From a virus (Duplodnaviria > Caudoviricetes), in IMG/VR virus record IMGVR_UViG_2821042281_000001, positions 1,161 through 65,160 of that record: a DNA stretch of 64,000 nucleotides. One strand, written 5' to 3'. Below the pieces are notes generated by a model, which was not told the DNA's origin, made no database searches, and worked only from the letters and a program-made list of their open reading frames with translations. The position numbers were made by a program, and so were the translations under genes. Below are positions 1-64,000 of the stretch, in pieces. Numbering within the stretch: the first letter of the stretch is position 1; every line of letters starts with the position of its first letter.

Positions 1-2
1 AA

Positions 3-476
3 GGCGAAGCGGATAGCGGGGTAACGAATATCCGAAACCTCACCTCGCCTCATTGGCGACGCTGGCAAGGCGTTGAAAGCCGGTGCGTCGTTCCTGCAAC
101 CTCCTTTTCCGAATATGGGCAGGAACCGGACCCGAAGACCAAGCGCAAGCCGCTGCACTGGTTCGCTCTGAACGAGGAAAAGCCGCTATTTGCTTTCGCC
201 GGAATATGGACAAGTTGGAAGGGTGTAAGGAAGAAAAAGGAAGGGCCGGTCGAGGTCGATATCTTCGCGTTCCTGACCACCGAGCCGAATGCCGTGGTGA
301 AGCCGATCCACCCAAAGGCAATGCCAGTTCTTCTCCGCACCACAGAGGAAATCGACACATGGCTGCGGGCTCCCTGGAACGAAGCCAAGGAAATGCAAAA
401 GCCCCCGCCCGACGCTGATCTTATCGACCTCACGCCGAGTAATGACAACGAGAAAGCGCAGCCGAGTTTGTTTTAA
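3..476 (+). CDS. SOS response-associated peptidase (SRAP/HMCES family), 5'-truncated by the window
   Basis: Frame open from base 3: VTNIRN..RCVVPATSFSEY..FAFAGIW..FLTTEPN..IHPKAMPV. Confidence 0.9.
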   Translation, partial: GEADSGVTNIRNLTSPHWRRWQGVESRCVVPATSFSEYGQEPDPKTKRKPLHWFALNEEKPLFAFAGIWTSWKGVRKKKEGPVEVDIFAFLTTEPNAVVKPIHPKAMPVLLRTTEEIDTWLRAPWNEAKEMQKPPPDADLIDLTPSNDNEKAQPSLF

Positions 477-655
477 AATCGACGCTATTGAAGCACCGGC
501 TTTTTTAATTAATTTGCAACCACTTATACTCTAATGATTAAGCATAGAATTCGGTCATCGGTTGTTTACCATTGGTTTTAATTCGGCTGCAACGAATGCG
601 AGGATAGGTTGCGCCCAGTTCAGCAACGAACGGGCCAACTTGAAGGGGCAAAGAC

Positions 656-838
656 ATGACGAATATTTTCTCGCGTTTCCGTAAAAACGAATCTGGCGCA
701 ACTGCAATTGAGTACGGCCTGATCGCCGCTTTGATGGCGGTTATTGTGATCGCAGCCTTTACCGGTCTCGGCACCGCATTGAAGAACAAGTTCACAGAGA
801 TTGGCACCACGATCTCGACCGGCGAAGCGCCGAAATAA
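656..838 (+). CDS. flp: Flp/type IVb pilin
   Basis: ESG|ATAIEYGLIAAL prepilin motif with hydrophobic helix. Confidence 0.93.
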   Translation: MTNIFSRFRKNESGATAIEYGLIAALMAVIVIAAFTGLGTALKNKFTEIGTTISTGEAPK

Positions 839-886
839 CCTTCAGTTCTGAGAGGAGGCTTCGGTTGCTCCTGAGCCTCCAAACTA

Positions 887-920
887 GGCCGCCTGTCGAA
901 AGATGGGCGGCCCTTTTTTT
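887..920 (+). terminator. Intrinsic terminator after pilin
   Basis: GGCCGCC..GGCGGCC hairpin followed by a T-tract. Confidence 0.7.
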
Positions 921-979
921 GCTCCATCCAGCTACCCGCTTGTCTTACCCGCCCTACCTTCGTCAAAAAATGAGGAAGG

Positions 980-1198
980 GTGCTTATGGCGAGTTCAAAG
1001 AAAATCTCCGGTCCGAAAAGCGACGGAAAATATCCTGACCGTAATATTGACTGTCAGACAGCAATCGCGTTCCGCGTCGTTGAACTGATTGAAGAAGCTG
1101 AAAACTCCGGCTGGACAGCCATCGAAGCCGCGAAAGCTATCCAAGAAGTGTCACGCGGACTATTTGTAGGACACGCCGGCAAGGATCGAAACGAATGA
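980..1198 (+). CDS. Small hypothetical protein (rhizobial type, YPDRxIDCQ motif)
   Basis: SD GAGGAAG; plausible helical product. Confidence 0.6.
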   Translation: MLMASSKKISGPKSDGKYPDRNIDCQTAIAFRVVELIEEAENSGWTAIEAAKAIQEVSRGLFVGHAGKDRNE

Positions 1199-1201
1199 TT
1201 G

Positions 1202-1226
1202 GGAACAACCTGGACGCTGCCTGGTT
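1202..1226 (+). promoter_or_regulatory. sigmaEcfG (general stress)-type promoter
   Basis: GGAAC-N17-GTT. Confidence 0.55.
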
Positions 1227-1231
1227 CTAAA

Positions 1232-1318
1232 ACTTCTCCTTAAACAAATTCGCGTCGTTGAGAGCCTGCACTGACCCCACCCCGCCATTTCATGAATAGG
1301 CGGGGTTCTTTTTTTTTC
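1232..1318 (+). ncRNA. Candidate stress-induced sRNA
   Basis: Lies between the EcfG-type promoter and a CCCGCC/GGCGGG hairpin with a long T-tract; no convincing ORF; contains CTTCTCCT. Confidence 0.35.
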
Positions 1319-1418
1319 TGCGTCCGGGGTTTTGTGATTTGTATTAAAAGCTTTGGTCGCCCATTCTTATTGGATTGTTGTGGGGGTTTCTACTAGCGAA
1401 AGCTAAAGGGAGACCAAA

Positions 1419-1733
1419 ATGCCGTTTTTTAGCGAAGCGAGCCGCATATATAATCCCATCGAAGTGAATTTCATGCGAAGCTGCTTCAGTCACGCTTCAA
1501 CCATACTTGAAGAAAGCGACCAAGATTACTCCGCTGCCGACCTGGCATCGTGCACTATCATGCTTTACCATAGTGGGCTCAGAGATCACGCTTATCTTAG
1601 TGAGCTATCAGCAAGGTTGGCTCACCAACGGTTCGAGAGACGCCACGAAATCGAACAATGTCCAGCTGCCAACAGCAACGGCCCAAAGCGGATGGCTCGT
1701 GCGCAATCCGTCGAATACGATCCACTCGCCTAA
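1419..1733 (+). CDS. Hypothetical protein
   Basis: SD GGGAG; 104-aa ORF. Confidence 0.6.
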   Translation: MPFFSEASRIYNPIEVNFMRSCFSHASTILEESDQDYSAADLASCTIMLYHSGLRDHAYLSELSARLAHQRFERRHEIEQCPAANSNGPKRMARAQSVEYDPLA

Positions 1734-1736
1734 GCG

Positions 1737-1761
1737 GGAACAAAAGATCGAAGGTAGAGTT
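1737..1761 (+). promoter_or_regulatory. sigmaEcfG-type promoter upstream of the DUF982 gene
   Basis: GGAAC-N17-GTT. Confidence 0.55.
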
Positions 1762-1885
1762 TCACACGAGGCAGTCTAACCAATTGCCTTAGCGCCAGCA
1801 CAGCACAACCCTGCGCCAGAACCGTCGCTGACGCGGCCCTGCCGTTGCTCGTCCCTCGGCAGGGCAAGTTCTTCGGGAGGGGAAT

Positions 1886-2134
1886 ATGCCTTGGGGAAAG
1901 CCAGTAGACGTCCAGCTTTACGGTATCGGAAAATATCGCGTGGTACCGGACACGGCGACAGCCGCTCGATGCCTGCTTGAGGATTGGCCGGAAGACGCTC
2001 ACGGTAAGGAATATGAGGAAGCCTTGCAGGCTTGCCTGGCCGACCTCGAAGGGCTTCCGAACACCGCCAGAAAATCGTTTGTCAAAGCAGCCAAGGCGGC
2101 CGGACTGACAATCCGGCCCTGCCAGTGGCACTGA
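1886..2134 (+). CDS. DUF982 family protein
   Basis: W..PV.V..AARCLLEDWP..AR..FV.AA.AAGL pattern. Confidence 0.85.
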   Translation: MPWGKPVDVQLYGIGKYRVVPDTATAARCLLEDWPEDAHGKEYEEALQACLADLEGLPNTARKSFVKAAKAAGLTIRPCQWH

Positions 2135-2270
2135 GATCGTTCAGGCTATCCGAGACGCTCTGAACGATAGCGCCAGGCTGGGTTAGGCCCCCTGTGCCAA
2201 GCGCGGCCCGACAGGTCGGTAGATCTGTCGGGCGTATTTTTGAAATACATATTCCAATATCTTTTTGTGC

Positions 2271-2295
2271 GGAACAAAACCGCCACTTTCCTGTT
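2271..2295 (+). promoter_or_regulatory. sigmaEcfG-type promoter upstream of the NepR-like gene
   Basis: GGAAC-N17-GTT. Confidence 0.6.
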
Positions 2296-2322
2296 AAGCC
2301 GAAACCCAAAAAGGCCTAGGCT

Positions 2323-2517
2323 ATGACAGAACCCAAAAACCATCATAATAATGCACGGCGAGCATCTGGCGAGATACCAAGAGCTCACCAGTCTGCAGAG
2401 GCAATAGCCCAATCTTTAAAAGCGCGCTTGATAAAGGCCTTTTCAACTGAGAACGAGGATCAGTTTTCTGAGCTACTTGCACGGCTAGAGCAGGCTGAGA
2501 AGGGTCGCCACCATTGA
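2323..2517 (+). CDS. NepR-like anti-sigma factor
   Basis: IAQSLKARL..F..E..DQFSELLARLEQAE resembles the two-helix NepR core; EcfG-type promoter. Confidence 0.55.
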   Translation: MTEPKNHHNNARRASGEIPRAHQSAEAIAQSLKARLIKAFSTENEDQFSELLARLEQAEKGRHH

Positions 2518-2913
2518 GCGGCTCTTTACGGGGTGCATCTGAGACTTCCCTATTCCCCCGCGCGCTCTTCGTCCCGGGACTTTTCTAGATCCGAAACTAA
2601 ACTCCGCAGTCAAATTGACATCTAATGTTTGAAGGGCAAACCCTTTAATCTAAAATCGAAATCATTATTTCCCTGTAAAAACAACGGAAATATTAAATTG
2701 GGTAAGTATTTTTATCATTCAATTTAACCATATCGAATTAATAATTTGACACAATCACTTAACATCGCTAAAAGACGGCATCGATATTTTCTTGCTGAGC
2801 TTTGCTTGCTGCACGATTAGCGCCGTGCGATGAACGAAAACTCCCTTTTAAAAATCGTTTCGTCTCTGCGTTTTTTAAACGCGTCTATCAATATTACTTT
2901 GAAAGGGGTTCCT

Positions 2914-3123
2914 ATGAACACCGGCACAGTTAAATGGTTTAACGCAGCAAAAGGCTTTGGCTTCATTCAGCCTGAAAACGGCGGTTTGGATGCGTTTGTT
3001 CACATCTCCGCTGTTGAGCGAGCAGGTATGCATACGCTCAGTGAAGGCCAGAAACTGACTTATGATCTTGAACAGGATCGCAAGTCTGGAAAAATGTCCG
3101 TTTGTAATTTGCAGGCGGCTTGA
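2914..3123 (+). CDS. cspA: Cold-shock protein (CspA family)
   Basis: GTVKWFNAAKGFGFI, AFVHISAV; long AT-rich leader. Confidence 0.97.
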   Translation: MNTGTVKWFNAAKGFGFIQPENGGLDAFVHISAVERAGMHTLSEGQKLTYDLEQDRKSGKMSVCNLQAA

Positions 3124-3186
3124 ATGAAGTTTCTTCTTTCTAGTGACCACGGATGTACTGGCACAACTGAAAGAAGTTGACTTTAG

Positions 3187-3215
3187 GGTCGGGCTAATGC
3201 CCGACCTTTTTTTTG
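3187..3215 (+). terminator. Intrinsic terminator after csp
   Basis: GGTCGGGC-taat-GCCCGACC followed by a T-tract. Confidence 0.85.
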
Positions 3216-3467
3216 CCCGGCAAGTGAGCCAACACGAAAGAGAAATTAAAATGAATAACCATGAAGAGAATATAGGCCTTGCCATTCCGAACACTAACTT
3301 TAGCGTGGTGAAACATGCTGTTGCTACGCAGCGCGATATTGAAGACGCGCACAAACAGATGTCATCCCCCTCAGAAGATTGGACAAAGCTTTCCAATATA
3401 CTTAGGCGGTCATGCGGGGGCTCATCGCGAAAACGTTCTCTTCGTAGATAAGCACTTAGGATGCGCG

Positions 3468-3818
3468 CTACTGGCTACGTTTTCTTCTCGTTTCCAACGC
3501 CTTAAGTCTTTCAGCGAAATAGATGATCTTATTCAGATCATACATTCGACTGGCCGCGTCTTTCTCTCCGAACCGATAGCAAGCCTTGAAGATATTGCCG
3601 AGCGCGAATGACATGCCTTTGTGCTCGATCAGGTCGTTTAGCTCGGTCGCATGGGGAGGCAGCTCGTAATAGCTCGTGCTGCCGCCGTCGGAGGTGACAG
3701 GAGGCGCGGATGCGCGAAGCCCCAGGTCTGTTAAGTGAATCGGCTTTGGCATGGGCTGCTTGCCAGAACCTGGTTCACCTCGAGCAATCTCACGGTCAAT
3801 TCGTGCGTCTGGAACCAT
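3468..3818 (-). CDS. DUF3310-like phage protein (T7 gp1.7-related family)
   Basis: DGGSTSYY..FALGNIFKACYRFGEK..DLNKIIYFAE. Confidence 0.6.
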   Translation of the reverse strand: MVPDARIDREIARGEPGSGKQPMPKPIHLTDLGLRASAPPVTSDGGSTSYYELPPHATELNDLIEHKGMSFALGNIFKACYRFGEKDAASRMYDLNKIIYFAERLKALETRRKRSQ

Positions 3819-4150
3819 TAGACTTCCTCCCTCACCTTACGCTTCGGCTCTTCGAACTTCTCAGTCACAGGACCGCCTGCGAGCAAACCGCGCAGCGACG
3901 ACAGCTTATCGCGAACAAGTGGACGAAACCGACGCGCCGCAAACGGCGGATTGTCATAACCGAACTGCGGGCAGACGCCCCGATCGACGCCTTTTAGGCG
4001 CACTCCAATGTAGCTGCCCTGCGTGTAATGCTCGAACGGTCCGATCCAGGCGATTTCATAAATCTCGCCTTCCTTGATCTCGATGAACTGTTCGAAGCCG
4101 ACTTTGGCGTCGATGCAGACGATTTGTTCGCCGACTTGGAAGTTGGTCAT
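3818..4150 (-). CDS. Phage hypothetical protein (SH3-like N-terminus)
   Basis: FQVGEQIVCIDA; overlaps both neighbours. Confidence 0.7.
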   Translation of the reverse strand: MTNFQVGEQIVCIDAKVGFEQFIEIKEGEIYEIAWIGPFEHYTQGSYIGVRLKGVDRGVCPQFGYDNPPFAARRFRPLVRDKLSSLRGLLAGGPVTEKFEEPKRKVREEV

Positions 4151-4356
4151 GCCGCTTCTCCTGCGAGGATGGCTGCGTAAATCGTTGCTCCAGCGGCACG
4201 TTGAGCACAGGTGTATTCAATTCCTTGGAAGTGTTGGATAGCCACATCCGCGCAACGCTGACGCTCTGCAAGGATGGCTGCGTTCACACGCTCTTCAATA
4301 TGCTCTTCGAGGTTCATTGCCGCGATATCATCGTCAATCACGCCGCGTCCCTCCAT
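4147..4356 (-). CDS. Phage hypothetical protein
   Basis: Coupled stop/start; AILAERQRCA. Confidence 0.55.
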   Translation of the reverse strand: MEGRGVIDDDIAAMNLEEHIEERVNAAILAERQRCADVAIQHFQGIEYTCAQRAAGATIYAAILAGEAA

Positions 4357-4817
4357 GCCCTTAACCGCCGATACTCAACCGGAACGCCATGGCTACGCGC
4401 TCGCGCCGTTCCTTCCGCCATTCCATGGCTTATACCCAGATCGTCATAGACAACGCATTTCTCCGCCACGCGATACCATGCGAGACCAGCCTCGATGCCG
4501 AGTTCACGTTCATCAGGCCGCAAGTCGTCCAGCACCTGCGTATGCAGCAAGTGGCTTGCAATCGGCGCTTCACCCCGGCGCAAACTGTCCAGCAGGCACG
4601 CTCGCGCGTATTCGCTGTTGCGCGCCACGTCGCCGCTGTAAGGGCTTTCGATGATGACGAGCGGCCCGCGGCTGTCGTTATAAGGTTTTGGCGAACCACT
4701 TATAACCTTTCCGCCTACCCTCGCCTGCCATCCTTCAACAGCCGCTCGCGCAGCGCGGTCTTCTTCCTGCCATTCGTCGCCCGGCTGATGTACGTCGTAA
4801 AGCTGGTGTAGCTCCAT
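4338..4817 (-). CDS. Nucleoside 2-deoxyribosyltransferase-like (DUF4406/DUF7768-type) protein
   Basis: LVIIESPYSGD..EAPIASHL..CVVYDDLGISHGM. Confidence 0.65.
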   Translation of the reverse strand: MELHQLYDVHQPGDEWQEEDRAARAAVEGWQARVGGKVISGSPKPYNDSRGPLVIIESPYSGDVARNSEYARACLLDSLRRGEAPIASHLLHTQVLDDLRPDERELGIEAGLAWYRVAEKCVVYDDLGISHGMAEGTARARSHGVPVEYRRLRAWRDAA

Positions 4818-4872
4818 ATTTCTCTCCTCATGTTGGTGGTGAAAGCGCCGCTTGGTGGGCGGCGCGGGTTGG

Positions 4873-5178
4873 TTATTCTTCGTACTCATAATAGTAATCA
4901 TCAGCACGGCCAGTATCTCTGTCCGGAATTATGCGGCTGCGGATGTGCTTACTCGAGGCGGCTGCTGCAATAATCTCTTCTTCCGTCAAATGTAGCCGAG
5001 CAACAAGATGGGTTGTAGTTCTTCGCCCTCGGCTGCCGGGAACGTCCTTTGCATCCTTGAGATACTTTTCTAGCTTGCGCCTATTCGACCGACTTTTGAT
5101 TTTTTTCTTTGCAGCCAATATCACAGTTAGTATTACCGCCAAAATTCCGGCGATTGCCCCCAAATCTCCAATACTTGC
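4873..5178 (-). CDS. Membrane-anchored moron protein
   Basis: N-terminal TM, AT-rich codons. Confidence 0.55.
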   Translation of the reverse strand, partial: ASIGDLGAIAGILAVILTVILAAKKKIKSRSNRRKLEKYLKDAKDVPGSRGRRTTTHLVARLHLTEEEIIAAAASSKHIRSRIIPDRDTGRADDYYYEYEE

Positions 5179-5222
5179 CATACTACCCCTCCCCACCGCA
5201 CTAACAGCGTAGTTTCGCTATA

Positions 5223-6515
5223 CTAGGCCACCCTCCTCTCGCTCGCCACATTATCATTCGCGGCCACGGGCACACGCGCAGCGCCCTTGACCATCGCCGG
5301 CGTCATCCTGTCCCTGGCAACTTCGCCGTATTCTTTGTGATACGTAATACGCTTGGCTGACCTGCCGGACAGCCAGCCGCCGCTTGCGGCATAGTCATCC
5401 TTGGCGGCAAGCGTTTCGTGGCGCTCGACATACATCAGGTTTGTCTTGATGCCTTCGTCGGAATGCTTATGGCCAATGTGGCAGTAGGCCGACAAACTCA
5501 GGCCGTATTCTTTGCGGAACAGGCCAGCCATCGTCACGTCGACGTTGTTGATAGTCCGCTTGTCGCCGTGATGGTAAAACAGCGCTGTCTTGCCCCACGA
5601 GTAGACGTGGTAGTGCATCGGTGAGTTGTCAACGCTTATGCGAGGCTCGTGCTCGTACATGGCCGCGAGCATCTCACGCAGCCATGCCGACGATGCCGGA
5701 TCATGATTGCCGGACGCCATAATAACGTGAACATGCTGGTGCTTCTGCAGAAGCATGTCGATGATGCGCCGGACTGTGCGGATGACGACGCGAATAACCT
5801 TCTGCAAGCGGCTATCCGCGTCTAGGACGTGCCTATGAGCAGGCGTAACGCTTTCGAGGCTATCATGATGCATCAGATCACCCAACTGGGCCAGCACAGC
5901 CGTGTGCGCTTGCGGGGCGGCGGCTACGGCTGCAGCGAACCAGTCCAGTAGCAACTGCTCTGCAATGCGAAGATCGTAATCATCTCCCGTTTCTTCACGC
6001 CATGCCAGCATACCGAAGTGACTGTCTGTCACGACGAACTGGTTAAGTAGTTCGGACGCAACATGCGCAGGAGGAGGCGTAATCGTGACGCGCGGTAGGC
6101 TTTCGGACAGCGCTGCAACAGTTGCATCCAGAATGGCGCGCTGCTGTTGTACATCAGCCCGCTCCATAATGTGCTGAGTAATCACCCGGCCTTCGGCATT
6201 CACGAGCGTCGTCTTGCCTTTGACAGCAAGGCCTGCAGTCGGCTCATAAACTGGACCAGCCTCTTTCGTCTGGCGCACGTAAGTGCCGTTCGGCGTCTCG
6301 GTCAGGCTTTTGATCGCATAGCCGGGCAATGTCGGTGACGGACCCAGCAGCCCAATCTCAGCGGCCCGCTTAATGCTGTCGTGAAATGCCGACTTCTTTA
6401 TGCCAAGCGCCGCCGCAGCCTTAACCAGCGTGCCGTGCTCGCGGTAAGCCTCCGCTCGGCGCAGGAGTTCTTCGTGTGAAAGGCGCGCACCCGCGCCCTG
6501 TCTGTCATGGGACAT
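5223..6515 (-). CDS. Calcineurin-like metallophosphoesterase with N-terminal HTH
   Basis: TDSHFG, LGDLMH, SGNHD, HHGD, IGHKH motifs; AAAALGIKKS HTH. Confidence 0.85.
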   Translation of the reverse strand: MSHDRQGAGARLSHEELLRRAEAYREHGTLVKAAAALGIKKSAFHDSIKRAAEIGLLGPSPTLPGYAIKSLTETPNGTYVRQTKEAGPVYEPTAGLAVKGKTTLVNAEGRVITQHIMERADVQQQRAILDATVAALSESLPRVTITPPPAHVASELLNQFVVTDSHFGMLAWREETGDDYDLRIAEQLLLDWFAAAVAAAPQAHTAVLAQLGDLMHHDSLESVTPAHRHVLDADSRLQKVIRVVIRTVRRIIDMLLQKHQHVHVIMASGNHDPASSAWLREMLAAMYEHEPRISVDNSPMHYHVYSWGKTALFYHHGDKRTINNVDVTMAGLFRKEYGLSLSAYCHIGHKHSDEGIKTNLMYVERHETLAAKDDYAASGGWLSGRSAKRITYHKEYGEVARDRMTPAMVKGAARVPVAANDNVASERRVA

Positions 6516-6693
6516 ACAGTCTCCTCGTGTTTGGTTTGGTAGCCGACTCGCGGCGCGGATTGGTCGTCCGATAGTGAAAAGAAAATGAGCCTCGAGATGA
6601 GATGTCAAGCGGGAATAAGAAAGACGCCGCGTAACCTTCAGGCAAGGTTCATCTCCCAGCTTCTGTTTTGAGGATCTGGAAAAGGAGTAACCA

Positions 6694-6873
6694 ATGAACG
6701 AAGACCGGAGGCGTGAGCGCCGTGGGCGCCCTAAAAATCCGATTGAAAAGCTGAGTATTTCCATTCGGTTGGAAGCGGAATTGGTGCGCCGGATACAAGC
6801 AACTGATCCCAACTGGCGTGAGAATATCGCCGATCTGGTCAGGCGGGAATTTCAGTTAGAAGATACGAAATGA
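6694..6873 (+). CDS. Orphan BrnA-antitoxin-like RHH protein (59 aa, not in ORF track)
   Basis: AAGGAG SD; RGRPKNPIEKLSISIRLEAELVRRIQATDPNWRENI. Confidence 0.7.
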   Translation: MNEDRRRERRGRPKNPIEKLSISIRLEAELVRRIQATDPNWRENIADLVRREFQLEDTK

Positions 6874-7075
6874 TCGGCGCCGTCCTGGTAACCGTGGTGA
6901 GCGGCGCAAAAGGAAGGATGGAATGTCTCGATAAATGTGGTGTTAATGGCCCATGAAAGATTGATTTCAGTAATAAATATTCACGTAAGAAACGATTTCC
7001 TAATTAAAATTTGGGCTGGAGTACGGCCGCCGACTCACCATAAATACTTAAAAATAAAACCACACGGGTGTTAAT

Positions 7076-7447
7076 ATGCGTGCGATTTTGGCCCTAGGCG
7101 CGTTACTTGTATCCAGTATTTATGTGGGCGCGGCAGAAAAACCCATCGAGTCGTACTACGCTCGATTAAGCGCCGAAGATCATTTCAATTCAGCGGGTGA
7201 GCGCCTAACTACAGCTGCAGCGATTATTCGGCAGGATCGAGCAAACTTCCATGTTTATGGGAAGCGCGATCGTGAAGATGATTCGGATTATACGTTTTCT
7301 GACAAAGCTAACCGCGCCCGACTCGAACGAATGATCGCCAACGGCCATTACCTCGGTGGTGCCGAAAGCGCGGTGCTGAACGGAACGCCGCTGATATATG
7401 TCGAAATTTACGAAGATTACGTCACGGTCTCAGTCCGGGACGATTGA
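7076..7447 (+). CDS. Exported protein moron
   Basis: Signal peptide; AT-rich upstream region. Confidence 0.75.
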   Translation: MRAILALGALLVSSIYVGAAEKPIESYYARLSAEDHFNSAGERLTTAAAIIRQDRANFHVYGKRDREDDSDYTFSDKANRARLERMIANGHYLGGAESAVLNGTPLIYVEIYEDYVTVSVRDD

Positions 7448-7602
7448 AAATCCGACATCGTACGGAAAGCGTTACTTGTGGCCCCACCGCCGCATTTATG
7501 ACGCCAGAATAAAAACAGTGGCCCGATAGCTGTCATATTTTTTTTGCCTGCTATCAACAACCACAATATTGCCGACGCCCTGCCTACCAGCTACAAGCGC
7601 GC

Positions 7603-7794
7603 ATGATTTCATTTCCTTGGTGGGTTGCCGTCCTCGTCTATATGTCAATCTATTGGCCGATTACCGTGATGATAGCGGCGGCCATAGTCATGACGGCATT
7701 CTTGGGAACGAAGAGCGTGGGCTGGCGCGCTTTCTGGAGTGTTCTGGCATTCCTGATCGTGGCGCCGGTTATCTGGTTCTACACGCTGGCATAA
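7603..7794 (+). CDS. Small membrane protein moron
   Basis: Highly hydrophobic 63 aa. Confidence 0.55.
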   Translation: MISFPWWVAVLVYMSIYWPITVMIAAAIVMTAFLGTKSVGWRAFWSVLAFLIVAPVIWFYTLA

Positions 7795-7855
7795 AGGACA
7801 TCCCTCCTAAGCGGGTCTTCATACCCAAGGCCGGAGGCGGCGGCCGGAATGCCGC

Positions 7856-8191
7856 CTATGCTCTCGTCCGCGTCGTCCTCGTCGCCATGATGTTATCAAT
7901 CCGCTCAGTAAGCCCGTCGATGCGATGCGCCACACTTTCGATGGCCCGCATAATCTGCGACGTCTGTTCCTGCATGCCTGCCTTCGTGGCGAAAGTTTCA
8001 GCTGCCCGCAGCTTGTAGTCGGAAAGTTCCTGCCGCGTCAGGCTGGCAAGTGCGGTCGCAGCGTCCGCTTTCGCCGCATTGCGGGCCTCAGCTTTCGCGA
8101 TCTGGCTTTCAACATACTTCCATAGCCCGAACAAAAAGCCCATCAGCATCACGATAAAGCCGACGACGGCCATGATTTCAGCGCCGGTCAT
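7856..8191 (-). CDS. Lysis-cassette membrane protein (holin candidate)
   Basis: Single N-terminal TM plus coiled coil; follows the spanins. Confidence 0.6.
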   Translation of the reverse strand: MTGAEIMAVVGFIVMLMGFLFGLWKYVESQIAKAEARNAAKADAATALASLTRQELSDYKLRAAETFATKAGMQEQTSQIMRAIESVAHRIDGLTERIDNIMATRTTRTRA

Positions 8192-8511
8192 TGCACACTC
8201 TCGGAAGTTATGTTGCAATGGTCTGATCTAAAGGGGTGGGGCAGATGTTTGAAAACCAGACAATCGGGGTGACATGCCCTAACTGCGGAAATCAGATCGA
8301 GCAAACTATCGGTTGGCTTAAATCTAACGACAAAGTCACCTGTCCCGGTTGCAGCTCTGACTTGGCCATCAATAGCGAAAAGCTCTTCGCCGGAATTGAG
8401 AAGGCCGAGGAGGCGTTCTCGAAACTCGGGAACTCTGTTGGCCACATCGGAAAGCGCAAATAGAGTTTGTCGGACGCTACCCAAATCCAAGCGCAATATC
8501 GGGATGTTCAC
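8188..8511 (-). CDS. Hypothetical ORF antisense to the zinc-ribbon gene
   Basis: GTGA overlap with o-spanin stop and ATGA overlap with next start. Confidence 0.45.
   Translation of the reverse strand: MNIPILRLDLGSVRQTLFALSDVANRVPEFRERLLGLLNSGEELFAIDGQVRAATGTGDFVVRFKPTDSLLDLISAVRACHPDCLVFKHLPHPFRSDHCNITSESVQ
8245..8463 (+). CDS. Small zinc-ribbon protein
   Basis: CPNC..CPGC; SD GGGGTG. Confidence 0.7.
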   Translation: MFENQTIGVTCPNCGNQIEQTIGWLKSNDKVTCPGCSSDLAINSEKLFAGIEKAEEAFSKLGNSVGHIGKRK

Positions 8512-8699
8512 GGTCGCACCCCGCACAACTCTTCCAGTTTGGTATTCTCCACGAGGATCTGACGCTTCGTGCCATCGGTCAGGCTGTCCTCGACGCTCGG
8601 GCGGACGGGCCGGGCTACGTCGCAGTAGCTACCGGCTGTCACGCATCCACCGAGACAAAGCAGCGTCAACATCACCGCCGCCAAGCTTGCTCGTTTCAT
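8508..8699 (-). CDS. o-spanin (Rz1-like) lipoprotein
   Basis: Lipobox LGGC; overlaps 3' end of i-spanin. Confidence 0.75.
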   Translation of the reverse strand: MKRASLAAVMLTLLCLGGCVTAGSYCDVARPVRPSVEDSLTDGTKRQILVENTKLEELCGVRP

Positions 8700-8865
8700 C
8701 TTCGATCTTCCTTGCTTTGTTGGCGGCTTTAAGCCGGTCGGCGGTTGCGCTCGTTGCGTTGTCCGCCCTGCCCTTGAGGTAAGCGCCTGCCAGAATCGCA
8801 AGGGCCGCAGCGATTGCCACGGCCCAGCCTGTGATTTTGGAGTGCAGGGATAAGAGCCAGGTCAT
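8629..8865 (-). CDS. i-spanin (Rz-like)
   Basis: N-terminal TM plus helical periplasmic tail, downstream of endolysin. Confidence 0.75.
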   Translation of the reverse strand: MTWLLSLHSKITGWAVAIAAALAILAGAYLKGRADNATSATADRLKAANKARKIEDETSKLGGGDVDAALSRWMRDSR

Positions 8866-9053
8866 GTCGGCACTCCCGTCAAAATAAGCATGCGCTGCTG
8901 CCCTGTGAGCGGCAGCAGGTAGCCGTCACGCGTTTCGGTGACATCGCAGACTGTGAGCTTGGCGCTGCCCCAATGCTGCGAGCCGTTATCGATCCGCACT
9001 GTGGCCGTTCCAGCCTCGTCGTCGTACTCGATCGCAATCCTTGTGAGGCTCAC
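8862..9053 (-). CDS. Small hypothetical protein in lysis cassette
   Basis: GTGA and ATGA coupling at both ends. Confidence 0.55.
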   Translation of the reverse strand: MSLTRIAIEYDDEAGTATVRIDNGSQHWGSAKLTVCDVTETRDGYLLPLTGQQRMLILTGVPT

Positions 9054-9913
9054 CCCGCCACCCTCTTCAGCTCGAGCCGGCCGCTCTTCCAAAGCCAGAA
9101 CCCCGCGCCTGCTGCGATCAGCAGAAGCGCGACAGTTGCGAACGCCCATGGGTTCGACACCGCGCCAATAAGGCCAGTGACGAGCGTGCCGCCCGTGCCT
9201 GCGACGATCGTCTGGACGGTCTTATCCTGTAGCAGCGGCACGTCGTCAGGCTTGGCGTCTTCCGCCTTGGTAGGTTTCATTTCGCGAGCTGCCACGAGGC
9301 TGTCGAGGAAGTTGCGGTAGTAACCGGCAATGAGGCTGGCCTTATCGCTGCCGTTGACGATAGCGCGGGCGCCTACAGGGTCTTCCTTGCCGCCGTCGAA
9401 AAAGTCAGCCAGCCTCTTGCCAGTGAACTTGCCGTTGATCATCCCGTCGAACAGGATGCGAATAGCCGTGGCCATCTCCAGCGCGGCGTCGGGGTTATCG
9501 CCAAGGCCGTATTTCTTGTAATTGTCGCGACCGGTGATCATCGCCAAGCCACGACCGCGGTACCGCCAGCCGTCGTTGGCGCCGATGTTGCCCATCCTTC
9601 CGCCATAGACCTTGTTGGCGAGGCCCTGCGGGTTACGCACATAAGGCTGGGCGGCAGCAATAGACGAAAACCGGCTAGGCCACGTCTTCTTTATCTGGGC
9701 GGCGGTCGTGTAATTGAGGTTTTCCTCGATCGGCTGCATCTTGCCGCCAGTCTCATGAAATGCCGTCGCGAGCAGATAAGCCGTCTGCTCGTCCAGCAGG
9801 CCTCGGCGCTCTGCCTCGGCCAGAATTGCCGACGTGCCGTCGACCTGCGCTTGGCTCAAGCGCCCGCCAAAAGGCGCGCGCCTCGCATACGCGAAAAACG
9901 TTGTCTTGTTCAT
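9050..9913 (-). CDS. Endolysin, glycoside hydrolase family 19, with C-terminal hydrophobic segments
   Basis: AFHETGG..EENLNY..YRGRGLAMITGRDNY..IVNG. Confidence 0.92.
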   Translation of the reverse strand: MNKTTFFAYARRAPFGGRLSQAQVDGTSAILAEAERRGLLDEQTAYLLATAFHETGGKMQPIEENLNYTTAAQIKKTWPSRFSSIAAAQPYVRNPQGLANKVYGGRMGNIGANDGWRYRGRGLAMITGRDNYKKYGLGDNPDAALEMATAIRILFDGMINGKFTGKRLADFFDGGKEDPVGARAIVNGSDKASLIAGYYRNFLDSLVAAREMKPTKAEDAKPDDVPLLQDKTVQTIVAGTGGTLVTGLIGAVSNPWAFATVALLLIAAGAGFWLWKSGRLELKRVAG

Positions 9914-10178
9914 GTGGATGTCCTGTGGAGAATAATGGTGCCAGATCCGGCACGGCGGCGCTCACGCCGACGTGTCTTTTCTTTGCCGCTTTTGCGCGGT
10001 ATCAGCCCGGCGCGCTCTCAATGTCGATCTACCCAATCGTTTGACGCGCGGCCCCGGTATGGTCCGTCCAGCCGGGGTTTTTCGTTTCCAGTCTGAAAGA
10101 AAAGCCGCCCCCAAGGACGGCGCTTGCCATGATCGGCCCGTTTGAATTAATTAGCCTGATCTCGAAGGCGGGGGCCAC

Positions 10179-10274
10179 ATGGTTTGGTTTAATGTTTTTC
10201 TGTTTGTGGTAGCGAGCGGCGTTGCCTTGGTGGGCGTCTTGGCGTTCCTCATATCGAAATCGAGCAGGCGATAA
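10179..10274 (+). CDS. 31-aa single-TM peptide (not in ORF track)
   Basis: MVWFNVFLFVVASGVALVGVLAFLISKSSRR, followed by TAA TAG TGA. Confidence 0.5.
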   Translation: MVWFNVFLFVVASGVALVGVLAFLISKSSRR

Positions 10275-10554
10275 TAGTGACTTGGCCGTACAGCAGGCGG
10301 TAGACTTCTCTAGGGAAATGCTTGGTGAAATGGCTGCGGTTCGTGATGAGTATCAGGACATACTAAACTGATATAAAGGCGGAGGCGTTGAAACTAAAAG
10401 CTAGGGCCCGTCCCATTCTTGACGTATCGGCGCCTATTGGCGCAGGCTTTAATAAGCAGTAGCATCCACCCGCACAGCCCGCGTAACAAGGCCTTGACGA
10501 AGAGAGCCCGCTCAATAAGCGGAGCGCTTCCTCTTAACTGGCTCCATATACCAC

Positions 10555-11304
10555 TCACTCAACCACAGCTTCGTGAGACGCCACAGCTTTCGTATAAGCG
10601 ATCAAATCTGCATCGTCATACTCAAACTCGTAACCGTAATATTGAAGCTTTGATTGAATTTCTGAGAGTTCTTTGTTTGACATAAGCATGCTCTCCGCAA
10701 AAATTACCTCAGGATGAAATTTGTCCAAGTCCATGGCGGATAGTATCGTATAGTCATGCCCCTCGCAGTCACTTAAATATACATCGTAATCCTCGCAATG
10801 GGATTCCCTTACAAATTTATTCACTTCTACTACAGAAACACTTCTTTCAATAGTTTTTTCTTGTATCTTAAGAAAATTATCTTCTGATATTAATATTCCG
10901 TCTATCGCGTTTCGATTGCGCTCCAAGGTAGATATTCCCACTGCCCACTCTGGTACGGTTTTATTCAAGATTGCCTCAGGGTCGACCAATCGAATATTGG
11001 ATATTCCATTGTGATCTGAAATCGCCACATTGAAAAATCTAGCCCCCGGGATATGCTGATAGTTTTTTACGAGCAAATCAAAGTATTCAACGATTGGCTC
11101 TACAAAAACCCCAGACACGCCTTTGTGAGTAGAAATAAACCTGAATAACGGGTCGAACCTTTTCCCATCGCACGCTCCGACCTGAAGAACGCGCACAGAT
11201 TGATTTCTTGACTCATACAGCCGTTCTATGCATTGAAGAAGGCGGGCAGTTGATGGTCGCAACTCGGTGGGCAAAATAGCTCTCCGTTGTTCTGGAATTG
11301 TCAA
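10555..11304 (-). CDS. FkbM family methyltransferase
   Basis: LQVGACDG, VFVEP, NVAISD, SDCEGHDY. Confidence 0.85.
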   Translation of the reverse strand: MTIPEQRRAILPTELRPSTARLLQCIERLYESRNQSVRVLQVGACDGKRFDPLFRFISTHKGVSGVFVEPIVEYFDLLVKNYQHIPGARFFNVAISDHNGISNIRLVDPEAILNKTVPEWAVGISTLERNRNAIDGILISEDNFLKIQEKTIERSVSVVEVNKFVRESHCEDYDVYLSDCEGHDYTILSAMDLDKFHPEVIFAESMLMSNKELSEIQSKLQYYGYEFEYDDADLIAYTKAVASHEAVVE

Positions 11305-12977
11305 TCTTGGTTGTTATTGGGCTGGGGATACCAGAATTGTCTATTTTAAAGGCGATTATCAAGCGCTACGCGAAGCGGATTGATAGCGAATCATCGCAAC
11401 AGCAGCAGAGCCATTTCGGCACGCCAGATATAACCACTCCACAACCTTACCATACCTCGGAAGCCGTAGTCTTTCAGCAAACGCATTCCGGTTTCGAAAT
11501 CGATGGGCAACTTTACAAATTTAGTGTTCGCCCCTCGGAGAGTGTTAATGTTGAAGTTAGCTCGTTTTTAGTTGGTGATTTCGAGATGGTTGCCGACCCA
11601 TCACGAGCGGCCCTCGCAGCATTTCGTTTTGTCGATACCGAAGGCAATACTGTATTCCCTCTCGATAGCACCCCTATCAGCCCCGCGGTAGGGCCTTATA
11701 TTTATCTCTCTGGCGACAGCGGCACTCCTAAAACAACTCAAGTGGTTCTCCAAGTCCCCCCTAACGCTAACAGTCTCGAAATTACGTTGAAAAAATGGCG
11801 GAAAGAATTAATCGCTTACGCCAGCCACCCACCTATTGTTTCAATTTTGGAAGGCGCAACTCACGATTCTCAAATTGACCACGTTAGCTCCGCGTTGTCC
11901 GCGCTGGGTGCAGATGACAATCTAACCGTGATCTACAGTACCTCCCCCCTGATGTCGCACCCCTCATTAGGATTACGTCCGAACCGCCTGGCTCGGGAGA
12001 TGGAGAGACGCGGACATACCGTCTTCTTCCTGCCTTTCGGGCGCGTCGCTAATAGCGAAATCCGATACTCAGAGAAGATTTGGCAGTTCCCAAGGGATAT
12101 CCTGCCAGAGATTTTTGACGCGATCGCTGCTTCGAAGCACGGTAACGTCACATTTATTTGCAGTTCGTTTCCAGATATTCAAGCTGTTTGCGCAATTGAT
12201 TTAGCGAATACCTATGGCTGGCGTACGCTGTACGAAGTACGCGACGATATGGAAGAGTTTAACCGCGTCGGTTACTCCAAATGGTACCGGGCGAGACTGG
12301 AAAATTATGTTTGTCGCAAAGCAAAGTACATTACCACAGTCAGCCCTCGATTAGCTACAAAGATGATCGAGAACGGGGCGGAGCCGCAGAAGGTAATGGT
12401 AATACCTAACGGGGTTGAGGCAGGTTTTGTTCAGTCGACAGAAAAGCTGAGATCATTAGACACGCTTAACAGTCGCCGATCGTCTTCCATAATCGGTTAC
12501 ATCGGCCACCTGACCCCATCTTGGTTCGATTGGAGCCTGATAATAAGCACTGCGGTTCATAGGCCGGAATGGACATTTGAGATCATCGGTCACGGCGCTC
12601 CAGGTAATCTCGACCTACCCCAGAATGTCATTCTTCTGGGGCCAAAGACCCACGAGGAATTCATTGAAATTAGCCGGAGATGGCGGATCGGTATGATACC
12701 GTTTAAACCATCGAAGCTTACTTACGGTGTCGATCCTAACAAGCTCTACGAGTATCTCGCCGTCGGATTGCCGGTGATTAGCGCGCCTATGGGCAGCGTA
12801 GATGCAAGCCCTTTAACGTTCGTTTATCAATCGAGATCAGAATTTTCCCAAGGAATTGAGTATCTGTTTAACCAACGGTACGATCACGGCACCGCTCGAG
12901 ATTTGAATCAATATATTGATAATAGTAAATGGGTGTCTCGCCTTGATGCAACTTTGAAATTCATTCAGGTGGCATAG
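11298..12977 (+). CDS. GT-B glycosyltransferase (GT4-like) with extra N-terminal domain; start uncertain
   Basis: VIPNGV, IGYIGHL, PNKLYEYLAVGLPVIS. Confidence 0.85.
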   Translation: MSILVVIGLGIPELSILKAIIKRYAKRIDSESSQQQQSHFGTPDITTPQPYHTSEAVVFQQTHSGFEIDGQLYKFSVRPSESVNVEVSSFLVGDFEMVADPSRAALAAFRFVDTEGNTVFPLDSTPISPAVGPYIYLSGDSGTPKTTQVVLQVPPNANSLEITLKKWRKELIAYASHPPIVSILEGATHDSQIDHVSSALSALGADDNLTVIYSTSPLMSHPSLGLRPNRLAREMERRGHTVFFLPFGRVANSEIRYSEKIWQFPRDILPEIFDAIAASKHGNVTFICSSFPDIQAVCAIDLANTYGWRTLYEVRDDMEEFNRVGYSKWYRARLENYVCRKAKYITTVSPRLATKMIENGAEPQKVMVIPNGVEAGFVQSTEKLRSLDTLNSRRSSSIIGYIGHLTPSWFDWSLIISTAVHRPEWTFEIIGHGAPGNLDLPQNVILLGPKTHEEFIEISRRWRIGMIPFKPSKLTYGVDPNKLYEYLAVGLPVISAPMGSVDASPLTFVYQSRSEFSQGIEYLFNQRYDHGTARDLNQYIDNSKWVSRLDATLKFIQVA

Positions 12978-12982
12978 AATAA

Positions 12983-13960
12983 ATGTCTAAGATACTATCG
13001 ATCTATGTAAATTGCAGTCGCGGTGGAATGGGGACAGTGTATCTCAACCGCGCACTGAATAATCCTGGCGAACACCACACTCTAATTTTCGTTAGTGACA
13101 GGGGTGGATACCATCTGTTCACTGGTTATACAAATATCGATGTGCGCATCATCAGGAAAGACAGGTTGAAATCCTACATCGCATATCTTACGGTCAATTT
13201 TCCATTTGATGAGATCAGGATCACCTCTCTTCCAGAAGTAGTTGAACCTATTTCAAAGCGATTCAATCCTAAAATTGTTTACGAATTTCATACGTCTGTC
13301 CCCGAGATTGTATCTTCCGAACTGACTAAGTTTGACATTGCAAACATTAACTCGATATACGTCCCCAGCGAATTTTCGAGGCAAATGCTGCTTGAGCAAC
13401 TTCCACCAGAAGTAAACAGCCTAGTAGAAGTGCGGGCGAATCAACTCAATACCAACAACATTGACTACCAACCAAGAGATAATTTTCTGTTTTCCAACCA
13501 GATTCCGATACTATGGATCGGTAGATTTGATGCTGGGAAGAATGCTCGGGATTTCCTGAGAATTCTGTCGCAACTGCCAGAGTTATACATCGGTATTGTT
13601 GTGGTAAGCTTGGAGAGCGATCCGAGCAGGCTTGATGATTTTTTGTCGGATGCGTTCGCTTACGGGGTCGAAGACCGAGTCAAAGTGTATTTGAATTTGT
13701 CCCATGAACAAGTTTTCAGTTTATATAACTCAGTCGCTCGCCATAATGGTTATTATTGCAGTACATCATTAAATGAATCGTTCGGCTTCACAGTAGTGGA
13801 GGCCGCAACGCATGGACTTCGGGTGGTCGGATATGATGTTGGTGCTCTGAGTGAGCATCAGAGCAATCTGATTACTCTGTTTCCAGTAGGAGATAATCAA
13901 TCTATCGTGAACCATATACTGGAAACATCTGGCCAAACGCGCGAACCGCTATACGCTTGA
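12983..13960 (+). CDS. GT4 family glycosyltransferase
   Basis: LWIGRFDAGKN, NESFGFTVVEAATHGLRVVGYDVG. Confidence 0.9.
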   Translation: MSKILSIYVNCSRGGMGTVYLNRALNNPGEHHTLIFVSDRGGYHLFTGYTNIDVRIIRKDRLKSYIAYLTVNFPFDEIRITSLPEVVEPISKRFNPKIVYEFHTSVPEIVSSELTKFDIANINSIYVPSEFSRQMLLEQLPPEVNSLVEVRANQLNTNNIDYQPRDNFLFSNQIPILWIGRFDAGKNARDFLRILSQLPELYIGIVVVSLESDPSRLDDFLSDAFAYGVEDRVKVYLNLSHEQVFSLYNSVARHNGYYCSTSLNESFGFTVVEAATHGLRVVGYDVGALSEHQSNLITLFPVGDNQSIVNHILETSGQTREPLYA

Positions 13961-14014
13961 GTCTCTGAGAGAGGCACATTCCATGTGCCTTAGTATTATG
14001 TTCAGCTATCGCGT

Positions 14015-14398
14015 TCAAGCGAACGCCGCGTCGATCTGCTCGACGGTGGTTATGGTGCCGGCCTCGATGTCGGCTTGCACCTGCGCTTCGAGAGCGAAGC
14101 AAGCCGAGACATGGGCCAGAACGGCATTGCTGATCGCGATGACGGCCGGCGCGTCGATTGTGACGAACACGCCGCCGGATTTCCATCGCGTAGTGAAGCC
14201 GGGATCGGCTTCCGCCGCCAAGCGCGCGCCCGAAATCATCATCTTGGACCGATCATCCGTGGCGACGGTCAAGCCATTTATCTCGATCCCGCCGACTTCC
14301 TTTTCCCAGCGCTTCTGCGCGACGTGGGCGACCAAAGCCGCCTTCGCCTCGGCCTGTCGCATTTCAGACGTGATCATCAGGGCTTTATTGAGCGGCAT
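14015..14398 (-). CDS. DUF4376-type tail fibre assembly protein
   Basis: KRWEKEVGGI..TDDRSK..WK..HVSACFALE. Confidence 0.75.
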   Translation of the reverse strand: MPLNKALMITSEMRQAEAKAALVAHVAQKRWEKEVGGIEINGLTVATDDRSKMMISGARLAAEADPGFTTRWKSGGVFVTIDAPAVIAISNAVLAHVSACFALEAQVQADIEAGTITTVEQIDAAFA

Positions 14399-14753
14399 CG
14401 TCTTCACCTTCTGCGATGGGGTCTGCTTCGGGCATCGGCAATTCTTCGGGCGGCGGTGGATAGCGGCCCTCTGGCAGCGCAATCGGCCCGTCGCTTGTTA
14501 CCGTGATCGGTTCCGGCGTCACAAATTCGCCAGCAAGATCATACGGCAATGCCACGGTTATCCGTATCTCATCGCCTTTCCGACTGACACCACCGAACAC
14601 GGCATCGATCTCCAACGCCTCGGGCGGATACGCGCCACCATCCGGCAAATCGGTAAAATCCAGCTCATCGCCATTGATGATCAGAACGTCGCCCCGCTTT
14701 TCGATCGCGAGATCGACAGGGGAGATATGGGGAAGAAAGGAAATCTTGAACAT
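14385..14753 (-). CDS. Tail-fibre-associated protein
   Basis: GDVLIINGDELDFTDLPDGG; coupled to fibre gene. Confidence 0.7.
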   Translation of the reverse strand: MFKISFLPHISPVDLAIEKRGDVLIINGDELDFTDLPDGGAYPPEALEIDAVFGGVSRKGDEIRITVALPYDLAGEFVTPEPITVTSDGPIALPEGRYPPPPEELPMPEADPIAEGEDDAAQ

Positions 14754-15880
14754 CAGTACCACCTACCTTGCGCGACTAGTCGGCAGGTCAAAGAACCGGA
14801 GAATGAGAACGGGAGGAAAAACGCGATGTTGCCAGTTGTGGCAGTGCCAGTCCCCACAGCGGACCAAGCATTATTGGCGTTCGTCGCTCCATCGACATAA
14901 GGCGCTTCCGAGAACGCCGCCGGATAGAGCCAGTCAATCTGGGCGCTTTTGTAGACGGAACCTATTGCGGCAAAGCCGGAGGCGGCAACGCCCGCCCGAT
15001 AACAGAGTTGTGTGCCATCAGGTAGCCGAATGTAGAATCCATTGACATTCGAGCCGTAGGTGGGCGTCAGAAGCCGCCATGGACCCCATATACCCGCACC
15101 AGACCGTACCCGCATATAGATAATAGGGTCCTGACTGCCGGCAATCGGATACTGCGTTGCGATCTGCCGCAGGCCAGCGGATGATCCGGTGTACATACGC
15201 TGTGTCTCTACCCACCACAGACCGGAACCGGGGAAATTCGACCCACCATTATTTGCGTACAGGCCTCGTGTCCCTGGCGTCAGCGTGTTCAGATCGACGG
15301 CACCCGTCGAGTAAGCGCCAAAGCTGTCTTGCAGCATGTCCGCAATAGCGTTTCCGGTCAGCCCCAGCGTGCCAAGCATCGTAGCAGCGTCGTTATCATC
15401 CAGCAATGAGCGGGCAAATGCGGTCAAACCAGTCGCCGCCATACCATTGACGCCCGTAAAATACGGCATGGTATTTGCTGCACCGGCAACTGCATCCATA
15501 CTGCCAGCGCCGGTAAAGTACGGTAGCGTCTTGGTCGCCCCCGCCAATCCCGCCAACGCTTGGAGATTACCATTTCCGAGTAATTCAATGAGTGTCGTCG
15601 TCTGGGCGGTCACACGCGCACCATCCGGCATGAAGCGCATGCGATATGCAAACGTTCCAGACGGCCCCGGCCAAGGTTCGGTGAAAGTGCCAGCCGTATT
15701 AGAGGCAATACGAGGGTCCGCAGCCGAAGCAGCGGCGATGATCGCCGTGTATCCTTTCAGTTGCACAGTATCGCCCTCGCGGAACTGCGCAGTTCTCCAA
15801 AGAGTATTTGTGCCAGTGAAGTTCACTGAATTTTGGGTAACAGTGATCGTTCCCGACGTGTAGTCGGACAAAGTGGCCAT
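14753..15880 (-). CDS. Tail fibre / receptor-binding protein
   Basis: PYFTG repeats, WGPW, SNVNGFYIRLPDGTQLC..VAQGRWY end. Confidence 0.85.
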   Translation of the reverse strand: MATLSDYTSGTITVTQNSVNFTGTNTLWRTAQFREGDTVQLKGYTAIIAAASAADPRIASNTAGTFTEPWPGPSGTFAYRMRFMPDGARVTAQTTTLIELLGNGNLQALAGLAGATKTLPYFTGAGSMDAVAGAANTMPYFTGVNGMAATGLTAFARSLLDDNDAATMLGTLGLTGNAIADMLQDSFGAYSTGAVDLNTLTPGTRGLYANNGGSNFPGSGLWWVETQRMYTGSSAGLRQIATQYPIAGSQDPIIYMRVRSGAGIWGPWRLLTPTYGSNVNGFYIRLPDGTQLCYRAGVAASGFAAIGSVYKSAQIDWLYPAAFSEAPYVDGATNANNAWSAVGTGTATTGNIAFFLPFSFSGSLTCRLVAQGRWY

Positions 15881-15898
15881 AGATTTTCTCCTGGAAAC

Positions 15899-17491
15899 TT
15901 AAAGCGTCGTGGCGCTGAGAATGTAGTAACGGACGCCTACCGGGTCTGGCAGATTGTACATAAAGCTACCCGTTGAGGTGTCGATGGTCGTCGGAGCGCC
16001 GGGACTGATGTGAATGACAATCCGATTGGTTTCGACAACTGTCACACATGATTGGTTTGTCGGTCGCCAAGCGTTGGTTCCCGGCAGACGCACATACTGG
16101 TGAAAACCCTGTGTGATCCGTTCCGGCCAGTTACACATCACCTTGGGAAAGATGAACTGTCCCGAGCCGTCGAAGTTCACGATTGCCGCGTGTGACCCAT
16201 ACTGACTATCGACCACGTTGGCGGTCGAAAACGCTTCGATAGGTAACCAGTCTTCCTTCATCACCCGCATTGAGGGAAAGCGGGTATCGACAAGGATGTC
16301 ATTGCCAGTCGGGTTCGCGTCGCTCGATCCTGGCCTCTTGATCTGGACGCCACCGTTATCCAGCCTGCGCAAGGTGCTGCCACCGCCGGAAGAAAAACCG
16401 TCGGTGCTGGTCGCATAAACCATGTAACGGACATATACGGCATAATCGCCTTCGACACTGAAGGTTATGCCGTTCGGGTCGATCTTGTAGAAGACCTTCA
16501 TCTGCCGCCCGGTCTTGTTGGCCGTTCGATCCACAGCCGGGATGGTAAAATCCAACCCCTGCAATGCCACGATTGTGTCAACGAACATTGTTTCGTGCAG
16601 AGGAAAGTCGGTCGTGCGCGGCACGTAAACCGAAGTGTTTGCCGCTATAAGGGCGGTTTGCCCCATCATGACGCACATATTCGGAACGCGGGTGCTGGTG
16701 AATATGCACTGCCGAGCGGTAGCGGTATCGACCGTAAATCCCCGTCGTGTGAGAATTGCGACCGATGGATTGATCCGAAGCATATCCTGTCCGGCAACTG
16801 GCGTTGCATCCGGTGCGGGGATAGCGGCGTTGTTTGCGGGCAAGTCCCATTGGCAGGTCAATGCCCGGTAATAGCCGCCACTATCGGAATTGCTCAGTGC
16901 GCAAATATATGGTCCCTCGTTATTGGTGATGCGCCCGACCCAGCCCGTATAGCCAAGGTCGGGATGAATGCTTCTGAACCCTCGGATATTGTTACCTCCC
17001 GGCCCGGTTGCGCCAGGGGTCGCGTAGCAGATGTCAGAATTATAGGCGCGAACCGTTTGAACGCGGTCCTTATTGCCCGATGGGCTATCGATGTGACCAA
17101 CACGCACTCGCCCAAAGGTGTCCATCAGCTTCGCCTCATAAATCGGTACGATTGGCATGTCCGGAAAGCGGGGGAATATCTCGTAAGACAGAAAGTAATC
17201 GCTGCCGCTCACTGTCTGATTTACTAACGCCCGCCTTGCCTGCGAAGCAGACGCGCCTTCAATCACATAGAGATTGCCGTTTACACCAGTAGAACCGGGG
17301 TAAACACCCGGATTGAAACCCGTCGAAAAATAGAACTTGTCCCAGATATAGGACAGGTTCTGTGTCTCGGAGTTGAAATAGAAGCGATTGTAAGCCGAGT
17401 TTGCGAGTGTCAGCGGATCGTCCGTATCGTACTTGAGGATTTTCAGGACCGATCCGACGCCCGGTTTCCATCCCATAAAAAACAAGCCCAT
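15899..17491 (-). CDS. Minor tail protein
   Basis: Between central fibre and side fibre; beta-rich. Confidence 0.7.
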   Translation of the reverse strand: MGLFFMGWKPGVGSVLKILKYDTDDPLTLANSAYNRFYFNSETQNLSYIWDKFYFSTGFNPGVYPGSTGVNGNLYVIEGASASQARRALVNQTVSGSDYFLSYEIFPRFPDMPIVPIYEAKLMDTFGRVRVGHIDSPSGNKDRVQTVRAYNSDICYATPGATGPGGNNIRGFRSIHPDLGYTGWVGRITNNEGPYICALSNSDSGGYYRALTCQWDLPANNAAIPAPDATPVAGQDMLRINPSVAILTRRGFTVDTATARQCIFTSTRVPNMCVMMGQTALIAANTSVYVPRTTDFPLHETMFVDTIVALQGLDFTIPAVDRTANKTGRQMKVFYKIDPNGITFSVEGDYAVYVRYMVYATSTDGFSSGGGSTLRRLDNGGVQIKRPGSSDANPTGNDILVDTRFPSMRVMKEDWLPIEAFSTANVVDSQYGSHAAIVNFDGSGQFIFPKVMCNWPERITQGFHQYVRLPGTNAWRPTNQSCVTVVETNRIVIHISPGAPTTIDTSTGSFMYNLPDPVGVRYYILSATTL

Positions 17492-20088
17492 CAGAACACA
17501 ATCCTTATGTCTGCGAAGTTGTCATAACCGCGCAAGACCATCTTCCCGTTATTGGCTTGAAGGATGTCGAACTTGAGAGTGCCCAAGCGCGCATTCTGGA
17601 TGTAGACCTCCCCATTCTGGACAACGAACGGATAGGTAAGGCTCCCGTCATTGTTGGGATCGGCAATCGCGAACTGATTGGCCAGTACAACAAACTGACT
17701 GCCCGTTGGAGTGATGTTCACAAACCAGCCCGCCTCGCGCCACGCGCTGCCGGTGCTAAGCCTGCCATAAGCCGCAATCTTCACGGAACCAGATGTTCCC
17801 GCAGTGGCGGTCATTCTCCATGTAGCATTGGCGCTGACATCGTTGACCGACGCATTCACATCTGTGAGTGCGTTTGATACCGCCGTTATCTGGCCGTCGA
17901 CATTGTCCACGCGGCTTTGAAGCAGACTGACAGTGCTCGCATCTGCCTTCTGGCCAAGGCTTACATTGATCTGTGTCAGCTGTTGGCCGATGGCGCTATT
18001 CGGCCCCGTGGCGGCAAATATGTCTTCCGTCCACTGAGCCTGCGCCGTGCCGAAGGTGCTGGTCAGTTCACGGCGGATAGCTTGCCGATCAGCGTAGTTG
18101 CTGTTGTGGTTGTCCGATGTCGTGGTTGCAAGTTCCTGCGCCTGCCGCTTCAACTCGCGTAGGTCATCAGTCATGTAATTGATGAGACCGCGGACATCTT
18201 CATCAAGACGCTCATAATCGACCGGGCTGTCATCGCCGGTGGCATCGAGTGTAGTGAACGGTTTTGCCGCCGACCAAGCCACCGACCGGCCATTGTCCAC
18301 TCGTAACCGCGTCCGAACGAACCAGTCGGTCAGCGAAGTCAGGCCTTCGGTAATCACAACATTTGTCACATCCCACGTGACGAAGTCCCGGAACACCTGC
18401 GACGGGTCATTCGCTGGCCAATATTCGATGTCCACGCCCACGACCGAGATATCGTCAATCGGGTTCCAGATCAGTCTGACGCCAGGAATTTCCCCCTTTC
18501 CATCTGCAACGACCTTGAAGGGGATGACATCAAAGCCTTGCACCTCGGCCAGATACTGTGGCGGCGGCACAACGATGATGTTCGGCGGATTGGTCTCGTA
18601 GGCGGTCGGATCGAACACGCCATTGCTGATCTGCTGCAGCGCAATTGAGATATCGCGAGCACCGTCCGTATTGATCCCGCCAAGCTGGCGCGTCAGCACC
18701 TGATATGTCCGGTCGCCATATTTGGCGCTGTTCCAGCGAACCCACCGGCCTTCCTTGATCGTATCGAGAAATTTCGGGTGAACGACGATTTCCGCCGATG
18801 CCTGATAACGAGCGCCACGGATGGCGATATCTGCAAGCCTGTCCACCTGCCGCACATCGGTGACGGCAGCGTAAGGAATGGCACTGGCAAGCGTTTCCCG
18901 ATCTTCGGCCAGCGCTCCTTCATCGATACGGGTTGCCGCGTCCTTGGTTTCGTAGAAGTCATCCGGCGAAACATAAGAGGCCGCAACGGTATTGATGAGT
19001 TCGGTACGCTTGCGCTTGGCACTGAAACGAAGCGGTGCTCCACGCTTGATATCGTCGTCGGTGATGGTTGCAACGATGGCTTGCGGAGCGCCAGCAATCG
19101 GAAACTCGCCGTCAACACGTTCCACCCACGAGCCGCACATTGCTTCAAGGATCGGCGTCAGATTTGCGTCGTGGTTCGCGCCGGGACCGTCCTTGGCAAT
19201 TGCGTGTGCACGATAGCGCTTCGAACCGTCCGACATGATTTCGTCGCAGATGTTCGCAGCCTGGGTGTATTCTGCCAACGGCAGACGGCTTGCACGAACA
19301 GCCTTGCCGACCATGCGCTGAGTGCCGTTGAAAAAACCGCGCTCCAGATTGTAGATCTGCACGACCGGATTATCGGAATATTCCCACGTGCTCTGATCGT
19401 TCCAGCGATGCGCGCCTGATCCGCCCATCGTGCTGTCTTTGCGCCAGTCGTAAAGCGGCGCGCCGACGACTTCGAATAACAGCTTTGCCGGAGAGGTCAG
19501 GCCGTCGCCGTTCTTGCGAAGCTCCGAAAACACTACGGCATAGGCAACGCCAGCGCCACGATGGTTTGCAGTCCAGCGGCCAGCCGGACGGGCATTGCTG
19601 ATTAGCGTCGGCTCTGCCTGCTGATCCATCGTGCCGTAGAAGAACTTGACGCGGACGTTATCGTGATCGTCGCCACTGGTTCCTTCATTCGGCACAAGCC
19701 AGTAGCCGTTGGCGTCCTGCTGGCTCAAAATGCGCCATTGGCCATTGTATCGAACACGGGGAACAGCCGTGATGCGGAAACTCGACAGGACGAACACGTC
19801 CTGAATGAGCCGACCGCCGCTGCCGTAGCTATTGCGATAGATATGATGGCCTTCAGTCGCGCAGGTACCGAGAATGACCGAGCGCGGGATATTGGCGCCG
19901 TACTGGGTTTCAAGTTCCGATGCGCGGCTCTGCGTCTTTGGAGGGAACAGCGCATTGACGGCATATTTGAGTGCAATGCCGAAGGCTGTCTGCGCGATAC
20001 CGGCGAGGATCGGGCTTGCAGCAGCCCATGCGGCCACGCTAGACACAAGACCGCCAATCGCGGTGAAGATAGGCGCTAAAAATGGCAT
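17491..20088 (-). CDS. Tail tip / host-specificity protein (gpJ-like)
   Basis: 865 aa; WEYSDNP, ANQFAIADP..PFVVQNGEVYI. Confidence 0.85.
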   Translation of the reverse strand: MPFLAPIFTAIGGLVSSVAAWAAASPILAGIAQTAFGIALKYAVNALFPPKTQSRASELETQYGANIPRSVILGTCATEGHHIYRNSYGSGGRLIQDVFVLSSFRITAVPRVRYNGQWRILSQQDANGYWLVPNEGTSGDDHDNVRVKFFYGTMDQQAEPTLISNARPAGRWTANHRGAGVAYAVVFSELRKNGDGLTSPAKLLFEVVGAPLYDWRKDSTMGGSGAHRWNDQSTWEYSDNPVVQIYNLERGFFNGTQRMVGKAVRASRLPLAEYTQAANICDEIMSDGSKRYRAHAIAKDGPGANHDANLTPILEAMCGSWVERVDGEFPIAGAPQAIVATITDDDIKRGAPLRFSAKRKRTELINTVAASYVSPDDFYETKDAATRIDEGALAEDRETLASAIPYAAVTDVRQVDRLADIAIRGARYQASAEIVVHPKFLDTIKEGRWVRWNSAKYGDRTYQVLTRQLGGINTDGARDISIALQQISNGVFDPTAYETNPPNIIVVPPPQYLAEVQGFDVIPFKVVADGKGEIPGVRLIWNPIDDISVVGVDIEYWPANDPSQVFRDFVTWDVTNVVITEGLTSLTDWFVRTRLRVDNGRSVAWSAAKPFTTLDATGDDSPVDYERLDEDVRGLINYMTDDLRELKRQAQELATTTSDNHNSNYADRQAIRRELTSTFGTAQAQWTEDIFAATGPNSAIGQQLTQINVSLGQKADASTVSLLQSRVDNVDGQITAVSNALTDVNASVNDVSANATWRMTATAGTSGSVKIAAYGRLSTGSAWREAGWFVNITPTGSQFVVLANQFAIADPNNDGSLTYPFVVQNGEVYIQNARLGTLKFDILQANNGKMVLRGYDNFADIRIVF

Positions 20089-20163
20089 GCGACAGCCTCA
20101 ATCGGGCGCAACAAAAAAGGCCCGCTGCTCACGGACCTTCAAAGGCGCAAATTGTCGTGGTGG

Positions 20164-20601
20164 TTACAGGCCGACCTTGTAGGCCTGTTCGATATCGGTC
20201 ACGGACAAGAACGCGAGCCCATGCGGCTGTTTCACCGCGAAGCCGGAGCCACAAATGAAACCGGCCACGTATTCGTCATTGATGCGGATAACGCCCACAT
20301 CACCCCGGCGGGCAGAGAGACGATTGACCGGCTCAAGCTGGAGATAGGTTTCGAATACGTCCTTGACGTTCTCACAGCCATTTGCGCGCATCTTGCGAGC
20401 CGCACCGGCTTCGGTCTTGTACTTACCCCGAAACTCAGCAAGCGGGTCTTCGCCGGTTACGGCCTTGATGGCATCGGCGGCAGTCATCAGACAGTCTGAA
20501 ACGCCCCATTCCGGCGTGATCGATACATGAGCCGTCGCAAGGTCTTCCAACGCCCGATCCCAACCGGGAACCCTAGCCGAATTTGATTTTGAAGAACTCA
20601 T
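20164..20601 (-). CDS. NlpC/P60-like tail protein (DUF6950-type)
   Basis: WGVSDCL..GEDP..ARRGDVG. Confidence 0.75.
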   Translation of the reverse strand: MSSSKSNSARVPGWDRALEDLATAHVSITPEWGVSDCLMTAADAIKAVTGEDPLAEFRGKYKTEAGAARKMRANGCENVKDVFETYLQLEPVNRLSARRGDVGVIRINDEYVAGFICGSGFAVKQPHGLAFLSVTDIEQAYKVGL

Positions 20602-21139
20602 TCTTGATCCTCGCGGCATATTCGAAAAGCATGTCACCGGGCGACACAAGCTGCTGGTCCTCATGCGAGGCGTAGCGGTAGCCCTCGCGGAAGTTGTCGA
20701 CCGCGCCCGTTTCAATGTGGCCTTCTAACCAGACCTCGTCGCTTTCTTCGCGGTGGTCGATGTAGTCGACATAGCCGTACCAGGTCGGCTCGGCATGAAG
20801 GAAAGCGTTGTTGTCAGGGTCGAAATAGAAGTCGTAGAACGTAACAGGCCGATTTTTGTAATCTTCCTGCTCGATCAGCCCGAGCTTATCCGGCGTCAGG
20901 CCGAAATCGGCGGCAGCGGGCAGGCGCATGGTGACAGGCTGTGCCGCCGTGCCGAGCGCATACATTGGCTCATCAATGTCGATGATGGTGTTACCGTGAT
21001 AGGTCAGGCCACCATAATCGACGATGCCCTTGCCTGAGAAAAAACCATAGGTGCCGGTGCCGAACTCGAACTTTACGGCAGATGCGATCTTGCCCCTGCC
21101 CTCGTTGAGCAGTTGCTGTAGACGTGCAGGAAAGGCCAT
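20573..21139 (-). CDS. Minor tail protein
   Basis: Synteny; SHEDQQLVSPGD. Confidence 0.75.
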   Translation of the reverse strand: MAFPARLQQLLNEGRGKIASAVKFEFGTGTYGFFSGKGIVDYGGLTYHGNTIIDIDEPMYALGTAAQPVTMRLPAAADFGLTPDKLGLIEQEDYKNRPVTFYDFYFDPDNNAFLHAEPTWYGYVDYIDHREESDEVWLEGHIETGAVDNFREGYRYASHEDQQLVSPGDMLFEYAARIKNEFFKIKFG

Positions 21140-21200
21140 GAGTTACCGCCAAGCCATTGAAAGGGTGGATTCAACCGCGCCCAGCTGATATCTGGCCGGC

Positions 21201-21434
21201 ATGATTAGAAGCGTTTGCATGTTGATTGTCGGTTTTGGCGCCTTGATCCAAGGAGTTCTTCGCCTTGGAAATCCTGCCCAGGCCGTTGAAAAAACGGGCT
21301 GGCTGTATCAACAGTTCGGTGACCAAGGCATTGCCATCGGCATGATCGCCATGGGTGCCGTCGCATTGGTCATAGGGGCCATTATGTTCAACAACACATG
21401 GATCCGGGCTATTCGCGCTCGGCGACAGCGGTAG
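21201..21434 (+). CDS. Two-TM membrane moron, opposite strand to the tail operon
   Basis: Two hydrophobic segments, basic tail. Confidence 0.6.
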   Translation: MIRSVCMLIVGFGALIQGVLRLGNPAQAVEKTGWLYQQFGDQGIAIGMIAMGAVALVIGAIMFNNTWIRAIRARRQR

Positions 21435-21440
21435 CCATGG

Positions 21441-22052
21441 CTACCTCGGCACCTCAATGAGCTGAAAAGACGCATCGGGAAACTTGCCTTCGCCAATTTC
21501 CCATGTCCGCGGCATGAGCCGCATATTCATAACAGGGTCTTTGAATCGCACCGTCGCGCCGACAGTGATGTAGGAAGGCAGAAAGGGCTCAACCTTCACC
21601 TGCACGCTCGTGCTAGCCGCCGTAGCGTCGGCAACGATGCGAGCGATGAAATTGTAGTCGCCAATCGTGAAGCCTACCAAGTCGCCGTTCGTCAGCTTCA
21701 GCCCCACTGCGACCCCATTTAACGTAAGTGTATTGCCGTTGATCGCGTCCAAAGTTGCCGTACCGGTAATCGCCGAGTTGTTTGCGTCGCCCCAATAGGC
21801 TTGCGGAATGCAAACATGCTTCGGCGTATAATGCACCGTAACCTGCCCGCCGCGGCACCGATCGATGAACGCCTCGAGCCTCTGGCGGTGCGCGTTCGTC
21901 ATCGCTTTTATTTTCGCCGTCCACGTCCAGAACGGATCGCCGTTCTCAATGGCAGAAATCGCCCGATCCCCGTACTGAGACATTGAGACCGGGCGATTCA
22001 GGACCGGGAAAGTCGGCTGATATCGAAGGCCAGTCGGAAGTAGTTCAGCCAT
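21441..22052 (-). CDS. Distal tail protein candidate
   Basis: Directly follows tape measure. Confidence 0.7.
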   Translation of the reverse strand: MAELLPTGLRYQPTFPVLNRPVSMSQYGDRAISAIENGDPFWTWTAKIKAMTNAHRQRLEAFIDRCRGGQVTVHYTPKHVCIPQAYWGDANNSAITGTATLDAINGNTLTLNGVAVGLKLTNGDLVGFTIGDYNFIARIVADATAASTSVQVKVEPFLPSYITVGATVRFKDPVMNMRLMPRTWEIGEGKFPDASFQLIEVPR

Positions 22053-24469
22053 TACTTTGCCAACCCTCTTGAGTTTACCTGCCGCAGATCACGCGCGGTC
22101 CGGACGGCACCCGACTTATCGTAGGAAGCCAGCCCCTGTTTGACGTTGCGCTGTGAGATGCGTTCGACCTCGGCCTGCCAGTTGCCGTCGCGATCCACAA
22201 AGACACGCACGTCGGCAATGCCGGATTGCGCTTGCTGCGTCGCAGCAGATGAGCGCAGGATCGGCATGGATGGCGCGCGTAAAGGTGAGCCGCCGTCCTT
22301 CAGTCCGATAACACGCCCGCTATTGATGGCTTCGAGCAGTGCACGATTGCGCTTTGTCGCTGCCGCATTGACGACGAATTCCTCGTCGCTAAGCATCGCC
22401 GGGATTTTGTCGCCACGTGGACCGCCAGGACCGCGAACGATACCACCGCCAGCACGCTTTACCGGCCCACCGTTCTTGCGGAAGATGCCACCCAGAGCGC
22501 CGAATAAATTGAAGCCGCCCTTGTCGGTATCGAAGATGTTGGCAAGGCCGATTTCAATCAGTTTATCGGCAATCCTCCCGAGTGCGTTGGCAAAGGTTTC
22601 CGCAGCGCTGGCGCCGTTGATAAAATCGTTAGCAATCCCGCCGACCAGATCCTTTTGGAATGCCGCCATATCTTCAGCGGTTTCCCGAATGCGGTTTTGC
22701 GCCTCGGCAAGCTTGTTAGCCTCTGCGCTGGCAAGGGCCCACTGATCTGCTGTGGCGGCAATTTGTGCTCGCAGTTCCGGAGTGAGTGCAACACCGGCCT
22801 TTTGCGCCGCATTGAGCAGTTCCTGCTCAGTACGCGCCTTCTCCATGGCATAGCCATAGTCGTTGATCAGCGGGTTGATCTGGCGCTGTGCTTCGGTCTC
22901 TGCGACAAGGGCGGCTGTGCGGTCGGCGATACGTTGAATGTCGCTGTCGAAACGCTCGGCGGGAGTTTTCTTCGATCGACCCTTCTTCTTATCGTCGGGT
23001 GTCGTGGCGATACCGCCGCCGTAACCCGATGGGGTTGAGGCGAGGATTTGCTGAGCCTTTTTCTGCTGGTCCTCTAACTTGCCAACAGCCAACCCGAGGG
23101 CGTCTGCGTTTGCCAGTGCCTGATCGGCGGCATATTCCAGCGGTTCAAACTTGAGCCCGGTTAACTTCCGAAACCCCTGAGCTCGCGCATTAGCCGCCGA
23201 GAAGTCCGCATCAGCCTGTGCGTAAGCCGCTTTGGCGGCCTCGAGCTGCAGACTGATCTGCTTGACCAGTTCAGTCTGATACTGACGAGAAGCAGAAGCA
23301 GCGCTCTCTAGCGCAACCTTGTTTCCGTCGACGGCTTCGCTGAATGATTTAGCCGCATGGTCGCCCGACGACATATTGTTGTAGAGCAGGTAAACCGCCC
23401 CAGCAGCTGCACCTGCAAGAAGGCCAATCGGCCCCAGAGAAGCACTAAATGCAGCAACAACACTGGTTCCGGTGCGCAGTGCGGTCAGAAAAGAACCCAA
23501 TGCGACGACAGCCTGACCAATCCCAACTACGACGCCAGCAATCGCCCGTCCAGTGAAGGCGGTAATCAGTACTGTTGCAAACGCTGCGACGACGCCGGCA
23601 ATTTCCTTGAAATTGTCGGCCACGTACTGCAGCGCCTGAACCAACTGCGCACTAGCGCCAGCCGACTTGTCAGCGTTTCCGATGTAGGCCGTGAATTCAT
23701 TGTTCAGCTGTGTGAATGCGTCAGCAATCGTTGCATTAGTCGCTTTGAACTGCGCTTCAATAGGTTTCTGAGCATTCAGGATAGCCTTGAAAACACGATC
23801 GGACGTCAGCTTCCCATCGGCGCCAAGCTGCTTCAAACCTGCGATCGTCGTCTTAAACTCGTCCGCAATCGCCTTCGCGATCACTGGCGCGTTTTCACGC
23901 AGGGATCGCAGTTCGTCACCTTGCAGCACGCCCGATCCAAGCGCCTGACCAAGCTGGAGGATGCCAGCAGCTTGTTCCTGTGCCGATGCCCCACCTGCCT
24001 TAAAGGCTTTCGAGACAAGCGACGTCGCCAAAGCAATCTCGTCTTCAGACTTGGCTACTGCGGCGGCCGATCTGATCAGCCGAGCATACAGGTCAGTATA
24101 GGCTTCAAGACTGGTGCGTGCCTCGTTCGCCCCGTCCTTCAATTCATTCAACGACCGAGCACCAACGCCCGCAGCAGTCGCGGACGCGCGGATAAGGTTC
24201 CCCGCCTGTGTCCAGGCATCTGCGTACTGCATCAACTCTCGCGTACCCAACGCGGCAGTAATGCCGGTCAAAGGGGCCGCTAGGTCTCGCATTGTGCCCT
24301 TGCCGATATTGCCAAGCGCCGCGTTGATACGCTGTACGCTGACATCTGCAGACTTCTCCATCTGGCGCATCTGCCGCGTGAACTGCCCACGCTGCCGATT
24401 GATGGCGTTTTCCAATCGCTTGAAATCGGCTGAAAATTGAACGACAAGAGATTCAAGGTTGGTTGCCAT
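22052..24469 (-). CDS. Tape measure protein
   Basis: 805 aa, Ala-rich; QLGQALGSGVLQGDELRSLREN. Confidence 0.95.
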   Translation of the reverse strand: MATNLESLVVQFSADFKRLENAINRQRGQFTRQMRQMEKSADVSVQRINAALGNIGKGTMRDLAAPLTGITAALGTRELMQYADAWTQAGNLIRASATAAGVGARSLNELKDGANEARTSLEAYTDLYARLIRSAAAVAKSEDEIALATSLVSKAFKAGGASAQEQAAGILQLGQALGSGVLQGDELRSLRENAPVIAKAIADEFKTTIAGLKQLGADGKLTSDRVFKAILNAQKPIEAQFKATNATIADAFTQLNNEFTAYIGNADKSAGASAQLVQALQYVADNFKEIAGVVAAFATVLITAFTGRAIAGVVVGIGQAVVALGSFLTALRTGTSVVAAFSASLGPIGLLAGAAAGAVYLLYNNMSSGDHAAKSFSEAVDGNKVALESAASASRQYQTELVKQISLQLEAAKAAYAQADADFSAANARAQGFRKLTGLKFEPLEYAADQALANADALGLAVGKLEDQQKKAQQILASTPSGYGGGIATTPDDKKKGRSKKTPAERFDSDIQRIADRTAALVAETEAQRQINPLINDYGYAMEKARTEQELLNAAQKAGVALTPELRAQIAATADQWALASAEANKLAEAQNRIRETAEDMAAFQKDLVGGIANDFINGASAAETFANALGRIADKLIEIGLANIFDTDKGGFNLFGALGGIFRKNGGPVKRAGGGIVRGPGGPRGDKIPAMLSDEEFVVNAAATKRNRALLEAINSGRVIGLKDGGSPLRAPSMPILRSSAATQQAQSGIADVRVFVDRDGNWQAEVERISQRNVKQGLASYDKSGAVRTARDLRQVNSRGLAK

Positions 24470-24483
24470 GGCAGGGAGGCTCC

Positions 24484-24828
24484 ATGAGAGTATGTTTTTT
24501 GGTGATTGCTGCCGCCGCTATGGCAATTCCCGCGCAGGCTAATGAGCAGAACGATGCGTTCGCGCGGGCCGCTCTGGAGTGCTGGAACCCGCCTGCTTCT
24601 ATGAAAATGGCAAGCAAGATTGTTCTCTCTGTCGAACTGGATAAAGATGGGGATTTGTCGGATGTGACTGCCAAAGAGTTCCCGAAAGACGGGATTGGAA
24701 AGGCTGGCGTGGAATCGCTCAACCGGGCCTTACAACGATGTGCGCCTTACAAGTTGCCGGGTGGCACATATACTTTGACCATCGATCCGAAGGCCAAAGG
24801 CGCAAAGTCGCTGGATCCGTTTAAGTAG
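24484..24828 (+). CDS. Secreted stand-alone TolA/TonB C-terminal-domain-like protein
   Basis: Signal peptide AQA; CWNPP..VELDKDGDL..RALQRCAPYKLP. Confidence 0.65.
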   Translation: MRVCFLVIAAAAMAIPAQANEQNDAFARAALECWNPPASMKMASKIVLSVELDKDGDLSDVTAKEFPKDGIGKAGVESLNRALQRCAPYKLPGGTYTLTIDPKAKGAKSLDPFK

Positions 24829-24893
24829 ATTTGCGGGGTCACTTTACCAATCATGCCGACACGAGCCATACTCCTTTGCGAGGAGGAAGGTCT

Positions 24894-25082
24894 ATGAAAG
24901 CGATAACTACAGTTTGCGTAGCAATGTTGACTTTGTCCGGTTGCGCCAGCAATCAGGCATCGGACACGGCGAACAAAGAACTAAGATGCCAACAACTGCT
25001 TAGCCGGGCCAACTATGCTGGAATACTGGAAGCTGAACGCGCTCAGGCGCAGGCTGAAGCGACACAGTTGGGTTGCTACTAG
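24894..25082 (+). CDS. Small lipoprotein moron
   Basis: AGGAGG SD; lipobox LSGC. Confidence 0.75.
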   Translation: MKAITTVCVAMLTLSGCASNQASDTANKELRCQQLLSRANYAGILEAERAQAQAEATQLGCY

Positions 25083-25091
25083 AAAGCAACC

Positions 25092-25337
25092 CTATCCCTC
25101 GCTCACCCACTCCCAAAGCTCGTCTTTTTCCGCCTGGCTCAGCGCGCCATCGTCGGTCGAGTTGGCTTTGACGTAACCATCGACGGCAGCCATGAACTGC
25201 CACATGGACATTTGCCTTACTTCTTGCGGCGTGAAGCCGAGCGCCGCGCCGTTGCCGTAGACCGCGGCAAATCTGACTTTACCGTTGGGGAGACTGTCAA
25301 GCTGTTCTCCGTCTGATTTGCCGCTGCTTGCTCCCCC
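25092..25337 (-). CDS. Tail assembly chaperone frameshift extension (gpGT-like)
   Basis: -1 frame ORF GFTPQEVRQMSMWQF; G5 run at 25333-25337. Confidence 0.65.
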   Translation of the reverse strand, partial: GGASSGKSDGEQLDSLPNGKVRFAAVYGNGAALGFTPQEVRQMSMWQFMAAVDGYVKANSTDDGALSQAEKDELWEWVSEG

Positions 25338-25657
25338 ACAGGCTCCTCCGGAACGCCTTGAATGCCAGCCTGCAGGATGATGGTCGCGAAAACGATATTC
25401 TCGGCAGGCGGGCGCTTTTCGATGTAGGTTCGCACGAGTTTCGTGGCGGCCGTCGGCTCCAAGCCTCCACCAATCAGACCCTGCCGGATAACATGAGCAA
25501 TATCGCCGACGCGGCACTGTTTGGTGAATAGCCGCTCCAGTATGACCCAAGGACCTGCATCGCACGCTTCCTGCAATGCTTCCAGTTCGCCCCACCCCAG
25601 GCGGAAGGTATAAGTACCATCCGCCCAGTCGAGCTCAACTTTCGCGTCCCGGCTCAT
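25217..25657 (-). CDS. Tail assembly chaperone (gpG-like)
   Basis: Follows tail tube; FRLGWGELEALQE. Confidence 0.85.
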   Translation of the reverse strand: MSRDAKVELDWADGTYTFRLGWGELEALQEACDAGPWVILERLFTKQCRVGDIAHVIRQGLIGGGLEPTAATKLVRTYIEKRPPAENIVFATIILQAGIQGVPEEPVGEQAAANQTENSLTVSPTVKSDLPRSTATARRSASRRKK

Positions 25658-26112
25658 TACGGAGCCGTCGGCGCAGACGTGCGAACCATTTCGCCGTCAG
25701 ACTGCATCGAAACGTTGTTGGTGGCGCGCTCGCCATTGTTGCCGCCGATTTCAAGGCTTTCGACGTGCATTCTGCCCGTGTAAGTGTACGTCGTGGCGGG
25801 AAACTCGAGATCAAGCTGGACAGGGACGCTATCAATCGATTCCGCAGCATCAAGCCAATCTTCGACTGACTCCGCAGCCAAAACGCCTTCGCCGTTTACC
25901 CCCATAGACAGCGAGACCGCGTCGCGTCCAACCCAGTCGACCTTATCGGGATCTTCGCAATCTGGGATCGGAACTTCGTTCAGGTTTTTGCTAAGGCTAA
26001 TCGATCTTTGAGTAAAACCACAGGGTGCAGCGTAGGTGATTACGCCTCCCACACCCACTTTACCGATCTTAACGCGGACCTTGCCGCCCTTGATCGTAGT
26101 TGCTTGAGCCAT
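25657..26112 (-). CDS. Major tail tube protein
   Basis: APCGFT..GEGVLA..SMQSDG. Confidence 0.88.
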   Translation of the reverse strand: MAQATTIKGGKVRVKIGKVGVGGVITYAAPCGFTQRSISLSKNLNEVPIPDCEDPDKVDWVGRDAVSLSMGVNGEGVLAAESVEDWLDAAESIDSVPVQLDLEFPATTYTYTGRMHVESLEIGGNNGERATNNVSMQSDGEMVRTSAPTAP

Positions 26113-26187
26113 TGCGGCCTCCATACGGAAAAGGCCACCGAAAGGGCGGCCTATAAACAGATTTTCGGGGTGATCGGCGCGGAGGCC

Positions 26188-26604
26188 TTATGGCTGCTCG
26201 ATGATCGCCGTGTAACGGATCGACGCATGATTGATCGCGCCGTCCTGTATGTAGTCAGTTCGCCAGTAGTCGAACGTCACGAGAGCATTAGATGCCAAAG
26301 CAGGCTCCCACCCTCGTGTTGCGAGACGCACCGCGTTTGCGATGTCGCGCATCTGCTTTTTGGCTGGCTCAATCGACCAGACATCCAGTTGGAAAATGAT
26401 ATCGTCAGCGAAAATGCAGTCGGCGTTTGCCTGTTGAGCGCTCGACGCGCCGATGCTGACATACGGGAAGATCGAGGGTGAGACTTGACCTTGGTCATTC
26501 GTCGGCGGGTTATCGTAGCTGCGCTGACCAATCAGCGAGACAAGCGCGGGAAAGCTGCGCAATCGCTGAATAATTGCGCCCTGTAGTTCTAAAACCGGGT
26601 CCAT
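26188..26604 (-). CDS. Tail terminator (DUF3168-type)
   Basis: ELQGAI..FPYVSIG..QLDVWS. Confidence 0.85.
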   Translation of the reverse strand: MDPVLELQGAIIQRLRSFPALVSLIGQRSYDNPPTNDQGQVSPSIFPYVSIGASSAQQANADCIFADDIIFQLDVWSIEPAKKQMRDIANAVRLATRGWEPALASNALVTFDYWRTDYIQDGAINHASIRYTAIIEQP

Positions 26605-27068
26605 TAGCGGTCCGCCGCGATCTGTTTGGCTGCCTTGGTGATTGCGCGCGACACTCGGGCCCGCGCGCTTCGGCGTTTGGCTCGCCATGAGACGTAAAAG
26701 AAAGGTTGCGCCTTGGCCCCAGGGTTGAATGTTCCGGGATACATGCCGCCGTTCACGTGTGGCGCGCTGCCGAATTCGACCAAATGTGCGTAACGCACCT
26801 TGGAATTGCCGGCGTAGATCGTGATTGTCAGCTTGCCGTCATTCGACTTAACACTGCCAATGCGCTGGCTGTACTTGGGCGCTTGGCCCCACGTCCACCC
26901 AATGCTTTCCATCAATTCACCGTCATCGACGGGAACCAGGTTTTGCATCATGTTGACGATGTCCTGCGCGCCTTGCTCCATTGCGGCTTTGACAAGTGTT
27001 TCAGCAACTTCTGGGAATTTCTTCAGCTTTATCTGCAGGCGGTCCAGACCTTTTATCTTAACCGCCAT
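26604..27068 (-). CDS. HK97 gp10 family protein
   Basis: PVDDGELMESI..YAHLVEFGS..AQPFF. Confidence 0.9.
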   Translation of the reverse strand: MAVKIKGLDRLQIKLKKFPEVAETLVKAAMEQGAQDIVNMMQNLVPVDDGELMESIGWTWGQAPKYSQRIGSVKSNDGKLTITIYAGNSKVRYAHLVEFGSAPHVNGGMYPGTFNPGAKAQPFFYVSWRAKRRSARARVSRAITKAAKQIAADR

Positions 27069-27445
27069 CAGTTTTCCTCGCCTTCAATCGCTAGCATCTC
27101 AACGTACTGCCCGCGCTCGTCGGGATTAACGACAGTCTTGATACCGAAAACCCGGTTAGGCTTGTCCCCAGTCTTACCCGCCCGAGCGTCGTAAGCCCGC
27201 CACGATGCCGTTACCTGCCTTGCCGCGGTGCTGCCGCGAATGGTCAGATTGTACGGCTGCATGGACTGCATTCGTGCGGCCATAAGGCTTTCGGAATTGC
27301 TGCCGTAACGTGGTTCCAGCCTTCCCGGGACGGTGAACTGGTCAACCCACTCGCCGCGTGTGCCGCCAAAGCCATCGTCTACGTCCTGCCTGACCTGAAA
27401 CGTCAAACGGCAGTTCAGGCTGCCGGCACCTGCGCGTTTCGCCAT
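27068..27445 (-). CDS. Head closure / head-tail adaptor
   Basis: AGSLNCRLTFQ..DDGFGG. Confidence 0.88.
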   Translation of the reverse strand: MAKRAGAGSLNCRLTFQVRQDVDDGFGGTRGEWVDQFTVPGRLEPRYGSNSESLMAARMQSMQPYNLTIRGSTAARQVTASWRAYDARAGKTGDKPNRVFGIKTVVNPDERGQYVEMLAIEGEEN

Positions 27446-27615
27446 GCTTCAGCCTCGTCTTTTGTGGGAGTGGGTAGTCGCTCGGCCTTACCTGCGGCGA
27501 TAGCGCGGTTAGCGCAAGGCGTAGTCACGAGCCCTACGTACCCCGCCGGATAGCGGATGGTCACTGCAGGTTTTGGAATGAAGTCGTAGGTGGCCGTGAA
27601 GTGGAGCCAGGGCAT
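27415..27615 (-). CDS. Small head-region hypothetical protein
   Basis: Synteny; AIAAGKAE. Confidence 0.65.
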   Translation of the reverse strand: MPWLHFTATYDFIPKPAVTIRYPAGYVGLVTTPCANRAIAAGKAERLPTPTKDEAEAWRNAQVPAA

Positions 27616-27656
27616 TTGATCAGTCCGTAAGAAAAGGGCGCCGTAGCGCCCTAAAA

Positions 27657-27980
27657 TCAGTACCCTCTTCTGATGTAATACCCACCGCGATAGTGGTGCC
27701 GATGGTGATTACGCCAGCCGTCATGTCGGTAATAGCGGTGTGAATGCCACCGTGGTCCACGGTAATGTCGGTGGTGCGAGCGCCAATGATGGCGCTTGTA
27801 GTAATGCCGCTTCTTCCAGTGTTTCCGCGAATGATGTCCACGATGATCCCGGACCTGCTCAACATTGGAGCTAATGTCCGGCTTTGCAACGTTGATTGTT
27901 GGTGCAGCTTGCGCAGCACCTGCCCCGATCAGCAGCCCGACGCCCAGAACCCCAGCAATAAGTCCCTTAACAAGCTTCAT
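27657..27980 (-). CDS. Secreted His/Arg/Tyr-rich protein moron
   Basis: AAGGAG SD; signal peptide AQA; H/R-rich tail; hairpin at 27636-27651. Confidence 0.75.
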   Translation of the reverse strand: MKLVKGLIAGVLGVGLLIGAGAAQAAPTINVAKPDISSNVEQVRDHRGHHSRKHWKKRHYYKRHHWRSHHRHYRGPRWHSHRYYRHDGWRNHHRHHYRGGYYIRRGY

Positions 27981-28051
27981 TCTGCATACTCCTTTCAAGA
28001 CGCATCCTGAAGGATTATGCATGAACTTGCGATGAACAGGAAAGCCGAACG

Positions 28052-28384
28052 CTACTCTTCCACCGACAACGTGCGCCACACCCGATATGGCGCCAGCAGC
28101 GCCCGAACGTGACGCGGCAGAACGGCATTGCCTTCGGCCTTCATGTCTGGCTCACGGTTCTCGTACAGATCAGCCGCAACCAACAAGATCGCTGCCGTGA
28201 TGGGCGGCGTAACAATAATGCCATCCGGCAAGGTAGGCGTCGCGCCAGTAGCCACGATTTCCCTGTCGACATATTCGACGACGATCGTTTCCGCTGCAGC
28301 CAGATAAACTTCCAGCTCGGCATCTTCGTCGTCATGAAACATGCGAAGGTGTTTCTTCAGTAATTCCAGGTCAACCAGTGCCAT
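28052..28384 (-). CDS. Head-tail connector (gp6-like)
   Basis: LKKHLR..AILLVAADLYENRE. Confidence 0.92.
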   Translation of the reverse strand: MALVDLELLKKHLRMFHDDEDAELEVYLAAAETIVVEYVDREIVATGATPTLPDGIIVTPPITAAILLVAADLYENREPDMKAEGNAVLPRHVRALLAPYRVWRTLSVEE

Positions 28385-28505
28385 CGCCACCACCCTCCGG
28401 CGGCGTTTCAGGCTCAGGTTCTGGCTCGGGAGCCGGATTTGGATCGACGATTCCCGCCCCGATGTAGCTCGCCACCCGGCGCTTGCGTGTCTTCGTGTCG
28501 GCCAT
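28371..28505 (-). CDS. 44-aa peptide with PE repeats (not in ORF track)
   Basis: GGAGG SD; MADTKTRKRRVASYIG..PEPEPEPE. Confidence 0.45.
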   Translation of the reverse strand: MADTKTRKRRVASYIGAGIVDPNPAPEPEPEPETPPEGGGDGTG

Positions 28506-28641
28506 CGCCAACCTCCGTAAACTTCTCGACATAACCAAGCGCCAGAAGCGGTCCCGCTTGCCAGTTTGGCAGATCGGCGACCATGCCTTCGTCCAATCGG
28601 CCGTAATTGCCGACCAAGGTTTTCAGCGCTTTGATTTTCAT
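28414..28641 (-). CDS. Small capsid-adjacent protein
   Basis: AGGA SD; MKIKALKT..LLALGYVE. Confidence 0.6.
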   Translation of the reverse strand: MKIKALKTLVGNYGRLDEGMVADLPNWQAGPLLALGYVEKFTEVGDGRHEDTQAPGGELHRGGNRRSKSGSRART

Positions 28642-28683
28642 GATTTCCTGGTGAAAAGGGGCGCCGAAGCGCCCCATCAGCAA

Positions 28684-29901
28684 TTAAGGAGTTACAGGCG
28701 GATTGACGTCGCCAGTCGCGAAGGCTTCTGGGCGGTAGACCGCCAGCGCAAGGCGCTCTTCGATACGGATCGTGAACATGTTGTTCTCGAAGTCCTTATC
28801 GTTTTCGCTGGACAGCAGCACTTCGACGCCCATTCGGTCGAAGATCTGCGCACCGAGATTGAACGCGCCGGTCAGGAACTTGCCCGCAGAGATTGCCTGG
28901 GTCTGGACGACCGGCAGATTCCACAGCGAAGGACCGATCGGGGACTGGGCATTACCGACGATGTAGTTGCCGCCAAGATCTTTGGTCAGCTCAATCTTGG
29001 TCCAGTCCGTCGGATGCAGAACGAAACCGCTCGCCGGGTACTCGGCCAAAATGACCTGCAGGATTGCCAGTCGGAGGCGGTCGATCGCAGTTTCGTTCTC
29101 CGGAGTGAATGCCGGAGCGAAGGCCGATGCCTGCGGAAGAATGCCGTGCAGGTTCTGGCCAGTACCGTCGCCGTTCAGAAGCTGGCCTTCTTCAACGAAC
29201 TTGAGCCCGTACGTGCCGCGAGCGTTGATATAGCTTGCAAGGCCCGGAGCGTCGTCGAGGATCTGACGGCTTGCCTTGAAGATATGGGCCAGCGTGCGAA
29301 CAGGCGTGGTTTCCATATCGAAGGTCAGGTCAGACTTGGGCTTCTGAGTGCCTTCTGCGACCGGCGCAGCGCTGTTCGTGAAGCCGGTTTCCTTGACAAA
29401 CTCGACGCTTGCGGCTGAGGTCTGGCCGGGAGCAATCAGGTCGCGGATCGTCAGCTGGCGATTAGGCGGGGCAATGATGCCTGGCACGCGCTGTCCCGGT
29501 ACCAGCGAGGTTCCAGCCGAACGACCGGCGCCGACAGTGGTATTGCCGGAGGTAATGTCAGCGCGTTCCATGCCAACACGGATCGAACCGCGCCATGCGC
29601 CGGACACGTCGGTCGACTTGAACTTTTCGGACGCCACGACGATATCGCCGACGTCCTGCGGACCATGCGCGACGTCTTCACGTTCACGAGCGGCGCGCTT
29701 TTCCAGCTCACTGATGCGGGTCGTGGTGTCGCCGAGCTCAGACAGCGCCTTGTCGACCTTGCCGGTCAGCTCGGTGGAAACAGTTCCGTGCTGCTGAAGC
29801 TGCGTGGTGAAATCGGTCGCGAGATTGCCGACCTTTTCCTTGATAGAAGCCAAAGACTGGCCAAGCTCGCCGATCTTCTCGGCAAGAGAAACTTCGGACA
29901 T
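28684..29901 (-). CDS. Major capsid protein (HK97 fold)
   Basis: Delta-domain coil; VAEG..KP.S, RIEERLALAVYRPEAF. Confidence 0.97.
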   Translation of the reverse strand: MSEVSLAEKIGELGQSLASIKEKVGNLATDFTTQLQQHGTVSTELTGKVDKALSELGDTTTRISELEKRAAREREDVAHGPQDVGDIVVASEKFKSTDVSGAWRGSIRVGMERADITSGNTTVGAGRSAGTSLVPGQRVPGIIAPPNRQLTIRDLIAPGQTSAASVEFVKETGFTNSAAPVAEGTQKPKSDLTFDMETTPVRTLAHIFKASRQILDDAPGLASYINARGTYGLKFVEEGQLLNGDGTGQNLHGILPQASAFAPAFTPENETAIDRLRLAILQVILAEYPASGFVLHPTDWTKIELTKDLGGNYIVGNAQSPIGPSLWNLPVVQTQAISAGKFLTGAFNLGAQIFDRMGVEVLLSSENDKDFENNMFTIRIEERLALAVYRPEAFATGDVNPPVTP

Positions 29902-29915
29902 ACGTCCTCCTGATA

Positions 29916-31034
29916 CTAAATGATGAAAGTGCGTGTTTCGGCTAAAAGCCGTTCGAGGGCCGCCGAAACAGCGGCGTTTTCCGCATCAGCATCAGGTTCC
30001 CCCTGATGTTCCTTGAAGTAGAGCGATGCGGCTCGCTCCGCTTCCGAGTTCGACAAGCCGATCAGTCCCCTGATCCCGTTCTCGAATTCGCGTTTTGTGA
30101 TTTCTTCGCCGGAGGCCATCTTGCTGGCCAACAATTGCGCAGCTTCTGCCTTTGCGGCGTTGGACGCTTTTACGCGGCGTACGTATTCCGGCTCGGTGTT
30201 CGCACCCAATCGAGCCAAGGTCTCGTCGAGCGTGGCAATACGGTCAGCCATGCCCCGGTCGATCAGCGCCTCAGAGTAAAACACCCTCCCCTGACCAAAT
30301 CCGTCTTCGACTTTGGATTTCGTGACGCCACGCCCATCGGCAACGCTCTGCAAAAATCGGCCATAGGAGCGATTTACGCTGTCCTGAATGTAGGCCAGCG
30401 TGTCCTTTCCGAGCGGTTCGGTTTCATTGCCTTCGACCTTGTGCTTGCCCGCTGAAATGTAGGTGCGCTTGACACCAGCCTTTTCCAACGCGGCAGAGAT
30501 ATCATCGTGTGCCGTATAGACACCGATAGATCCCGCACGCCCGGACGGGGTAACGACGATTTCGTCGGCAGACGACGCGATCCAGTAGGCAGCGCTCGCA
30601 GCCAGCGAGTTGACTTGCGCTATGATCGGCTTTTCACCGCCGCGCAGTTTGCGGATTTCCGTTGCGAGTTCGTCCGTGCCCGGTACCGAGCCGCCAGGAC
30701 TATCAATATCAAGAACAACGGCCTTCACATCCTCATTGGATAGTGCCTTGTGCAACTGGCGTTTGATGCCGGCATAAGAAGTGCCGCCACTCATAGCGGA
30801 GAACAGGTCCATTCGGTCGGCTAATACGCCATAAACCGGGATCACTGCGACCTTGCCGTCAGTTTCAGCAATTTCCTTTGCACGAGCGTCGGAAACAGCT
30901 GCCGCAAACTCAGGTGTGACGAGCTTATCGCCCGCCACACGTGCCGCAAGCACATCAGCCAAAACGGCCAGTTTTTCGCGCTGAATCGCCCACGGTTCGG
31001 CCCCGAAGGCCGTCAAAATGTGTTCGAATTTCAT
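29916..31034 (-). CDS. S49 family prohead protease
   Basis: LDIDSPGG, AASAAYWIAS, GSIGV. Confidence 0.95.
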   Translation of the reverse strand: MKFEHILTAFGAEPWAIQREKLAVLADVLAARVAGDKLVTPEFAAAVSDARAKEIAETDGKVAVIPVYGVLADRMDLFSAMSGGTSYAGIKRQLHKALSNEDVKAVVLDIDSPGGSVPGTDELATEIRKLRGGEKPIIAQVNSLAASAAYWIASSADEIVVTPSGRAGSIGVYTAHDDISAALEKAGVKRTYISAGKHKVEGNETEPLGKDTLAYIQDSVNRSYGRFLQSVADGRGVTKSKVEDGFGQGRVFYSEALIDRGMADRIATLDETLARLGANTEPEYVRRVKASNAAKAEAAQLLASKMASGEEITKREFENGIRGLIGLSNSEAERAASLYFKEHQGEPDADAENAAVSAALERLLAETRTFII

Positions 31035-31043
31035 GATTTTCCC

Positions 31044-32282
31044 TTATCCAGCGCTTGGCTGTGCATCATCCAGCGGAGGCCCGCCGTTGTGTCCGACCAT
31101 GGACAGAGGCTGCATGGTGCCGTTGACGATCAATTCGTCGCCGCCATCCATCTTTTGCTTATTCTCGTAAGCTCTGGCCTCGTTCGGCGTATAAATGCCG
31201 TTCTGGACCATCTTCTGCAGGAACTCCGCCCTCGCCTGACTATCGCCACGCAGCAGACCTTCCATATTGAACTTCACGACAGTCGTTTTGCGGGTCTTTG
31301 CATCAAGCAAGTCGCGGTAGATCGCGGATTCAATGCTTTTCAGCAGTGGCGCCAGACAGGTCTTGGTGAACTGCAGGATCAATTGCTCGATCCCGCTTCC
31401 CCAAGTCGTCGTTCCGTTCGCGGCATGTCCGATCATGACCGGCGGAACCCCGAAGATGCGGCAGATCTGCTCGACGCTGTACTGGCGCGTCTCAAGCATC
31501 TGCGCGTCTTTGGGGTTGATGGTGATCTGCGACGGGGTGAGACCCGCCTCCAGCACCGCAATCCCTCCTGCCTTGTCGGCACCGGCAAATGCCTGCAACG
31601 ATTCCGCAATCTGCTTGCGCTGATCGGGCTTCAGAACCTGGTCCGATGACAAGACGACCGAAGCCATCATGCCGTTTTTGAACATACGGCCAGACGTTTT
31701 TTCGCCAGCCATGGCGTTGCCGATCACATTGCGCTGCGCGGCAATAGGCGAAAGGCCACGATCACAGCCAGGCATGACCAATCCGCGGACATGAAGCATG
31801 TCTTCTTCGCGGATTTTACGGACACCACCCTTCTTGCCGTTTTTGTACTGCTCGGTGACCTCGTAATAGCGGTTGTTCCGATCATCGCGCTTTACATCAA
31901 CGCAAAGCGGGTTGAACGGGTTCAACGCTACCAGCCGGCCGCCATTTTTCTTCTTCTCCGCGAAGAAATTGCCATCAAGGCAGAGGCAAAGGGCAGCCAT
32001 ACCCCAGAAATCTGACGCACTATCGTCCAAGTTCGGCAAGTCGTGCAGCAGTTCGTACAGCGGATTCTCATAATCGACTTCAACACCATCGCCCTTGTAG
32101 ACATTGCAGGGCAGCGTCTTCACGGCGTTGGAAATCAGGTTCACACACGCCCAGACAGCATCAAGCTGCATGGCGTGCTCATAAGTGACCGTCTCGCCGC
32201 TTGTCGTCGACATTCCAAAGAATGCGCGCCATGGGCCGGAAAGAAGCCCGAAAGGCTTCCCGACCCAAGTCAAAAGGCCCAT
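31044..32282 (-). CDS. Portal protein (HK97 family)
   Basis: AVWACVNLIS, ICRIFGVPP, TPNEAR. Confidence 0.96.
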   Translation of the reverse strand: MGLLTWVGKPFGLLSGPWRAFFGMSTTSGETVTYEHAMQLDAVWACVNLISNAVKTLPCNVYKGDGVEVDYENPLYELLHDLPNLDDSASDFWGMAALCLCLDGNFFAEKKKNGGRLVALNPFNPLCVDVKRDDRNNRYYEVTEQYKNGKKGGVRKIREEDMLHVRGLVMPGCDRGLSPIAAQRNVIGNAMAGEKTSGRMFKNGMMASVVLSSDQVLKPDQRKQIAESLQAFAGADKAGGIAVLEAGLTPSQITINPKDAQMLETRQYSVEQICRIFGVPPVMIGHAANGTTTWGSGIEQLILQFTKTCLAPLLKSIESAIYRDLLDAKTRKTTVVKFNMEGLLRGDSQARAEFLQKMVQNGIYTPNEARAYENKQKMDGGDELIVNGTMQPLSMVGHNGGPPLDDAQPSAG

Positions 32283-32290
32283 GGGCACTC

Positions 32291-34144
32291 CTACCAGGTT
32301 ATAGTGATCATGTTGTTGACGAAGTCGTCGAGGTCGGCTGGCTCGATCGGTGTATCCATCGCTACACCAACCGCCATTGCCAAAGCGACAGCAGCGTCGA
32401 TGCGCACTGACGCCTTCGTCTTCACGAACCATCGGTTGTCTTGTGGGTCATGATCGAAGGTGGCGCCCATCAGGGCGGTCATAAGTACCGGATTGCGCCG
32501 CATGCGAATGCGACCGTCGATAATCATGTCTTCGAGCGCCAGAACCGAGCCCGGCATCCACAAGCCTTGCGGCGGTGGCAGGCCAGCAGCTTTTGCCGCT
32601 TCTACCTTTGCAGGCTCAGGCCGAGCCCGAACCTTGCCGCCCTGTGGGTGTGCGACATGTTCAATGTCCAACCCGAGCGCTTCGACTTCCTCGCGGAACT
32701 TGTCGTAGGCGTAGCGGTCATACGCGATGGCTTGAATGTCAAAGGCTTGATGGATTTGCTGCACCCGAGAGGCTACGAAGTCATATCGAATTCGTTTACC
32801 GGGCGGGGCATTCAACCAGCCCTGTTTCACCCAAAGCGCATATGGCGCCTTGTCAGCCTGTTCTCGTGCTTCCAGCGTATCGGCAGGTGTCCACGCCTCA
32901 ACCCACGCATCGAACGTAGGCAGATTGACGGTAGATCCGTCCTCCCGCTCCATTTCCTTGAAGCCAGTAGGCACGACGCATGCAAGAACCGTCATGTCCT
33001 TGCTGCCGGACAGGTCGACGCCCATGAAAACCGGCTTGTCTGCGTGTTCGACTTCAGGATCGAAATCGTCCATTACGCTTTCGACGGTCTCGCGTGGCAT
33101 CCATGCCTTGTCAGCATCGGTCCAGCAGCAGAAATGTAGGCGCAGAATGCCGTTCAGCTTGCCCGGCATTTGCTTTGCCTGCGCGACAACACCGGCCAGA
33201 TATTCCTGCGTCAGGATTACGCCCAGAAGCGGGTTAGCCTTCTTCCAGCAGGTTTCGTCCTTGAGCGGATCGTCACCCTTGTCCAGCGCGCAGACATAGG
33301 AAAATGTCGTGTCGTCGATCACCTCGCCGACATAGGTAAAATCCTCATCCGGCGTCTGTGTCCCTGCTGCAACCTTGACGGCATGCTCGTGCTCTTCCCA
33401 GCAAATGCTGTTTCGGTCGCTGCCCGAGTTCGTAATCATCAACAGCAGAGGCTGGCGACGAAACTTGAAGCCGCGCTCAAGCATTTCCATCGTCGAGCGG
33501 TCTGGGTGTTCGTGGACTTCGTCGCAAAGCGCGAAGTGCGGTCGCGGACCAGAGCCAGACTTGCCGGAATCCTTCGAGATCGGACGAAAAAACGATTGCG
33601 ACTTGTGATGCGCGATATTGAACTCGCGCCCGATACCGCCGCTGAATTTCAACCGCTCGACCAATGCAGGAGCAGCGCGCACCATTTTCACGGCATCCTG
33701 AAAAAGAATTCCAGCCTGTTCTTTCTTGGCAGCAGCGGCATAGATCTGCGCGCCGGCTTCCTTGTCGGCAATCAGACCGTATAGACCGACACCGCCAGCA
33801 AACGGCGATTTGCCGTTGCCCTTGCCTTCCTCGATATAGGCGCGCCGAAAGCGGCGCGAACCGTCAGCACGTTTCCAGCCGAACAGCGAACCCAGCTTGA
33901 ACGCCTGTGAGGCATGCAATTTGAATGGCTTGCCTTCGAACTGGCCTTCAGAAAGCTTGAGCCGACCTTCAAAGAACCTAAACACGCGATCGGCGGCGTC
34001 GTCATCCCAATACAGCCCGCGCTCGTGCCCGTGTTCGAGATCGTCGAAATGGCGGCGGCAGGCATTACGAACGTGAGGGCCGGCAACTTCTCTGCCATCA
34101 ATGACGGCTTGCGCATAAGCGCTCACACGCTCAAGCGCCGGCAT
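32291..34144 (-). CDS. terL: Terminase large subunit
   Basis: GKGNGKS Walker A, LCDEVHEH, GVDLS, RIDAAVALAMA. Confidence 0.97.
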   Translation of the reverse strand: MPALERVSAYAQAVIDGREVAGPHVRNACRRHFDDLEHGHERGLYWDDDAADRVFRFFEGRLKLSEGQFEGKPFKLHASQAFKLGSLFGWKRADGSRRFRRAYIEEGKGNGKSPFAGGVGLYGLIADKEAGAQIYAAAAKKEQAGILFQDAVKMVRAAPALVERLKFSGGIGREFNIAHHKSQSFFRPISKDSGKSGSGPRPHFALCDEVHEHPDRSTMEMLERGFKFRRQPLLLMITNSGSDRNSICWEEHEHAVKVAAGTQTPDEDFTYVGEVIDDTTFSYVCALDKGDDPLKDETCWKKANPLLGVILTQEYLAGVVAQAKQMPGKLNGILRLHFCCWTDADKAWMPRETVESVMDDFDPEVEHADKPVFMGVDLSGSKDMTVLACVVPTGFKEMEREDGSTVNLPTFDAWVEAWTPADTLEAREQADKAPYALWVKQGWLNAPPGKRIRYDFVASRVQQIHQAFDIQAIAYDRYAYDKFREEVEALGLDIEHVAHPQGGKVRARPEPAKVEAAKAAGLPPPQGLWMPGSVLALEDMIIDGRIRMRRNPVLMTALMGATFDHDPQDNRWFVKTKASVRIDAAVALAMAVGVAMDTPIEPADLDDFVNNMITITW

Positions 34145-34145
34145 A

Positions 34146-34532
34146 TCAGTCAAGCAGATCATCCTTTTCCTCGCCCTCGTCAGGCGTCGCCACCTTGGAG
34201 GCATCGGCAGGCGTAGCGCCCATCTGGCCAAGCATCTGGCGAAGCAAATTCATCGCCTGCACGCCTACCTCCTGCCCGGCCATGATGCGTCCCTGAATAG
34301 TCGAGGCCATTCCGACCAGTGTACGATGCGATTCATTCAGCCACGGCAGCTCTTTGGCGAAAAGCTTCCAGGCTGACTTCGCTTTGATCTCAGCGCTGTC
34401 CTTCAACCAAACGGGAGGAGCCCCAAGAGGGCCGTTTGCGGCCGGTTCGGCGCGGTTTTTGTACCGACCGGCATTGATTTTGTCGCGACCCTCGACCTTT
34501 GCTTTGCCGAGGGGATTTCTCGGCTTTGCCAT
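34146..34532 (-). CDS. terS: Terminase small subunit
   Basis: APPVWL..MGATPADASKV; upstream of TerL. Confidence 0.85.
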   Translation of the reverse strand: MAKPRNPLGKAKVEGRDKINAGRYKNRAEPAANGPLGAPPVWLKDSAEIKAKSAWKLFAKELPWLNESHRTLVGMASTIQGRIMAGQEVGVQAMNLLRQMLGQMGATPADASKVATPDEGEEKDDLLD

Positions 34533-34753
34533 GGAATGAAATCCTTATGGGGTCATGTTTTGAATTGCAGATGCGTGCGCTGTCGGTCCCCGCCGGTCCG
34601 GGGCTGCCGCGCCTTGGGACTTTTTGATGCCCCCCTCGATGGGGTTCAGAGGGTGACCCTCCATGATATCACATCGCTCGAGGGCCGTCGAACAGAAATT
34701 TCGAAAAAAGTGATATTTTTCAAAATTTTTTCGGCTTTTCTTGATGTATCACT
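34533..34753. other. Probable cos/packaging initiation region
   Basis: Intergenic gap between HNH and TerS as in HK97-like phages; exact site not identified. Confidence 0.45.
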
Positions 34754-35065
34754 TCAACTGACCGGCCATCCGTCTGGTCCGAACCGAACGACGTCCTGCC
34801 CGAGCTCTTCACGACGCTTGATGCGGTCATGGCAGGGGGCGCAAAGGCTTTGGAGATTGTCTGGATCGAAGAACAGCGCCTCGTCACCCCTATGTGGTCG
34901 CACATGGTCACATACCGTGGCAGGCGTGACTTCCTCTTGCTGCAAGCAGTAAGCACACAGAGGATGTGCAGTCAGTTGCCGCTCACGTAAGCGTTGCCAT
35001 CGTGCGGTCTTGTAGAGCTTGCGGTAAGCACTGGCTTCTGTGCTGCGCTGATCACGTCTGGTCAC
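34754..35065 (-). CDS. HNH endonuclease (terminase-associated)
   Basis: CAYC..DHVRPH..NLQSLCAPCH. Confidence 0.92.
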   Translation of the reverse strand: MTRRDQRSTEASAYRKLYKTARWQRLRERQLTAHPLCAYCLQQEEVTPATVCDHVRPHRGDEALFFDPDNLQSLCAPCHDRIKRREELGQDVVRFGPDGWPVS

Positions 35066-35108
35066 GCTTACCTTCGCACAGCTGATTAAGAGTCAGCTGC
35101 TCTTTAAT

Positions 35109-35184
35109 TGGTTGCGGGCATCGGGATCGAACCGATCATATCCGGCTTATGAGACCGGCGAGCACACCAGCGCTCTCGCCCGCT
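35109..35184 (-). tRNA. tRNA-Met (CAT), initiator-like but atypical
   Basis: 76-nt cloverleaf: D arm GAGC/GCTC, anticodon loop CTCATAA, T loop TTCGATC, encoded CCA. Confidence 0.88.
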
Positions 35185-35194
35185 GAAATTGAAT

Positions 35195-35220
35195 GGAACA
35201 ATTAATCGATGACGCCCGTT
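35195..35220 (+). promoter_or_regulatory. sigmaEcfG-type promoter
   Basis: GGAAC-N17-CGTT, full consensus. Confidence 0.7.
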
Positions 35221-35249
35221 CTCTCCTCGTAATCGAAAAGGAGAATGAA

Positions 35250-35549
35250 ATGGCACAGACCACCGAAGGCATGCTTTCCGAACAAATCGACGCATTGCGC
35301 AAGGAAATCAGCAGCCTATCGTCCCGATTGTCAGATCATCTCGGGAATCTATCCGGCGCAACCGACAACGCCCTCGCGTCCACGAAGGACGCGGTGAATG
35401 TGCTCGCCGAAGGGGCACGTGAACATGGTCAGCGTGCTGTGCAATACGCACGCGAAAATCCCGGAACCGCATCGGCGTGGGCATCCGTCGGACTGGTCGC
35501 CTTGGTTGCATGCATGCTCATGAAGGGCCGCGGCAGTCGTTACCGGTAG
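35250..35549 (+). CDS. ElaB/YqjD/DUF883-like stress membrane protein moron
   Basis: Coiled coil then YARENP plus C-terminal TM; AAGGAG SD. Confidence 0.78.
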   Translation: MAQTTEGMLSEQIDALRKEISSLSSRLSDHLGNLSGATDNALASTKDAVNVLAEGAREHGQRAVQYARENPGTASAWASVGLVALVACMLMKGRGSRYR

Positions 35550-35578
35550 ATTCCGTTGAGCCAGCCAGTTGAAACAGA

Positions 35579-35968
35579 CTATCGCGGACCTGGCCGCCAG
35601 TCGGTATCGATCCTTCCTTCCTCAGCTTTATGGAAATACTGGGAGCAGACCAACCAACCTTTAATTGGTCTCAACAACAGAACACATGCAATCACGATGA
35701 TCGGCAGGGTCGTGATTGCATGAACCCAGATCGGTGGATCAAAAACTGATTGCAACCAGATACCGAATAGCAGCGCAGGCACCGCGGCGATCGACATCGA
35801 AAAGAATGCGGGGCCGTCAGCGGGATCGGCGAACGAATAGTCCAGACCGCAAACCTCGCACTGCTTGGCTAGTGTTAGATAGCCCTTGAACAGGTGTCCT
35901 TGTTGGCACCTCGGGCATAGCCCTCGGACACCGGTACGAAACGGACTCTTCGTTGCGGAATACGTCAT
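35579..35968 (-). CDS. DUF983 family membrane protein
   Basis: CPRCQQGHLFKGYL..CEVCG..PADGPAFF. Confidence 0.88.
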   Translation of the reverse strand: MTYSATKSPFRTGVRGLCPRCQQGHLFKGYLTLAKQCEVCGLDYSFADPADGPAFFSMSIAAVPALLFGIWLQSVFDPPIWVHAITTLPIIVIACVLLLRPIKGWLVCSQYFHKAEEGRIDTDWRPGPR

Positions 35969-36219
35969 ATCTGGCTCCTCAAACTATCAATTAGGAGAGC
36001 CCAACAATCAATCAAGCCAATCGTGCCGGCGGGGAGCCTACCGCAATAGGCTCAACCCGCCGAACCAGCAGCCGGAGGAGAAACGGCGCTGGAATAGTGA
36101 CCCCACCGGCGAAGCCAGCAGGGGCGGCTCTTGTAACCGCACTGAAACGAGAAAGGCCGCGCATGGCGGCCTTGATGTAGTCTTCCCCTCATTGGGGAGT
36201 TGAAGCGGATCTGGGTGCA

Positions 36220-37017
36220 CTACGCAGGTTGTGCGATATTCCAAATGTTTCGATACGCCAGGGGATGAAGCTCCAGATCGTCCATAGCGCCCCGCACCGC
36301 AGCTAGCCCGCGGAAAACAAGAGACCTCCCCGCCGCAGTTGCCTGCTTGTGCTTGAACCCGTCTTTCTCGCCTATTTCAGCCAGCGTCTGCCCACCTAGC
36401 ACCGCATCCTCGAATGGCTCGATGAGCGGCCCAAGCCTTGACCGCAGATAAGCAAGGATCGGTCTTGTGTCGATTTTCTCGAGCAGCAAATCGTCGGTGA
36501 ATTTCAAACTGAGGCTCGGCGTCTTACCGGTCTTGGGTATTGGAACCGTGCCGTCGTCGTTCTCGAAGTAGGCATCGACTTTGACGTTCACCTTGCGCAT
36601 GGCAGGAAGGGCATAAGCTCCCTTGCTTCTGCGGAGCTTACCGGAATATTCAATTTCTCCGCCTTTCACACCACCTTCCCAGTTCCGCGCTGCGGCAGCC
36701 TCAACCTCTTCAGTGCCTTTCAAGCGTTTGCTTTCTTGAGCAGCGTGCAGGCCAGCATCATATCCATAGTCTTGGCCCTTAAGTGGCTCGGCGTCGGCGA
36801 CGGCGACAAGCCGACGATATTGCATAACCAGTTCGATGTAGCCGTGCAGCTTGTCTCGGCGCAAAACCGCCAGCAGTGGAAAATCCTCGTTATCATTCGC
36901 AGGGACAGCAGGATCACCGATCGACTGGCGCTGTTTGATGCGTCGCAATTGCGTGGCCATTGCCTTAGCCTCCTGTTTGGTCCGTGCGGCACGGTCGAGA
37001 TAGATCACATTTCCCAT
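36220..37017 (-). CDS. Putative late-gene regulator with C-terminal HTH
   Basis: Q-like position; AVLGGQTLAEIG. Confidence 0.6.
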   Translation of the reverse strand: MGNVIYLDRAARTKQEAKAMATQLRRIKQRQSIGDPAVPANDNEDFPLLAVLRRDKLHGYIELVMQYRRLVAVADAEPLKGQDYGYDAGLHAAQESKRLKGTEEVEAAAARNWEGGVKGGEIEYSGKLRRSKGAYALPAMRKVNVKVDAYFENDDGTVPIPKTGKTPSLSLKFTDDLLLEKIDTRPILAYLRSRLGPLIEPFEDAVLGGQTLAEIGEKDGFKHKQATAAGRSLVFRGLAAVRGAMDDLELHPLAYRNIWNIAQPA

Positions 37018-37220
37018 CAAGCTGCCTCCTCATTCAGAAGATCCGACAGGTACACGCCGTCGACTGCATAGAACTCGAACTCTTCCCGGCGCTTAATTGC
37101 CGCCGTCTGCCAGCCTCTTAGTCCCAGGTCTCGTGCATATGGAGATGATGAATGCTGGTCTTCATCGATCGGGCAGTTGTCATTCGCGGCGAAATATTTG
37201 TCTTTCAGTTTCTGCTTCAT
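37017..37220 (-). CDS. Small hypothetical protein
   Basis: Coupled at both ends; AANDN..EEAA. Confidence 0.6.
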   Translation of the reverse strand: MKQKLKDKYFAANDNCPIDEDQHSSSPYARDLGLRGWQTAAIKRREEFEFYAVDGVYLSDLLNEEAA

Positions 37221-37726
37221 GCTGCTTTCCCCTTCTCTTTTGACAGCCACCCGAGAACAGCCGTAACGGCCTTCTCAGCGGCTTCTGTCGTCGTCGTGGC
37301 CCGAATGACCAGAACCCGGTAGCCAAGCCTCTCAAGCGCTGCATGGCGGTCTTTCTGGGCCGGCGACAGGCGTCCCTGCCCGACCTTGTTCTCGATCATC
37401 AGCAGACGCCCGTATTCGCCATAGATGCGAAGGTCCGGTTCGCCGCTGGTCATTCCTGTTGCGATTGCCTGAGCCTGGGCTCTTGGCCCGCGCTTGCTGG
37501 CGTTCATGTCACCCGCCAGCAGGAACTGGCGTTGGTACTGTGGCAGTCGGCGCAGGCTGGCAACTTGTGCCGCCTGTAATTCCCATTCGAGCGGCGGGGC
37601 TGGCTTGGTCGTCACCTTCCCGGCCTTTGTGGTGATCTTGACGCGAGCGCCGTTGATGCGGACGGTTTGTGTTTTGGTGGCGGTCGTGGTCGTAGATGAA
37701 GGCGCGCGTGTGCGGCTGCGTGCCAT
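37217..37726 (-). CDS. VRR-NUC domain nuclease
   Basis: GEPDL..IENK..GRLSPAQ..LERLGY. Confidence 0.88.
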   Translation of the reverse strand: MARSRTRAPSSTTTTATKTQTVRINGARVKITTKAGKVTTKPAPPLEWELQAAQVASLRRLPQYQRQFLLAGDMNASKRGPRAQAQAIATGMTSGEPDLRIYGEYGRLLMIENKVGQGRLSPAQKDRHAALERLGYRVLVIRATTTTEAAEKAVTAVLGWLSKEKGKAA

Positions 37727-37975
37727 GTGAGCTCCTCGTGTTTATTGCGGTATGCCGTTGGTAGCGGCGTGAATCGGATGGTAGTCCGATATAAAGATGG
37801 AATGAGTCTCGAACGAATGTGTCAAGCAGAAAGTGGTAGAGACGATGCGAGTGTGCAGTGTCACAATAAATGTGGTGTTAATGGACATGCAGGAAATGAG
37901 ATGCCGAAAAACGGCGGTCGCATTAATTGTCCATTCTGCAACCCCTTTATATACAGACCCCATGAATCTATCTAA

Positions 37976-38165
37976 AAAGGTACTTAGTATATAATACGTG
38001 GATGAATGGATTTTATTATATATATAGAGATCAATCCATTGATTTCATTCATCTTTTTGACCTGATTTTTATCCATCCAGAACCGATTAAAATCCGGGAC
38101 AGAATTAGCCGGTCGAATTTAATCCATGGACAGAATTGCTGCGGTGGATGGCTTTTAATCGGTCA
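37976..38165. other. Candidate replication origin (AT-rich, repeats)
   Basis: ATCCAT repeats, direct repeat GGACAGAATT x2, inverted ACCGATTAAAA; beside primase. Confidence 0.45.
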
Positions 38166-38167
38166 AC

Positions 38168-38198
38168 CAAAAACAAAAAAACGGGGCCGAAGCCCCGT
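38168..38198 (-). terminator. Terminator after primase
   Basis: ACGGGGC-ttcg-GCCCCGT plus T-tract on minus strand. Confidence 0.8.
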
Positions 38199-38202
38199 CA
38201 TG

Positions 38203-40566
38203 TCAGTCCATCCAGACAAGACGATTTGCCGGTCGCCCCCGCTTGGATTTCGCCTCCTGTTTTATCACCTTCCCAGTGTGAAAGAGTTCCTTCAATATCT
38301 CTTCCCGGCGGCGCCCCTCGATTGCTTTGCAACGATCGAACAAACGGCTTTCCGTGATGCCTTTGGTGCCCGCCTTGCGGATCAACCCCACAATGCGCTT
38401 GTAGTTTGCCTCACGATCATTGTCGGCCAATCGCTCTGTCACTTCGGCGATCATCGTAGCCGCGCACGTCCAGGCTACACATGAAGCCCACTCGAAATCT
38501 GTTTCAGTTATGACCGGTTCCGTTGGGTCTTTGCCGATAGCAACAATCAGCGCAAGTTTGATTGCGTTTTCAATGATGCGTCGTGCAAACGGTCGAGCTT
38601 CTGACGCCAGCAGCTTTTCTCGAGCGTCAATCGAATCCTTGACCGACCTGAAAAGAGCGGTCGCGTCTGGTGTCCATTGAACGATGTACGGCTTGTTTTC
38701 ACCATGCGCCGGCACTTGAATATTCATCGCAGACAGATTGCCACGTTTGGCGGCCACGTTAATGCCAGCCACCGATGCCATACGCTCCATCAGAAGATAC
38801 GGCACCTCGCGAACATCACGGGACGGCTTTACGGATTCAGGCTTCTCTCCTGTGACATGAAACAGGATAAGGCGTGGCAGCAATCCATCCTCGGCGCTTG
38901 CGCTACTGAGGGCGGCCCAAAATTGCTCTGGAGTGGAAGTTCCGTGAATGCAAAGCGTGGGGTTATAAATTCTCTTCGGAGGAACACCGCGATAGGCCGC
39001 GCCTTCGAAGAAAGTTGACGACGCCGAATAATAGTCTCGCAGATCAGTGGAAATTGCCCGCTGGTGACTACCTGCCTTTCGGTCTGTGATATCGCGTATG
39101 AATCCACCGAATTCATCGATCTGACAGTTGACCGAAGGATGCTTCTCCAGCACCTCACGCAATGCCGACGCCGACATTATCCGCGCGGGGCCGCTATAAG
39201 CATCGAATATGCCTTGATCGGCCATGAGTATACGCTTGATCTGTGATCGGGCGTGCTCCTTACCGAAGCCCGATTCTGCGAGCGCTACCGTGTACAGATT
39301 TGGACGGGTATCACGAGAGCCTGTCGAATATCGAGCGCCAGCCAATGACGCCAGCAATGGCAACACAGCGGCCATGGCAAGCGTGCGTGATGGCTGTTCC
39401 GCGCTCGATACGATCCAGTCAATCATGTCTTCAACCAAACCGCCCGGATATGTCAGGCTTTCCAGATCGGCAACGGCTTCCAACTGGTATTCTGGAACAT
39501 CGTCATCGTCGCTCTCTGGAACCGCTTCGTCTGCATCCACTAGATGGTCGCTATCAGCTACATCGTCGTCGTGACGATTGCGATATTTCTCAATAAGGCC
39601 GGTCACGCTAACCGGTGGGGTGCTGTCATCATCGTAGAATGATCGTTCAGGAATTTGTCGTGGTTGGCGCATGCCAGCAGACAGACCGTTTTCGATCGTC
39701 TTGCAGCACTTAACCCAGTCTCGGCCCCACCCACGCGCAACATCCTGCAACAATTGACGCGCCTCATGTTCTGGCAAAGCGCCAGCGCCGACAAGAGTGC
39801 CCAGTGAAAACGCTGCTGCGTTCAAACGATTATTGCGCCCAGCGCCCATGGGCACAGACGCAGTTTCTTCTAGCTCCAGTTGAATTGCGCGATCGATATA
39901 GGCGTCGTTGCTTCCGCGGTCATAGGTATAATCCGCACCGGTCGATGTTGGCGCCTTTGGCAAAACGAGGTCCAGAAGCCATTGCGGGGCGTCAGTCAAC
40001 GGCGGTAGCCCAGGACCAGAATAGTCGACCCATTTGTAGGTGCGGCCGTCTTCCAGCATGCTACCGGGCGCGATAACATACCCGCCCGACCCACGCACAT
40101 CTAGACCGGCGCCAAGTCGGCCCCGGTTACGAACGCCCGGCACATATTTGAAATAACGATGCTCTCCGCCGCCAGCAGTGCGAGCGGTCGCTGTTCTAGG
40201 GAGCGGGCCGAACTTATCTTCAAGGACGGCGAGCGTCTCGAACCCGTCGATAATCTCGCCGTTCTCATCCTTATGCACATCGACGTCGAGCACCCACGCG
40301 CCCAACTGTTCGCCGGTCGGGATGCCAACCATAGCACCCGGATTGCGATCCCAAAGAATATTCGTCACGCGGAGGTTTTTCGTGGCGCCCTTAAACCCAT
40401 TGCTCAAAAGAGGTGTTTTGGCTTTCAGAACAACAATTTCACCGGTTTCCTCGTCAAATTCGTTGGTTTCCTCGTCTTTCGCCCGGCATGGAAAAACCGG
40501 GATATCGGCCGCGATATAAGCAAGCGCGAGGTCGCGTGACGGATCAGATGCGGTGGACATGTTCAT
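38203..40566 (-). CDS. Bifunctional primase/polymerase (Prim-Pol) with DUF3987-like helicase domain
   Basis: VLDVD, TAGGGEHRYF, DVRGSGGYVIAP; ESGFGKE, QIDEFG. Confidence 0.9.
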   Translation of the reverse strand: MNMSTASDPSRDLALAYIAADIPVFPCRAKDEETNEFDEETGEIVVLKAKTPLLSNGFKGATKNLRVTNILWDRNPGAMVGIPTGEQLGAWVLDVDVHKDENGEIIDGFETLAVLEDKFGPLPRTATARTAGGGEHRYFKYVPGVRNRGRLGAGLDVRGSGGYVIAPGSMLEDGRTYKWVDYSGPGLPPLTDAPQWLLDLVLPKAPTSTGADYTYDRGSNDAYIDRAIQLELEETASVPMGAGRNNRLNAAAFSLGTLVGAGALPEHEARQLLQDVARGWGRDWVKCCKTIENGLSAGMRQPRQIPERSFYDDDSTPPVSVTGLIEKYRNRHDDDVADSDHLVDADEAVPESDDDDVPEYQLEAVADLESLTYPGGLVEDMIDWIVSSAEQPSRTLAMAAVLPLLASLAGARYSTGSRDTRPNLYTVALAESGFGKEHARSQIKRILMADQGIFDAYSGPARIMSASALREVLEKHPSVNCQIDEFGGFIRDITDRKAGSHQRAISTDLRDYYSASSTFFEGAAYRGVPPKRIYNPTLCIHGTSTPEQFWAALSSASAEDGLLPRLILFHVTGEKPESVKPSRDVREVPYLLMERMASVAGINVAAKRGNLSAMNIQVPAHGENKPYIVQWTPDATALFRSVKDSIDAREKLLASEARPFARRIIENAIKLALIVAIGKDPTEPVITETDFEWASCVAWTCAATMIAEVTERLADNDREANYKRIVGLIRKAGTKGITESRLFDRCKAIEGRRREEILKELFHTGKVIKQEAKSKRGRPANRLVWMD

Positions 40567-41132
40567 GCTGCCCTCTTCTGTTCGGCTTTGAGACGCGCGC
40601 GATCAAGTGCGCGGCTGACGACCTGCGATGTGGATACAGCGGGTTCATCGATTATCCATTGCGTGCCGCAACCAGCCTTTCGCCATGCGTCCGTTACGAA
40701 CGCTGCATCTCCGACCGTGAGCGCGTCCTGCATGTCGTCAAACGAGTATTCTGCCTTGCGTGGTGGAACAGCTTGGATGCCAATTGGCAAAACTGCGCCC
40801 TTCATTTCCAAGGGAGCCATGCCAAGTAAAAGAACCTGGTACTTTGATGCGTGGGCCAGTGCTTTGTCGTAAGAAGATAGCTGGGCAACATCGGCGTTGC
40901 CTCTATTTACAGTGTCAACGTAGGCTGTCAGATCGACCGGCTTGACCTCGACCAGAACAGTCGTCAGGGGCGTTCTTAGCAAGAAATCCGGCGCCCATCC
41001 TTCAAGGTCGAACGGTTCGTAATCCCATTTCAACCCGACGAGATCGAAGAATGCCGCCCAACGAGCTTCGGTGCGTGAACGAAACTTCACGCCAGCGTAT
41101 TCTGTTGGGATTGCTTTGATGATATATTCCAT
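40563..41132 (-). CDS. PD-(D/E)XK-like nuclease
   Basis: FRSRTEARWA..PDFLL..VEVKP. Confidence 0.75.
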   Translation of the reverse strand: MEYIIKAIPTEYAGVKFRSRTEARWAAFFDLVGLKWDYEPFDLEGWAPDFLLRTPLTTVLVEVKPVDLTAYVDTVNRGNADVAQLSSYDKALAHASKYQVLLLGMAPLEMKGAVLPIGIQAVPPRKAEYSFDDMQDALTVGDAAFVTDAWRKAGCGTQWIIDEPAVSTSQVVSRALDRARLKAEQKRAA

Positions 41133-41160
41133 GAAATTCCTTTGGATGGAGAAAACAGCC

Positions 41161-41349
41161 ATGGCAGAAGCTCGGTACGACACATTGGAAATGTACGACG
41201 GCGTATGGGCTGTAATTGATGTTTGGACGGGCGACGCTGCGGAAGTGAACGGCATCAGGCAAATTGGACTGGGCGAGGAGCAAGCCGACGATCTGGCCGA
41301 CTTGCTGAATTATCTTCAAGCACAGCGTGAGGCTGCCACACTGCAGTGA
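41161..41349 (+). CDS. Small conserved-looking moron protein
   Basis: GGAG SD; WAVIDVWTG..EQADDLADLLN. Confidence 0.6.
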   Translation: MAEARYDTLEMYDGVWAVIDVWTGDAAEVNGIRQIGLGEEQADDLADLLNYLQAQREAATLQ

Positions 41350-42365
41350 TTGTCGTTGGCGGCCACTATCTCGGTTTCTAGGTACGCTTCGATGAACGCT
41401 TGCGCTGCGGGCGCAACGATTGCATTGCCGTAACCGCGCAGTCGTCCCACTCGGGCGGCAGCCCCATGAGCCAGCGGGAATGTGATGGGTTCAACAGGCC
41501 GCCACTTTCCATCCCGGCAAAAGAGCCAGTCAGCATCTCGCCAGAAGCCGCTAGTCGGGCTGGACCGTCCGACAATGCTGCTGCGTGGTTCAGCGTGATG
41601 TTCGGAGTTGTGAAATCCGGAGATGGATGGCGCAGAGCATCCGTCGTCGTTGTTGTCGGCCACCCCGCCAAATTCGCTTGCCTCGGCAACTGGTCGAACC
41701 GATCCTTGCCCGTGTCCGAACGTGGACGAATGTCCGCCCCGCTGTCCTTCCAGTCCCGTGAAGCGGGCGTCACCCACGATGCCAAAGCCGCATCCGATGT
41801 CAGCGCGCCACCCGCTTGGTTCGGCCCGCTGTTCGTCCCGTCGCTCGCGCGTGGTGTGTTCCACCCTTTTTCCAACCCAGTAGAGCCGTTGTCGGATATG
41901 CGGCGCGCCGAAGCCCGCAGCGCAGGTATCGACCGCCCCGCTGGCGTAGCCCGATCCTTCCAGGTCAGCTTGTACAAGGTCGAGCCAGCCAAGTCCGTCC
42001 TTGCTCGCAACCTGCTCGCCAAAAACGACTGGAGGGCGGCAGTTTTCAATAAGCCAGTGGAAGTGCGGCCATAGGTGCCGCTCGTCAGTAAACCCTGCTC
42101 CTTTGCCTGCCGCGCTGAAAGGCTGACATGGGCAGGAACCGGTCCAGACCGGCCGGTCGTCTGGCCATCCTGCTCGGCGGAGTGCGTAGGACCAGACGCC
42201 GATCCCGGCGAAGAAGTGGCATTGTGTGTATCCGATAAGGTCGGAAGGTCGAATATCGACAATTGAACGTTCATCAACATCTCCCGGTGCGATGTGGCCA
42301 GCCCCGATTAGCTCGCGCAACCAAGCGGCCGCTTTCGGGTCAAACTCGTTGTAATAGGCTGTCAT
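41316..42365 (-). CDS. DNA (cytosine-5) methyltransferase, alpha polypeptide
   Basis: FFAGIG (I), SCPCQPFS (IV), GEQV (VI), PHIRQR (VIII), YGNAIV (X). Confidence 0.9.
41378..42280 (-). CDS. Nested alternative-frame polypeptide of the C5 methyltransferase (beta-like); start uncertain
   Basis: 300 open codons; three WxT(P) repeats; [16 protein letters not shown] resembles motif IX. Confidence 0.65.
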
Positions 42366-42372
42366 GGCGACC

Positions 42373-42684
42373 TCAGAATGGAGCTTCACTTAGAGCCGAC
42401 CGCATCCCCCGCCCGCAACCTTCCCACGCGGCTTTCACCAGCATGCGTGCTTCGAGCTCGTCCATTTCCTTAAGGTCGGTTTTCTGTATGGACTGCAAGT
42501 ACTCCCCGACCGCCTCGACGCCGGTATCAAGCGCTTTTAACTCGTAAGGGTCGAGCCTCTTGCGGTGCCGGATATGCTCGGCAATGTCGGCGCATTCCTT
42601 GCATAGCCATCGGATCGGCTCGCGGTCTGCTTGCACGCCGAGGCCTACGGCGTGGCGGGCGCAGACGTGGCAGATGTCGGTCAT
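42373..42684 (-). CDS. Zinc-binding phage protein (DUF6511-type)
   Basis: CHVC..CKEC; AVGEYL. Confidence 0.7.
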   Translation of the reverse strand: MTDICHVCARHAVGLGVQADREPIRWLCKECADIAEHIRHRKRLDPYELKALDTGVEAVGEYLQSIQKTDLKEMDELEARMLVKAAWEGCGRGMRSALSEAPF

Positions 42685-43256
42685 GATGCCACCCTCCCCA
42701 GCAAATCCTGATTGTCGTTTGCGGCCACATACTTGCCCGCCTCATTCCCCCAAGCCGACCAACCCGGCCACGCTTGGCGCGCGAATAGTTCAAGATACGG
42801 GCCATCGACAAGCCGCTCGATGCGCTCATATTGCTCATCAGGCTTGCGACTATGCTCGCGGCGGGGTGCCTTGATCAGCGAACGCACGCCTTTGCTAAGA
42901 CGACGCGGCTTGCCACGTTTGAACAGATGGCAGATTTCAACTTCCTGTCGGGTCCAATAGCCCATTCCCATGCGCCCCTTGTCCCAGACAAAAGCCACGC
43001 TGACAGGACGGAATCCCCACGATGCAGCAACGTCGAAAGCTTCACGCTGCAGGTGTGAAACGGTCCACATGAACAGCAAACAGTCGCGGGCGCATACCTG
43101 TTCAACAGGTAGCGCCTGGATATCATCTAGCGACATCACGCTGTAAGGCTGGCGACCTCTAGCCGGCGCGACATTCTTTTTGCTGTAGGTTCTAAATGCC
43201 CATGGCGGGTCCGCAAGGACGCAGCCGAAAGGCCCGCTCGGTAGCGGTTCATTCAT
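42681..43256 (-). CDS. MT-A70 family adenine methyltransferase
   Basis: ADPPW, HSRKP, LELFAR, WGNE. Confidence 0.93.
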   Translation of the reverse strand: MNEPLPSGPFGCVLADPPWAFRTYSKKNVAPARGRQPYSVMSLDDIQALPVEQVCARDCLLFMWTVSHLQREAFDVAASWGFRPVSVAFVWDKGRMGMGYWTRQEVEICHLFKRGKPRRLSKGVRSLIKAPRREHSRKPDEQYERIERLVDGPYLELFARQAWPGWSAWGNEAGKYVAANDNQDLLGRVAS

Positions 43257-43315
43257 CCTCATCTCCTCGTGTATCGTGGTGGTAACCCACCAGTTGGTGG
43301 CTGGCGGGGTGTTGG

Positions 43316-43546
43316 TTATTGGCTGGATGCGCCGCCTTGCTGCACGGCAGCAATCGGGCGGGTTAGGTCGGGAAACCAGTCGTCGTAGGTGGCGACATTC
43401 ATCCTTCCATCGGCCGCCGAGTTATAGCCGCAAGGGCATTCGTACTCGTCGCTGATGTAAAGACCCACGCCAACGTCGACGCATTCCGCTTCTGCCGTGC
43501 CGCCACACTCAGGGCACTTCATGAATTGGTCGCCGTAGTTGCTCAC
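43316..43546 (-). CDS. Small zinc-ribbon protein
   Basis: CPECG..VDVGVG..CPCG. Confidence 0.65.
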   Translation of the reverse strand: MSNYGDQFMKCPECGGTAEAECVDVGVGLYISDEYECPCGYNSAADGRMNVATYDDWFPDLTRPIAAVQQGGASSQ

Positions 43547-43725
43547 AACACCTTCTCCATACAGGCGCGCATAACCCCGCGCAGTTCATAGAAGTTGCGT
43601 GCTTCGTCGATGGCATTCAGAAGGTACTCGCGGTCCACCTGCTTCCTTGCCTCGTCCAGCCCCATCCCTTGCTCCCGCAAGCGTTTGATGCACGGCACGT
43701 AATCCGCGGGATCTAGCTTCGCCAT
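43543..43725 (-). CDS. Small hypothetical protein
   Basis: Coupled start/stop. Confidence 0.6.
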   Translation of the reverse strand: MAKLDPADYVPCIKRLREQGMGLDEARKQVDREYLLNAIDEARNFYELRGVMRACMEKVL

Positions 43726-44258
43726 CACGCCGCCCTCACCGTAACGCTCGGCTGGCCTTCCCGCAGCACTGCACCCGGCACATCTTCCCCAGCATCCAGC
43801 GCCGCCTTTATCGCCGTCTTGTCTGGCTCGCGCTTCAGCTTCACAACGTTCTCGGGCAGCAGGCTTTCGTCCACATTCTCAACCCCGGCGCGCCCTTTGC
43901 TGACCGACAGAGTTGCTTCCGGCAGACTAACCTTGTTCAGGTTGGCGGCCTTCAACAGACGCAGCAACAAGGCCCGCATGGCGTCCTTGCGTCTGGCGTA
44001 TCGATCTTTGCGCGCGGCCAATTCCTTGGCGCGTTCGCCGATGGCCAGTACCATGCTGTTTGCATCGCGCTCAATTGCTACGATCTTGCCGAGCACGCGA
44101 TAGGCGTCTGTCTCGCCTTCGATTGTGTCGGTGCGCAGTTCCTCATCTTCGGCCAATTCTGGGTATGCCGCAACCAAGTCGGCGAATTCCCGTTCCAGAA
44201 CGGTGACATCATAGGCCAGATAGTTCTGTACTTTCGTGTTGTCGGCTTTGTCCGTCAT
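43725..44258 (-). CDS. Siphovirus Gp157-like protein
   Basis: DTIEGET..PDKTAIKAALDAGEDVPGA. Confidence 0.85.
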   Translation of the reverse strand: MTDKADNTKVQNYLAYDVTVLEREFADLVAAYPELAEDEELRTDTIEGETDAYRVLGKIVAIERDANSMVLAIGERAKELAARKDRYARRKDAMRALLLRLLKAANLNKVSLPEATLSVSKGRAGVENVDESLLPENVVKLKREPDKTAIKAALDAGEDVPGAVLREGQPSVTVRAA

Positions 44259-44422
44259 CATTGCTCCTCGTGTTTCGGTGCTTGGTTTTGGTAAGTTAAC
44301 ATGCCTCGCGGCGCATCCCGTTAATGGATTGGTTTATTTTGATAAACTTAATCCTACTGTTTTAGTGTAATTAATACTGGATTTAACTGTTGCATGCGAC
44401 GGTTGTTTATGTATATTCGCCC

Positions 44423-44486
44423 CACTCTTGGGAGGGAGTTAGACCGCCCAGGCGCGCACCGTCCGCTGCCGGGCGGTTTTTATTTT
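44423..44486 (+). ncRNA. Candidate ~65-nt sRNA with GGGAGGGAG
   Basis: TTGCAT-N16-TATATT at 44390-44417; terminator ACCGCCC/GGGCGGT plus T-tract; no ORF. Confidence 0.4.
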
Positions 44487-44515
44487 CCCTGCATATCAGC
44501 TATGCAGTTTCTGCC

Positions 44516-44544
44516 CTTGCAACGCATGAGTGGGCCGCCTATTT
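44516..44544 (+). promoter_or_regulatory. sigma70-type promoter of the cuckoo-type sRNA
   Basis: CTTGCA-N17-CTATTT, close to rhizobial CTTGAC-N17-CTATAT. Confidence 0.6.
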
Positions 44545-44550
44545 ACGCCT

Positions 44551-44668
44551 CGTCCGGTTTTACTCCTCCTCCCAGAAACCGGACCCTAAGCGCGGTACTC
44601 CTCCTCCCAACCGCGCTTTTCAGATCGGCCCGCTTCGCTCCTCCTCCCAATCGCGAAGCGGGCTTTTC
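44551..44668 (+). ncRNA. alpha-r14/'cuckoo'-type sRNA with three CUCCUCCC-loop hairpins
   Basis: Three perfect stems (9, 9, 11 bp), each with a TCCTCCTCCCA loop; last followed by Ts. Confidence 0.88.
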
Positions 44669-44826
44669 TATTTCATGCAGTTGCGGTGCCTATTGTTGGC
44701 AACCGTTACATTCTGTTATTTCACCATTCGCTACTATGCCCATATTCTGGTGCCGCAAACCTTCTCTGGAATGCATCCGCATCGCATGAACCAGAGCCCC
44801 CGCCCCAACATGCGATGCGGAACTCC

Positions 44827-46551
44827 CTAGAACGGAATATCGTCATCCATTGCGTCAGCCAGCCCGGCAGATACTCGGCCATAGTTTGCCGTAGGCACAT
44901 TGTCGTTGCTCGCCTCCGGCACGTTGTCATTCGCAGCGCCCGGCACAGCGTCAACGACTTCCCAATATTTGCCGTTCGGCTTGACCACGATCTCGGCGGT
45001 CGGTAGCAGCTCGTTCTGGCGCTCCATGAATTCCAGCACGGTTTTCGGGAACGGTGCCTGACCGCCGTGCTTTCGCCACCACCTGTCTGACTTCGACTTG
45101 AAGAAGCCTGTATGGGCGGGTCCGAGCCATTCGTTGATTGGCGACATGCCAACCCAGTAGGACACCTTCACACTGTCCTGCTTACCGGCCTTGCCTTCGT
45201 GGTATGCGAAGGTGCGGCGCTCCACCTGGCGGGTGCTGGCGTTGTCCTTCGACAACATCGGCACGTCTTCGGCCTGCGCTGATATCTTCGGAGTTTCGTC
45301 GACCGGGAATTCGTATCCGCAGTCTGGACAGGTATGCAGCGAAGCATGGATCAGCGAACCGCAGCCTACTAAACCACGATCGTCAGGCTCTTGCGGACAT
45401 TGCTTCACAGGCGCCTCGCCGTCGCCTTTTGTCATCCCCGGAGGCGTGACCGCGTCTATAGGGCCGTGCTTGCGAACGACGCCAGCGAAGTCCAGAAACA
45501 GGCAGTTTTCCTTGCCGGGATAGAGGCGCAGACCGCGCCCCGCCATCTGGACATAAAGGCCCGCTGATAAGGTTGGGCGACAGAACGCGACCAGATCGAT
45601 GATCGGCAGGTTCGTGCCGGTTGTCAGTACCGAGTTATTCGTCAAGGCGCGGATCTTGCCAGCCTTAAAATCAGCCAGAATGCGGTCACGTTCACCAGTT
45701 GGAGTGTCTCCGGTCACTGTTTCGCAGCTAAATCCACGGCTGCGTATTTCATCCCGCATATGCCGGGCATGTTCGACGCCACTGCAAAAGCACAGCCAAG
45801 CCTTGCGCTCTGCACCGGACGCCGTACCATACGTGACGATCTCATCGACCACGGAAGCCGTGATATCGTCTTTATCGATAGCCGCCTGCAGAGCGTTCTG
45901 CTTGTAGTCGCCGCCCTGCTTGCCAACGCCGGACAGGTCGAAGGCAGTCGCCATGCCCTTTGAGATAGGACGGCAGAGATAGCCTTCCTCGATCATCTCG
46001 CCAATCGGCTTTTCAAAGCAGATGTCGTCAAAAAGCGCGCCGTCACCTTCCGTCAAAAGCCCCTCGCCCAAACGATAAGGCGTGGCCGTGAGGCCGACCA
46101 GCTTCAGGTCTGGATTGATGGCGCGCAGGCCTTCGATCAGCTTGCCATACTGCGTTTCGGAGTTGCGCGGCATCAGATGGGCTTCATCGACCAGAACGAC
46201 GTCTATGTGACCAATTTGGGCTGTTTTGCTAGCAATGGTCTGCACACCGCCGAAAACGATCTGCGCCTTCGCATCGCGCCGACCTACGCCAGCCGAGAAA
46301 ATACCCGCAGGCGCGAAGGGCCAGATGTTAAGAAGCTCCTGATAGTTCGATAGGATCAATTCGCGTACATGTGTCACCACGAGCACGCGCATGTCGGGCC
46401 AACGTTCGATCAATTCCTTGCAGATCGTACCCAACACGAGGCTCTTGCCGCCGCCCGTAGGAAGCACGATAAGAGGGGAGCCGGGTTGCTCGCGCCAGTA
46501 GTCATACAGGCCGTCAACTGCGGAGCGTTGATAATCGCGTAAGGTTAGCAT
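44827..46551 (-). CDS. SF2 DEAD/DEAH helicase with zinc finger
   Basis: PTGGGKS, DEAH, LTATP, QMAGRGLR; DDDIPF tail. Confidence 0.95.
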   Translation of the reverse strand: MLTLRDYQRSAVDGLYDYWREQPGSPLIVLPTGGGKSLVLGTICKELIERWPDMRVLVVTHVRELILSNYQELLNIWPFAPAGIFSAGVGRRDAKAQIVFGGVQTIASKTAQIGHIDVVLVDEAHLMPRNSETQYGKLIEGLRAINPDLKLVGLTATPYRLGEGLLTEGDGALFDDICFEKPIGEMIEEGYLCRPISKGMATAFDLSGVGKQGGDYKQNALQAAIDKDDITASVVDEIVTYGTASGAERKAWLCFCSGVEHARHMRDEIRSRGFSCETVTGDTPTGERDRILADFKAGKIRALTNNSVLTTGTNLPIIDLVAFCRPTLSAGLYVQMAGRGLRLYPGKENCLFLDFAGVVRKHGPIDAVTPPGMTKGDGEAPVKQCPQEPDDRGLVGCGSLIHASLHTCPDCGYEFPVDETPKISAQAEDVPMLSKDNASTRQVERRTFAYHEGKAGKQDSVKVSYWVGMSPINEWLGPAHTGFFKSKSDRWWRKHGGQAPFPKTVLEFMERQNELLPTAEIVVKPNGKYWEVVDAVPGAANDNVPEASNDNVPTANYGRVSAGLADAMDDDIPF

Positions 46552-46554
46552 TGA

Positions 46555-47109
46555 ATGGACCTCAAACTTCAACCGAGTGATTATATTGCTGGTGTTTCTG
46601 CCATCGGAGCCGCTTTAGCGGCGTGCTTCGCGTGGATGTCCGCAAAGCAATCAAAGCGACAGGCAGACGCAGTATTGGGCGACGTGGAGCCAAGTTTTGG
46701 CGCGTATCAGAACCCGCCAGATGAGTATTCAGAGCAAGCTTCATTGAGCATTGAGATTGTCAATCACAATAAGAGGCCACTGCTCATTGAAGAGCTCTCA
46801 TTCGAATACCCTCCGTCGGTGATCATCTTCTCCGATTCAGAGACGTTACGAGGTGTCATTGAGTCTATTTTTGATGCCATGAAGGACGGTCCGCGCATCA
46901 AACGATTTGAAATTCCACTTCGCTTAAGAGGACGTGGGACAAATGAGCAATCGAGCTTACTAACGATACCGATGCGATGTAGCTGGAAGATCGGCGAAGA
47001 ACGGGCACCGATCAACTTCTACGTCAGAGTTCGATACCGGCAGGAAGGCGATCGCGATACGGAAGATGCATACATTGGCGTGCAAATACTGCCTCCGAAA
47101 ATCATTTAA
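46555..47109 (+). CDS. Membrane-anchored moron inserted antisense between exonuclease and helicase
   Basis: N-terminal TM; AT-richer codons. Confidence 0.65.
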   Translation: MDLKLQPSDYIAGVSAIGAALAACFAWMSAKQSKRQADAVLGDVEPSFGAYQNPPDEYSEQASLSIEIVNHNKRPLLIEELSFEYPPSVIIFSDSETLRGVIESIFDAMKDGPRIKRFEIPLRLRGRGTNEQSSLLTIPMRCSWKIGEERAPINFYVRVRYRQEGDRDTEDAYIGVQILPPKII

Positions 47110-48044
47110 CCACCCGCCTCTCCCCTCACTCCATCCACCCAAATCTCACCCGTCGCTAGTCGATAAGTAACGGTCTCCGCAACCTCATCGGCATCGATCT
47201 GCTCGCCATTTATCAGCCCCGGCAGATAGAGGTGAGCCGGGCAGCCGTCTCGCTGCTCGTCGATCGACAATGGCTTGTTCCAGCGAGCGCATGACATGTG
47301 GCAATCGCCACCATGCTCTGGTTGAACATGAAGGCAAGTGCGGCAGTTAACGCGCGGCTGCACGCCTTCATGGCAAACGCCGCGGTGTTTGCAGAACATG
47401 CAGCCGAAGAACTCGGGATCTTCGCTGATACGGCTGGGCGGTTCGTCCGAAAACACGATGCGTTCGCAGCGTGCCAGCAGCCGAAGGCAGAATTCGACGT
47501 CGTATTCGATGCGCTCGGCATAAAGCGTGTCGGTGTTCTTGCACGACGCCAGATACAGGCAGCGCGTCAGGCCGAAAGCCTGCATCCCGAGCTGGCACTG
47601 GGCGTAGTGCAAGGGCTTGGCCTTTTGGCAGCCGTGTTTTTGCAGTTCCTTAATGCCCTTCTCGTTACTCGACTTGAATTCCAGCAGGTGTTCGGTCTTC
47701 GGCGCTTCGGGTACGCCCATTGCCTTGCCGTCGCACTTGCCACGCACGAACCCTGAAACCAGCCGGATTTTGTCCTGCTGCCCGTAGACGTCGACGCCGA
47801 TGCGTTCGAGGTCGGCCACCAAACGATCTTCCTCGATATTGCCAGTGGCGAACAGTCGAAGCTGGCGACCCGAATGAACCTCGTGCGCTGAGACCCAGCG
47901 GAAGCCGTACCACAAGGCGCGATCGCATTCGGTGCCGGCCTCACCCACACTGATACCCCACGAGTCCCAGGACTTAGCCTGGGCCTCGTAAGCAGCGTAG
48001 ATGGCGCGGACGGTGCTGGATTCGGCTTTTGGGAGGGGTGCCAT
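47106..48044 (-). CDS. Cas4-like PD-(D/E)XK exonuclease
   Basis: ECDRALWY, GKCDG, LEFKS, CMFC..C. Confidence 0.88.
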   Translation of the reverse strand: MAPLPKAESSTVRAIYAAYEAQAKSWDSWGISVGEAGTECDRALWYGFRWVSAHEVHSGRQLRLFATGNIEEDRLVADLERIGVDVYGQQDKIRLVSGFVRGKCDGKAMGVPEAPKTEHLLEFKSSNEKGIKELQKHGCQKAKPLHYAQCQLGMQAFGLTRCLYLASCKNTDTLYAERIEYDVEFCLRLLARCERIVFSDEPPSRISEDPEFFGCMFCKHRGVCHEGVQPRVNCRTCLHVQPEHGGDCHMSCARWNKPLSIDEQRDGCPAHLYLPGLINGEQIDADEVAETVTYRLATGEIWVDGVRGEAGG

Positions 48045-48223
48045 TATATTGCGCTCCCTTCCTGCAAATGCTCCACCCACTGTTGCGCCGCTTCCTGCGT
48101 GCTAAACGCACCAGATACGATACGTGAACGCATTCCTTCCGAAGTCGGATATGTCTCGATGACGCGGTATGGCCGTGCGGTGTCCGGCGATACCTGCTTC
48201 ATGACCATGAAGATGCTGTTCAT
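48044..48223 (-). CDS. Small hypothetical protein (59 aa)
   Basis: GGAGG SD; coupled at both ends. Confidence 0.5.
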   Translation of the reverse strand: MNSIFMVMKQVSPDTARPYRVIETYPTSEGMRSRIVSGAFSTQEAAQQWVEHLQEGSAI

Positions 48224-48435
48224 GCTGGGTAGTCCTCCACGGTATGGCCGAGGTGCTCCAGAATGTGCCGGTACACGTCATCTTCTTGGTAAGACACACC
48301 ATCGTAACAGTGGGCGCTTGGCTGCAAATCCAGTACAAGCAGCCCATCGATATAGACGCGCGCGCCTTCAGCCCAAGACGGGCCGCAGGTTTCGCAATCG
48401 TGAGTGTCGCCAAGCCACTCGATGCTGATTTTCAC
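48220..48435 (-). CDS. Small Cys-containing protein
   Basis: DCETCG..AHC; GTGA coupling. Confidence 0.6.
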   Translation of the reverse strand: MKISIEWLGDTHDCETCGPSWAEGARVYIDGLLVLDLQPSAHCYDGVSYQEDDVYRHILEHLGHTVEDYPA

Positions 48436-48611
48436 GTAATCACCTCCAACTCGCGCAACAGACATTTGACGAACGGCATCAGGTTGGACGCCTCGTGGAT
48501 TTCGACTTCGTATTCGCCATCTTCTGAAAACGCGATTTCGGTCACACCTTCATGGCGCAGCGCATATTCAATGGCGTTGAAGATTGCGGTTTCGGGGATT
48601 GTCGCTGCCAT
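48432..48611 (-). CDS. Small hypothetical protein
   Basis: In operon with SD. Confidence 0.55.
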   Translation of the reverse strand: MAATIPETAIFNAIEYALRHEGVTEIAFSEDGEYEVEIHEASNLMPFVKCLLRELEVIT

Positions 48612-48613
48612 GC

Positions 48614-49651
48614 TTAGACCCTCATCGGCATCAGCACGCCAGTCCACTCGCCCTCACCTTTGATGACAGCCGGAGAACCTGCATCGCCGAGAGCAAAGCG
48701 CACATTTGGTTCATCCAACGCGCCAAGCATGTCGTTGACGTAGCGGGCGTTAAAGCCGATTTCCAAAGGCTCGCCTTCAAACTCAATCGAAACTTCGTCG
48801 CTGGCCTTGTCAGCCAGTATCAGCCGCAGCACATCGCCGACGGCGAATTTCACGGCGCGCGATTTGTCGTCCGCTACAGCGGCGACACGTTCGACCGCCT
48901 TCATAAGCGCCTGCCGGTCGACGGTAAGCACATTGCTATTACCGGATGGAATGACGCGCACATAATCAGGGAAAGTGCCGTCGATCAGCTTTGATGTAAT
49001 AACCGTTGAGCCAGACGTGACGCGCACCTTGTTTTGGGAGAGTTCAACCGTAACAGCGCCCTTCGGCAGCAACCCGACCAGCTTGCGCGGCAGGATCACG
49101 CCGTATTCTATGGTGCCTTCCGGCCCTGTGTTGCGCATCAGCCGGTGCCCGTCGGTTGCGACCGCAACCAAACGACCGTCGACAACATGCAGATAGACGC
49201 CATTGAGATAATAGCGGGTTTCTTCCGTCGAAATGCAGTGCACACACGGCGCCACAAGCGCAGCCAGATCGAGCTCGAGCGTCGTGTCGAACTTCCCGGC
49301 GCTGAACGATGGAAAGTCTTCGGCGGGCAAGACATCGAGCTTGTAACGGCTGCGACCAGACGCGACCGTAAGGCGGCCTTCATCCAAGGCAAGAGTAACG
49401 TCACCCGTTGCGCGCTTTGCAATGTCCGCAAGCATCTTGCCGGGCACTGTTACGCTACCCGGCTGGCAGTCGAGCACCGGTAGACTGGTCGTTATCTCCA
49501 CGTCCAGATCGGTCCCGGTCAGGCGCAGTTGGCCGTCCTCAACAGCCAAGAGTACGTTGGTGAGAATGGGGATTGTGTTTCGGCTTTCGATGGCACGGTT
49601 GACGGTAGCCAAGGCGTGCGCGAGCTGTGAGCGGTCAATGCTGACTCTCAT
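48614..49651 (-). CDS. dnaN: Phage-encoded DNA polymerase III beta sliding clamp
   Basis: TIPILTNVLL, GTDLD, ATDGHRL, DGTFPDY, VLMPMRV. Confidence 0.95.
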   Translation of the reverse strand: MRVSIDRSQLAHALATVNRAIESRNTIPILTNVLLAVEDGQLRLTGTDLDVEITTSLPVLDCQPGSVTVPGKMLADIAKRATGDVTLALDEGRLTVASGRSRYKLDVLPAEDFPSFSAGKFDTTLELDLAALVAPCVHCISTEETRYYLNGVYLHVVDGRLVAVATDGHRLMRNTGPEGTIEYGVILPRKLVGLLPKGAVTVELSQNKVRVTSGSTVITSKLIDGTFPDYVRVIPSGNSNVLTVDRQALMKAVERVAAVADDKSRAVKFAVGDVLRLILADKASDEVSIEFEGEPLEIGFNARYVNDMLGALDEPNVRFALGDAGSPAVIKGEGEWTGVLMPMRV

Positions 49652-49676
49652 CAAAGTCTCCTCGTGTGAAGGTTGG

Positions 49677-50093
49677 TTAGTGGCGGTTCTTGGTGAGTCC
49701 GCCAGCGTCGCCACGAAAATCCACGTCTGGCAATATCGACTGCGGCTTGAAGATAACGCGATAGTGGTAGGCGCTCACGTCGGCGCTTTCCAACTGCTCG
49801 ACGAACGCGCTCGTGTTGTCGGACAGCACGAGCGTATGACGCTTGTACGCGCTCGGGCCGGTTTTGCAGATCACATTGAATGCCGTGCCGCCAGAATTCA
49901 GGTCCATGGAGCAGCGGCCTTCTATCGTCAGCATGTAGCTGTCGGTGATACCGTTATAGAAAACCACACGACGGCTGATTTCGAAGTTATCAGCGGCTCG
50001 CTTGATGTTTTCATTGGCCACATTCGCGTCGCTGTTGCAGCCGGCCAGCAAGGCAAGGGCGAGTGCGCCCGCAAGCATCTTCAGCTTGTTCAT
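49677..50093 (-). CDS. Phage lipoprotein
   Basis: Lipobox LAGC; RRVVFYNGITD..IEGRCS. Confidence 0.85.
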   Translation of the reverse strand: MNKLKMLAGALALALLAGCNSDANVANENIKRAADNFEISRRVVFYNGITDSYMLTIEGRCSMDLNSGGTAFNVICKTGPSAYKRHTLVLSDNTSAFVEQLESADVSAYHYRVIFKPQSILPDVDFRGDAGGLTKNRH

Positions 50094-50150
50094 CAAAGTC
50101 TCCTCGTGTTCGGTGGTAGAAGGCGCGGTTGGTGGCCCCGCCTGTTGGGT

Positions 50151-50336
50151 TTAGGCGGCCTTCCGGGCCTTAATCGCTTCATCAGCGAGCAGGCACAGCG
50201 CCATCGCCATATCGGTGTTCATCTGTACTTTGGACCGTTCATATTGACGTGCAACGTCAGTCAATCCGATGACTTCCCCTAGCCCGCCAGTTTCCAGATA
50301 TGCCGTTGCTTCCGCCACATCGTATTCATAAGCCAT
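50151..50336 (-). CDS. Small hypothetical protein
   Basis: ACACGAGGAG leader; ends KAA. Confidence 0.6.
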   Translation of the reverse strand: MAYEYDVAEATAYLETGGLGEVIGLTDVARQYERSKVQMNTDMAMALCLLADEAIKARKAA

Positions 50337-50405
50337 GCGCATCTCCTCGTGTTTGGTTCGGTACGGTGGTTGCTACCGGCGCTTTCGCGCCAGTAGCGGG
50401 TTGGC

Positions 50406-50963
50406 TTAGCCCCAAGGGCGCTTCTTTTGCCCGCCTGCCGCAGCAGCCGCCGGTGCCGGCTTGTTGCTGTTAGCCGCGGCCGGTCGGTTGTCATTGGCCG
50501 GACGGGCCTGCGCTGCAGGCTGGTTGGCGTCGATTGAAGGCTGGGGGACGTTGCCCTCATCGGGGAAGTAGTACTTCTTGATCTCGGCGCGAGCCGGGTA
50601 TTGGCCGTCCTTGGAAGGCTTTCCGAGACCAATCTTTGCCGTAAACGCCTTGAAGTGCAGTTCTTCGGAATCCTCGACTTCCGAGACGCCGATCGCTCGG
50701 CAAAGGCTCGCGAACTGACGCTGGCCGATCTCTTGCGCCTGCGCGTTCTTGTGTTCCAGATTGTAGAAATTGAAGACCTTGCGGCCCTTGTATTCCTCGG
50801 GGCGAAGAACCGTCATCGTTGTCTTGAGGCCGGTTCCGTTCGCGCCTTCCTTGACCTCCGACGCCTCGATTTCCAGTTCATAGTCGCCGTTCGGCAGCTC
50901 TTCGTAGTCCCGCTGCTCCGTATCGTGAGCAGTCGCATCAAATCTGCTGGCTAGTTTTGCCAT
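50406..50963 (-). CDS. DUF669-type ssDNA-binding protein
   Basis: LPNGDYELEI..YKGRKVF; disordered tail ending PWG. Confidence 0.85.
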   Translation of the reverse strand: MAKLASRFDATAHDTEQRDYEELPNGDYELEIEASEVKEGANGTGLKTTMTVLRPEEYKGRKVFNFYNLEHKNAQAQEIGQRQFASLCRAIGVSEVEDSEELHFKAFTAKIGLGKPSKDGQYPARAEIKKYYFPDEGNVPQPSIDANQPAAQARPANDNRPAAANSNKPAPAAAAAGGQKKRPWG

Positions 50964-51006
50964 TTGTCATTTCCTCGTGTTGTTGGTGGTGTGGTAACGG
51001 CGAGGT

Positions 51007-51249
51007 TTAAGCCTTCGCCCGATGGATAGCCGGGCGGAAGAACCCGCCGATGAAACCGAGCGAAGCGCCGATCTGCCACATCGCAAGGCCTGCCGCGTTG
51101 ATGCCAACCGCAGCAAGGAACGCATGGATCGTTTCTGCGAAAAACAGGCCCACGACCCAGCCGACGAACGCGCCACCGAGAACGCCGATGAGCGGTGCGA
51201 AGAAGAGGATGGCTGCGGCAGTGACGATGATAGTAGATAATTTTTCCAT
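51007..51249 (-). CDS. Small membrane protein
   Basis: Hydrophobic; GASLGFIGGFF. Confidence 0.7.
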   Translation of the reverse strand: MEKLSTIIVTAAAILFFAPLIGVLGGAFVGWVVGLFFAETIHAFLAAVGINAAGLAMWQIGASLGFIGGFFRPAIHRAKA

Positions 51250-52034
51250 CAAGCCGCCTCCCTCTGGTCATTGTCGTTCGCAACCGGCCAGAACTTGGCA
51301 ATGTCGGCAAACCCCTGCCCTTTGCGGTAAACGACACTGTCGGGCATCGAATAACGGTTCTTGGCGTTGAACCCCGCCGCCTCGTTGAAGTGCACCTGGC
51401 GCTCCTTCCCGCCCTCGGCGTGGCTAACCTTCGTCTGGCGCGCCACTTCCTTTTCCTTGATGGAGATGCGGTAATTCATGAACGCAACAACATCGGACTT
51501 CTCACGCACCAGGGCATTGGCCCGCTTGTGCAGCTTGGGCTGGTATCGACTGTATGGATCTGTCGTCGGGCTGTCGAAGCGCACGATCTCGGGGTGGGCC
51601 AGCATGACGACATACATGCCCGCTCGGGATAGCGCCGACACGGCGGCCATCAGTTCGTTCCATTCGGTATCAGCTTCCACGTAGCCTTTGCCGAACCCAG
51701 CATCCTCGATGCCATTGATGCCAAGGCGGGCAGCGGTCGCACGCCAAACAAGCGGTTCCAGCCCATCGAGGCTGTCGATAATCACGGTGCGCCGGTCGTG
51801 CTCTTCGGTCAGCAGTTCGCCGATGACGTTTAGCAGATCGTCGAAGGATTCAATCGTGCCAGGAGTTGCCATTTCGATATCAGACGGCGGGCGCTCACCT
51901 TCGGTTGCTAGATAGATCGGGTCCGGGAATTCTGCCGCGAGCGACGTCTTGCCGATGCCGTCGACGCCGTAGAGAAGGATCACAGGCGGATCGTTTCTCT
52001 TGGTCGACTTGAGGCTTGAAAGAGATAGAGCCAT
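51249..52034 (-). CDS. AAA_24/Sak4-like recombination ATPase
   Basis: GVDGIGKT, IIDSLD, AKNRY. Confidence 0.9.
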   Translation of the reverse strand: MALSLSSLKSTKRNDPPVILLYGVDGIGKTSLAAEFPDPIYLATEGERPPSDIEMATPGTIESFDDLLNVIGELLTEEHDRRTVIIDSLDGLEPLVWRATAARLGINGIEDAGFGKGYVEADTEWNELMAAVSALSRAGMYVVMLAHPEIVRFDSPTTDPYSRYQPKLHKRANALVREKSDVVAFMNYRISIKEKEVARQTKVSHAEGGKERQVHFNEAAGFNAKNRYSMPDSVVYRKGQGFADIAKFWPVANDNDQREAA

Positions 52035-52048
52035 AGGTCTCCTCGTGT

Positions 52049-52544
52049 TCAGTAGGTGTGGTGGGTAACGGCGATTGCGGTGATGACGGCCGCAAGAATG
52101 AGCCAGCCTACAAGCCATGCAGGCGGGCTTGTGAGGGCGGCTGCGCAGTTGTCGCGCGGCGGTCTGAGTGGCATCAGTGCGCACCCCACAGATACAGCAG
52201 CCCGTAGAACGGCAGCAGCAGGTTCCAGAACAGGAAAGCTGCAATTGTCGTGGCGATTGCCAGCGCGAACGCTGCAAGCGCCAAGGATTGCCCGATGCGA
52301 CCGACACCGGGCTTTCGCCCGGGATCAATGTGCGGCATGCCAGCCGTGGCTTTTGTGGCGAATGAGATCATGCCAGCACCCATGCGTAGAAGCCGACCGT
52401 CAAGGCGAGCGCAGCTACCACTGCCAAGCCCCAGAGAAAGCGGTCGCCAAGGCCGAGCGTGGTTTCCGGCTCATAGAACGAGTCGCCGTCCACGTAGTCT
52501 TTGGGCGCATAGTTGCGCGTGTGGCTGTACGTGGTGGAGGTCAT
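52049..52544 (-). CDS. Three tandem small single-TM proteins (52368-52544, 52174-52371, 52049-52174)
   Basis: Each has a C-terminal hydrophobic segment and coupled start/stop. Confidence 0.5.
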
Positions 52545-53332
52545 GCGGCCCTCCGAATAACCACATCGGCAATGCGCGAGTCAGCGAGAACGAACACACC
52601 AAACTTCTGGCCCAGATATTTGACGGCAAGTCGTTCAGCCTCGTCGGTGGCGGACTCTTCGCTTATATGAACCTTCGGCTTTTCCGACGGTTTGGGCTGG
52701 CCGTTTTCGATCAGAGCGACGATGGCGGGTTTGGTCGCAGGCGCATTGTCATTGCTGGCTGGATCGTCGACCCATTCGGCGATGAGGTCTCTTTCTGATG
52801 GATTGCCGCCGATATCGAACGCTCCGTCAACTGCCCATGCAGCGTCGGTTTCATCAACAAAGCAGAACTTGCCCAATCGCGGTCGCACCCACCGCATCGG
52901 CCCAACCTTGCGCCCATCGCGGGTACGATAGAATTTGCCGGTCTCGATGGTGAGGGCAGGCGCAAGCTCAAGGTTATCCCAACGCACATACCAGGTATGA
53001 TCGCCTATACGCTCTGTTTCAAACTTCACGTAGCAATCTCGATCGCGCGCATTAACGTCCTCGACAGTGCCGATCTCGTCGGCCCTTGCCCATGGGAGAT
53101 AATCCGAAAGCACTCGCACCCGATCACCCACTTTGAAGTCAGGCTTGCCGGTTGTTTCCGCAGCGGGCACAAATTCGTCTTCATCGCGCGATCTCTCGTC
53201 GCCATCGTTGTCGATGAATTCAACGTACGCGCCATCGATCCCGGTTACCGTGAAAATATCGCCGACGCGATATCCGCCAAGCGGGTCGCGCTGCAGGATC
53301 TTTACCCGATCCCCCACTTTAAACTTAGCCAT
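52541..53332 (-). CDS. Mosaic protein with two FKVGDRV (SH3/KOW-like) repeats
   Basis: Internal repeat; GKFYRTRDGRKVGP. Confidence 0.75.
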   Translation of the reverse strand: MAKFKVGDRVKILQRDPLGGYRVGDIFTVTGIDGAYVEFIDNDGDERSRDEDEFVPAAETTGKPDFKVGDRVRVLSDYLPWARADEIGTVEDVNARDRDCYVKFETERIGDHTWYVRWDNLELAPALTIETGKFYRTRDGRKVGPMRWVRPRLGKFCFVDETDAAWAVDGAFDIGGNPSERDLIAEWVDDPASNDNAPATKPAIVALIENGQPKPSEKPKVHISEESATDEAERLAVKYLGQKFGVFVLADSRIADVVIRRAA

Positions 53333-53634
53333 CACGCTACTCCCCTCGTCTTGGTGTTTTTCGTAAGCTTCACCTTCTTGGTGAAATCGACCGGAATGAC
53401 GTTGTCCTCTTCAGGCTTGTCAGCCTCGACACCGCCGTCATCCTCTTCAAAATCTGGCTCCACTTCGAAGCGCGAGACTTCAAGTTGCACAAGGCCGGTG
53501 CCGGGGATCATGAAACGCACAGTCAGCCAGCGAAAGCTGTCGCGCTCCTCGACAATGATGCCCTTCCATTTCCACAGCTTGTGGACGACGATCTCGCCCG
53601 GAAGATCCCAGCATTCGCCGCAATCGCATGTCAT
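53332..53634 (-). CDS. Hypothetical protein
   Basis: Coupled; DNVIPVDF. Confidence 0.7.
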   Translation of the reverse strand: MTCDCGECWDLPGEIVVHKLWKWKGIIVEERDSFRWLTVRFMIPGTGLVQLEVSRFEVEPDFEEDDGGVEADKPEEDNVIPVDFTKKVKLTKNTKTRGVA

Positions 53635-53765
53635 GCGGCACCTCTTTTCGGTGCGCGGTGGTAAGTGACTGGCGCGCTGGAAACGTAGCGCCCATCGACA
53701 AGACGTGCCGAAGCACGCGCCTCTGCTTTTTGCGCAGCCGTCCGGTAAGGCTTGCGGTTTGTCAT
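53631..53765 (-). CDS. 44-aa basic peptide (not in ORF track)
   Basis: MTNRKPYRTAAQKAEARASARL..KRGAA; ATGA coupling. Confidence 0.5.
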   Translation of the reverse strand: MTNRKPYRTAAQKAEARASARLVDGRYVSSAPVTYHRAPKRGAA

Positions 53766-53868
53766 GTCCCGCTCGCCCGTTCGTGTATATTTCGTTTTCA
53801 AGATTGCCTCCTCGTCGGGAGGTTAATCGTCGGCCCCGTCATCCTCGCGGTCGGCCCGCCTCGCAAGG

Positions 53869-54153
53869 CTAGTGGACTGTGCCTGTATATGGACCGTCCA
53901 GAATGGTTATGCGGGGCAGCGAGACATAGATGTCCATGCAACCTCCCGAATAACCGCCGTTATAAGTTGTGCGGCGCACAACGGTCTTCTCTGTTGGCTC
54001 TGGCGCCGGGAGCGTGGGCGATCTTTCCGAAAGCAGCGACCAGGCGTGCCCTCTTGTGATCCCCATCAATTCCGCGATCTGCCCAAATGACGCGCCCTTC
54101 TTACGGTGCGCGGCGGCAGTTGCCTGCAGTTCGTGCCTTGATGAATGCTGCAT
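53869..54153 (-). CDS. HTH DNA-binding protein
   Basis: GASFGQIAELMGITRG. Confidence 0.75.
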   Translation of the reverse strand: MQHSSRHELQATAAAHRKKGASFGQIAELMGITRGHAWSLLSERSPTLPAPEPTEKTVVRRTTYNGGYSGGCMDIYVSLPRITILDGPYTGTVH

Positions 54154-54336
54154 GTCTCCTCGTGTGTGGTTGGTGGTGGTTGACAAGTGCCGTGTCTAAC
54201 GGCATCTGTCTGGTCGCGCGGGGTGGTACCTGCGAAGGAAATCGCGGCGTAGAAGCGGCTTCGGCCCTCCTCGTGTTAACCGCGACGTACGGGCAGGCTG
54301 GGGTAACGGGTGGTGCCGACCCATAACAGCCTGCTT

Positions 54337-55179
54337 TTAATTGGCCGTCTTATACTGCGACCAGATAATCGCGGCGAATTCCTGCCGATCAGTTTCGTCT
54401 AGCGCGGCCCATGCATCCCAGAACGCTTGACGCTTTCTGTCTTTGTTTGATGCCACTGCTTTTGCGGCGCCCTCGGCAATAATCTCAAGTGCCTTATCGG
54501 CGGTTATTGGCTTGGGCTCCGGCGCTGGGCGTGCGCTGACCTTTTCGCCCCGCTCTGCTCGGCTGATAAGGTTTTCGCGTTCTTCGTCAGGCAGACCAAT
54601 GAGCGCATCCATTTCGACGCCCTTGTCTAGGCTAGTGCCCACGATGCGTTGAATGTCATGGCCGAGTTTTTCGGCGCGAGATATTTTTTGGGCTATTTGT
54701 GATTTGCCATTTCCTGTCAAAGAAGCAATCTCACGCGCAAAGTCACCCGTTTTTGGGCGCCCCATACTTTTGTCCGAATTCCGGACAAAAGTCTCTCTGC
54801 GCATTTCTTCCCAAATAGGCTTCCGCCGAGCAATGTGCGATGCCTCTTCGGCTGGCGACAGTTCCGAACGGGCCAGATTCTCGTCGATTTCCATGAGCTC
54901 GGCATGAAGATCGTCAACGTCATGAACGACGCATTCTACATATTCTTCGCCGTTCATTTTGAGTGCCGCTAAGCGGTGACGGCCATAAATCAAAACCGCC
55001 ACCCCATCGCATAACTCTCCGTCATCCATGACGATTTCGTCACGGATACAGACCGCCGGCGGGTTCATTAGTCCGACTTCGGCAATGCTCTTCGCAATCT
55101 CTGCAACTTTAGCTCCATCAGCATTACGATGGCGATTGCCGATAAATATGTCGTCAATGAATAACCGCCGACGTTCCAT
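54337..55179 (-). CDS. ParB/Srx N-terminal domain protein
   Basis: SIAEVGLMNP..YGRHRLAA..EIDENLARSELS. Confidence 0.88.
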   Translation of the reverse strand: MERRRLFIDDIFIGNRHRNADGAKVAEIAKSIAEVGLMNPPAVCIRDEIVMDDGELCDGVAVLIYGRHRLAALKMNGEEYVECVVHDVDDLHAELMEIDENLARSELSPAEEASHIARRKPIWEEMRRETFVRNSDKSMGRPKTGDFAREIASLTGNGKSQIAQKISRAEKLGHDIQRIVGTSLDKGVEMDALIGLPDEERENLISRAERGEKVSARPAPEPKPITADKALEIIAEGAAKAVASNKDRKRQAFWDAWAALDETDRQEFAAIIWSQYKTAN

Positions 55180-55181
55180 AG

Positions 55182-56285
55182 TCAGATCACCTCAGGCAAA
55201 GATGCGGGGGATGTGGCAACGGCCAGGGATCGGCCTGCGCGCCAGATCAGGAAGTGATGCACGATCCCACGTGTCCACTGCTGGCGTGTCCACTTGACTG
55301 TCTTTTCGCGCAAAGCCTCGCGAAGCGTATAAATTGGGTTACGACGCTTTAGCATCTCACCAGTGCGGAAGGCGGTGAAGAAATGACGGATATCATCTTC
55401 ATTAGCGCCCAAGGAAAGAAGGTGGAGCGCGGCGACACCTGGTGCAGCAGACCCAAGTCCCTTCTGTGGATTTCCGATAAGGGAATTGGCAAGAACGATG
55501 TGCTCTTGGTTCTCGAAATAATAGTCCTGCGCTTCTGCAGGTGTAGCCGAGCGACCATTGTACATCTCGAACGCAAGGTTTGAGATAGCGGACATATGCA
55601 CAGCGTTAGGAATGCTTGCGATATTCAACCGATCAACGCCGGTGCGCTTGCGACCGATATTAACGGTGCGCATCGATTCCTTGGTGACGCCGTACGAGAC
55701 GACCGATTCAATTGGCTGGCCAGTCAGCAAGACGCCGAAAGTGCGATGCTGACCATCGTTCACCGTGCCGTCCTGACATACAACGATTGACTCGCCGTTT
55801 AGATCAAAGCGATGGGTTGCGATATCTCGCATAATAGCGGCAAGGTTGGCGGCATTAACGCGGCGGTTGCCGATGTTGTGCATGAGTAGGATCTGCGCTC
55901 GTTCTGGCGAAATGATATGCACATTGGCGCGAGCATCGCCATCGCGAACAAGGCGCTGATGCCATTCCGATGCCTTGGTGAATTCTGGCGATTTGCCATA
56001 GATGAAGAAACCAGTTACCTGCCCCACGTTGATCAGGCGAGCAGCAAGGCGGGCAGCGTCTTCAAACTTTCCTTCACGTACCAGGCGGAACACCTTGTCG
56101 TGTTCGGTTTCTTCAACCGCAACGAGACGTGTTGCAGCTACCTTAGGCGCATCTTCAAGAATACGCGGTTTGGCAACCGCTGCAGGTTTATGAAACAGCG
56201 CTTCCGCACGAGCCCGTTCTGGCGTGTATCTCTTGCTGCGGGTCGTTACAGGGATTTCTCGGCCTCTGGCCTGTACAATCTGCAT
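55182..56285 (-). CDS. ParB-like DGQHR-motif protein
   Basis: NRRV..NGESIV..DGQHR. Confidence 0.8.
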   Translation of the reverse strand: MQIVQARGREIPVTTRSKRYTPERARAEALFHKPAAVAKPRILEDAPKVAATRLVAVEETEHDKVFRLVREGKFEDAARLAARLINVGQVTGFFIYGKSPEFTKASEWHQRLVRDGDARANVHIISPERAQILLMHNIGNRRVNAANLAAIMRDIATHRFDLNGESIVVCQDGTVNDGQHRTFGVLLTGQPIESVVSYGVTKESMRTVNIGRKRTGVDRLNIASIPNAVHMSAISNLAFEMYNGRSATPAEAQDYYFENQEHIVLANSLIGNPQKGLGSAAPGVAALHLLSLGANEDDIRHFFTAFRTGEMLKRRNPIYTLREALREKTVKWTRQQWTRGIVHHFLIWRAGRSLAVATSPASLPEVI

Positions 56286-56318
56286 GTCATTCTCCTCATG
56301 GTTGTGTTTCAATTTTCA

Positions 56319-56623
56319 GCATGCTTATGTGTAGACGTCGGTGGGGAGCAAATAGCCACTCTGCAGCTTCGGCTGTTCTCATGTAGGGCAAGCGGCGCGT
56401 TACTGCGTTCGCTGAGAGGCGGCTTTAACCGTCAGAGCGTGGAGGTATTGGCTTATGCTGAAACCTAAGTTGGTCGCAGTTCGTGCTTATGTGCGTCTGC
56501 GATTTGGCCGCCTTGAGCATGTGTGTGCTCATTGGCGGTCGTGGCCGGGACAACTGGCCTTCGATTTCTAGGCTGGCATTACAAACCAGCTCAATCCCCA
56601 CCGACGCCTGCTAATAAGCATGC
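56319..56623. repeat. 29-bp imperfect inverted repeat (56319-56347 / 56595-56623) enclosing a small ORF
   Basis: GCATGCTTAT..CGTCGGTGGGGA vs TCCCCACCGACG..ATAAGCATGC. Confidence 0.85.
56455..56571 (+). CDS. 38-aa basic peptide ending QLAFDF (not in ORF track)
   Basis: GGAGGT SD; MLKPKLVAVRAYVRLRFGRLEHVCAHWRSWPGQLAFDF. Confidence 0.65.
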   Translation: MLKPKLVAVRAYVRLRFGRLEHVCAHWRSWPGQLAFDF

Positions 56624-56668
56624 GTCGCGCGCCACTAGCCATCTCAGGCTAGCAGCGTCCCTATTGTC

Positions 56669-56710
56669 CTACGGCGGTCGGTTGTCATTGTCTGCGGGTC
56701 TGGGGGCCAT
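56669..56710 (-). CDS. 13-aa mini-ORF MAPRPADNDNRPP, first ORF after the leftward promoter
   Basis: ACACGAGGAG at 56717-56726, 6 nt from ATG. Confidence 0.45.
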   Translation of the reverse strand: MAPRPADNDNRPP

Positions 56711-56847
56711 CTTCATCTCCTCGTGTTTTCTGGTCGGTCAGCCTTGGGTTGGTACTATCTGTCCGGTCGCGGAAGCTCCGGCTTCTCTTTGTGCAACTCA
56801 TTCTCCTTTTCTGTGCTCCGGTCTTCTTTGGGCCGGTTGATGGTTGG

Positions 56848-56944
56848 AATATATTGGGATTTATCCCATCTGTCAATGTGATTTTTCCCATTTTTGCAAA
56901 TAGGTACAAAAAATGCCGCAAACGCGGCATTGTGATTTATCACT
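56848..56944 (-). promoter_or_regulatory. Leftward promoter with three operators
   Basis: TTGACA-N17-TATATT (56876-56848); TGGGATTTATCCCA 56855, TGTGATTTTTCCCA 56877, TGTGATTTATCACT 56931. Confidence 0.85.
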
Positions 56945-56953
56945 ATAGAAGTG

Positions 56954-57568
56954 TCAGATCCGTATCCGTCGAGCCTGTCGAGGCGGCACGATAGATTCAA
57001 TGTCAGCAGCCCAAATGACCTCTTGATCGCGCATGGTTGGGCCATTCAGTGATTCCAGATCATAAAGACCTGGTCGAGACCCGCGCGTCAGCCGCTTCAA
57101 CAGCGCTCGACCATCGCTTAGCCCCACGACGACCATATCGCCAAGCATTTCGTCGGACGGGGCCAGCTTCTGATCACTATAAAAAATCAACGCCCCGTCT
57201 ACAAAAGTCCCCATGGAGTAACCCTGCACTTCGACGGCTACCGACTCTGGCCCTGCGCCGGGCGGGATAATGACATCCCCGAATCCACCGTCGCCATTTC
57301 CATAGATTATTTCACCGCTCGTATCAGCCCCGACCCGTCCTACCACTGAAGTTACTCCCGGTTCTTCCCCGATAAGATACCCGACAGTGGTATTCAGAAT
57401 GTTAGCGACCGACTTCAGAGAGTCGATTTTGGGAACGGCACCGCGATCCAAGATGTCGCGTACGAAAGTCTCGCCCATGCCGGCCTCCAGCGACAGGGCC
57501 TTCATACTCCAGCCGCCTTTTTTCATCGCGGCCCGAAATCGATCTTTGTCTATAGTGACCTGCTTCAT
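56954..57568 (-). CDS. cI: CI-like repressor (HTH plus S24 peptidase)
   Basis: Cro/CI HTH; VQGYSM, LLKRL; flanked by operators. Confidence 0.92.
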   Translation of the reverse strand: MKQVTIDKDRFRAAMKKGGWSMKALSLEAGMGETFVRDILDRGAVPKIDSLKSVANILNTTVGYLIGEEPGVTSVVGRVGADTSGEIIYGNGDGGFGDVIIPPGAGPESVAVEVQGYSMGTFVDGALIFYSDQKLAPSDEMLGDMVVVGLSDGRALLKRLTRGSRPGLYDLESLNGPTMRDQEVIWAADIESIVPPRQARRIRI

Positions 57569-57571
57569 AAA

Positions 57572-57647
57572 TGGGTTTTACCCCATCTCGTATTTTTCGT
57601 CACTTGGGAAATTTCCCATTGACTAATGTGATTTATCCCATTACATT
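57572..57647 (+). promoter_or_regulatory. Rightward promoter with three operators
   Basis: TTGACT-N17-TACATT (57619-57647); TGGGTTTTACCCCA 57572, TGGGAAATTTCCCA 57605, TGTGATTTATCCCA 57627. Confidence 0.85.
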
Positions 57648-57719
57648 TTGCACAACAGCACGAAGAAGCGACCGACGCCGATCTGCTGACCACCGACCAA
57701 AACACGAGGAGAAACCCAC

Positions 57720-57983
57720 ATGACCGCAAAAGCACCGAGAAGAAGCCCCAAAGCCCGTCCGAATGAAATCATCGGCGGCGGATTCTTTGTATTCCGCCGC
57801 GGCAAGAAGACTGGCCGCGTTGGCGTCTTCACCACCATGCCATACGAACACGGCTCGTTTGAGCAGGCCGTCGCAGAAGCTACCCGCTTAGCTGCCCTGT
57901 GCCCCGGCGAGATGTTCGAAGTTTTTCAGACGAGCGGCGCCGTAGCCTGCTGCACGCCGGTAGATCTGGCGGAGGCTGCGTAA
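57720..57983 (+). CDS. Early hypothetical protein
   Basis: ACACGAGGAG leader; EH.S...A..EA.RLA. Confidence 0.75.
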   Translation: MTAKAPRRSPKARPNEIIGGGFFVFRRGKKTGRVGVFTTMPYEHGSFEQAVAEATRLAALCPGEMFEVFQTSGAVACCTPVDLAEAA

Positions 57984-57984
57984 A

Positions 57985-58329
57985 ATGGAGCGGAACCCCA
58001 CCACCGAACTTGAGAATGCGCCTCTGTCGCGCGGACAAAAGAATATCGTCGATGCGCTGGCTGCTATTTATCCGCGCCGCATTTACATCAACGACCTCGT
58101 CGACAACGTCTATGCGTTCGATCCGAATGGCGGGCCAGACAACGCACATAATACAGTGCGAGTGCAAATCAGTCGCCTCCGCAAGCTCCTGCCCTCGTTT
58201 GGCTGGACCATCCCGATGAACCATCGGGGCGCGGGCAATCACGGGTTTTATCGCCTCGAGCCAGTAGCCGCCAACGACAACCGACCGGTAGCGGATCGGG
58301 CGGCACCAGACCGGAGGGCTGCAGCATGA
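57985..58329 (+). CDS. Stand-alone OmpR/PhoB-type winged-helix protein
   Basis: NTVRVQISRLRKLL..GFYRL. Confidence 0.8.
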   Translation: MERNPTTELENAPLSRGQKNIVDALAAIYPRRIYINDLVDNVYAFDPNGGPDNAHNTVRVQISRLRKLLPSFGWTIPMNHRGAGNHGFYRLEPVAANDNRPVADRAAPDRRAAA

Positions 58330-59258
58330 TCTCAAACAACGAAAGGGAGTTGCGGGCTGCCTTAAACCGTTCACTTTCCGATCAAGCTATGACGGCATTC
58401 CTTGCGATGCCTGATGATGAAAAGGCGCAGTTCGCCAACCGCTTCAATAATTTTTTCAGCAAAGTTTGCCGCGCTCAGTGGCGCATCGAAAGGGCTGCAG
58501 CATGAACCGCGCTTTGCTTGAACTGCTCGCCGACGACGAGTTCGAAACGGAAACCGACACACCGAAGGCCGGCAATGTCGAGCCTATGCGCCGACCTGAC
58601 TACAAGGCCAGGAAACATGGTCGCCCACAGCCGTGGCTACGTTATGCCGCCCGCGAAGCGGTCGAGATGACCGTCGTTGTAGCCTTTTGCGTTGCCGCGT
58701 GCAGCGTTGGGTTGGGGTTCTCCGCATGAGGCACGAAAGATAGCGACGGGGCGGTTAAGCCCCCGATCCTCCAAGAATGACAGCCCTTGCGCATCTAGCG
58801 CCACGGCTTTTTGCACCCACCAAAACACGAGGAGACCCTATGTCCAGATGCATCACACACGCCGTTATGGCGCCCATCCTGAACGCCGCCGAATTCCAGC
58901 AGCAAGGCACGACCGCTGCGCAGGTCCTGTCTATTTCAAAGGCAGTGCGCGCTCTTGGCTATCACTCCAAAGCTGAGACGCTACGCAACACCGCTTTCGA
59001 ACTGGCGCGCATTACTGGCGTTCGGTTCCGCTATGGGGCTCCGCGCCAGCGTCGCAATCCAGCCAATGACAACCGCCGTCGGCTGCGCGCAGCATGACTA
59101 CCGCCACCACCCGCCGCATTGACGCGGCATATCTCAACGCGCTGCGGCTTGGCCCGCAGCGTATCGGATATCCAGGCATCCCTTTGCCTGTTGCCTGTCG
59201 TCTGGCGGCAACCGGTAAGGCGCGAGTGCTTGGCAATGTCGTCGAGGTGCGCCCATGA
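58326..59258 (+). CDS. Four small early ORFs (58326-58505, 58502-58729, 58840-59097, 59094-59258)
   Basis: ATGA coupling; ACACGAGGAG leader at 58825. Confidence 0.6.
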
Positions 59259-60130
59259 CCATCATCATTTCTGACCAGGCCGTGAATATCGCCCTGAATA
59301 CTTGGTTCGGTGGTATTCCTGCGTGGCGCAACGATGCCACGGAGCGTCTCAGAACAGAGATGCGCGCCGCCCTCACCGCAGCCGCCCCTCACCTAGCAGC
59401 GGTGCGGGTGAAGAAGCTGGAGTGGGGTAATGCGCGCATAACAGAGGATGGGCGCGAAGCGGAAGACGCAGAAAGCCCAGTTGGTCGATATATCGCGACT
59501 GATACAGGCTGGTTCCTTCTCGGGCAAACAGGATACAAAGTTGAGCGCGGCTTATACCAAGCCAAAGCCGCCGCACAGGCCGACTATTCCGCTCGCATCC
59601 TCTCCGCGCTTGAGCCTTCCGGCTGCAAGACTTGCAACGGGCACGGAATTATCGGCGGCATGTACCGTGTTGGCGACGGCGATGTAGACGGATGGGAAAA
59701 ACCTTGCCCAGATTGTGAGCCATCGCCGCAAGCACAATCGTCAGAGCTAAGCCGCAGGCTAGAAGAATTCCTCAAGGAAAATGAGGATTGCTTTTTCGAC
59801 TGCGAAATTCAGACAGTCAAGGACGCCATTAGCGCCCTCGCGTCCCATCCAGTAGCGGATAAGCCCGACGAAGCGGGGGCGCAGGGGGAAGTGAAAGAGC
59901 GCATCGAGTTTCAGCGTGGATACGTTCTGGCCTGCGCAAACATCGTAAACCTGCATGGCCCTGACGTGAACGTGGCCGAAGGTTTCGCGCAACTCAACAT
60001 ATCAAGGGACGATCTGAAGCGCCTCGACTTATGCGATTACGATCAGAACGCCATCCACGCTCTTGAGGATTTCTGGGGCTTGGAAAAGCTGTATGTCCCC
60101 TCTGCACCAGCTTCGGAGGGCGCGGAATGA
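59255..60130 (+). CDS. Mosaic early protein with CxxC zinc motif
   Basis: VKKLEW..AKAAAQADY; CKTCNG..CPDC. Confidence 0.7.
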   Translation: MTIIISDQAVNIALNTWFGGIPAWRNDATERLRTEMRAALTAAAPHLAAVRVKKLEWGNARITEDGREAEDAESPVGRYIATDTGWFLLGQTGYKVERGLYQAKAAAQADYSARILSALEPSGCKTCNGHGIIGGMYRVGDGDVDGWEKPCPDCEPSPQAQSSELSRRLEEFLKENEDCFFDCEIQTVKDAISALASHPVADKPDEAGAQGEVKERIEFQRGYVLACANIVNLHGPDVNVAEGFAQLNISRDDLKRLDLCDYDQNAIHALEDFWGLEKLYVPSAPASEGAE

Positions 60131-60519
60131 GCAAGCACCTCTGGGAAGTAAATCACCCGTATTACATGTCGGAAGGGAATTATTTCTCGAACGACTGCCA
60201 TACCGAATTCAAATCGTGGGCTGAATTCCTCGATGAGTTTGGCGATAGCGATCTGGATTACAACTGGTTCGTTCGGTGGGATTGGCTTGAAGGCGAAGAT
60301 TGGGGCGCTGGAGCCTACAACGGCGACGACTATTACCGTCACGCTCGCTTCATGCTGCAATTGATCGGACAGCGCAAAGCGAAGCTGCTCTCGTTTGAAG
60401 TGGCCGTTTGCCGTGCCGATGAACCCGCCATCCTCGAATTTCTCAAACCGCGTTGGGAGTACATGCAAACCATGTGGCTGCCGCTTTCCCACCCATCAGG
60501 AGGCGACCGTCATGGCTGA
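60127..60519 (+). CDS. Hypothetical protein
   Basis: HLWEVNHPYY..VRWDW. Confidence 0.72.
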   Translation: MSKHLWEVNHPYYMSEGNYFSNDCHTEFKSWAEFLDEFGDSDLDYNWFVRWDWLEGEDWGAGAYNGDDYYRHARFMLQLIGQRKAKLLSFEVAVCRADEPAILEFLKPRWEYMQTMWLPLSHPSGGDRHG

Positions 60520-60742
60520 TCACTATGGATGGCGTGCGCAGGGCGCAATCGGTGACTATCACCTTCCGCCACGCCCATTTCTATATCGCGTCCCTGTCAT
60601 CAAGCATTTCAAATATGCCTACGACATGTGGAAACTTGATCGATGGTATTCCGCCGTCCCAGGCATTCGTACCGGATATGACGAATGGTGCCTTTACGGC
60701 TGGTGGTATGGCCTGACCATGGAGGACCGTCATGGCGAGTGA
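60512..60742 (+). CDS. Small aromatic-rich protein
   Basis: GGAGG SD; overlaps neighbours. Confidence 0.55.
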   Translation: MADHYGWRAQGAIGDYHLPPRPFLYRVPVIKHFKYAYDMWKLDRWYSAVPGIRTGYDEWCLYGWWYGLTMEDRHGE

Positions 60743-61457
60743 ACTACTGCCGTGCCCCTTCTGCGGTGGCACTGACCTTTCGTCCGGTGGCGATGATAAA
60801 TTCGTCGGTTACTTCTGCAAGACCTGTCAGGCAACAGGCCCGAACCATTACGGTTCCCGCGATTGGAACACCCGCCCCGCGCCTGCCGCTACAGATACGG
60901 GACTGAAAACAATCGGGTTTGTCCCGCCGATGTTCGTTGAAGGCAAAGGTGCGGATTACAACGACATATTCCGTAGTGTCAGCATTGCCGAAAACTACAC
61001 TGCTCTCGTCACCCGCTCGCAGGCTGTGGAGCTATTGGCGGGGCGCGATACCGTAATCGAAATGCAGGCCGACAGCATCGATAAGCTGGAAAGGAAAGTT
61101 CGGCACTGGCAGGAGCGCGACGAGAAGGCTGAGGAGCTATTGGCGGCGAAGGAAGCCGAGCGCGCCGAACAATGGCGTTTGCGCCGCGAGATGGAAGCTG
61201 ACCGCGACACACAGAAGGCCATAGCTACCAGCCTCGAAACCGAATTGGCGGCGGAACAGGCGGAGAAGGAGAAGATTGCAGCTGCGGTGAAAAAATTGGA
61301 AGCCGCATGGCGTGACCACTCACAAAAGGTTGCTACTCTCGAAGCCAAGCTCGCGGCGGCTGAAAAGGCGCTGGCGGAAGCTGATGAAGCGTTGCAGGCA
61401 GACGCCATTGCATCCGCCCATGCAGCTATCCGCGCCGTGCTGGGAGGGAAGCCATGA
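60732..61457 (+). CDS. Lar-like zinc ribbon plus coiled-coil protein
   Basis: ELLPCPFCGG..CKTC..WNTR. Confidence 0.7.
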   Translation: MASELLPCPFCGGTDLSSGGDDKFVGYFCKTCQATGPNHYGSRDWNTRPAPAATDTGLKTIGFVPPMFVEGKGADYNDIFRSVSIAENYTALVTRSQAVELLAGRDTVIEMQADSIDKLERKVRHWQERDEKAEELLAAKEAERAEQWRLRREMEADRDTQKAIATSLETELAAEQAEKEKIAAAVKKLEAAWRDHSQKVATLEAKLAAAEKALAEADEALQADAIASAHAAIRAVLGGKP

Positions 61458-62676
61458 TCGATCCAACTGAGCGCATAGTTGCTGCTGCCGTCTATCACGG
61501 TGCAACGATCAGCCTGCCTCCGCCAGCTCGTCATGACACGATCCTCAAGTCCATGCTCTTCGTCATGGGATTTGAAGACGCTCTTGTCCCTCACGACAAG
61601 CAGGGCTTCCTGACTTCAACGGGACGGTTCGTCAATCGGGTTGAAGGGTATCACATCGCCTATCGAGCCAAGCAGCTGATCGCAAATACAGCCGGACGTC
61701 CAGAGCTTTATTCGGAGGATTTGTGGTGACCCACGATGAACTCATCGAGAAGGTGGCTAAGGCGATAAACGGTCCCTTCCGTTCTCTACCGGAAGGATCG
61801 CCGCACACGTTGGAGCAACTTCGTGATATCCGTTGGACGCAGATCAATGGCATGGAGCGAAATCTGTGCTTGGCAAGCGCAAAAGCCGCCATCTCCAACA
61901 TCTACGCCGCTCTACAGGAGCCGACAGAGGCGATGAAAGAGGCTTGGGACTTGGATACGGGGCGGTGGATTTCCGAAGAAATAGAAGACCCATACCACCC
62001 TTGGCGCGTCATGCTCGCCGCATCCTGCCTGTCGCCAAGCCCTGAAAGGCGGTGAGTGAGATGAAGCTGGATCGTGAATGGAGACTTGTTTGGAAGCCCA
62101 TGAATGAGATCATGGACAGCGTTACGATCAAGGCTGGCGTCCGCTTGAACGCCAGCTTGAAAGATCGCGTCGACTGGCTGATATCCAAAGCCGAGATAAA
62201 TCCTGAAATGGAACTTCAGTATTTCGAAGCAGGCCGCGCCGCACTGCGGGAAAGGGAGTGAGGATGTCAGCGCGAGACTACAAGCGAGTATTTATCGTCA
62301 TCGCGACGCTCGTAGCCATATACCTCGCCTACCAGCAGATTCCGCACATTCACATCGGAGAGCGTGCGCAAGGCAGCTACGAGGGCGGCATCGCATCTGA
62401 CGAGGATGTTTCAAAATCGGTTCGAGAGGCGCAGGAAGCCGCGGATAAGGCAAGCCGTGCCGGCCCGGCAGAAAGCAGCAAGTAATGGCGTCATACACCT
62501 TTGCTGACACCGAACGATGGTTGGACGCCATAGCCGGTGTGATTGCCTGCTTTCCGGAAACAGAGCAGAATCTCCTGCCACTTTATGAGCGCGTGGAACG
62601 AATGCAGCGCAGTCTGGCTGCAAACGATAATATTCGCGACCGCATCAAATCACGGCTGCGTCGAACGGCAGCGTGA
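61454..62676 (+). CDS. Five small early ORFs (61454-61729, 61726-62055, 62052-62261, 62264-62485, 62485-62676)
   Basis: Chain of coupled ORFs converging on the integrase. Confidence 0.65.
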
Positions 62677-64000
62677 ATTTTTCCATCTGTTCTTTTCGCC
62701 ATTCCAGAGAACCGCCCGTACCATATCGTGGGCGGTCAACTGTATGTCCCATCAACATTCGGCGCAGTTCATCGTCCAGGCCCGCCTCCTTCATGCGGTC
62801 CTCGAATGAATGGCGAAGCGAATATACGGTATAGCCCGCGCCCTTCGGAAAAAGCTCGTTGTCTTTGAAATACTTATTCAGCGTCGCCGATAGCGTGTCT
62901 TCCTTGTTTTTGTAACGAGGGAAGCCATTCCGATGTTTCTTAAAAACCTCATGCGATATGCCGACCAACGGCAGCTTGCGAACAGACGAAGCGGTTTTAA
63001 TCTCACGCGGATCTGCAGCGTCTTTTCGAGGCGCAATCAGGATATGCGGAACCTTGTCGGCAAGAAATATGTGCTCGGCCGTAATGTTGCAAAGTTCACT
63101 TGGTCGACAGCCCGTTTCAATCATCGCTAGGACGATGCCGCGAGCTTCATCATTCAGACTGGCGAGTGGTCCGTAGGTTAGGAACTTCTCCCGGATTATT
63201 GTGGTCGGGATCGGCGGCCTCGACTTTTCGACCTTCTCTGCAAAGCTCAAATCGCGGAAAGGGTTCGGCCGATCCCTATCTCCCATGTGCTTGAAATACT
63301 CAGCAAAAAGAACTCGCATCCCGCCCATCATGCGGTTGCCCATGCTGGCCGATATCGGCTGCTTCCCTTTGGCTGGCTTCGTTATCATTTGCAGCCAAAC
63401 CTTATAAAATTTCTGCGCGTCCTCGCGCGTAATCTCCGCAATAGCCTTATCTGAAACGATCTTCACAAAATGGTCGATCGCCCGCTGCTTGTGTGCGCGC
63501 CACCGCTTTTTCTGAATTTCGCTCTTACCCGTCAATTCGTCGGGAGTGATTTCGTCAAAGTAGATTTTCAGGGCTTGCGTCACAGACACTGACGGGATGC
63601 TTGCGGCGCCCACTGCGGCCGCGTCTTCTACTGGATTGCCAGTTATTAGGTTTAGTCGGGCCGCTAGAGCGTCATCTGGCATCGCAAGCAGCTTATCGGC
63701 TGGCACATATGATATACCGATGGCTTCCGCGCGCTTAATGGCAGCATCATAAAGTGCGCGAGCCTTATCGCCATCCGCTCCAGCCTTCAGCATTGACCAA
63801 AGTGCATCGTCAGCAGATTCGTACTCGTTTCGCTTTGTCATCGCCCGAGCGAGATCGGTGGTTTTTAGGCTTATGCGGACGATAGGAGCGCGACTATCCT
63901 TGTCTGCCACAGACTTGGGAACACGGCGAACGTACTGATAAACGCCGTCGCGATCTTTCAAATAACGATGAGGGTCTGATTTAATGCGATAGCCAGCCAT
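62645..64000 (-). CDS. int: Tyrosine integrase with N-terminal arm-binding (DUF6538-type) domain
   Basis: TGCRPSE, KT, YSLRH, MGH, Y catalytic motifs; YQYVRRVP. Confidence 0.95.
   Translation of the reverse strand: MAGYRIKSDPHRYLKDRDGVYQYVRRVPKSVADKDSRAPIVRISLKTTDLARAMTKRNEYESADDALWSMLKAGADGDKARALYDAAIKRAEAIGISYVPADKLLAMPDDALAARLNLITGNPVEDAAAVGAASIPSVSVTQALKIYFDEITPDELTGKSEIQKKRWRAHKQRAIDHFVKIVSDKAIAEITREDAQKFYKVWLQMITKPAKGKQPISASMGNRMMGGMRVLFAEYFKHMGDRDRPNPFRDLSFAEKVEKSRPPIPTTIIREKFLTYGPLASLNDEARGIVLAMIETGCRPSELCNITAEHIFLADKVPHILIAPRKDAADPREIKTASSVRKLPLVGISHEVFKKHRNGFPRYKNKEDTLSATLNKYFKDNELFPKGAGYTVYSLRHSFEDRMKEAGLDDELRRMLMGHTVDRPRYGTGGSLEWRKEQMEKFTLPFDAAVI

Follow-up and report, generated by a model that had tools for sequence, protein, structure and literature searches.

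Why does one short peptide, ANDN or its variant SNDN, recur in so many proteins of a single phage? The window (the whole 64-kb stretch of DNA analyzed here) is a provirus from a temperate phage in the 16-3 group, with Ochrobactrum/Rhizobium-type bacteria as hosts; genomes with related loci are Ochrobactrum/Brucella-named or belong to Falsochrobactrum, Rhizobium, and Shinella. A first-pass annotation had listed 13 proteins with the motif and, noting that codons differ among copies, had placed its conservation at the level of the peptide. Both observations hold: 14 in-frame [A/S]NDN copies (11 ANDN and 3 SNDN) lie in long ORFs of the window and are distributed over these 13 proteins, mostly early and replication proteins, each at its listed place. 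In the count proposed at first pass, the window contains GCNAAYGAYAAY as a DNA word 12 times, whereas 100 dinucleotide-preserving shuffles average 0.31 (maximum of 2; 0/100 reach 12); the motif is real and far above chance. Eleven of these 12 words fall within the frame of a long ORF, and the other, an AANDN word in a different frame from the integrase ORF that contains it (63381..63395, - strand, ORF 62645-64000), is probably one chance match, as the expectation allows. Window copies differ only at synonymous third codon positions, and the Asn codon AAC is used at the motif as it is overall (56-57% versus 57%); selection acts on the peptide. An element acting as DNA or RNA close to gene ends, or a compositional artifact of Ala-/Asn-rich tails, might be read into the many copies lying 30 to 60 bases upstream of the next gene's start and into the out-of-frame copy, but this reading is close to refuted and has very little probability left, given the frame preference, the wholly synonymous variation that tracks general codon use, the yield of the shuffles, and the presence of copies near N-termini and in linkers.

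The ANDN copies sit in flexible tails and linkers of non-virion phage proteins. An SRAP-domain protein has PSNDN in its C-terminal tail (motif 435..449, ORF 3-476, + strand), 12 residues from an end that reads QPSLF (distances are measured to the C-terminal residue, starting at the A/S of the motif); this ORF is truncated by the window edge. A DNA repair exonuclease/metallophosphoesterase (phrog_704) ends in AANDNVASERRVA (tail 5223..5264, ORF 5223-6812, - strand); it is 69% identical to p044 of phage 16-3, with an identical tail, and its real start is probably near 6488. The C5 cytosine methyltransferase (tail 41316..41363, ORF 41316-42389, - strand) carries the motif in its tail, and the MT-A70 methyltransferase ends in AANDNQDLLGRVAS (tail 42681..42725, ORF 42681-43262, - strand), its stop overlapping the next start (ATGA), which is preceded by a GGGAGGG Shine-Dalgarno sequence. 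A Sak4-like AAA_24 ATPase ends in VANDNDQREAA (tail 51249..51284, ORF 51249-52328, - strand), overlapped by the AGGGAGG Shine-Dalgarno sequence and TTG start of the next gene; the MT-A70 and AAA_24 Pfam domains both stop short of these tails. Three small proteins on the + strand complete the simple tails: a 114-aa protein of family 33 with AANDNRPVADRAAPDRRAAA, AANDN...RRAAA (tail 58267..58329, ORF 57985-58329), whose first-pass label of winged helix falls below the cut-off (E = 0.0037); a 106-aa protein of family 16 with PANDNRRRLRAA (tail 59059..59097, ORF 58777-59097), in which all 30 of 30 family members have the motif; and a 63-aa protein adjoining the integrase gene with AANDNIRDRIKSRLRRTAA, AANDN...RTAA (tail 62617..62676, ORF 62485-62676).

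The remaining carriers, all on the - strand, depart from this pattern. An SF2 helicase has tandem AANDN and ASNDN copies separated by eight residues (tail 44827..44937, ORF 44827-46572) and ends DDDIPF rather than AA, and a DUF669 SSB-like protein has PANDN plus the variant AANSN (tail 50406..50501, ORF 50406-50963) and ends KKRPWG. Three copies lie outside C-terminal tails: PANDN at residue 40, near the N-terminus rather than in a tail, of a 266-aa protein (motif 36889..36903, ORF 36220-37020) whose first-pass label of late regulator finds no backing in Pfam and PHROG searches (0 hits in either); AANDN at residue 21 of a 77-aa protein ending EEAA (motif 37176..37190, ORF 37017-37250); and ASNDN in the interdomain linker of a 264-aa repeat protein ending RRAA (motif 52745..52759, ORF 52541-53335), where the A is residue 193, 71 residues from the end, in a stretch (residues 191-199) with a predicted-structure pLDDT of <50. 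The initial picture of a motif-plus-AA tail needs correction: there are eight short tails (≤20 residues) in the window, but AA ends only four of them (the other four end VA, CA, AS, and LF), and three copies are N-terminal or internal.

The motif is limited to phages of alphaproteobacterial hosts and, within them, largely to non-virion genes. In the window, the virion block (14000-34300) has it in 0 of 24 ORFs; capsid, portal, tape measure, tail tip, and TerL are confirmed by Pfam. In related loci divided at the terminase gene, the early side (497 kb) has 176 copies and the virion side (580 kb) has 13, the motif being about 16-fold rarer there, so that the structural versus nonstructural count envisaged at first pass bears out the bias. 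The stricter statement that head proteins have none is true of the window but fails among relatives, whose portal, that of phage 16-3 included, ends in a full tag-like tail. Across 98 related loci, 44 protein families bear the motif, including 21 of the 105 that have five or more members, and 530 [AS]NDN copies occur in 77 related loci (1.33 Mb); ORFs of ≥60 aa contain 459 of the 467 unique motif contexts. Within a family, members keep the domain but gain or lose the tail. A Synechococcus phage with a homologous Sak4/helicase/methylase module has 0 copies in the 29.3 kb retrieved, whereas a Rhizobium etli phage has 18 in 40.8 kb (phage 16-3 has 17 in 50 kb), and the motif thus follows the host group and not the gene family.

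The host genomes examined share a matching tmRNA tag. In Caulobacter, the N-terminal part of the tag binds the adaptor SspB and ClpX reads the terminal AA; the residues read by Caulobacter-type SspB are reportedly those described by Chien et al. 2007 and Lessner et al. 2007. The first-pass annotation took Caulobacter as its reference, but the likely hosts of the window phage are Brucellaceae/Rhizobiaceae. In each of five host genomes, the tag (ANDNKAQGYALAA, ANDNNAKGYALAA, or ANDNYAEARLAA) has 12-13 residues, with ANDN at its start and AA at its end. The same five genomes all encode SspB, homologous to the solved Agrobacterium and Caulobacter structures (PDB relatives 2NYS, 2QAS, and 2QAZ). 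Judged by sequence, the phage tails reproduce both the ANDN head and the terminal AA, which are the parts that do not vary among alphaproteobacterial tags, and keep them at the native distance. Host DNA otherwise nearly lacks the motif: the 123,274 residues of a 400-kb host sample include 2 SNDN and 0 ANDN, an enrichment over host background of the kind anticipated at first pass, and a 4.4-Mb host genome has 25 words, among them the tmRNA gene (1 word) and 8 words no more than ~52 kb from a prophage. The pattern ANDN-x5-8-AA-stop matches 145 of 301 alphaproteobacterial genomes (144 of 300 without the unpublished genome G045), 140 of them exactly once; this single match is the tmRNA gene in genome G002, where it was confirmed, and presumably in the others.

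Spacing and C-termini extend the resemblance. Among 304 unique family/tail combinations from the 98 loci, the distance from head to C-terminus has its mode at 12 residues (37 cases), with 96 cases at 10-14 and only 1 below 10. Of the 152 tails with ≤20 residues, 85 end in AA, versus 183 of 1,887 motif-free ORFs and 17 of 469 host ORFs, background sets that include spurious ORFs because ORF calling was naive. Tail sequence is partly constrained by the Shine-Dalgarno sequence and start codon of the following gene, and the R, E, or G right before the terminal AA derives in part from that overlap. Overlap with the next start does not explain the AA ends themselves, because AA ends 52 of the 73 motif-bearing ORFs with stop/start overlap and 96 of the 654 motif-free ones. 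The tag mimicry seen at first pass is in this respect stronger than could be recognized there, given the hosts' own tags, their SspB, the spacing, and the AA ends.

We consider it probable that the ANDN peptides are genome-encoded mimics of the ssrA tag that bind SspB and, where they end in AA, serve as ClpXP degrons. The first-pass annotation had proposed routing through SspB/ClpXP, as a timer or as a guard against leaky expression, or titration of SspB, and this functional part of its reading stays hypothetical. The head would dock into the peptide groove of the host SspB, itself tethered to ClpX, and an AA end at least 10 residues past the head, as in the native tag of 12-13 residues, would let ClpXP engage the C-terminus and degrade the protein. 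Early, replication, recombination, and DNA modification proteins would then be short-lived, their levels set by free SspB/ClpXP capacity, such that leaky expression is mopped up in lysogens and early functions are cleared; binding, degradation, and this purpose we infer from the sequences. Against degradation, instability of so many replication enzymes seems costly, and because native tags have a hydrophobic residue before AA where phage tails mostly have R, E, or K, the phage tails may be weak ClpX signals. Nor can every copy be a classical C-terminal degron: the helicase and SSB-like protein have tandem copies but no AA end, and three copies are N-terminal or internal. Such copies would bind SspB without acting as classical degrons.

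These exceptions would suit a decoy, in which the copies would mainly soak up SspB or saturate ClpXP, with the presumably abundant SSB-like protein and helicase as the main sponges, so that host handling of ssrA-tagged or other ClpXP substrates is blocked or other phage proteins are stabilized. Tandem copies without an AA end are widespread (78 of 90 members of the helicase family and 68 of 70 of the SSB-like family), and the head is identical to that of the host tag. We nevertheless regard a decoy as unlikely to be the main function, since it needs neither dozens of different carriers nor ANDN and terminal AA together at native distance. As far as the available text of bioRxiv 10.1101/2020.06.12.148478 describes it, the SspB dimer takes cargo at its far ends, and copies eight residues apart therefore probably cannot bridge one dimer. 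The decoy overlaps with the tag-mimic reading, and both may act together.

A somewhat less likely alternative is that ANDN docks to another hub (a phage protein, the phage or host sliding clamp, another protease, or a chaperone) and resembles the tag by coincidence or convergence. Many carriers are replication, recombination, or DNA modification proteins, the phage encodes its own DnaN clamp (48614..49714, - strand), and some tails hold additional short motifs. Among these, however, is a clamp-type motif (QPSLF, QASLF, or QLSLF) that such tails carry in addition to ANDN, and ANDN is therefore not the signal for the clamp; AA ends, native spacing, and confinement to phages of ANDN-tag hosts would also be left unaccounted for, and a search for an SspB-like protein encoded by the phage found none.

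Less probable again is recruitment without destruction, in which ANDN would bring replication proteins to dimeric SspB, and hence to the ClpX unfoldase, for assembly or remodeling of complexes. MuA transposase is remodeled by ClpX. The carriers include proteins expected to cooperate (helicase, SSB-like protein, Sak4, exonucleases, and methylases), and several copies lack an AA end; set against this are the degron-like AA end of most short tails and the many small, unrelated carriers without a link to replication. In the accessible portion of PMC8138137, MuA appears as a ClpX recognition class, with a disassembly paper in the reference list.

A literature search found no paper on ANDN tag-head copies in phage proteins, and among the closest known systems is the native tmRNA tag with SspB and ClpXP, represented by AANDENYALAA in Escherichia coli (PMC9963277, in excerpt) and AANDNFAEEFAVAA in Caulobacter (PMC9393093, in excerpt). 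The phage tails share its ANDN head, terminal AA, and 12- to 13-residue length, and the host has the matching adaptor; they differ in being gene encoded rather than added by trans-translation, in an unrelated middle with a usually charged residue before AA, and in that some copies are internal, N-terminal, or tandem. Pseudomonas phage pf16, which also deals with the SspB pathway, encodes an SspB homologue according to the consulted section of PMC5587285, whereas the window phage carries copies of the adaptor's ligand and no SspB gene. Natural ClpX substrates with C- or N-terminal recognition motifs include MuA and lambda O (PMC8138137, same portion), likewise phage proteins recognized through short terminal peptides, but these are single proteins with their own motifs, unlike one host-tag copy spread across a proteome. 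In engineered SspB-dependent degrons, a weak C-terminal signal joined to an SspB-binding head yields adaptor-dependent degradation (bioRxiv 10.1101/2023.11.08.566101, in the text available); these are synthetic, and a similar mechanism is conceivable for the phage tails that end VA, CA, or AS. A further phage parallel is integration-dependent immunity in mycobacteriophages, in which the integrase and the viral form of the repressor bear C-terminal ssrA-like tags (PMC9635641, citing Broussard et al. 2013). As summarized there, these too are temperate phages whose genome-encoded tags couple phage decisions to host protease capacity, but only two regulators are tagged and the repressor tag is lost on integration. 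In the window phage, the integrase has no ssrA-like tail, 13 proteins are tagged (44 families in the group), enzymes among them, and the mimicry includes the adaptor-binding head.

The motif was seen by six-frame scan in every protein to which the first-pass annotation had ascribed an ssrA-tag-like ANDN peptide. Thirteen long ORFs of the window carry 14 in-frame copies, 11 of ANDN and 3 of SNDN; two ANSN variants and one out-of-frame ANDN within the integrase ORF are additional. The pattern GCNAAYGAYAAY occurs 12 times against an expectation of 0.31, and none of 100 shuffles reached 12 (maximum, 2), bearing out an excess over shuffled sequence. Differences between copies are confined to synonymous third positions; among 303 unique ANDN contexts of the phage group, Asn is encoded by AAC at 56-57%, as it is in general use (57%), and Asp is somewhat biased toward GAC (78% versus 56% overall). 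The conserved object is therefore, as the first-pass annotation claimed, the peptide and not a DNA word. A DNA-level motif is ruled out by the reading frame of the copies, their synonymous variation, and ordinary codon use, and any nucleic-acid signal or compositional artefact is effectively excluded.

Eight of the window copies lie 10 to 19 residues from the C terminus, and the SF2 helicase and the DUF669 SSB-like protein bear tandem copies 22 to 35 residues from ends that lack a terminal AA. Of the others, one lies near an N terminus, a second at residue 21 of a 77-aa protein, and a third in the linker of a 264-aa repeat protein, where AlphaFold2 pLDDT is below 50. The predicted fold of the MT-A70 protein, with a mean pLDDT of 51.8, is too poor a guide to its tail. 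With tails weighted by family, the motif is preceded by A in 37%, by P in 33%, and by V in 19%.

The window covers 64,000 of the 65,160 bases of the IMG/VR provirus record (GC content, ~55%). By Pfam matches, a virion block at ~14 to 34 kb on the minus strand encodes tail tip, tape measure, HK97-type capsid, portal, and large terminase; it is followed by a tRNA-Met gene (35109-35184), an early/replication block (35.5 to 62.7 kb), and a tyrosine integrase at the right end of the window (ORF 62645-64000, minus strand). Products of the replication block include a PrimPol/DUF3987 primase, C5 and MT-A70 methyltransferases, a Gp157-like protein, the SF2 helicase, a Cas4-type exonuclease, the phage's own DnaN sliding clamp (48614-49714, minus strand), the DUF669 SSB-like protein, and a Sak4-like AAA_24 ATPase. 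The convergent neighbor of the integrase gene encodes a 63-aa protein (62485-62676, plus strand) with a tag-like tail and a weak helix-turn-helix match, which could be an excisionase; the annotated Xis of Rhizobium phage 16-3 has ANDN near its N terminus. On the left side, a cassette at 10555-13960 (an FkbM-type methyltransferase and two glycosyltransferases) has a GC3 of 0.41 to 0.51, compared with 0.6 to 0.7 elsewhere, and may serve lysogenic conversion of surface polysaccharide.

Megablast of 20 kb of the window returned no close GenBank phage, methylase fragments being the sole matches. Protein searches place the window in the group of phage 16-3 (locus L055 in our set), with which it shares genes that include DnaN, the Cas4-type exonuclease, the SF2 helicase, and the DUF669 protein; the Sak4 core is 78% identical to that of 16-3, and the exonuclease/phosphoesterase (5223-6812, minus strand) is 69% identical to 16-3 p044, with an identical tail. 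Near-relative prophages occur in Ochrobactrum and Ochrobactrum-type species now named Brucella, Falsochrobactrum, Limoniibacter, Rhizobium, Shinella, Consotaella, Sinorhizobium, and Paenochrobactrum, the nearest being a prophage of an Ochrobactrum sp. whose ATPase is 97% identical.

Using the ATPase, we gathered 98 related loci (77 from IMG/VR and 21 from bacterial genomes). The IMG/VR loci hold 530 [AS]NDN copies in 1.33 Mb, and 459 of 467 unique contexts fall within ORFs of at least 60 aa. When ORFs were called naively in the 98 loci and the window and the resulting 3,153 ORFs were clustered, 44 families carried the motif. Of the 105 families that have five or more members, 21 are among these 44; in 12 families, at least half of the members have it. 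Family alignments show the tails added after conserved domains, and ANDN tails come, go, and vary in length and sequence within a family, as in Sak4, in the Cas4-type exonuclease family (the window copy of which has no motif), and in family 7, which has two alternative tails. Copies number 17 in 50 kb of phage 16-3 and 18 in 40.8 kb of Rhizobium etli phage RHph_TM3_3_14B; none were found in 29.3 kb of a Synechococcus phage with a homologous Sak4/helicase/methylase module.

A pattern scan of IMG/VR returned at least 120 stretches, and 79 new loci among the matches listed were examined. Several of these exceed 0.5 in GC content, share few homologues or none with the 16-3-like set, and hold several copies each (e.g., locus L251). 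In 32 of the 79, no ORF of 60 aa or more contains a copy, and 21 of those 32, with GC contents below 0.5, look like chance matches. The scan is therefore no measure of prevalence. In five viral loci of other composition (L229, L231, and L259 [GC content, 0.38]; L232; and L263), ORF ends resemble genuine tmRNA tags, e.g., ...ANDNYASEMALAA before the stop. These probably belong either to the host's ssrA gene at the border of a provirus or to a tmRNA gene borne by the phage.

The comparison with the host tmRNA tag proposed in the first-pass annotation came out in favor of a likeness: ANDN begins the tag in all five host genomes (ANDNKAQGYALAA in three, ANDNNAKGYALAA and ANDNYAEARLAA in one each). 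Each of the five also has an SspB gene close to the tmRNA gene, and one host SspB matches the solved SspB structures of Agrobacterium (2NYS) and Caulobacter (2QAS and 2QAZ). Native host tags comprise 12 to 13 residues. Measured from the A of ANDN to the C-terminal residue of the phage protein, the most frequent distance is 12 (37 of 304 unique tails), with 96 of 304 at 10 to 14 and one below 10, so that tail length matches that of the native tag; a spacer of at least four residues ahead of the tail end appears to be kept.

The far end of the tag recurs in some of the tails. An AA end is present in 85 of 152 group tails of up to 20 residues and in four of eight in the window, compared with 183 of 1,887 motif-free ORFs in the same loci (9.7%) and 17 of 469 ORFs (3.6%) called alike in 400 kb of host chromosome. 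Early ORFs without ANDN that end in AA (e.g., 37217-37726, 40563-41255, 43725-44261, and 50151-50342, within the block 35500-62700) may carry adaptor-independent ClpX signals. Several tails hold GGAGG-like sequences and overlap the following gene at ATGA or TTGA; this accounts for how often R, E, and G stand at positions -3 and -4. The terminal AA itself is not a by-product of such a Shine-Dalgarno/start overlap: among overlapping stops, it is found in 52 of 73 motif tails (71%) versus 96 of 654 others (15%), and among stops without overlap, in 18 of 45 versus 87 of 943. Enrichment in both classes means that the AA end goes with the ANDN head.

In the window, the AA end is absent from SRAP, the exonuclease/phosphoesterase, both methylases, the helicase, and the SSB-like protein; 24 of the short group tails without AA are helicase tails ending in PF. 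The helicase ends in DDDIPF (44827-44870, minus strand) and the SSB-like protein in KKRPWG, both conserved across families; the former resembles the C-terminal tip of bacterial SSB. It is on these two proteins that the tandem, AA-less copies sit, an arrangement that favors titration of SspB or ClpXP by the copies. We think titration improbable as the explanation of the motif, and it may coexist with degradation.

In a sample of 301 alphaproteobacterial genomes, the pattern ANDN-x5-8-AA-stop matches 145, of which 140 have a single match; a reversed control pattern yields 6 matches. One unpublished genome, G045, is counted in this tally. The match on chromosome 1 of host genome G002 is the tmRNA gene, and from their tag-like sequences we infer the same of the single matches in other genomes. 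The alphaproteobacterial tags listed are constant in two parts, the ANDN head and the xAA end, and vary everywhere else; it is these two parts that the phage copies. The phage tails are in-frame parts of genes with ordinary stop codons and are not added cotranslationally by tmRNA; being gene-encoded, they are mimics and not true ssrA tags. Judged from sequence, then, the tag is mimicked, and the simplest reading is that the ANDN tails are most likely genome-encoded ssrA-tag mimics. No phage-encoded SspB was found, nor was a tmRNA gene in the provirus record.

Host background is low, as the enrichment proposed earlier entails: a 400-kb sample holds no ANDN and two SNDN in 123,274 residues. In the whole G002 genome (4.4 Mb), the 12-base word occurs 25 times and a reversed control word 17 times; one of the 25 is in the tmRNA gene, and eight fall within ~52 kb around a 16-3-like prophage. 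Outside that prophage, the genome has another two ANDN...AA-stop tails, separated by 1.4 kb (G002:C2:262647-264119), which may mark a second mobile element with the same trick.

Within the phages, copies concentrate on the early side. In 80 loci centered on the terminase, located by tblastn, 497 kb of early-side sequence contain 176 copies, versus 13 in 580 kb on the virion side. Ten of these 13 are full tag-like tails that end the ORF directly downstream of the terminase, which is the portal in the window and in 16-3; the annotated 16-3 portal ends in ANDNQEDEAEAA. This tail (ANDN, 6 to 8 residues, then AA) is found in 16-3 and in more distant relatives (loci L165, L166, L171 to L173, L176, L179, L183, L187, and L188, ~1.3 kb past the terminase, and L209 at 3354-3392). 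The earlier statement that head proteins lack the motif thus holds for the window, whose portal has no such tail, and fails for 16-3 and distant relatives; the rule that only nonstructural proteins are marked has one recurrent exception, in relatives.

Some tails carry a second kind of motif. Beta-clamp-binding sequences follow a hydrophobic pentapeptide consensus of the Q-x-x-L-x-F type, and clamp-type ends, often directly after ANDN, are present as QPSLF in the window SRAP protein (435-476, plus strand) and as QASLFGDAA and QLSLFGDAA in relatives (family 39, e.g., loci L004 and L087, and locus L330 at 30698-30745). Since both motifs occur in one tail, some tails line up two or three short motifs for docking. 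ANDN itself is rejected as a clamp-binding motif, being polar and accompanied by separate QxSLF motifs in the same tails. Recognition of ANDN by some reader other than SspB is disfavored, both by the clamp-type motifs adjoining it and because such a reader leaves the spacing, the AA ends, and the tracking of host groups unexplained. That SspB or ClpX acts on these proteins as a scaffold or remodeller we regard as very improbable.

The interpretation in the first-pass annotation is thus supported in part, as regards the mimicry. As to function, AA-terminated tails of at least 10 residues would be SspB-assisted ClpXP degrons, tails ending in VA, CA, or AS would perhaps be weak signals needing the adaptor, and copies without a suitable end would bind SspB only. 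Chien et al. and Lessner et al., both in 2007, are said to have identified the ANDN head as the part read by alphaproteobacterial SspB; open-text literature on its binding determinants was not found. In Caulobacter, ssrA-tagged proteins are degraded more slowly after sspB deletion (PMC9393093). The likely benefit would be short lifetimes for nucleases, methylases, and recombination and regulatory proteins, such that leaky expression in the lysogen would be cleared and early-protein levels tied to protease capacity; a tagged portal would fit removal of unassembled subunits.

A more ambitious proposal, which we hold to be unlikely, is that the ANDN copies form an adaptor-gated, proteome-wide stability switch sensing free host SspB/ClpXP capacity. 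At low expression (lysogen leak or low multiplicity), every AA-terminated carrier would be destroyed; later, abundant degron-less SSB-like protein and helicase, with their tandem heads, would soak up SspB and stabilize the tagged set together. The outcome would be an all-or-none lytic commitment coupled to the cell's load of stalled-ribosome products.

For individual phage regulators, controlled proteolysis is a classic theme. Tag mimicry, if it works as proposed, would be a new viral way to set protein lifetimes, in which a host quality-control tag is placed on dozens of unrelated proteins, and would supply a large set of natural non-tmRNA SspB clients in alphaproteobacteria and ready-made graded degrons for use in Rhizobiales. 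The idea lends itself to direct testing, and phage 16-3 and Sinorhizobium meliloti form a genetically tractable pair. Proteome-wide tag mimicry in phages was not described in the literature searched, which consists mostly of papers free of subscription, and nothing on phage 16-3 and proteolysis was found there.

Among published cases, the nearest found are an SspB homologue encoded by a phage (PMC5587285) and a mycobacteriophage system of two tagged proteins. In the latter, integration-dependent immunity, ssrA-like tags are carried by the integrase and the repressor (PMC9635641). The benefit proposed here for short-lived, tagged phage proteins would follow the same logic. The window integrase (62645-64000, minus strand) itself ends in ...PFDAAVI and has no in-frame ANDN.

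Follow-up and report, generated by a model that had tools for sequence, protein, structure and literature searches.

A leader tag of early genes in a temperate Ochrobactrum-group phage family, and a conserved complementary element predicted to encode an antisense RNA

The window analysed here is a 64,000-nt stretch of DNA (positions 1,161 to 65,160 of IMG/VR record IMGVR_UViG_2821042281_000001) from a temperate phage of Ochrobactrum/Brucella-group bacteria. One 10-nt sequence, ACACGAGGAG (hereafter the tag), occurs in it 13 times, 11 times on the minus strand and twice on the plus strand, against 0.12 copies by chance (sd 0.38, maximum 2), and 0 of 100 shuffles held 13 or more. It has the highest count of any 10-mer in the 65,160-bp record, and the next 10-mer unrelated to it has six copies. 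The 13 exact copies had first been listed in a sequence-only reading of this DNA, and we verified all of their coordinates and strands; the three variants listed with them are likewise genuine. The copies, and the genes that they lead, are as follows.

4824..4833, minus strand: variant ACATGAGGAG, leads a nucleoside deoxyribosyltransferase-like gene, 159 aa, 4338-4817
6521..6530, minus strand: tag, 5 nt 5' of the ATG of an SbcD-like DNA repair exonuclease gene, 5223-6515 (phrog_704, E 3.8e-122)
37732..37741, minus strand: tag, 5 nt 5' of the ATG of an endonuclease-like gene, 169 aa, 37217-37726
43263..43272, minus strand: tag, leads a DNA methyltransferase gene, 42681-43256 (phrog_359)
44264..44273, minus strand: tag, leads a Mu Gam-like gene, 43725-44258 (phrog_253)
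49658..49667, minus strand: tag, 6 nt 5' of the ATG of a sliding-clamp-like gene, 48614-49651 (phrog_947)
50100..50109, minus strand: tag, 6 nt 5' of the ATG of a lipoprotein-like gene, 138 aa, 49677-50093 (PF25682)
50343..50352, minus strand: tag, leads a 61-aa ORF, 50151-50336
50971..50980, minus strand: variant ACACGAGGAA, leads an SSB-like gene, 50406-50963
52039..52048, minus strand: tag, 4 nt 5' of the ATG of a Sak4-like annealing protein gene, 51249-52034 (phrog_124)
54156..54165, minus strand: tag, 2 nt 5' of the ATG of a 94-aa ORF with a weak helix-turn-helix match, 53869-54153
54267..54276, minus strand: 'orphan' tag without a start codon; its plus-strand reading is the seed CUCCUCGUGU of a predicted antisense sRNA
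56292..56301, minus strand: two-mismatch variant before the ATG at 56285, leads a 367-aa gene, 55182-56285
56717..56726, minus strand: tag, about 120 nt past the predicted early leftward start, leads an ORF of 13-15 codons, 56669-56710
57702..57711, plus strand: tag, 8 nt 5' of the ATG of the first rightward gene, 87 aa, 57720-57983
58825..58834, plus strand: tag, 5 nt 5' of the ATG of an 85-aa ORF, 58840-59097

In the window, 11 of the 13 copies stand 2-8 nt 5' of an ATG and lead ORFs of 61-430 aa; within 15 nt of the orphan copy at 54267 there is no ATG, GTG or TTG, and the short ORF led by the copy at 56717 is followed by about 380 nt free of genes. By PHROGs and Pfam matches the tagged genes are DNA-metabolism and small early genes, the first cistron of each divergent early operon among them, and the tag always lies in the sense orientation relative to its gene. 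Exact tags precede 9 of the 16 uncoupled starts in the leftward early operon and variants another 2 of the 16, as against 0 of 15 translationally coupled starts and 0 of 22 late starts, so that the proposal that the tag occurs only before non-structural genes is borne out. Its reported absence from the head-tail operon also holds, there being no copy between 6531 and 37731, a stretch that carries the large terminase, portal, protease, major head, tape measure and tail fibre genes. Two promoter-like sites of the early genes were read from the sequence:

56848..56876, minus strand: early leftward promoter-like TTGACA, 17 nt, TATATT, overlapped by operator-like repeats
57619..57647, plus strand: rightward promoter-like TTGACT, 17 nt, TACATT, 5' of the tag at 57702

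Early regions of relatives were found in contigs from public RNA libraries, contigs that carry no end or strand information. Those of two studies end at 56826 and 56830, close to the predicted early leftward start, of which they give a weak hint.

The same placement is found among related phages. In a census of ORF-leading tags over 53 loci plus the window, 265 of 305 tags lead an ORF, and in 264 of these 265 the start is an ATG, 2-9 nt downstream. Exact tags number about 300 versus 60 copies with one mismatch, and the related prophage loci (about 21 kb) have 7-10 tags each, placed before 26 unrelated protein families. Because the distance to the ATG is fixed at 2-9 nt and the orientation is single, we rejected a DNA-level site such as a promoter, operator or methylase site.

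The leaders share one layout. The upstream gene is followed by a small hairpin, next comes a C/A-only stretch that contains ACCACC or UACCACC boxes, and then the tag, 2-9 nt and the ATG. The upstream hairpin is present in most leaders, often with a CCACCAA loop, and there is no common 17-bp repeat. The C/A-rich run noted earlier is real: the 30 nt 5' of tags contain A at 0.29, C at 0.40, G at 0.18 and T at 0.13 (69% C+A), compared with A at 0.22 and C at 0.28 in the genome. Boxes of the ACCACC type occur in 7 of 12 tag leaders versus 3 of 69 other leaders (p 2e-5). Within the tag, GAGGAG is the Shine-Dalgarno element. The host 16S tail, taken from host sequence, reads ...GGATCACCTCCTTT, then CT, and against it GAGGAG forms five Watson-Crick pairs and one G.U pair, while ACAC falls opposite U, C and U and is unpaired. 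Neither ACAC nor the AC that often follows the tag can pair with the ribosome.

The tag belongs specifically to this phage family. Its counts in three host genomes are 14, 22 and 15, with nearly every copy in a prophage (a reversed control pattern gives 3, 5 and 2); in the first of them, G001, a single 52-kb prophage accounts for 10 of the 14 tags and a second copy of the complementary element described below for 1 more, with 3 for the reversed control. The sequence-only reading had asked whether the motif is equally common in host leaders, and it is not, since the tag is nearly absent from host DNA outside prophages. A search of seven distant clamp-gene loci for a repeated leader tag found none.

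On the strand opposite to the orphan copy lies a predicted RNA element with the following parts.

54180..54208, plus strand: promoter-like TTGACA, 17 nt, CATCTG, 5' of the predicted sRNA
54213..54341, plus strand: predicted antisense sRNA of about 125 nt (covariation, strand bias, promoter-like box, terminator-like hairpin)
54220-54230, plus strand: GGUGGUA loop of SL1
54267-54279, plus strand: seed CUCCUCGUGUUAA, with AAGGAAA before it and GUACGG after it
54308-54317, plus strand: inner GGUGGUG loop of the terminator hairpin, which has a T run (to 54342)

The tag and the leaders' ACCACC boxes have their complements in the sequence CUCCUCGUGUU and the two GGUGGU loops of this element, and a perfect complement to the seed, 10-11 nt long, is present in 12 of 12 tag leaders. 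For the pairing of sRNA and leaders we used exact-complement counts in place of RNAduplex, which with the whole sRNA gave long loop-filled duplexes and no separation (means of -49.4 for tag leaders and -46.3 for the rest). When a second complement of the tag was sought in the window, only the tag copies themselves were recovered.

The complementary element is conserved and it covaries. In the plus-strand consensus structure of the orphan region both partners change in 18 of 36 pairs, against 5.8 in shuffles (0 of 500 reach 18) and 3-6 in slid controls, and the wobble cells number 85 G.U on the plus strand versus 1 A.C. This pattern points to the plus strand as the one that would be read, opposite to the reading of the tag. 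A covariance model matches the window and all 31 of the close loci that reach far enough upstream; it matches 0 of 11 distant loci, and those 11 also lack the tag. The relatives are closely related to one another, and hence the co-occurrence of tag and element is not independent evidence. The TTGACA box is conserved in phages NV1.1.1 and 16-3, in 25 of 26 relatives and in the second copy of the element (L063), which lies in a host genome. In that copy the box is part of TTGACA-17-CATATG, the complement is 13 nt long, and a 9-bp stem runs into six T. In the window phage the -10 box (CATCTG) is poor, a simple promoter and terminator scan called neither feature for the predicted sRNA, and folding of the window's predicted sRNA alone is no better than that of shuffles (z -0.86). 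The CCCUCC part of the seed is engaged in an invariant helix of the predicted consensus structure. Six loci of relatives have seeds that end in GUGUGG or CGUGG while their leaders still read AAACAC, so the flanks do not covary within the family and pairing accounts everywhere for only CACGAGGAG (9 nt). In the Sinorhizobium phages NV1.1.1 and 16-3 a homologue of the element differs in its seed, and the leader tag differs to match: the seed is GUCUCCU and 19 leaders carry AGGAGAC. The SL1 loop there is UGUGGUG, with CCACA in 10 of 19 leaders versus 1 of 12 in the window phage; the SL1 loop of the window phage is GGUGGUA, and TACC[AC] is present in 7 of its 12 leaders versus 1 of 19. In 16-3 the element lies about 350 nt 3' of Pr, whose operon, according to the 16-3 annotation, runs through the orphan strand.

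Taken with a confidence a little better than even, the reading that we favour from these sequence comparisons is that ACACGAGGAG is a start-associated sequence acting as a shared RNA operator for a predicted phage antisense sRNA. The tag leader would mark those early starts that lack translational coupling. The element at 54213-54341 would be transcribed from the plus strand as an antisense sRNA of about 125 nt, its seed and two GGUGGU loops would pair with the tag and CA boxes of the leaders, and this pairing may cover the ribosome-binding site and thereby repress the entire early set together, either as a second immunity layer in the lysogen or as an early-to-late switch. The flanking letters and CA boxes would then be kept because the leader doubles as an sRNA target. 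Among the functions first suggested for the tag, the best fit is a translational operator shared by an early regulon, given the fixed start distance, the sense-only orientation, the uncoupled early starts and the complementary element. The copy at 54267, previously taken for a leader without a start codon, is better read as the template of the predicted antisense RNA's seed. A broader 'tag and anti-tag' control, in which one antisense RNA would silence at least 12 early genes, the first cistrons of both early operons included, and whose logic may recur in 16-3 and may explain the start-associated sequences of Cluster K mycobacteriophages (below), is a possibility that we hold with somewhat less than even confidence.

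An account confined to translation in cis, which we judge unlikely, would treat the unstructured C/A leader and its 6-nt Shine-Dalgarno sequence as a cassette for strong independent initiation, and the orphan region as a regulatory leader on the sense strand ahead of the 94-aa gene, where the real ribosome site is sequestered by UUUCCUU with the orphan copy as a competitor. The sense strand of the orphan region does fold, and its consensus fold joins the invariant UUUCCUU to the GAGGAGA of the second copy, the real ribosome site, with U.G wobbles on the sense strand in the adjoining hairpin; self-pairing is impossible in the C/A-rich 30 nt, the tag is confined to uncoupled starts, and the leader AAA before CAC persists when the seed changes. 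Left unexplained, however, are the exactness of ACAC over about 300 copies that precede 26 gene families, the avoidance of the tag by late and host genes, the 85 G.U versus 1 A.C on the other strand of the body of the orphan region, and the different tag extension of the other lineage with its matching change in the element.

T4 RegA and RegB are models for proteins that bind or cut early mRNAs, and the tag could likewise be where a translational repressor or an endoribonuclease, from phage or host, acts. It is as sharp a 10-mer as a recognition site, is restricted to early genes, and retains its first A even in loci whose seed has no partner for that letter. Yet we found no RNA-binding or ribonuclease family in 20 early proteins by Pfam or 30 by PHROGs, many of them matchless, and this explanation, which we regard as distinctly improbable, leaves the complementary conserved element unaccounted for. 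The suggestion that the tag serves mainly as a short stretch of homology for module exchange among related phages, aided by their own Sak4, Gam and exonuclease genes, is very improbable: the window's strongest similarity breakpoint (36 ends) is exactly at the 49658 copy and genes upstream of the clamp gene differ between relatives, but breakpoints pile up similarly at untagged gene boundaries (42680, n=25; 46540, n=22; 48040, n=21; 58480, n=28), and recombination requires neither a fixed 2-9 nt to the ATG nor a single orientation.

Small phage antisense immunity RNAs such as P1/P7 c4, P4 CI and P22 sar use exposed segments to pair with ribosome-binding regions of the phage's own genes, each having one or two targets. 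Like the c4 and CI RNAs, the predicted sRNA has segments complementary to ribosome-binding regions, as judged from the 12 of 12 tag leaders; it differs in having a predicted target in at least 12 leaders across two divergent operons, and it has no Rfam match to such families. Searched with 54213-54341, Rfam gave no family at gathering score and none at E up to 10, and blastn of the element against phage records gave no matches. The window does hold a true member of RF02344 at 44548-44668 (plus strand; 81.2 bits, gathering 58.8), whose CUCCUC loops complement GAGGAG. This family (Alpha-r14, cuckoo, NfeR1, CcsR) is described as Rhizobiales small RNAs with C/U-rich anti-Shine-Dalgarno motifs and two to four hairpins with CCUCCUCCC loops (PMC4615179). 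The element at 54213-54341 does not match it, its seed reaching into ACAC and its loops being GGUGGU. Among close loci the ar14 gene is found in 20 of 42, compared with 31 of 31 for the element among loci covering that place. As sole partner of the tag ar14 was rejected, because it pairs with GAGGAG alone and is absent from about half of the relatives.

Start-associated sequences (SAS) were described in 2011 in Cluster K mycobacteriophages (Pope et al. 2011, PMC3203893); their role was still called unknown in 2024 (PMC11373665) and untested in 2025 (PMC12699233). SAS and the tag are alike in being short asymmetric repeats with a Shine-Dalgarno core at 11-19 copies per genome, lying a few nt 5' of mostly ATG starts of non-structural genes only, serving varied gene families, being nearly absent from the host, keeping conserved positions for which 16S rRNA offers no pairing, and including one odd copy away from gene starts. 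The Cluster K consensus GGGATAGGAGCCC is unrelated in sequence and belongs to a different host phylum, and the tag is thus an analogue and not a family member. Extended SAS, where the 2024 paper places promoters (PMC11373665), include 17-bp imperfect inverted repeats 5' of about half of the sites; these may have a counterpart in the small hairpins that precede most tag leaders, among which there is no shared 17-bp repeat. The window phage differs in having C/A-only ACCACC boxes in the leader as well, and in having a candidate partner, a complementary element with promoter- and terminator-like features. The only inverted SAS of the Cluster K phage Anaya falls, when the strand of the rightward genes is read, within the loop (10 nt) of a conserved hairpin.

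To the extent of the openly readable literature (subscription papers and supplements excluded), we found neither the tag nor the RNA described for phages of Ochrobactrum or of the 16-3 type. The SAS phenomenon is extended to another bacterial phylum, now with a concrete candidate partner that makes SAS function testable, by asking whether the anti-tag RNA is present and whether seed and tag changes compensate. If the proposal is true, a single RNA would let temperate phages gate a dozen genes post-transcriptionally, with a bearing on immunity, on cross-talk among prophages with related seeds, and on annotation, given that the predicted element is unannotated in both the window phage and 16-3.

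The window, bases 1161-65160 of a virus record of 65,160 bp, carries a temperate, siphovirus-type genome, in which a long leftward operon runs first through genes of DNA metabolism (ParB-like, Sak4, SSB, clamp, Cas4-like exonuclease, helicase, Gam, two methyltransferases and primase) and then through large terminase, portal, protease, major head, tape measure and tail fibre, and a rightward operon, short and made up of small genes, begins at 57720. Near-identical prophages were found in Brucella (formerly Ochrobactrum) pseudintermedia, B. daejeonensis, Ochrobactrum sp. and Falsochrobactrum, and also in 45 IMG/VR contigs. Among named phages, Sinorhizobium phage NV1.1.1 comes closest, at ~75% nucleotide identity in the head-gene region only. 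All 13 exact copies of ACACGAGGAG (the tag, a GAGGAG Shine-Dalgarno core joined to ACAC) listed by the sequence-only reading are present, where 0.12 would be expected, and this is the commonest 10-mer in the genome. Eleven copies are followed 2-8 nt downstream by an ATG that opens an ORF of 61-430 aa, the copy at 56717 precedes only an ORF of 13-15 codons, and the copy at 54267, described earlier as having no start codon, indeed leads no ORF. The C/A-rich run said to precede the copies is likewise real, C and A making up 69% of the 30 nt upstream.

Among the 16 uncoupled starts of the leftward early operon (at least 15 nt from the upstream gene), 9 have an exact tag, 2 a variant and 5 neither, and none of its 15 coupled starts (overlapping or abutting) is tagged. 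The reported absence from head-tail genes was borne out at all 22 late starts, and the tag thus marks independent initiation sites of early genes, including the first cistron of each of the two early operons. Features at the control region are as follows.

62645-64000, integrase
56954-57568, minus strand, CI-like repressor
57702, tag copy of the rightward operon, about 55 nt after a TTGACT-17-TACATT site
56717, tag copy about 120 nt after a TTGACA-17-TATATT site, followed by the short ORF (56669-56710, minus strand) and then by about 380 nt free of genes
56848-56876, minus strand, early leftward promoter-like site, read from the sequence

Operator-like repeats of the form G[GT]GA[AT]AAATC[AC]CA lie at 57627, 56931, 56877 and 56855. 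Contigs from RNA libraries of two studies end at 56826 and 56830, a weak hint of a possible 5' end of the early leftward transcript.

The tag is real, strongly selected and specific to the phage family. It was found in 46 of the 60 loci compared, with 7-10 copies per ~21 kb locus, and is missing from loci whose clamp genes share 47% identity or less, apart from a single copy in one of them (L046). Across 53 distinct loci and the window, 265 of the 305 copies with sufficient flank precede an ORF (at least 40 aa) at a spacing of 2-9 nt, 264 of these starting with ATG, and the proteins encoded fall into 26 unrelated families. Conservation does extend beyond the Shine-Dalgarno core, as had been proposed: about 300 copies are exact versus 60 with one mismatch, and ACAC stands directly before 291 of the 668 GAGGAG sequences in the close loci. 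Three host genomes (3.8-4.6 Mb) hold 14, 22 and 15 tag copies, compared with 3, 5 and 2 for a reversed control pattern, and because these host copies are few and nearly all clustered in prophages, the possibility that the motif is equally common in host leaders does not hold. The 3' end of host 16S rRNA reads ...GGATCACCTCCTTT, then CT, with which GAGGAG can form five Watson-Crick pairs and one G.U, whereas ACAC, opposite U, C and U, cannot pair. A protein partner of the tag is improbable; family scans of the early proteins gave no candidate, although most of the small ones match no family at all.

The copy at 54267 (minus strand) forms a pair with the copy at 54156, and in 26 loci two tag copies are likewise separated by 107-113 nt. 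The stretch between the ParB-like gene and a 94-aa ORF is conserved and covarying. On the plus strand it has a promoter-like box (TTGACA at 54180-54185, 17 nt, CATCTG), downstream of which are a body of ~125 nt, a long hairpin and then TTTTAATT. The consensus fold on this strand has 36 pairs, 18 of them changing on both sides, as against 5.8 in shuffles (0/500 reach 18) and 3-6 in slid controls. We refer to 54213-54341 (plus strand) as a predicted antisense sRNA, whose segments are, in order:

SL1 loop, GGGGUGGUACC
invariant segment, AAGGAAA
seed, CCCUCCUCGUGUUAA
GUACGG
terminator inner loop, GGGUGGUGCC

Read as plus strand, the paired cells of 20 distinct sequences contain 85 G.U and 1 A.C, a ratio that RNA from the opposite strand would reverse, and the wobble pattern thus points to the plus strand; 57 of the 85 G.U come from three near-invariant pairs, and the test leans towards the plus strand because the structure was chosen on it. 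One-sided changes within the covarying helices all run in the plus-strand direction. A hairpin beside the second tag copy, overlapping the putative promoter, has U.G wobbles on the sense strand, so that both strands may be structured, in different parts. Against the predicted gene, a simple scan called neither promoter nor terminator there, and the single sequence of the window folded no better than shuffles (z -0.86). The stretch 54213-54341 matched no Rfam family. None of the 26 relatives departs from the invariant heptamer at 54235-54241 (AAGGAAA on the plus strand, UUUCCUU when read as sense strand), which recurs as GGAAAG in NV1.1.1; in its sense-strand form it is able to pair with the true ribosome site, that of the 94-aa gene.

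A perfect complement to the seed of the predicted RNA, 10-11 nt long, is present in 12/12 tag leaders of the window, and a 6-mer of ACCACC type, complementary to both GGUGGU loops, occurs in 7/12 of them versus 3/69 other leaders (p 2e-5), two of these three being variant-tag leaders. In the consensus structure CCCUCC lies within a never-varying helix and GUGUUAA is unpaired, so that on the modelled fold a pairing toehold on AACAC is possible.

A covariance model of the element matched the window and 31/31 close loci (counted only where at least 6 kb upstream of the clamp gene was covered) and 0/11 distant loci, with CUCCUCGUG unchanged in all 32 sequences. Among 151 genomes of the host's order it occurs in the host genome G001 only, and there twice, once in the prophage and once as a divergent copy (L063):

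G001:C2:283243-283374, minus strand, L063, on host chromosome 2, outside the place of the prophage copy

In L063 there is TTGACA-17-CATATG, the seed is complementary to 13 nt (ACACGAGGAGACU), and a stem of 9 bp precedes a run of six T; its tag complement is longer and its terminator clearer than in the prophage copy. Through L063, a prophage or remnant could affect the early genes of another.

In NV1.1.1 the model has a weak match (14.9 bits, E 0.27) directly behind that phage's standard promoter box, sharing SL1, GGAAAG, GUACGG and GGGUGGUGCC and differing in its seed, GGUCUCCUGCC. Rhizobium phages 16-3 and AP-16-3 carry this stretch at 98% identity, in both cases unannotated:

NC_011103 36876-37066 (L064 2501-2691), homologous element of 16-3, on the strand of gene c, with Pr/p069 to one side and the overlapping ORFs p070 and p071 of the opposite strand to the other, ~350 nt downstream of annotated Pr and in antisense orientation to its operon

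Leaders of 19 NV1.1.1 genes read CACCAC..., 2-3 nt, AGGAGAC, 4-5 nt, ATG, the non-ribosomal extension being 3' of the Shine-Dalgarno and fitting GUCUCCU, the seed of this phage itself. The CA boxes change in step with the SL1 loops, TACC[AC] occurring in 7/12 leaders here versus 1/19 in NV1.1.1 (p 0.002) and CCACA in 1/12 versus 10/19 (p 0.02). As judged from sequence, RNA-RNA recognition finds its strongest support in this matched change of seed and leader across two lineages. A leader acting purely in cis appears unlikely. Counting against the reading, flanks within the Ochrobactrum family show no covariation: in six loci the seed continues as GUGUGG (L017, L025, L033) or CGUGG (L011, L019, L032), yet the leaders keep AAACAC, and pairing thus explains CACGAGGAG everywhere but neither the first A nor the A run in these six. 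In L011 and L019 the seed reaches instead into an AC often present after the tag. In NV1.1.1 the palindrome ACAAATTTGT also underlies nine promoter-like TTGACAAATTTGT boxes.

Our literature search found no description of the tag or element. Although unrelated in sequence, the tag shares the main descriptive properties of the start-associated sequences (SAS) of Cluster K mycobacteriophages, and is thus an analogue in another phylum; most tag leaders have a small hairpin upstream, with no common 17-bp inverted repeat. The role of SAS is described as unknown in PMC11373665 and as untested in PMC12699233. Mycobacteriophage Anaya has 16 SAS copies rightward and one inverted, in agreement with Pope et al. 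(PMC3203893):

L065 34850-34905 (record about 59849-59904), rightward strand, Anaya inverted-SAS hairpin

On that strand the inverted copy lies in a loop of 10 nt (CCUCCUAUCC), closed by a GCGCGG/CCGCGC stem that is itself enclosed by an outer stem of 11 bp (z -2.43), so that an RNA would display an anti-SAS sequence. Conservation of the region extends to 150 Cluster K records. Of six phages aligned, four have the identical loop, one has a variant and one a deletion of it, and the outer stem shows G.U pairs when read on the rightward strand. We regard this modelled anti-SAS hairpin as a lead, not a finding.

The window also encodes a true alpha-r14/cuckoo sRNA at 44548-44668 (plus strand; RF02344, 81.2 bits versus a gathering score of 58.8), with three ACUCCUCCUCCCA loops. 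Its gene is antisense to the early operon in the Gam-helicase gap, after a TTGCAA-17-TATTTA site (44517-44545), and is at the same place in 20/42 close loci. To our knowledge, cuckoo RNAs have not been reported from phages. Anti-Shine-Dalgarno sRNAs are known in Rhizobiales, and the accessible part of the cuckoo paper makes no mention of phage or prophage (PMC4615179). Just upstream, 44390-44486 (plus strand) comprises TTGCAT-16-TATATT, ~60 nt with GGGAGGGAG, and a hairpin with a T run (44444-44486). By its sequence it could be a second small RNA, with a G-rich stretch complementary to the ar14 loops.

The phage antisense RNAs c4, CI and sar cover a ribosome site and have one or two targets each. 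The RNA predicted here would be transcribed from a promoter of its own that lies within the early operon and reads the opposite strand, and it may act either in the lysogen or late in infection. Contact would start between the open C/A leader and the GGUGGU loops and GUGUU of the RNA, and the duplex would then spread across GAGGAG and exclude the ribosome; more speculatively, blocking a first cistron could also halt downstream transcription. We consider, with modest confidence, that the most likely meaning of the tag is a start-associated sequence doubling as the operator of a conserved predicted antisense sRNA.

Follow-up and report, generated by a model that had tools for sequence, protein, structure and literature searches.

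The segment from 44548 to 44668 on the plus strand of the window (the whole stretch of 64,000 nucleotides analysed here) is a bona fide small RNA (sRNA) gene of the ar14 or 'cuckoo' type, directed against Shine-Dalgarno (SD) sequences and carried by a temperate phage. It belongs to an optional cassette of roughly 0.5 kb, a moron, in the slot behind a helicase gene. On balance we favour a reading in which a host-controlled anti-SD sRNA made from the prophage adds to the ar14 regulon of the host, with a second, smaller RNA encoded just upstream as its partner.

The source of the window (bases 1161-65160) is a 65,160-base IMG/VR provirus record, rated 100% complete and with one ar14 match. The provirus is 16-3-like, a temperate siphovirus from Ochrobactrum-group Brucellaceae. 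Its tail, capsid, portal and terminase genes occupy 14.7-34.2 kb and an integrase gene runs off the right end of the window. The nearest isolated phages, judged by the helicase, are Rhizobium phage RHph_TM3_3_14B at 54.6% and the 16-3 group at about 44-46%, and an exonuclease-sigma-helicase gene order is common to these and to the window phage. Related prophages are found in genomes titled Brucella (Ochrobactrum-group), Ochrobactrum, Falsochrobactrum and Paenochrobactrum, and these genomes place the locus within the taxonomic range of ar14 (Rhizobiaceae, Brucellaceae or Phyllobacteriaceae). In three isolated relatives, Rhizobium phages 16-3 and RHph_TM3_3_14B and Sinorhizobium phage AP-16-3, no ar14 match exceeds the cut-off, and a blastn comparison of the cassette with GenBank phages gave no match. 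Elsewhere in the window a tRNA-Met gene (anticodon CAT; 35109-35184, minus strand) lies between the packaging and replication modules, and an FkbM-type methyltransferase gene and two glycosyltransferase genes stand beside the tail-fibre genes at 10555-13960. The latter may represent surface-sugar conversion cargo, or host flank.

The sequence-only reading had placed a prophage-borne RNA gene inside the replication module and opposed to it, and the annotation bears this out. The helicase gene and the gp157 gene on either side are both on the minus strand, hence the sRNA gene points against the replication genes. Further neighbours on the minus strand encode a Cas4-type exonuclease, a DnaN-like clamp, two DNA methylases and a primase-polymerase. 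The features of the locus are as follows.

43725-44261, minus strand: Siphovirus Gp157 / Mu Gam-like gene, flanking the sRNA cassette
44389-44417, plus strand: promoter-like hexamers of a mini-gene (GTTGCA, 17 nt, TATATT), read from the sequence
44424-44486, plus strand: candidate mini-RNA of about 60 nt, with SD-like UUGGGAGGGAG at 44428-44438, a terminator hairpin at 44443-44477 and a T-run at 44477-44486
44490-44506, no strand assigned: 17-bp dyad box TGCATATCAGCTATGCA, a candidate LysR-type regulator (LTTR) site of the VtlR/LsrB type, from pattern match and conservation
44516-44544, plus strand: sigma-70-type promoter of the sRNA gene (CTTGCA, 17 nt, CTATTT), read from the sequence
44548-44668, plus strand: ar14-family sRNA gene, three hairpins with anti-SD loops, the third hairpin being the terminator
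44700-44826, plus strand: third conserved non-coding unit, with GTTGGC..TTATTT resembling a promoter, a CU-rich motif and, directly against the helicase stop, a 13-bp hairpin
44827-46572, minus strand: SF2 DNA helicase gene, its 3' end facing the 3' end of the sRNA gene

A cuckoo/alpha-r14 identity had been suggested from the letters, with an Rfam search as the check. That search was run, using cmscan at the gathering threshold, and 44548-44668 (plus strand) matches ar14 (RF02344, the NfeR1/'cuckoo' family) with 81.2 bits against a gathering score of 58.8 and an E-value of 4.5e-13. The match spans the full model, positions 1-123 of 123, and is one of two obtained when the whole window was scanned at curated thresholds. 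A permissive scan of the locus added sub-threshold matches only, all to related anti-SD families; for CcsR1 (RF02791) the score is 28.8 bits against a cut-off of 65.3, too low for membership of that family.

The segment 44540-44675 folds into hairpins at 44552-44584, 44588-44618 and 44627-44664. Each presents CUCCUCCUCCCA in its loop (44563-74, 44598-609 and 44638-49), and the anti-SD motif CUCCUCCC is unpaired in all three, the minimum free energy (MFE) and centroid folds being in agreement. The MFE of -54.2 kcal/mol corresponds to z = -9.2 and none of 200 shuffles is as stable, so that the three hairpins with a shared anti-SD loop, noticed at the outset, stand. So does the terminator proposed with them: the third hairpin has a 12-bp GC-rich stem and is followed by UUUUCUAUUU, the U-run. 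A simple terminator scan missed it because the loop exceeds the 8-nt limit of the scan. Two long plus-strand open reading frames (ORFs) over the cassette (146 and 131 aa) were considered as genes and rejected, since the open frames are not retained in relatives.

A sigma70-like promoter belonging to the sRNA gene itself had also been claimed, and a candidate of the alphaproteobacterial type is present. With the -35 hexamer at 44516-21, the -10 hexamer at 44539-44 and a spacer of 17 nt, it fits CTTGAC-N17-CTATAT at 9 of 12 positions, this being the alphaproteobacterial sigma-70 consensus in PMC8844928. An E. coli-type promoter scan of 43600-45400 returned no promoter and likewise missed the hexamers of the mini-gene. 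The call rests on the alphaproteobacterial consensus together with conservation, the position being kept in both phage clades and the geometry being that of the host chromosomal copies.

The dyad TGCATATCAGCTATGCA ends nine bases upstream of the -35 hexamer, and within it the pattern GCAT-N3-TG-N3-T occurs on the minus strand only (44493-44505). In PMC8844928 this pattern is put forward as the VtlR/LsrB site in B. abortus and A. tumefaciens, located at -61 to -49 of the AbcR1 promoter; AbcR1 depends on VtlR/LsrB and is controlled by VtlR in Brucella and Agrobacterium. LsrB is described in PMC10746234 as indispensable for transcription of NfeR1 and AbcR1 in S. meliloti. The pattern keeps a constant distance to loop 1 in 22 of the 24 distinct promoter variants, and the two misses are extraction errors from a variant first loop. 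It is on the sRNA strand in 14 of the 22 and on the opposite strand in eight, the window among the eight. Across the window the bare pattern is not enriched (14 occurrences vs 10.8 expected), and the telling feature of the box appears to be its fixed place and conservation, not pattern frequency. Chromosomal ar14 genes of type A (five loci) have the same box, with a 9-nt gap to the -35 hexamer and 73 nt to loop 1, and the chromosome-1 AbcR (ar15) genes of three genomes carry CGCATAGCTGCATTGCG in a near-identical layout. We infer that expression of the phage copy is governed by the host regulator of these genes, of the VtlR/LsrB type.

How widespread is the gene among related phages? The exact two-loop pattern occurs in 58 viral contigs and, when the Rfam model was applied to 49 of these records, 37 scored above the ar14 cut-off. 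A helicase homologue stands beside the RNA gene in 44 of the 58, with identities in two bands (94-97% and 47-56%), and 14 lack this neighbour. One viral locus, L034 (viral record G033, 43006-43130 of 43,496), has the best viral ar14 score, 106.9 bits; lying within 500 bases of the provirus end, it may be host flank. A fair rate of carriage was obtained from loci picked by helicase alone, comprising 80 viral contigs of which five had too little flank. The cassette is present in 42 of the 75 assessable contigs and in all three bands of helicase identity (high 19/29, middle 20/40, low 3/6). It is also present in 5 of 15 loci from one-per-species genomes of the Brucella/Ochrobactrum group. Since the cassette is absent from 33 of the 75 contigs and 10 of the 15 genome loci, the phage can dispense with it.

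In relatives that lack the cassette the helicase stop runs almost straight into the leader of the next gene. The unit, equipped with a promoter and a terminator of its own and inserted between neighbouring genes in a phage operon, is carried by some relatives and missing from others, as is typical of a moron. This slot appears to be a hot spot for such elements. Some relatives have a small protein-coding insert in the same slot. In L067 and L064 (about 5,700-6,400) the inserts are on the opposite strand and one has a signal-peptide-like start and its own terminator. A further observation concerns an inverted element, GTTAAC...GTTAAC, found at 44300-44335 just upstream of the gp157 leader and, in cassette-less relatives, directly after the helicase stop; it could be an operator or a processing site. 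The third non-coding unit is also conserved. Its CU-rich motif reads UCCUCCU in relatives and is degenerate in the window, its hairpin has a C-rich loop, a z of -4.5 and compensatory stem changes among relatives, and it occurs in two relatives without ar14 as well.

A single consensus fold of 30 predicted pairs fits the 20 distinct sRNA sequences; eight of the pairs show compensatory changes, there is one broken cell, and all three stems are kept. In this set the CCUCCUCC core is retained in every loop but one, the third loop of copy L055, which ends in U. Across the two phage clades, identity is 74% for the sRNA and 71% for the mini-RNA, compared with 59.6% for helicase DNA. Might the gene nonetheless be a functionless passenger, host DNA that was acquired by the phage and has not yet decayed? 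The optional presence would suit such an origin. Against it stand retention across two to three helicase clades that have diverged, a loop core that hardly varies, compensatory changes in the stems, a conserved promoter and box, and conservation exceeding that of the adjoining helicase DNA, together with the placement of the phage copies in old clades of their own apart from the chromosomal copies. We regard this explanation as very improbable.

The orientation of the gene invites another explanation. Lytic read-through from the helicase to gp157 would be perfectly complementary to the sRNA, and cutting of the duplex by RNase III could uncouple the downstream genes or turn the sRNA off during lytic growth. 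The sRNA lies opposite to the flanking genes, with 3' ends facing the helicase, in 44 of 44 viral contigs with the helicase context, and the cassette terminators have no T-run on the minus strand, so lytic transcripts should pass. Such a transcript would make antisense of the sRNA. However the sRNA overlaps no coding sequence or ribosome-binding site: its 3' end (44668) is 159 nt from the helicase stop (44827) and about 290 nt separate its start from that of gp157 (44261). The constant orientation is equally explained by a need not to terminate the phage operon, which would be spared from the two terminators of the cassette, and the same two-RNA module occurs at chromosomal sites that have no antisense partner. 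We judge a cis-antisense role improbable.

The sequence-only reading had also tied the loops to a leader repeated in the phage itself, ACACGAGGAG. The repeat is real. There are 13 exact copies in the window, mostly in the early region, 12 of which lie 2-8 nt before a start codon, and with one mismatch or fewer the count is 15 vs 3.2 expected. The copies are located as follows.

44264-44273, minus strand: ACACGAGGAG ribosome-binding leader of the Gp157-like gene, one of the 13 (the copy given as 44273 in the next line)
37741, 43272, 44273, 49667, 50109, 50352, 52048, 54165, 54276, 56726 and 6530, minus strand: ACACGAGGAG leaders
57702 and 58825, plus strand: ACACGAGGAG leaders

The sRNA could then act on the phage, pairing with the leaders of early genes and damping leaky lytic expression or the translation of a superinfecting relative. 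The loops do hold the exact complement of GAGGAG, as had been claimed, but this part of the claim proves trivial: only these 6 nt of the leader are complementary, and any strong SD sequence would equal that. Loop/leader duplexes have energies of -10.4 to -14.3 kcal/mol, which are ordinary against a background of 8,528 random 45-nt windows from the same DNA (mean -6.3, standard deviation 3.4, 5th percentile -12.6). After a rough opening-energy term for accessibility the leaders range from -0.2 to -10.2, and six of the 13 reach -8 kcal/mol or better, a range treated as favourable in the NfeR1 preprint (bioRxiv 10.1101/2025.11.14.688489). Against this, the leader is conserved, its ACAC part included, in related phages with and without the cassette and is thus independent of the sRNA, the cassette itself is optional, and the chromosomal ar14 copies of the host share the CCUCCUCCC core, so no new specificity comes with the phage copy. 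We judge it unlikely that the role of the gene is to silence the leaders of the phage itself. Reprogramming of host mRNAs in the lysogen seems to fit better with the moron-like distribution and the host-type box.

The upstream mini-gene supplies the second component of the cassette. Its terminator was detected by the terminator scan, and because the gene upstream is divergent (gp157 in the window, a TonB-dependent receptor gene at one chromosomal site) this terminator can only end a transcript born in the spacer. The promoter-like hexamers are kept at the same spacing in every variant listed (GTTGCT-N17-TATTGT type) while the spacer sequence varies. A consensus fold of 15 variants shows the terminator pair at columns 51/59 switching from G-C to A-U. 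Among relatives the mini-RNA has no conserved ORF, and it has no Rfam match at E<=5. The mini-gene is present in all 42 cassette-bearing helicase loci.

A covariance model (R1) built from the 15 variants matched 34 of 41 sampled genomes of the genus, at 58 places, and 4 of 121 genomes sampled across the family under filters stricter than those of the genus search. Sequence was fetched for 30 places, and in 29 of them two or more anti-SD loops follow 76-310 nt downstream on the same strand; 19 of the 20 of these given to Rfam have ar14 above the cut-off just downstream. The gap between mini-gene and ar14 gene is 130 to about 285 nt. The 30 modules lie in varied surroundings: beside the phage helicase (six), with an AI-2E transporter and a TonB receptor gene (seven), with a conserved unknown ORF and two modules back to back (eight) or in unknown context (nine), and the flanks of L107, L108 and L110 gave no informative PHROG matches. 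At L095/L087 (G050 contig 2, 1285314-1286307), and in seven other genomes, two mini-gene/ar14 modules are arranged back to back with about 480 nt between them, next to a conserved ORF that belongs to no known family. In a quick tree of 43 distinct modules each chromosomal context forms its own starred clade, and the phage modules fall in two old clades apart from the chromosomal ones, a single all-phage clade not being rejected (p-AU 0.07).

The G-rich 5' segment of the mini-RNA varies, yet is always complementary to the ar14 loop over 7-8 nt. For 21 of the 22 distinct variants the energy of the mini-RNA/loop duplex lies between -14.9 and -20.4 kcal/mol, the 22nd having been mis-extracted. RNAcofold of the sRNA with the mini-RNA gave a gain of -2.4 kcal/mol vs -1.95 for shuffled seeds, 32 of 100 shuffles doing as well, in a calculation that cannot place an intermolecular helix within a closed hairpin loop. 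By plain duplex energy the mini-RNA (-16.8 kcal/mol) would be much preferred to the leaders, but with the opening-energy term its variants range from -6.3 to -11.1 and the gap nearly vanishes; energy is for that reason not used here to choose between the two. The candidate mini-RNA is a conserved companion of ar14 and probably its pairing partner.

There is a precedent for such a role. In bioRxiv 10.1101/2025.11.14.688489 an RBS-like stretch of SmelC549 pairs with NfeR1's three aSD motifs and lowers NfeR1 post-transcriptionally, as a sponge, which is the role proposed for the mini-RNA. As described there SmelC549 differs in being 258 nt long, encoding a 25-aa peptide and being unlinked to nfeR1, whereas the mini-RNA, of about 60 nt and without an ORF, is encoded directly upstream of ar14. 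A broader proposal, which we put forward tentatively, is that ar14 and a dedicated SD mimic of about 60 nt (a sponge or threshold setter, or a competitor for C/U-rich partners) form a portable two-RNA module, ancient in the chromosomes of the genus and moved between strains by temperate phages under host VtlR/LsrB. Were this true, the 'cuckoo' RNAs would gain a literal vehicle for spreading.

The favoured reading, that the prophage sRNA adds to the host regulon, can be set out in steps. In the lysogen, host RNA polymerase with sigma-70 would start transcription at about 44550 from CTTGCA-N17-CTATTT, aided by a host LysR-type regulator of the VtlR/LsrB type at the upstream GCAT-N3-TG-N3-T, and would stop at the third hairpin. 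The resulting RNA of about 120 nt would offer three redundant CUCCUCCUCCCA loops to pair with SD regions and block translation, as for NfeR1, whose three redundant aSD motifs silence mRNAs at ribosome-binding sites according to PMC7143759 and bioRxiv 10.1101/2025.11.14.688489. Because the loop core is the same as that of the host ar14 copies, the sRNA most likely joins the host regulon, giving lysogenic conversion at the level of RNA rather than a phage-specific circuit. The five genomes of the genus examined have five ar14 places above the cut-off each, and for this reason the phage copy may be redundant.

Twenty sequencing runs matched the locus and four of these are recorded as RNA. The RNA-library matches over 43700-45300 are assembled contigs (Logan) of relatives, 90-99% alike and with depth 3-9. 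Two soil metatranscriptome runs from one study cover 44309-44595 and also gp157 and the helicase, in contigs that show neither strand nor transcript ends and for which DNA carry-over is possible.

Lysogenic conversion by small RNAs is known mainly from enterobacteria, and the phage ar14 gene would extend it to the alphaproteobacteria. Few riboregulators of Rhizobiales act as broadly as the ar14/NfeR1 'cuckoo' RNAs, and the locus shows a concrete vehicle for them, a temperate phage lineage with an intact, conserved ar14 gene wired to a host regulator box. The uncatalogued mini-RNA gene, tightly linked to one ar14 subtype genus-wide, is a testable candidate for one half of a linked pair of sRNA and antagonist. 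The patchy copy number of ar14 has been explained by duplication and by horizontal transfer of an unspecified kind (PMC3346310). The word phage is absent from the family papers PMC4615179 and PMC3346310, and our search, with subscription journals and supplements outside it, found no publication tying the cuckoo/NfeR1/Smr14C/CCUCCUCCC family to a phage or prophage.

Several known systems invite comparison with the locus. Phage morons are, as here, independent units between operon genes that vary among close relatives; the cargo in this case is non-coding, with two small RNA units and possibly a third. Lambda OOP and P22 sar are short antisense RNAs against the phage early operon that overlap a coding end or a ribosome-binding site. 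The phage ar14 gene is also transcribed against the early operon but overlaps neither. DicF and AgvB/AsxR are sRNAs and anti-sRNAs of enterobacterial prophages, with their own promoter and terminator, that act on host core regulons. They belong to other families and hosts and differ in chaperone dependence, whereas the phage ar14 is paralogous to a family of host sRNAs and bears a box of the host regulator's type. The CcsR RNAs follow a small DUF1127 gene; the phage sRNA locus contains no DUF1127-type small ORF. CcsR1-4 (RSs0680, the 'cuckoo' RNAs of Rhodobacter, RF02791) bear the CCUCCUCCC loop motif on stem-loops, as here (PMC4615179), with two hairpins in place of three.

The closest likeness is to NfeR1 (Smr14C2) of Sinorhizobium meliloti and the ar14 family. 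In PMC7143759, PMC3346310 and PMC10746234 these RNAs have three hairpins with CCUCCUCCC unpaired in every loop, the third hairpin being the terminator, and a sigma-70 promoter with an upstream LysR-type box (a candidate box in the window), and they come from Rhizobiales/Brucellaceae. Smr14C2/C3 form an ar14 pair in tandem, and the phage ar14 gene is without a second tandem copy. It differs further in being carried by a temperate phage, antisense inside a replication module, with an SD-like mini-gene directly upstream.
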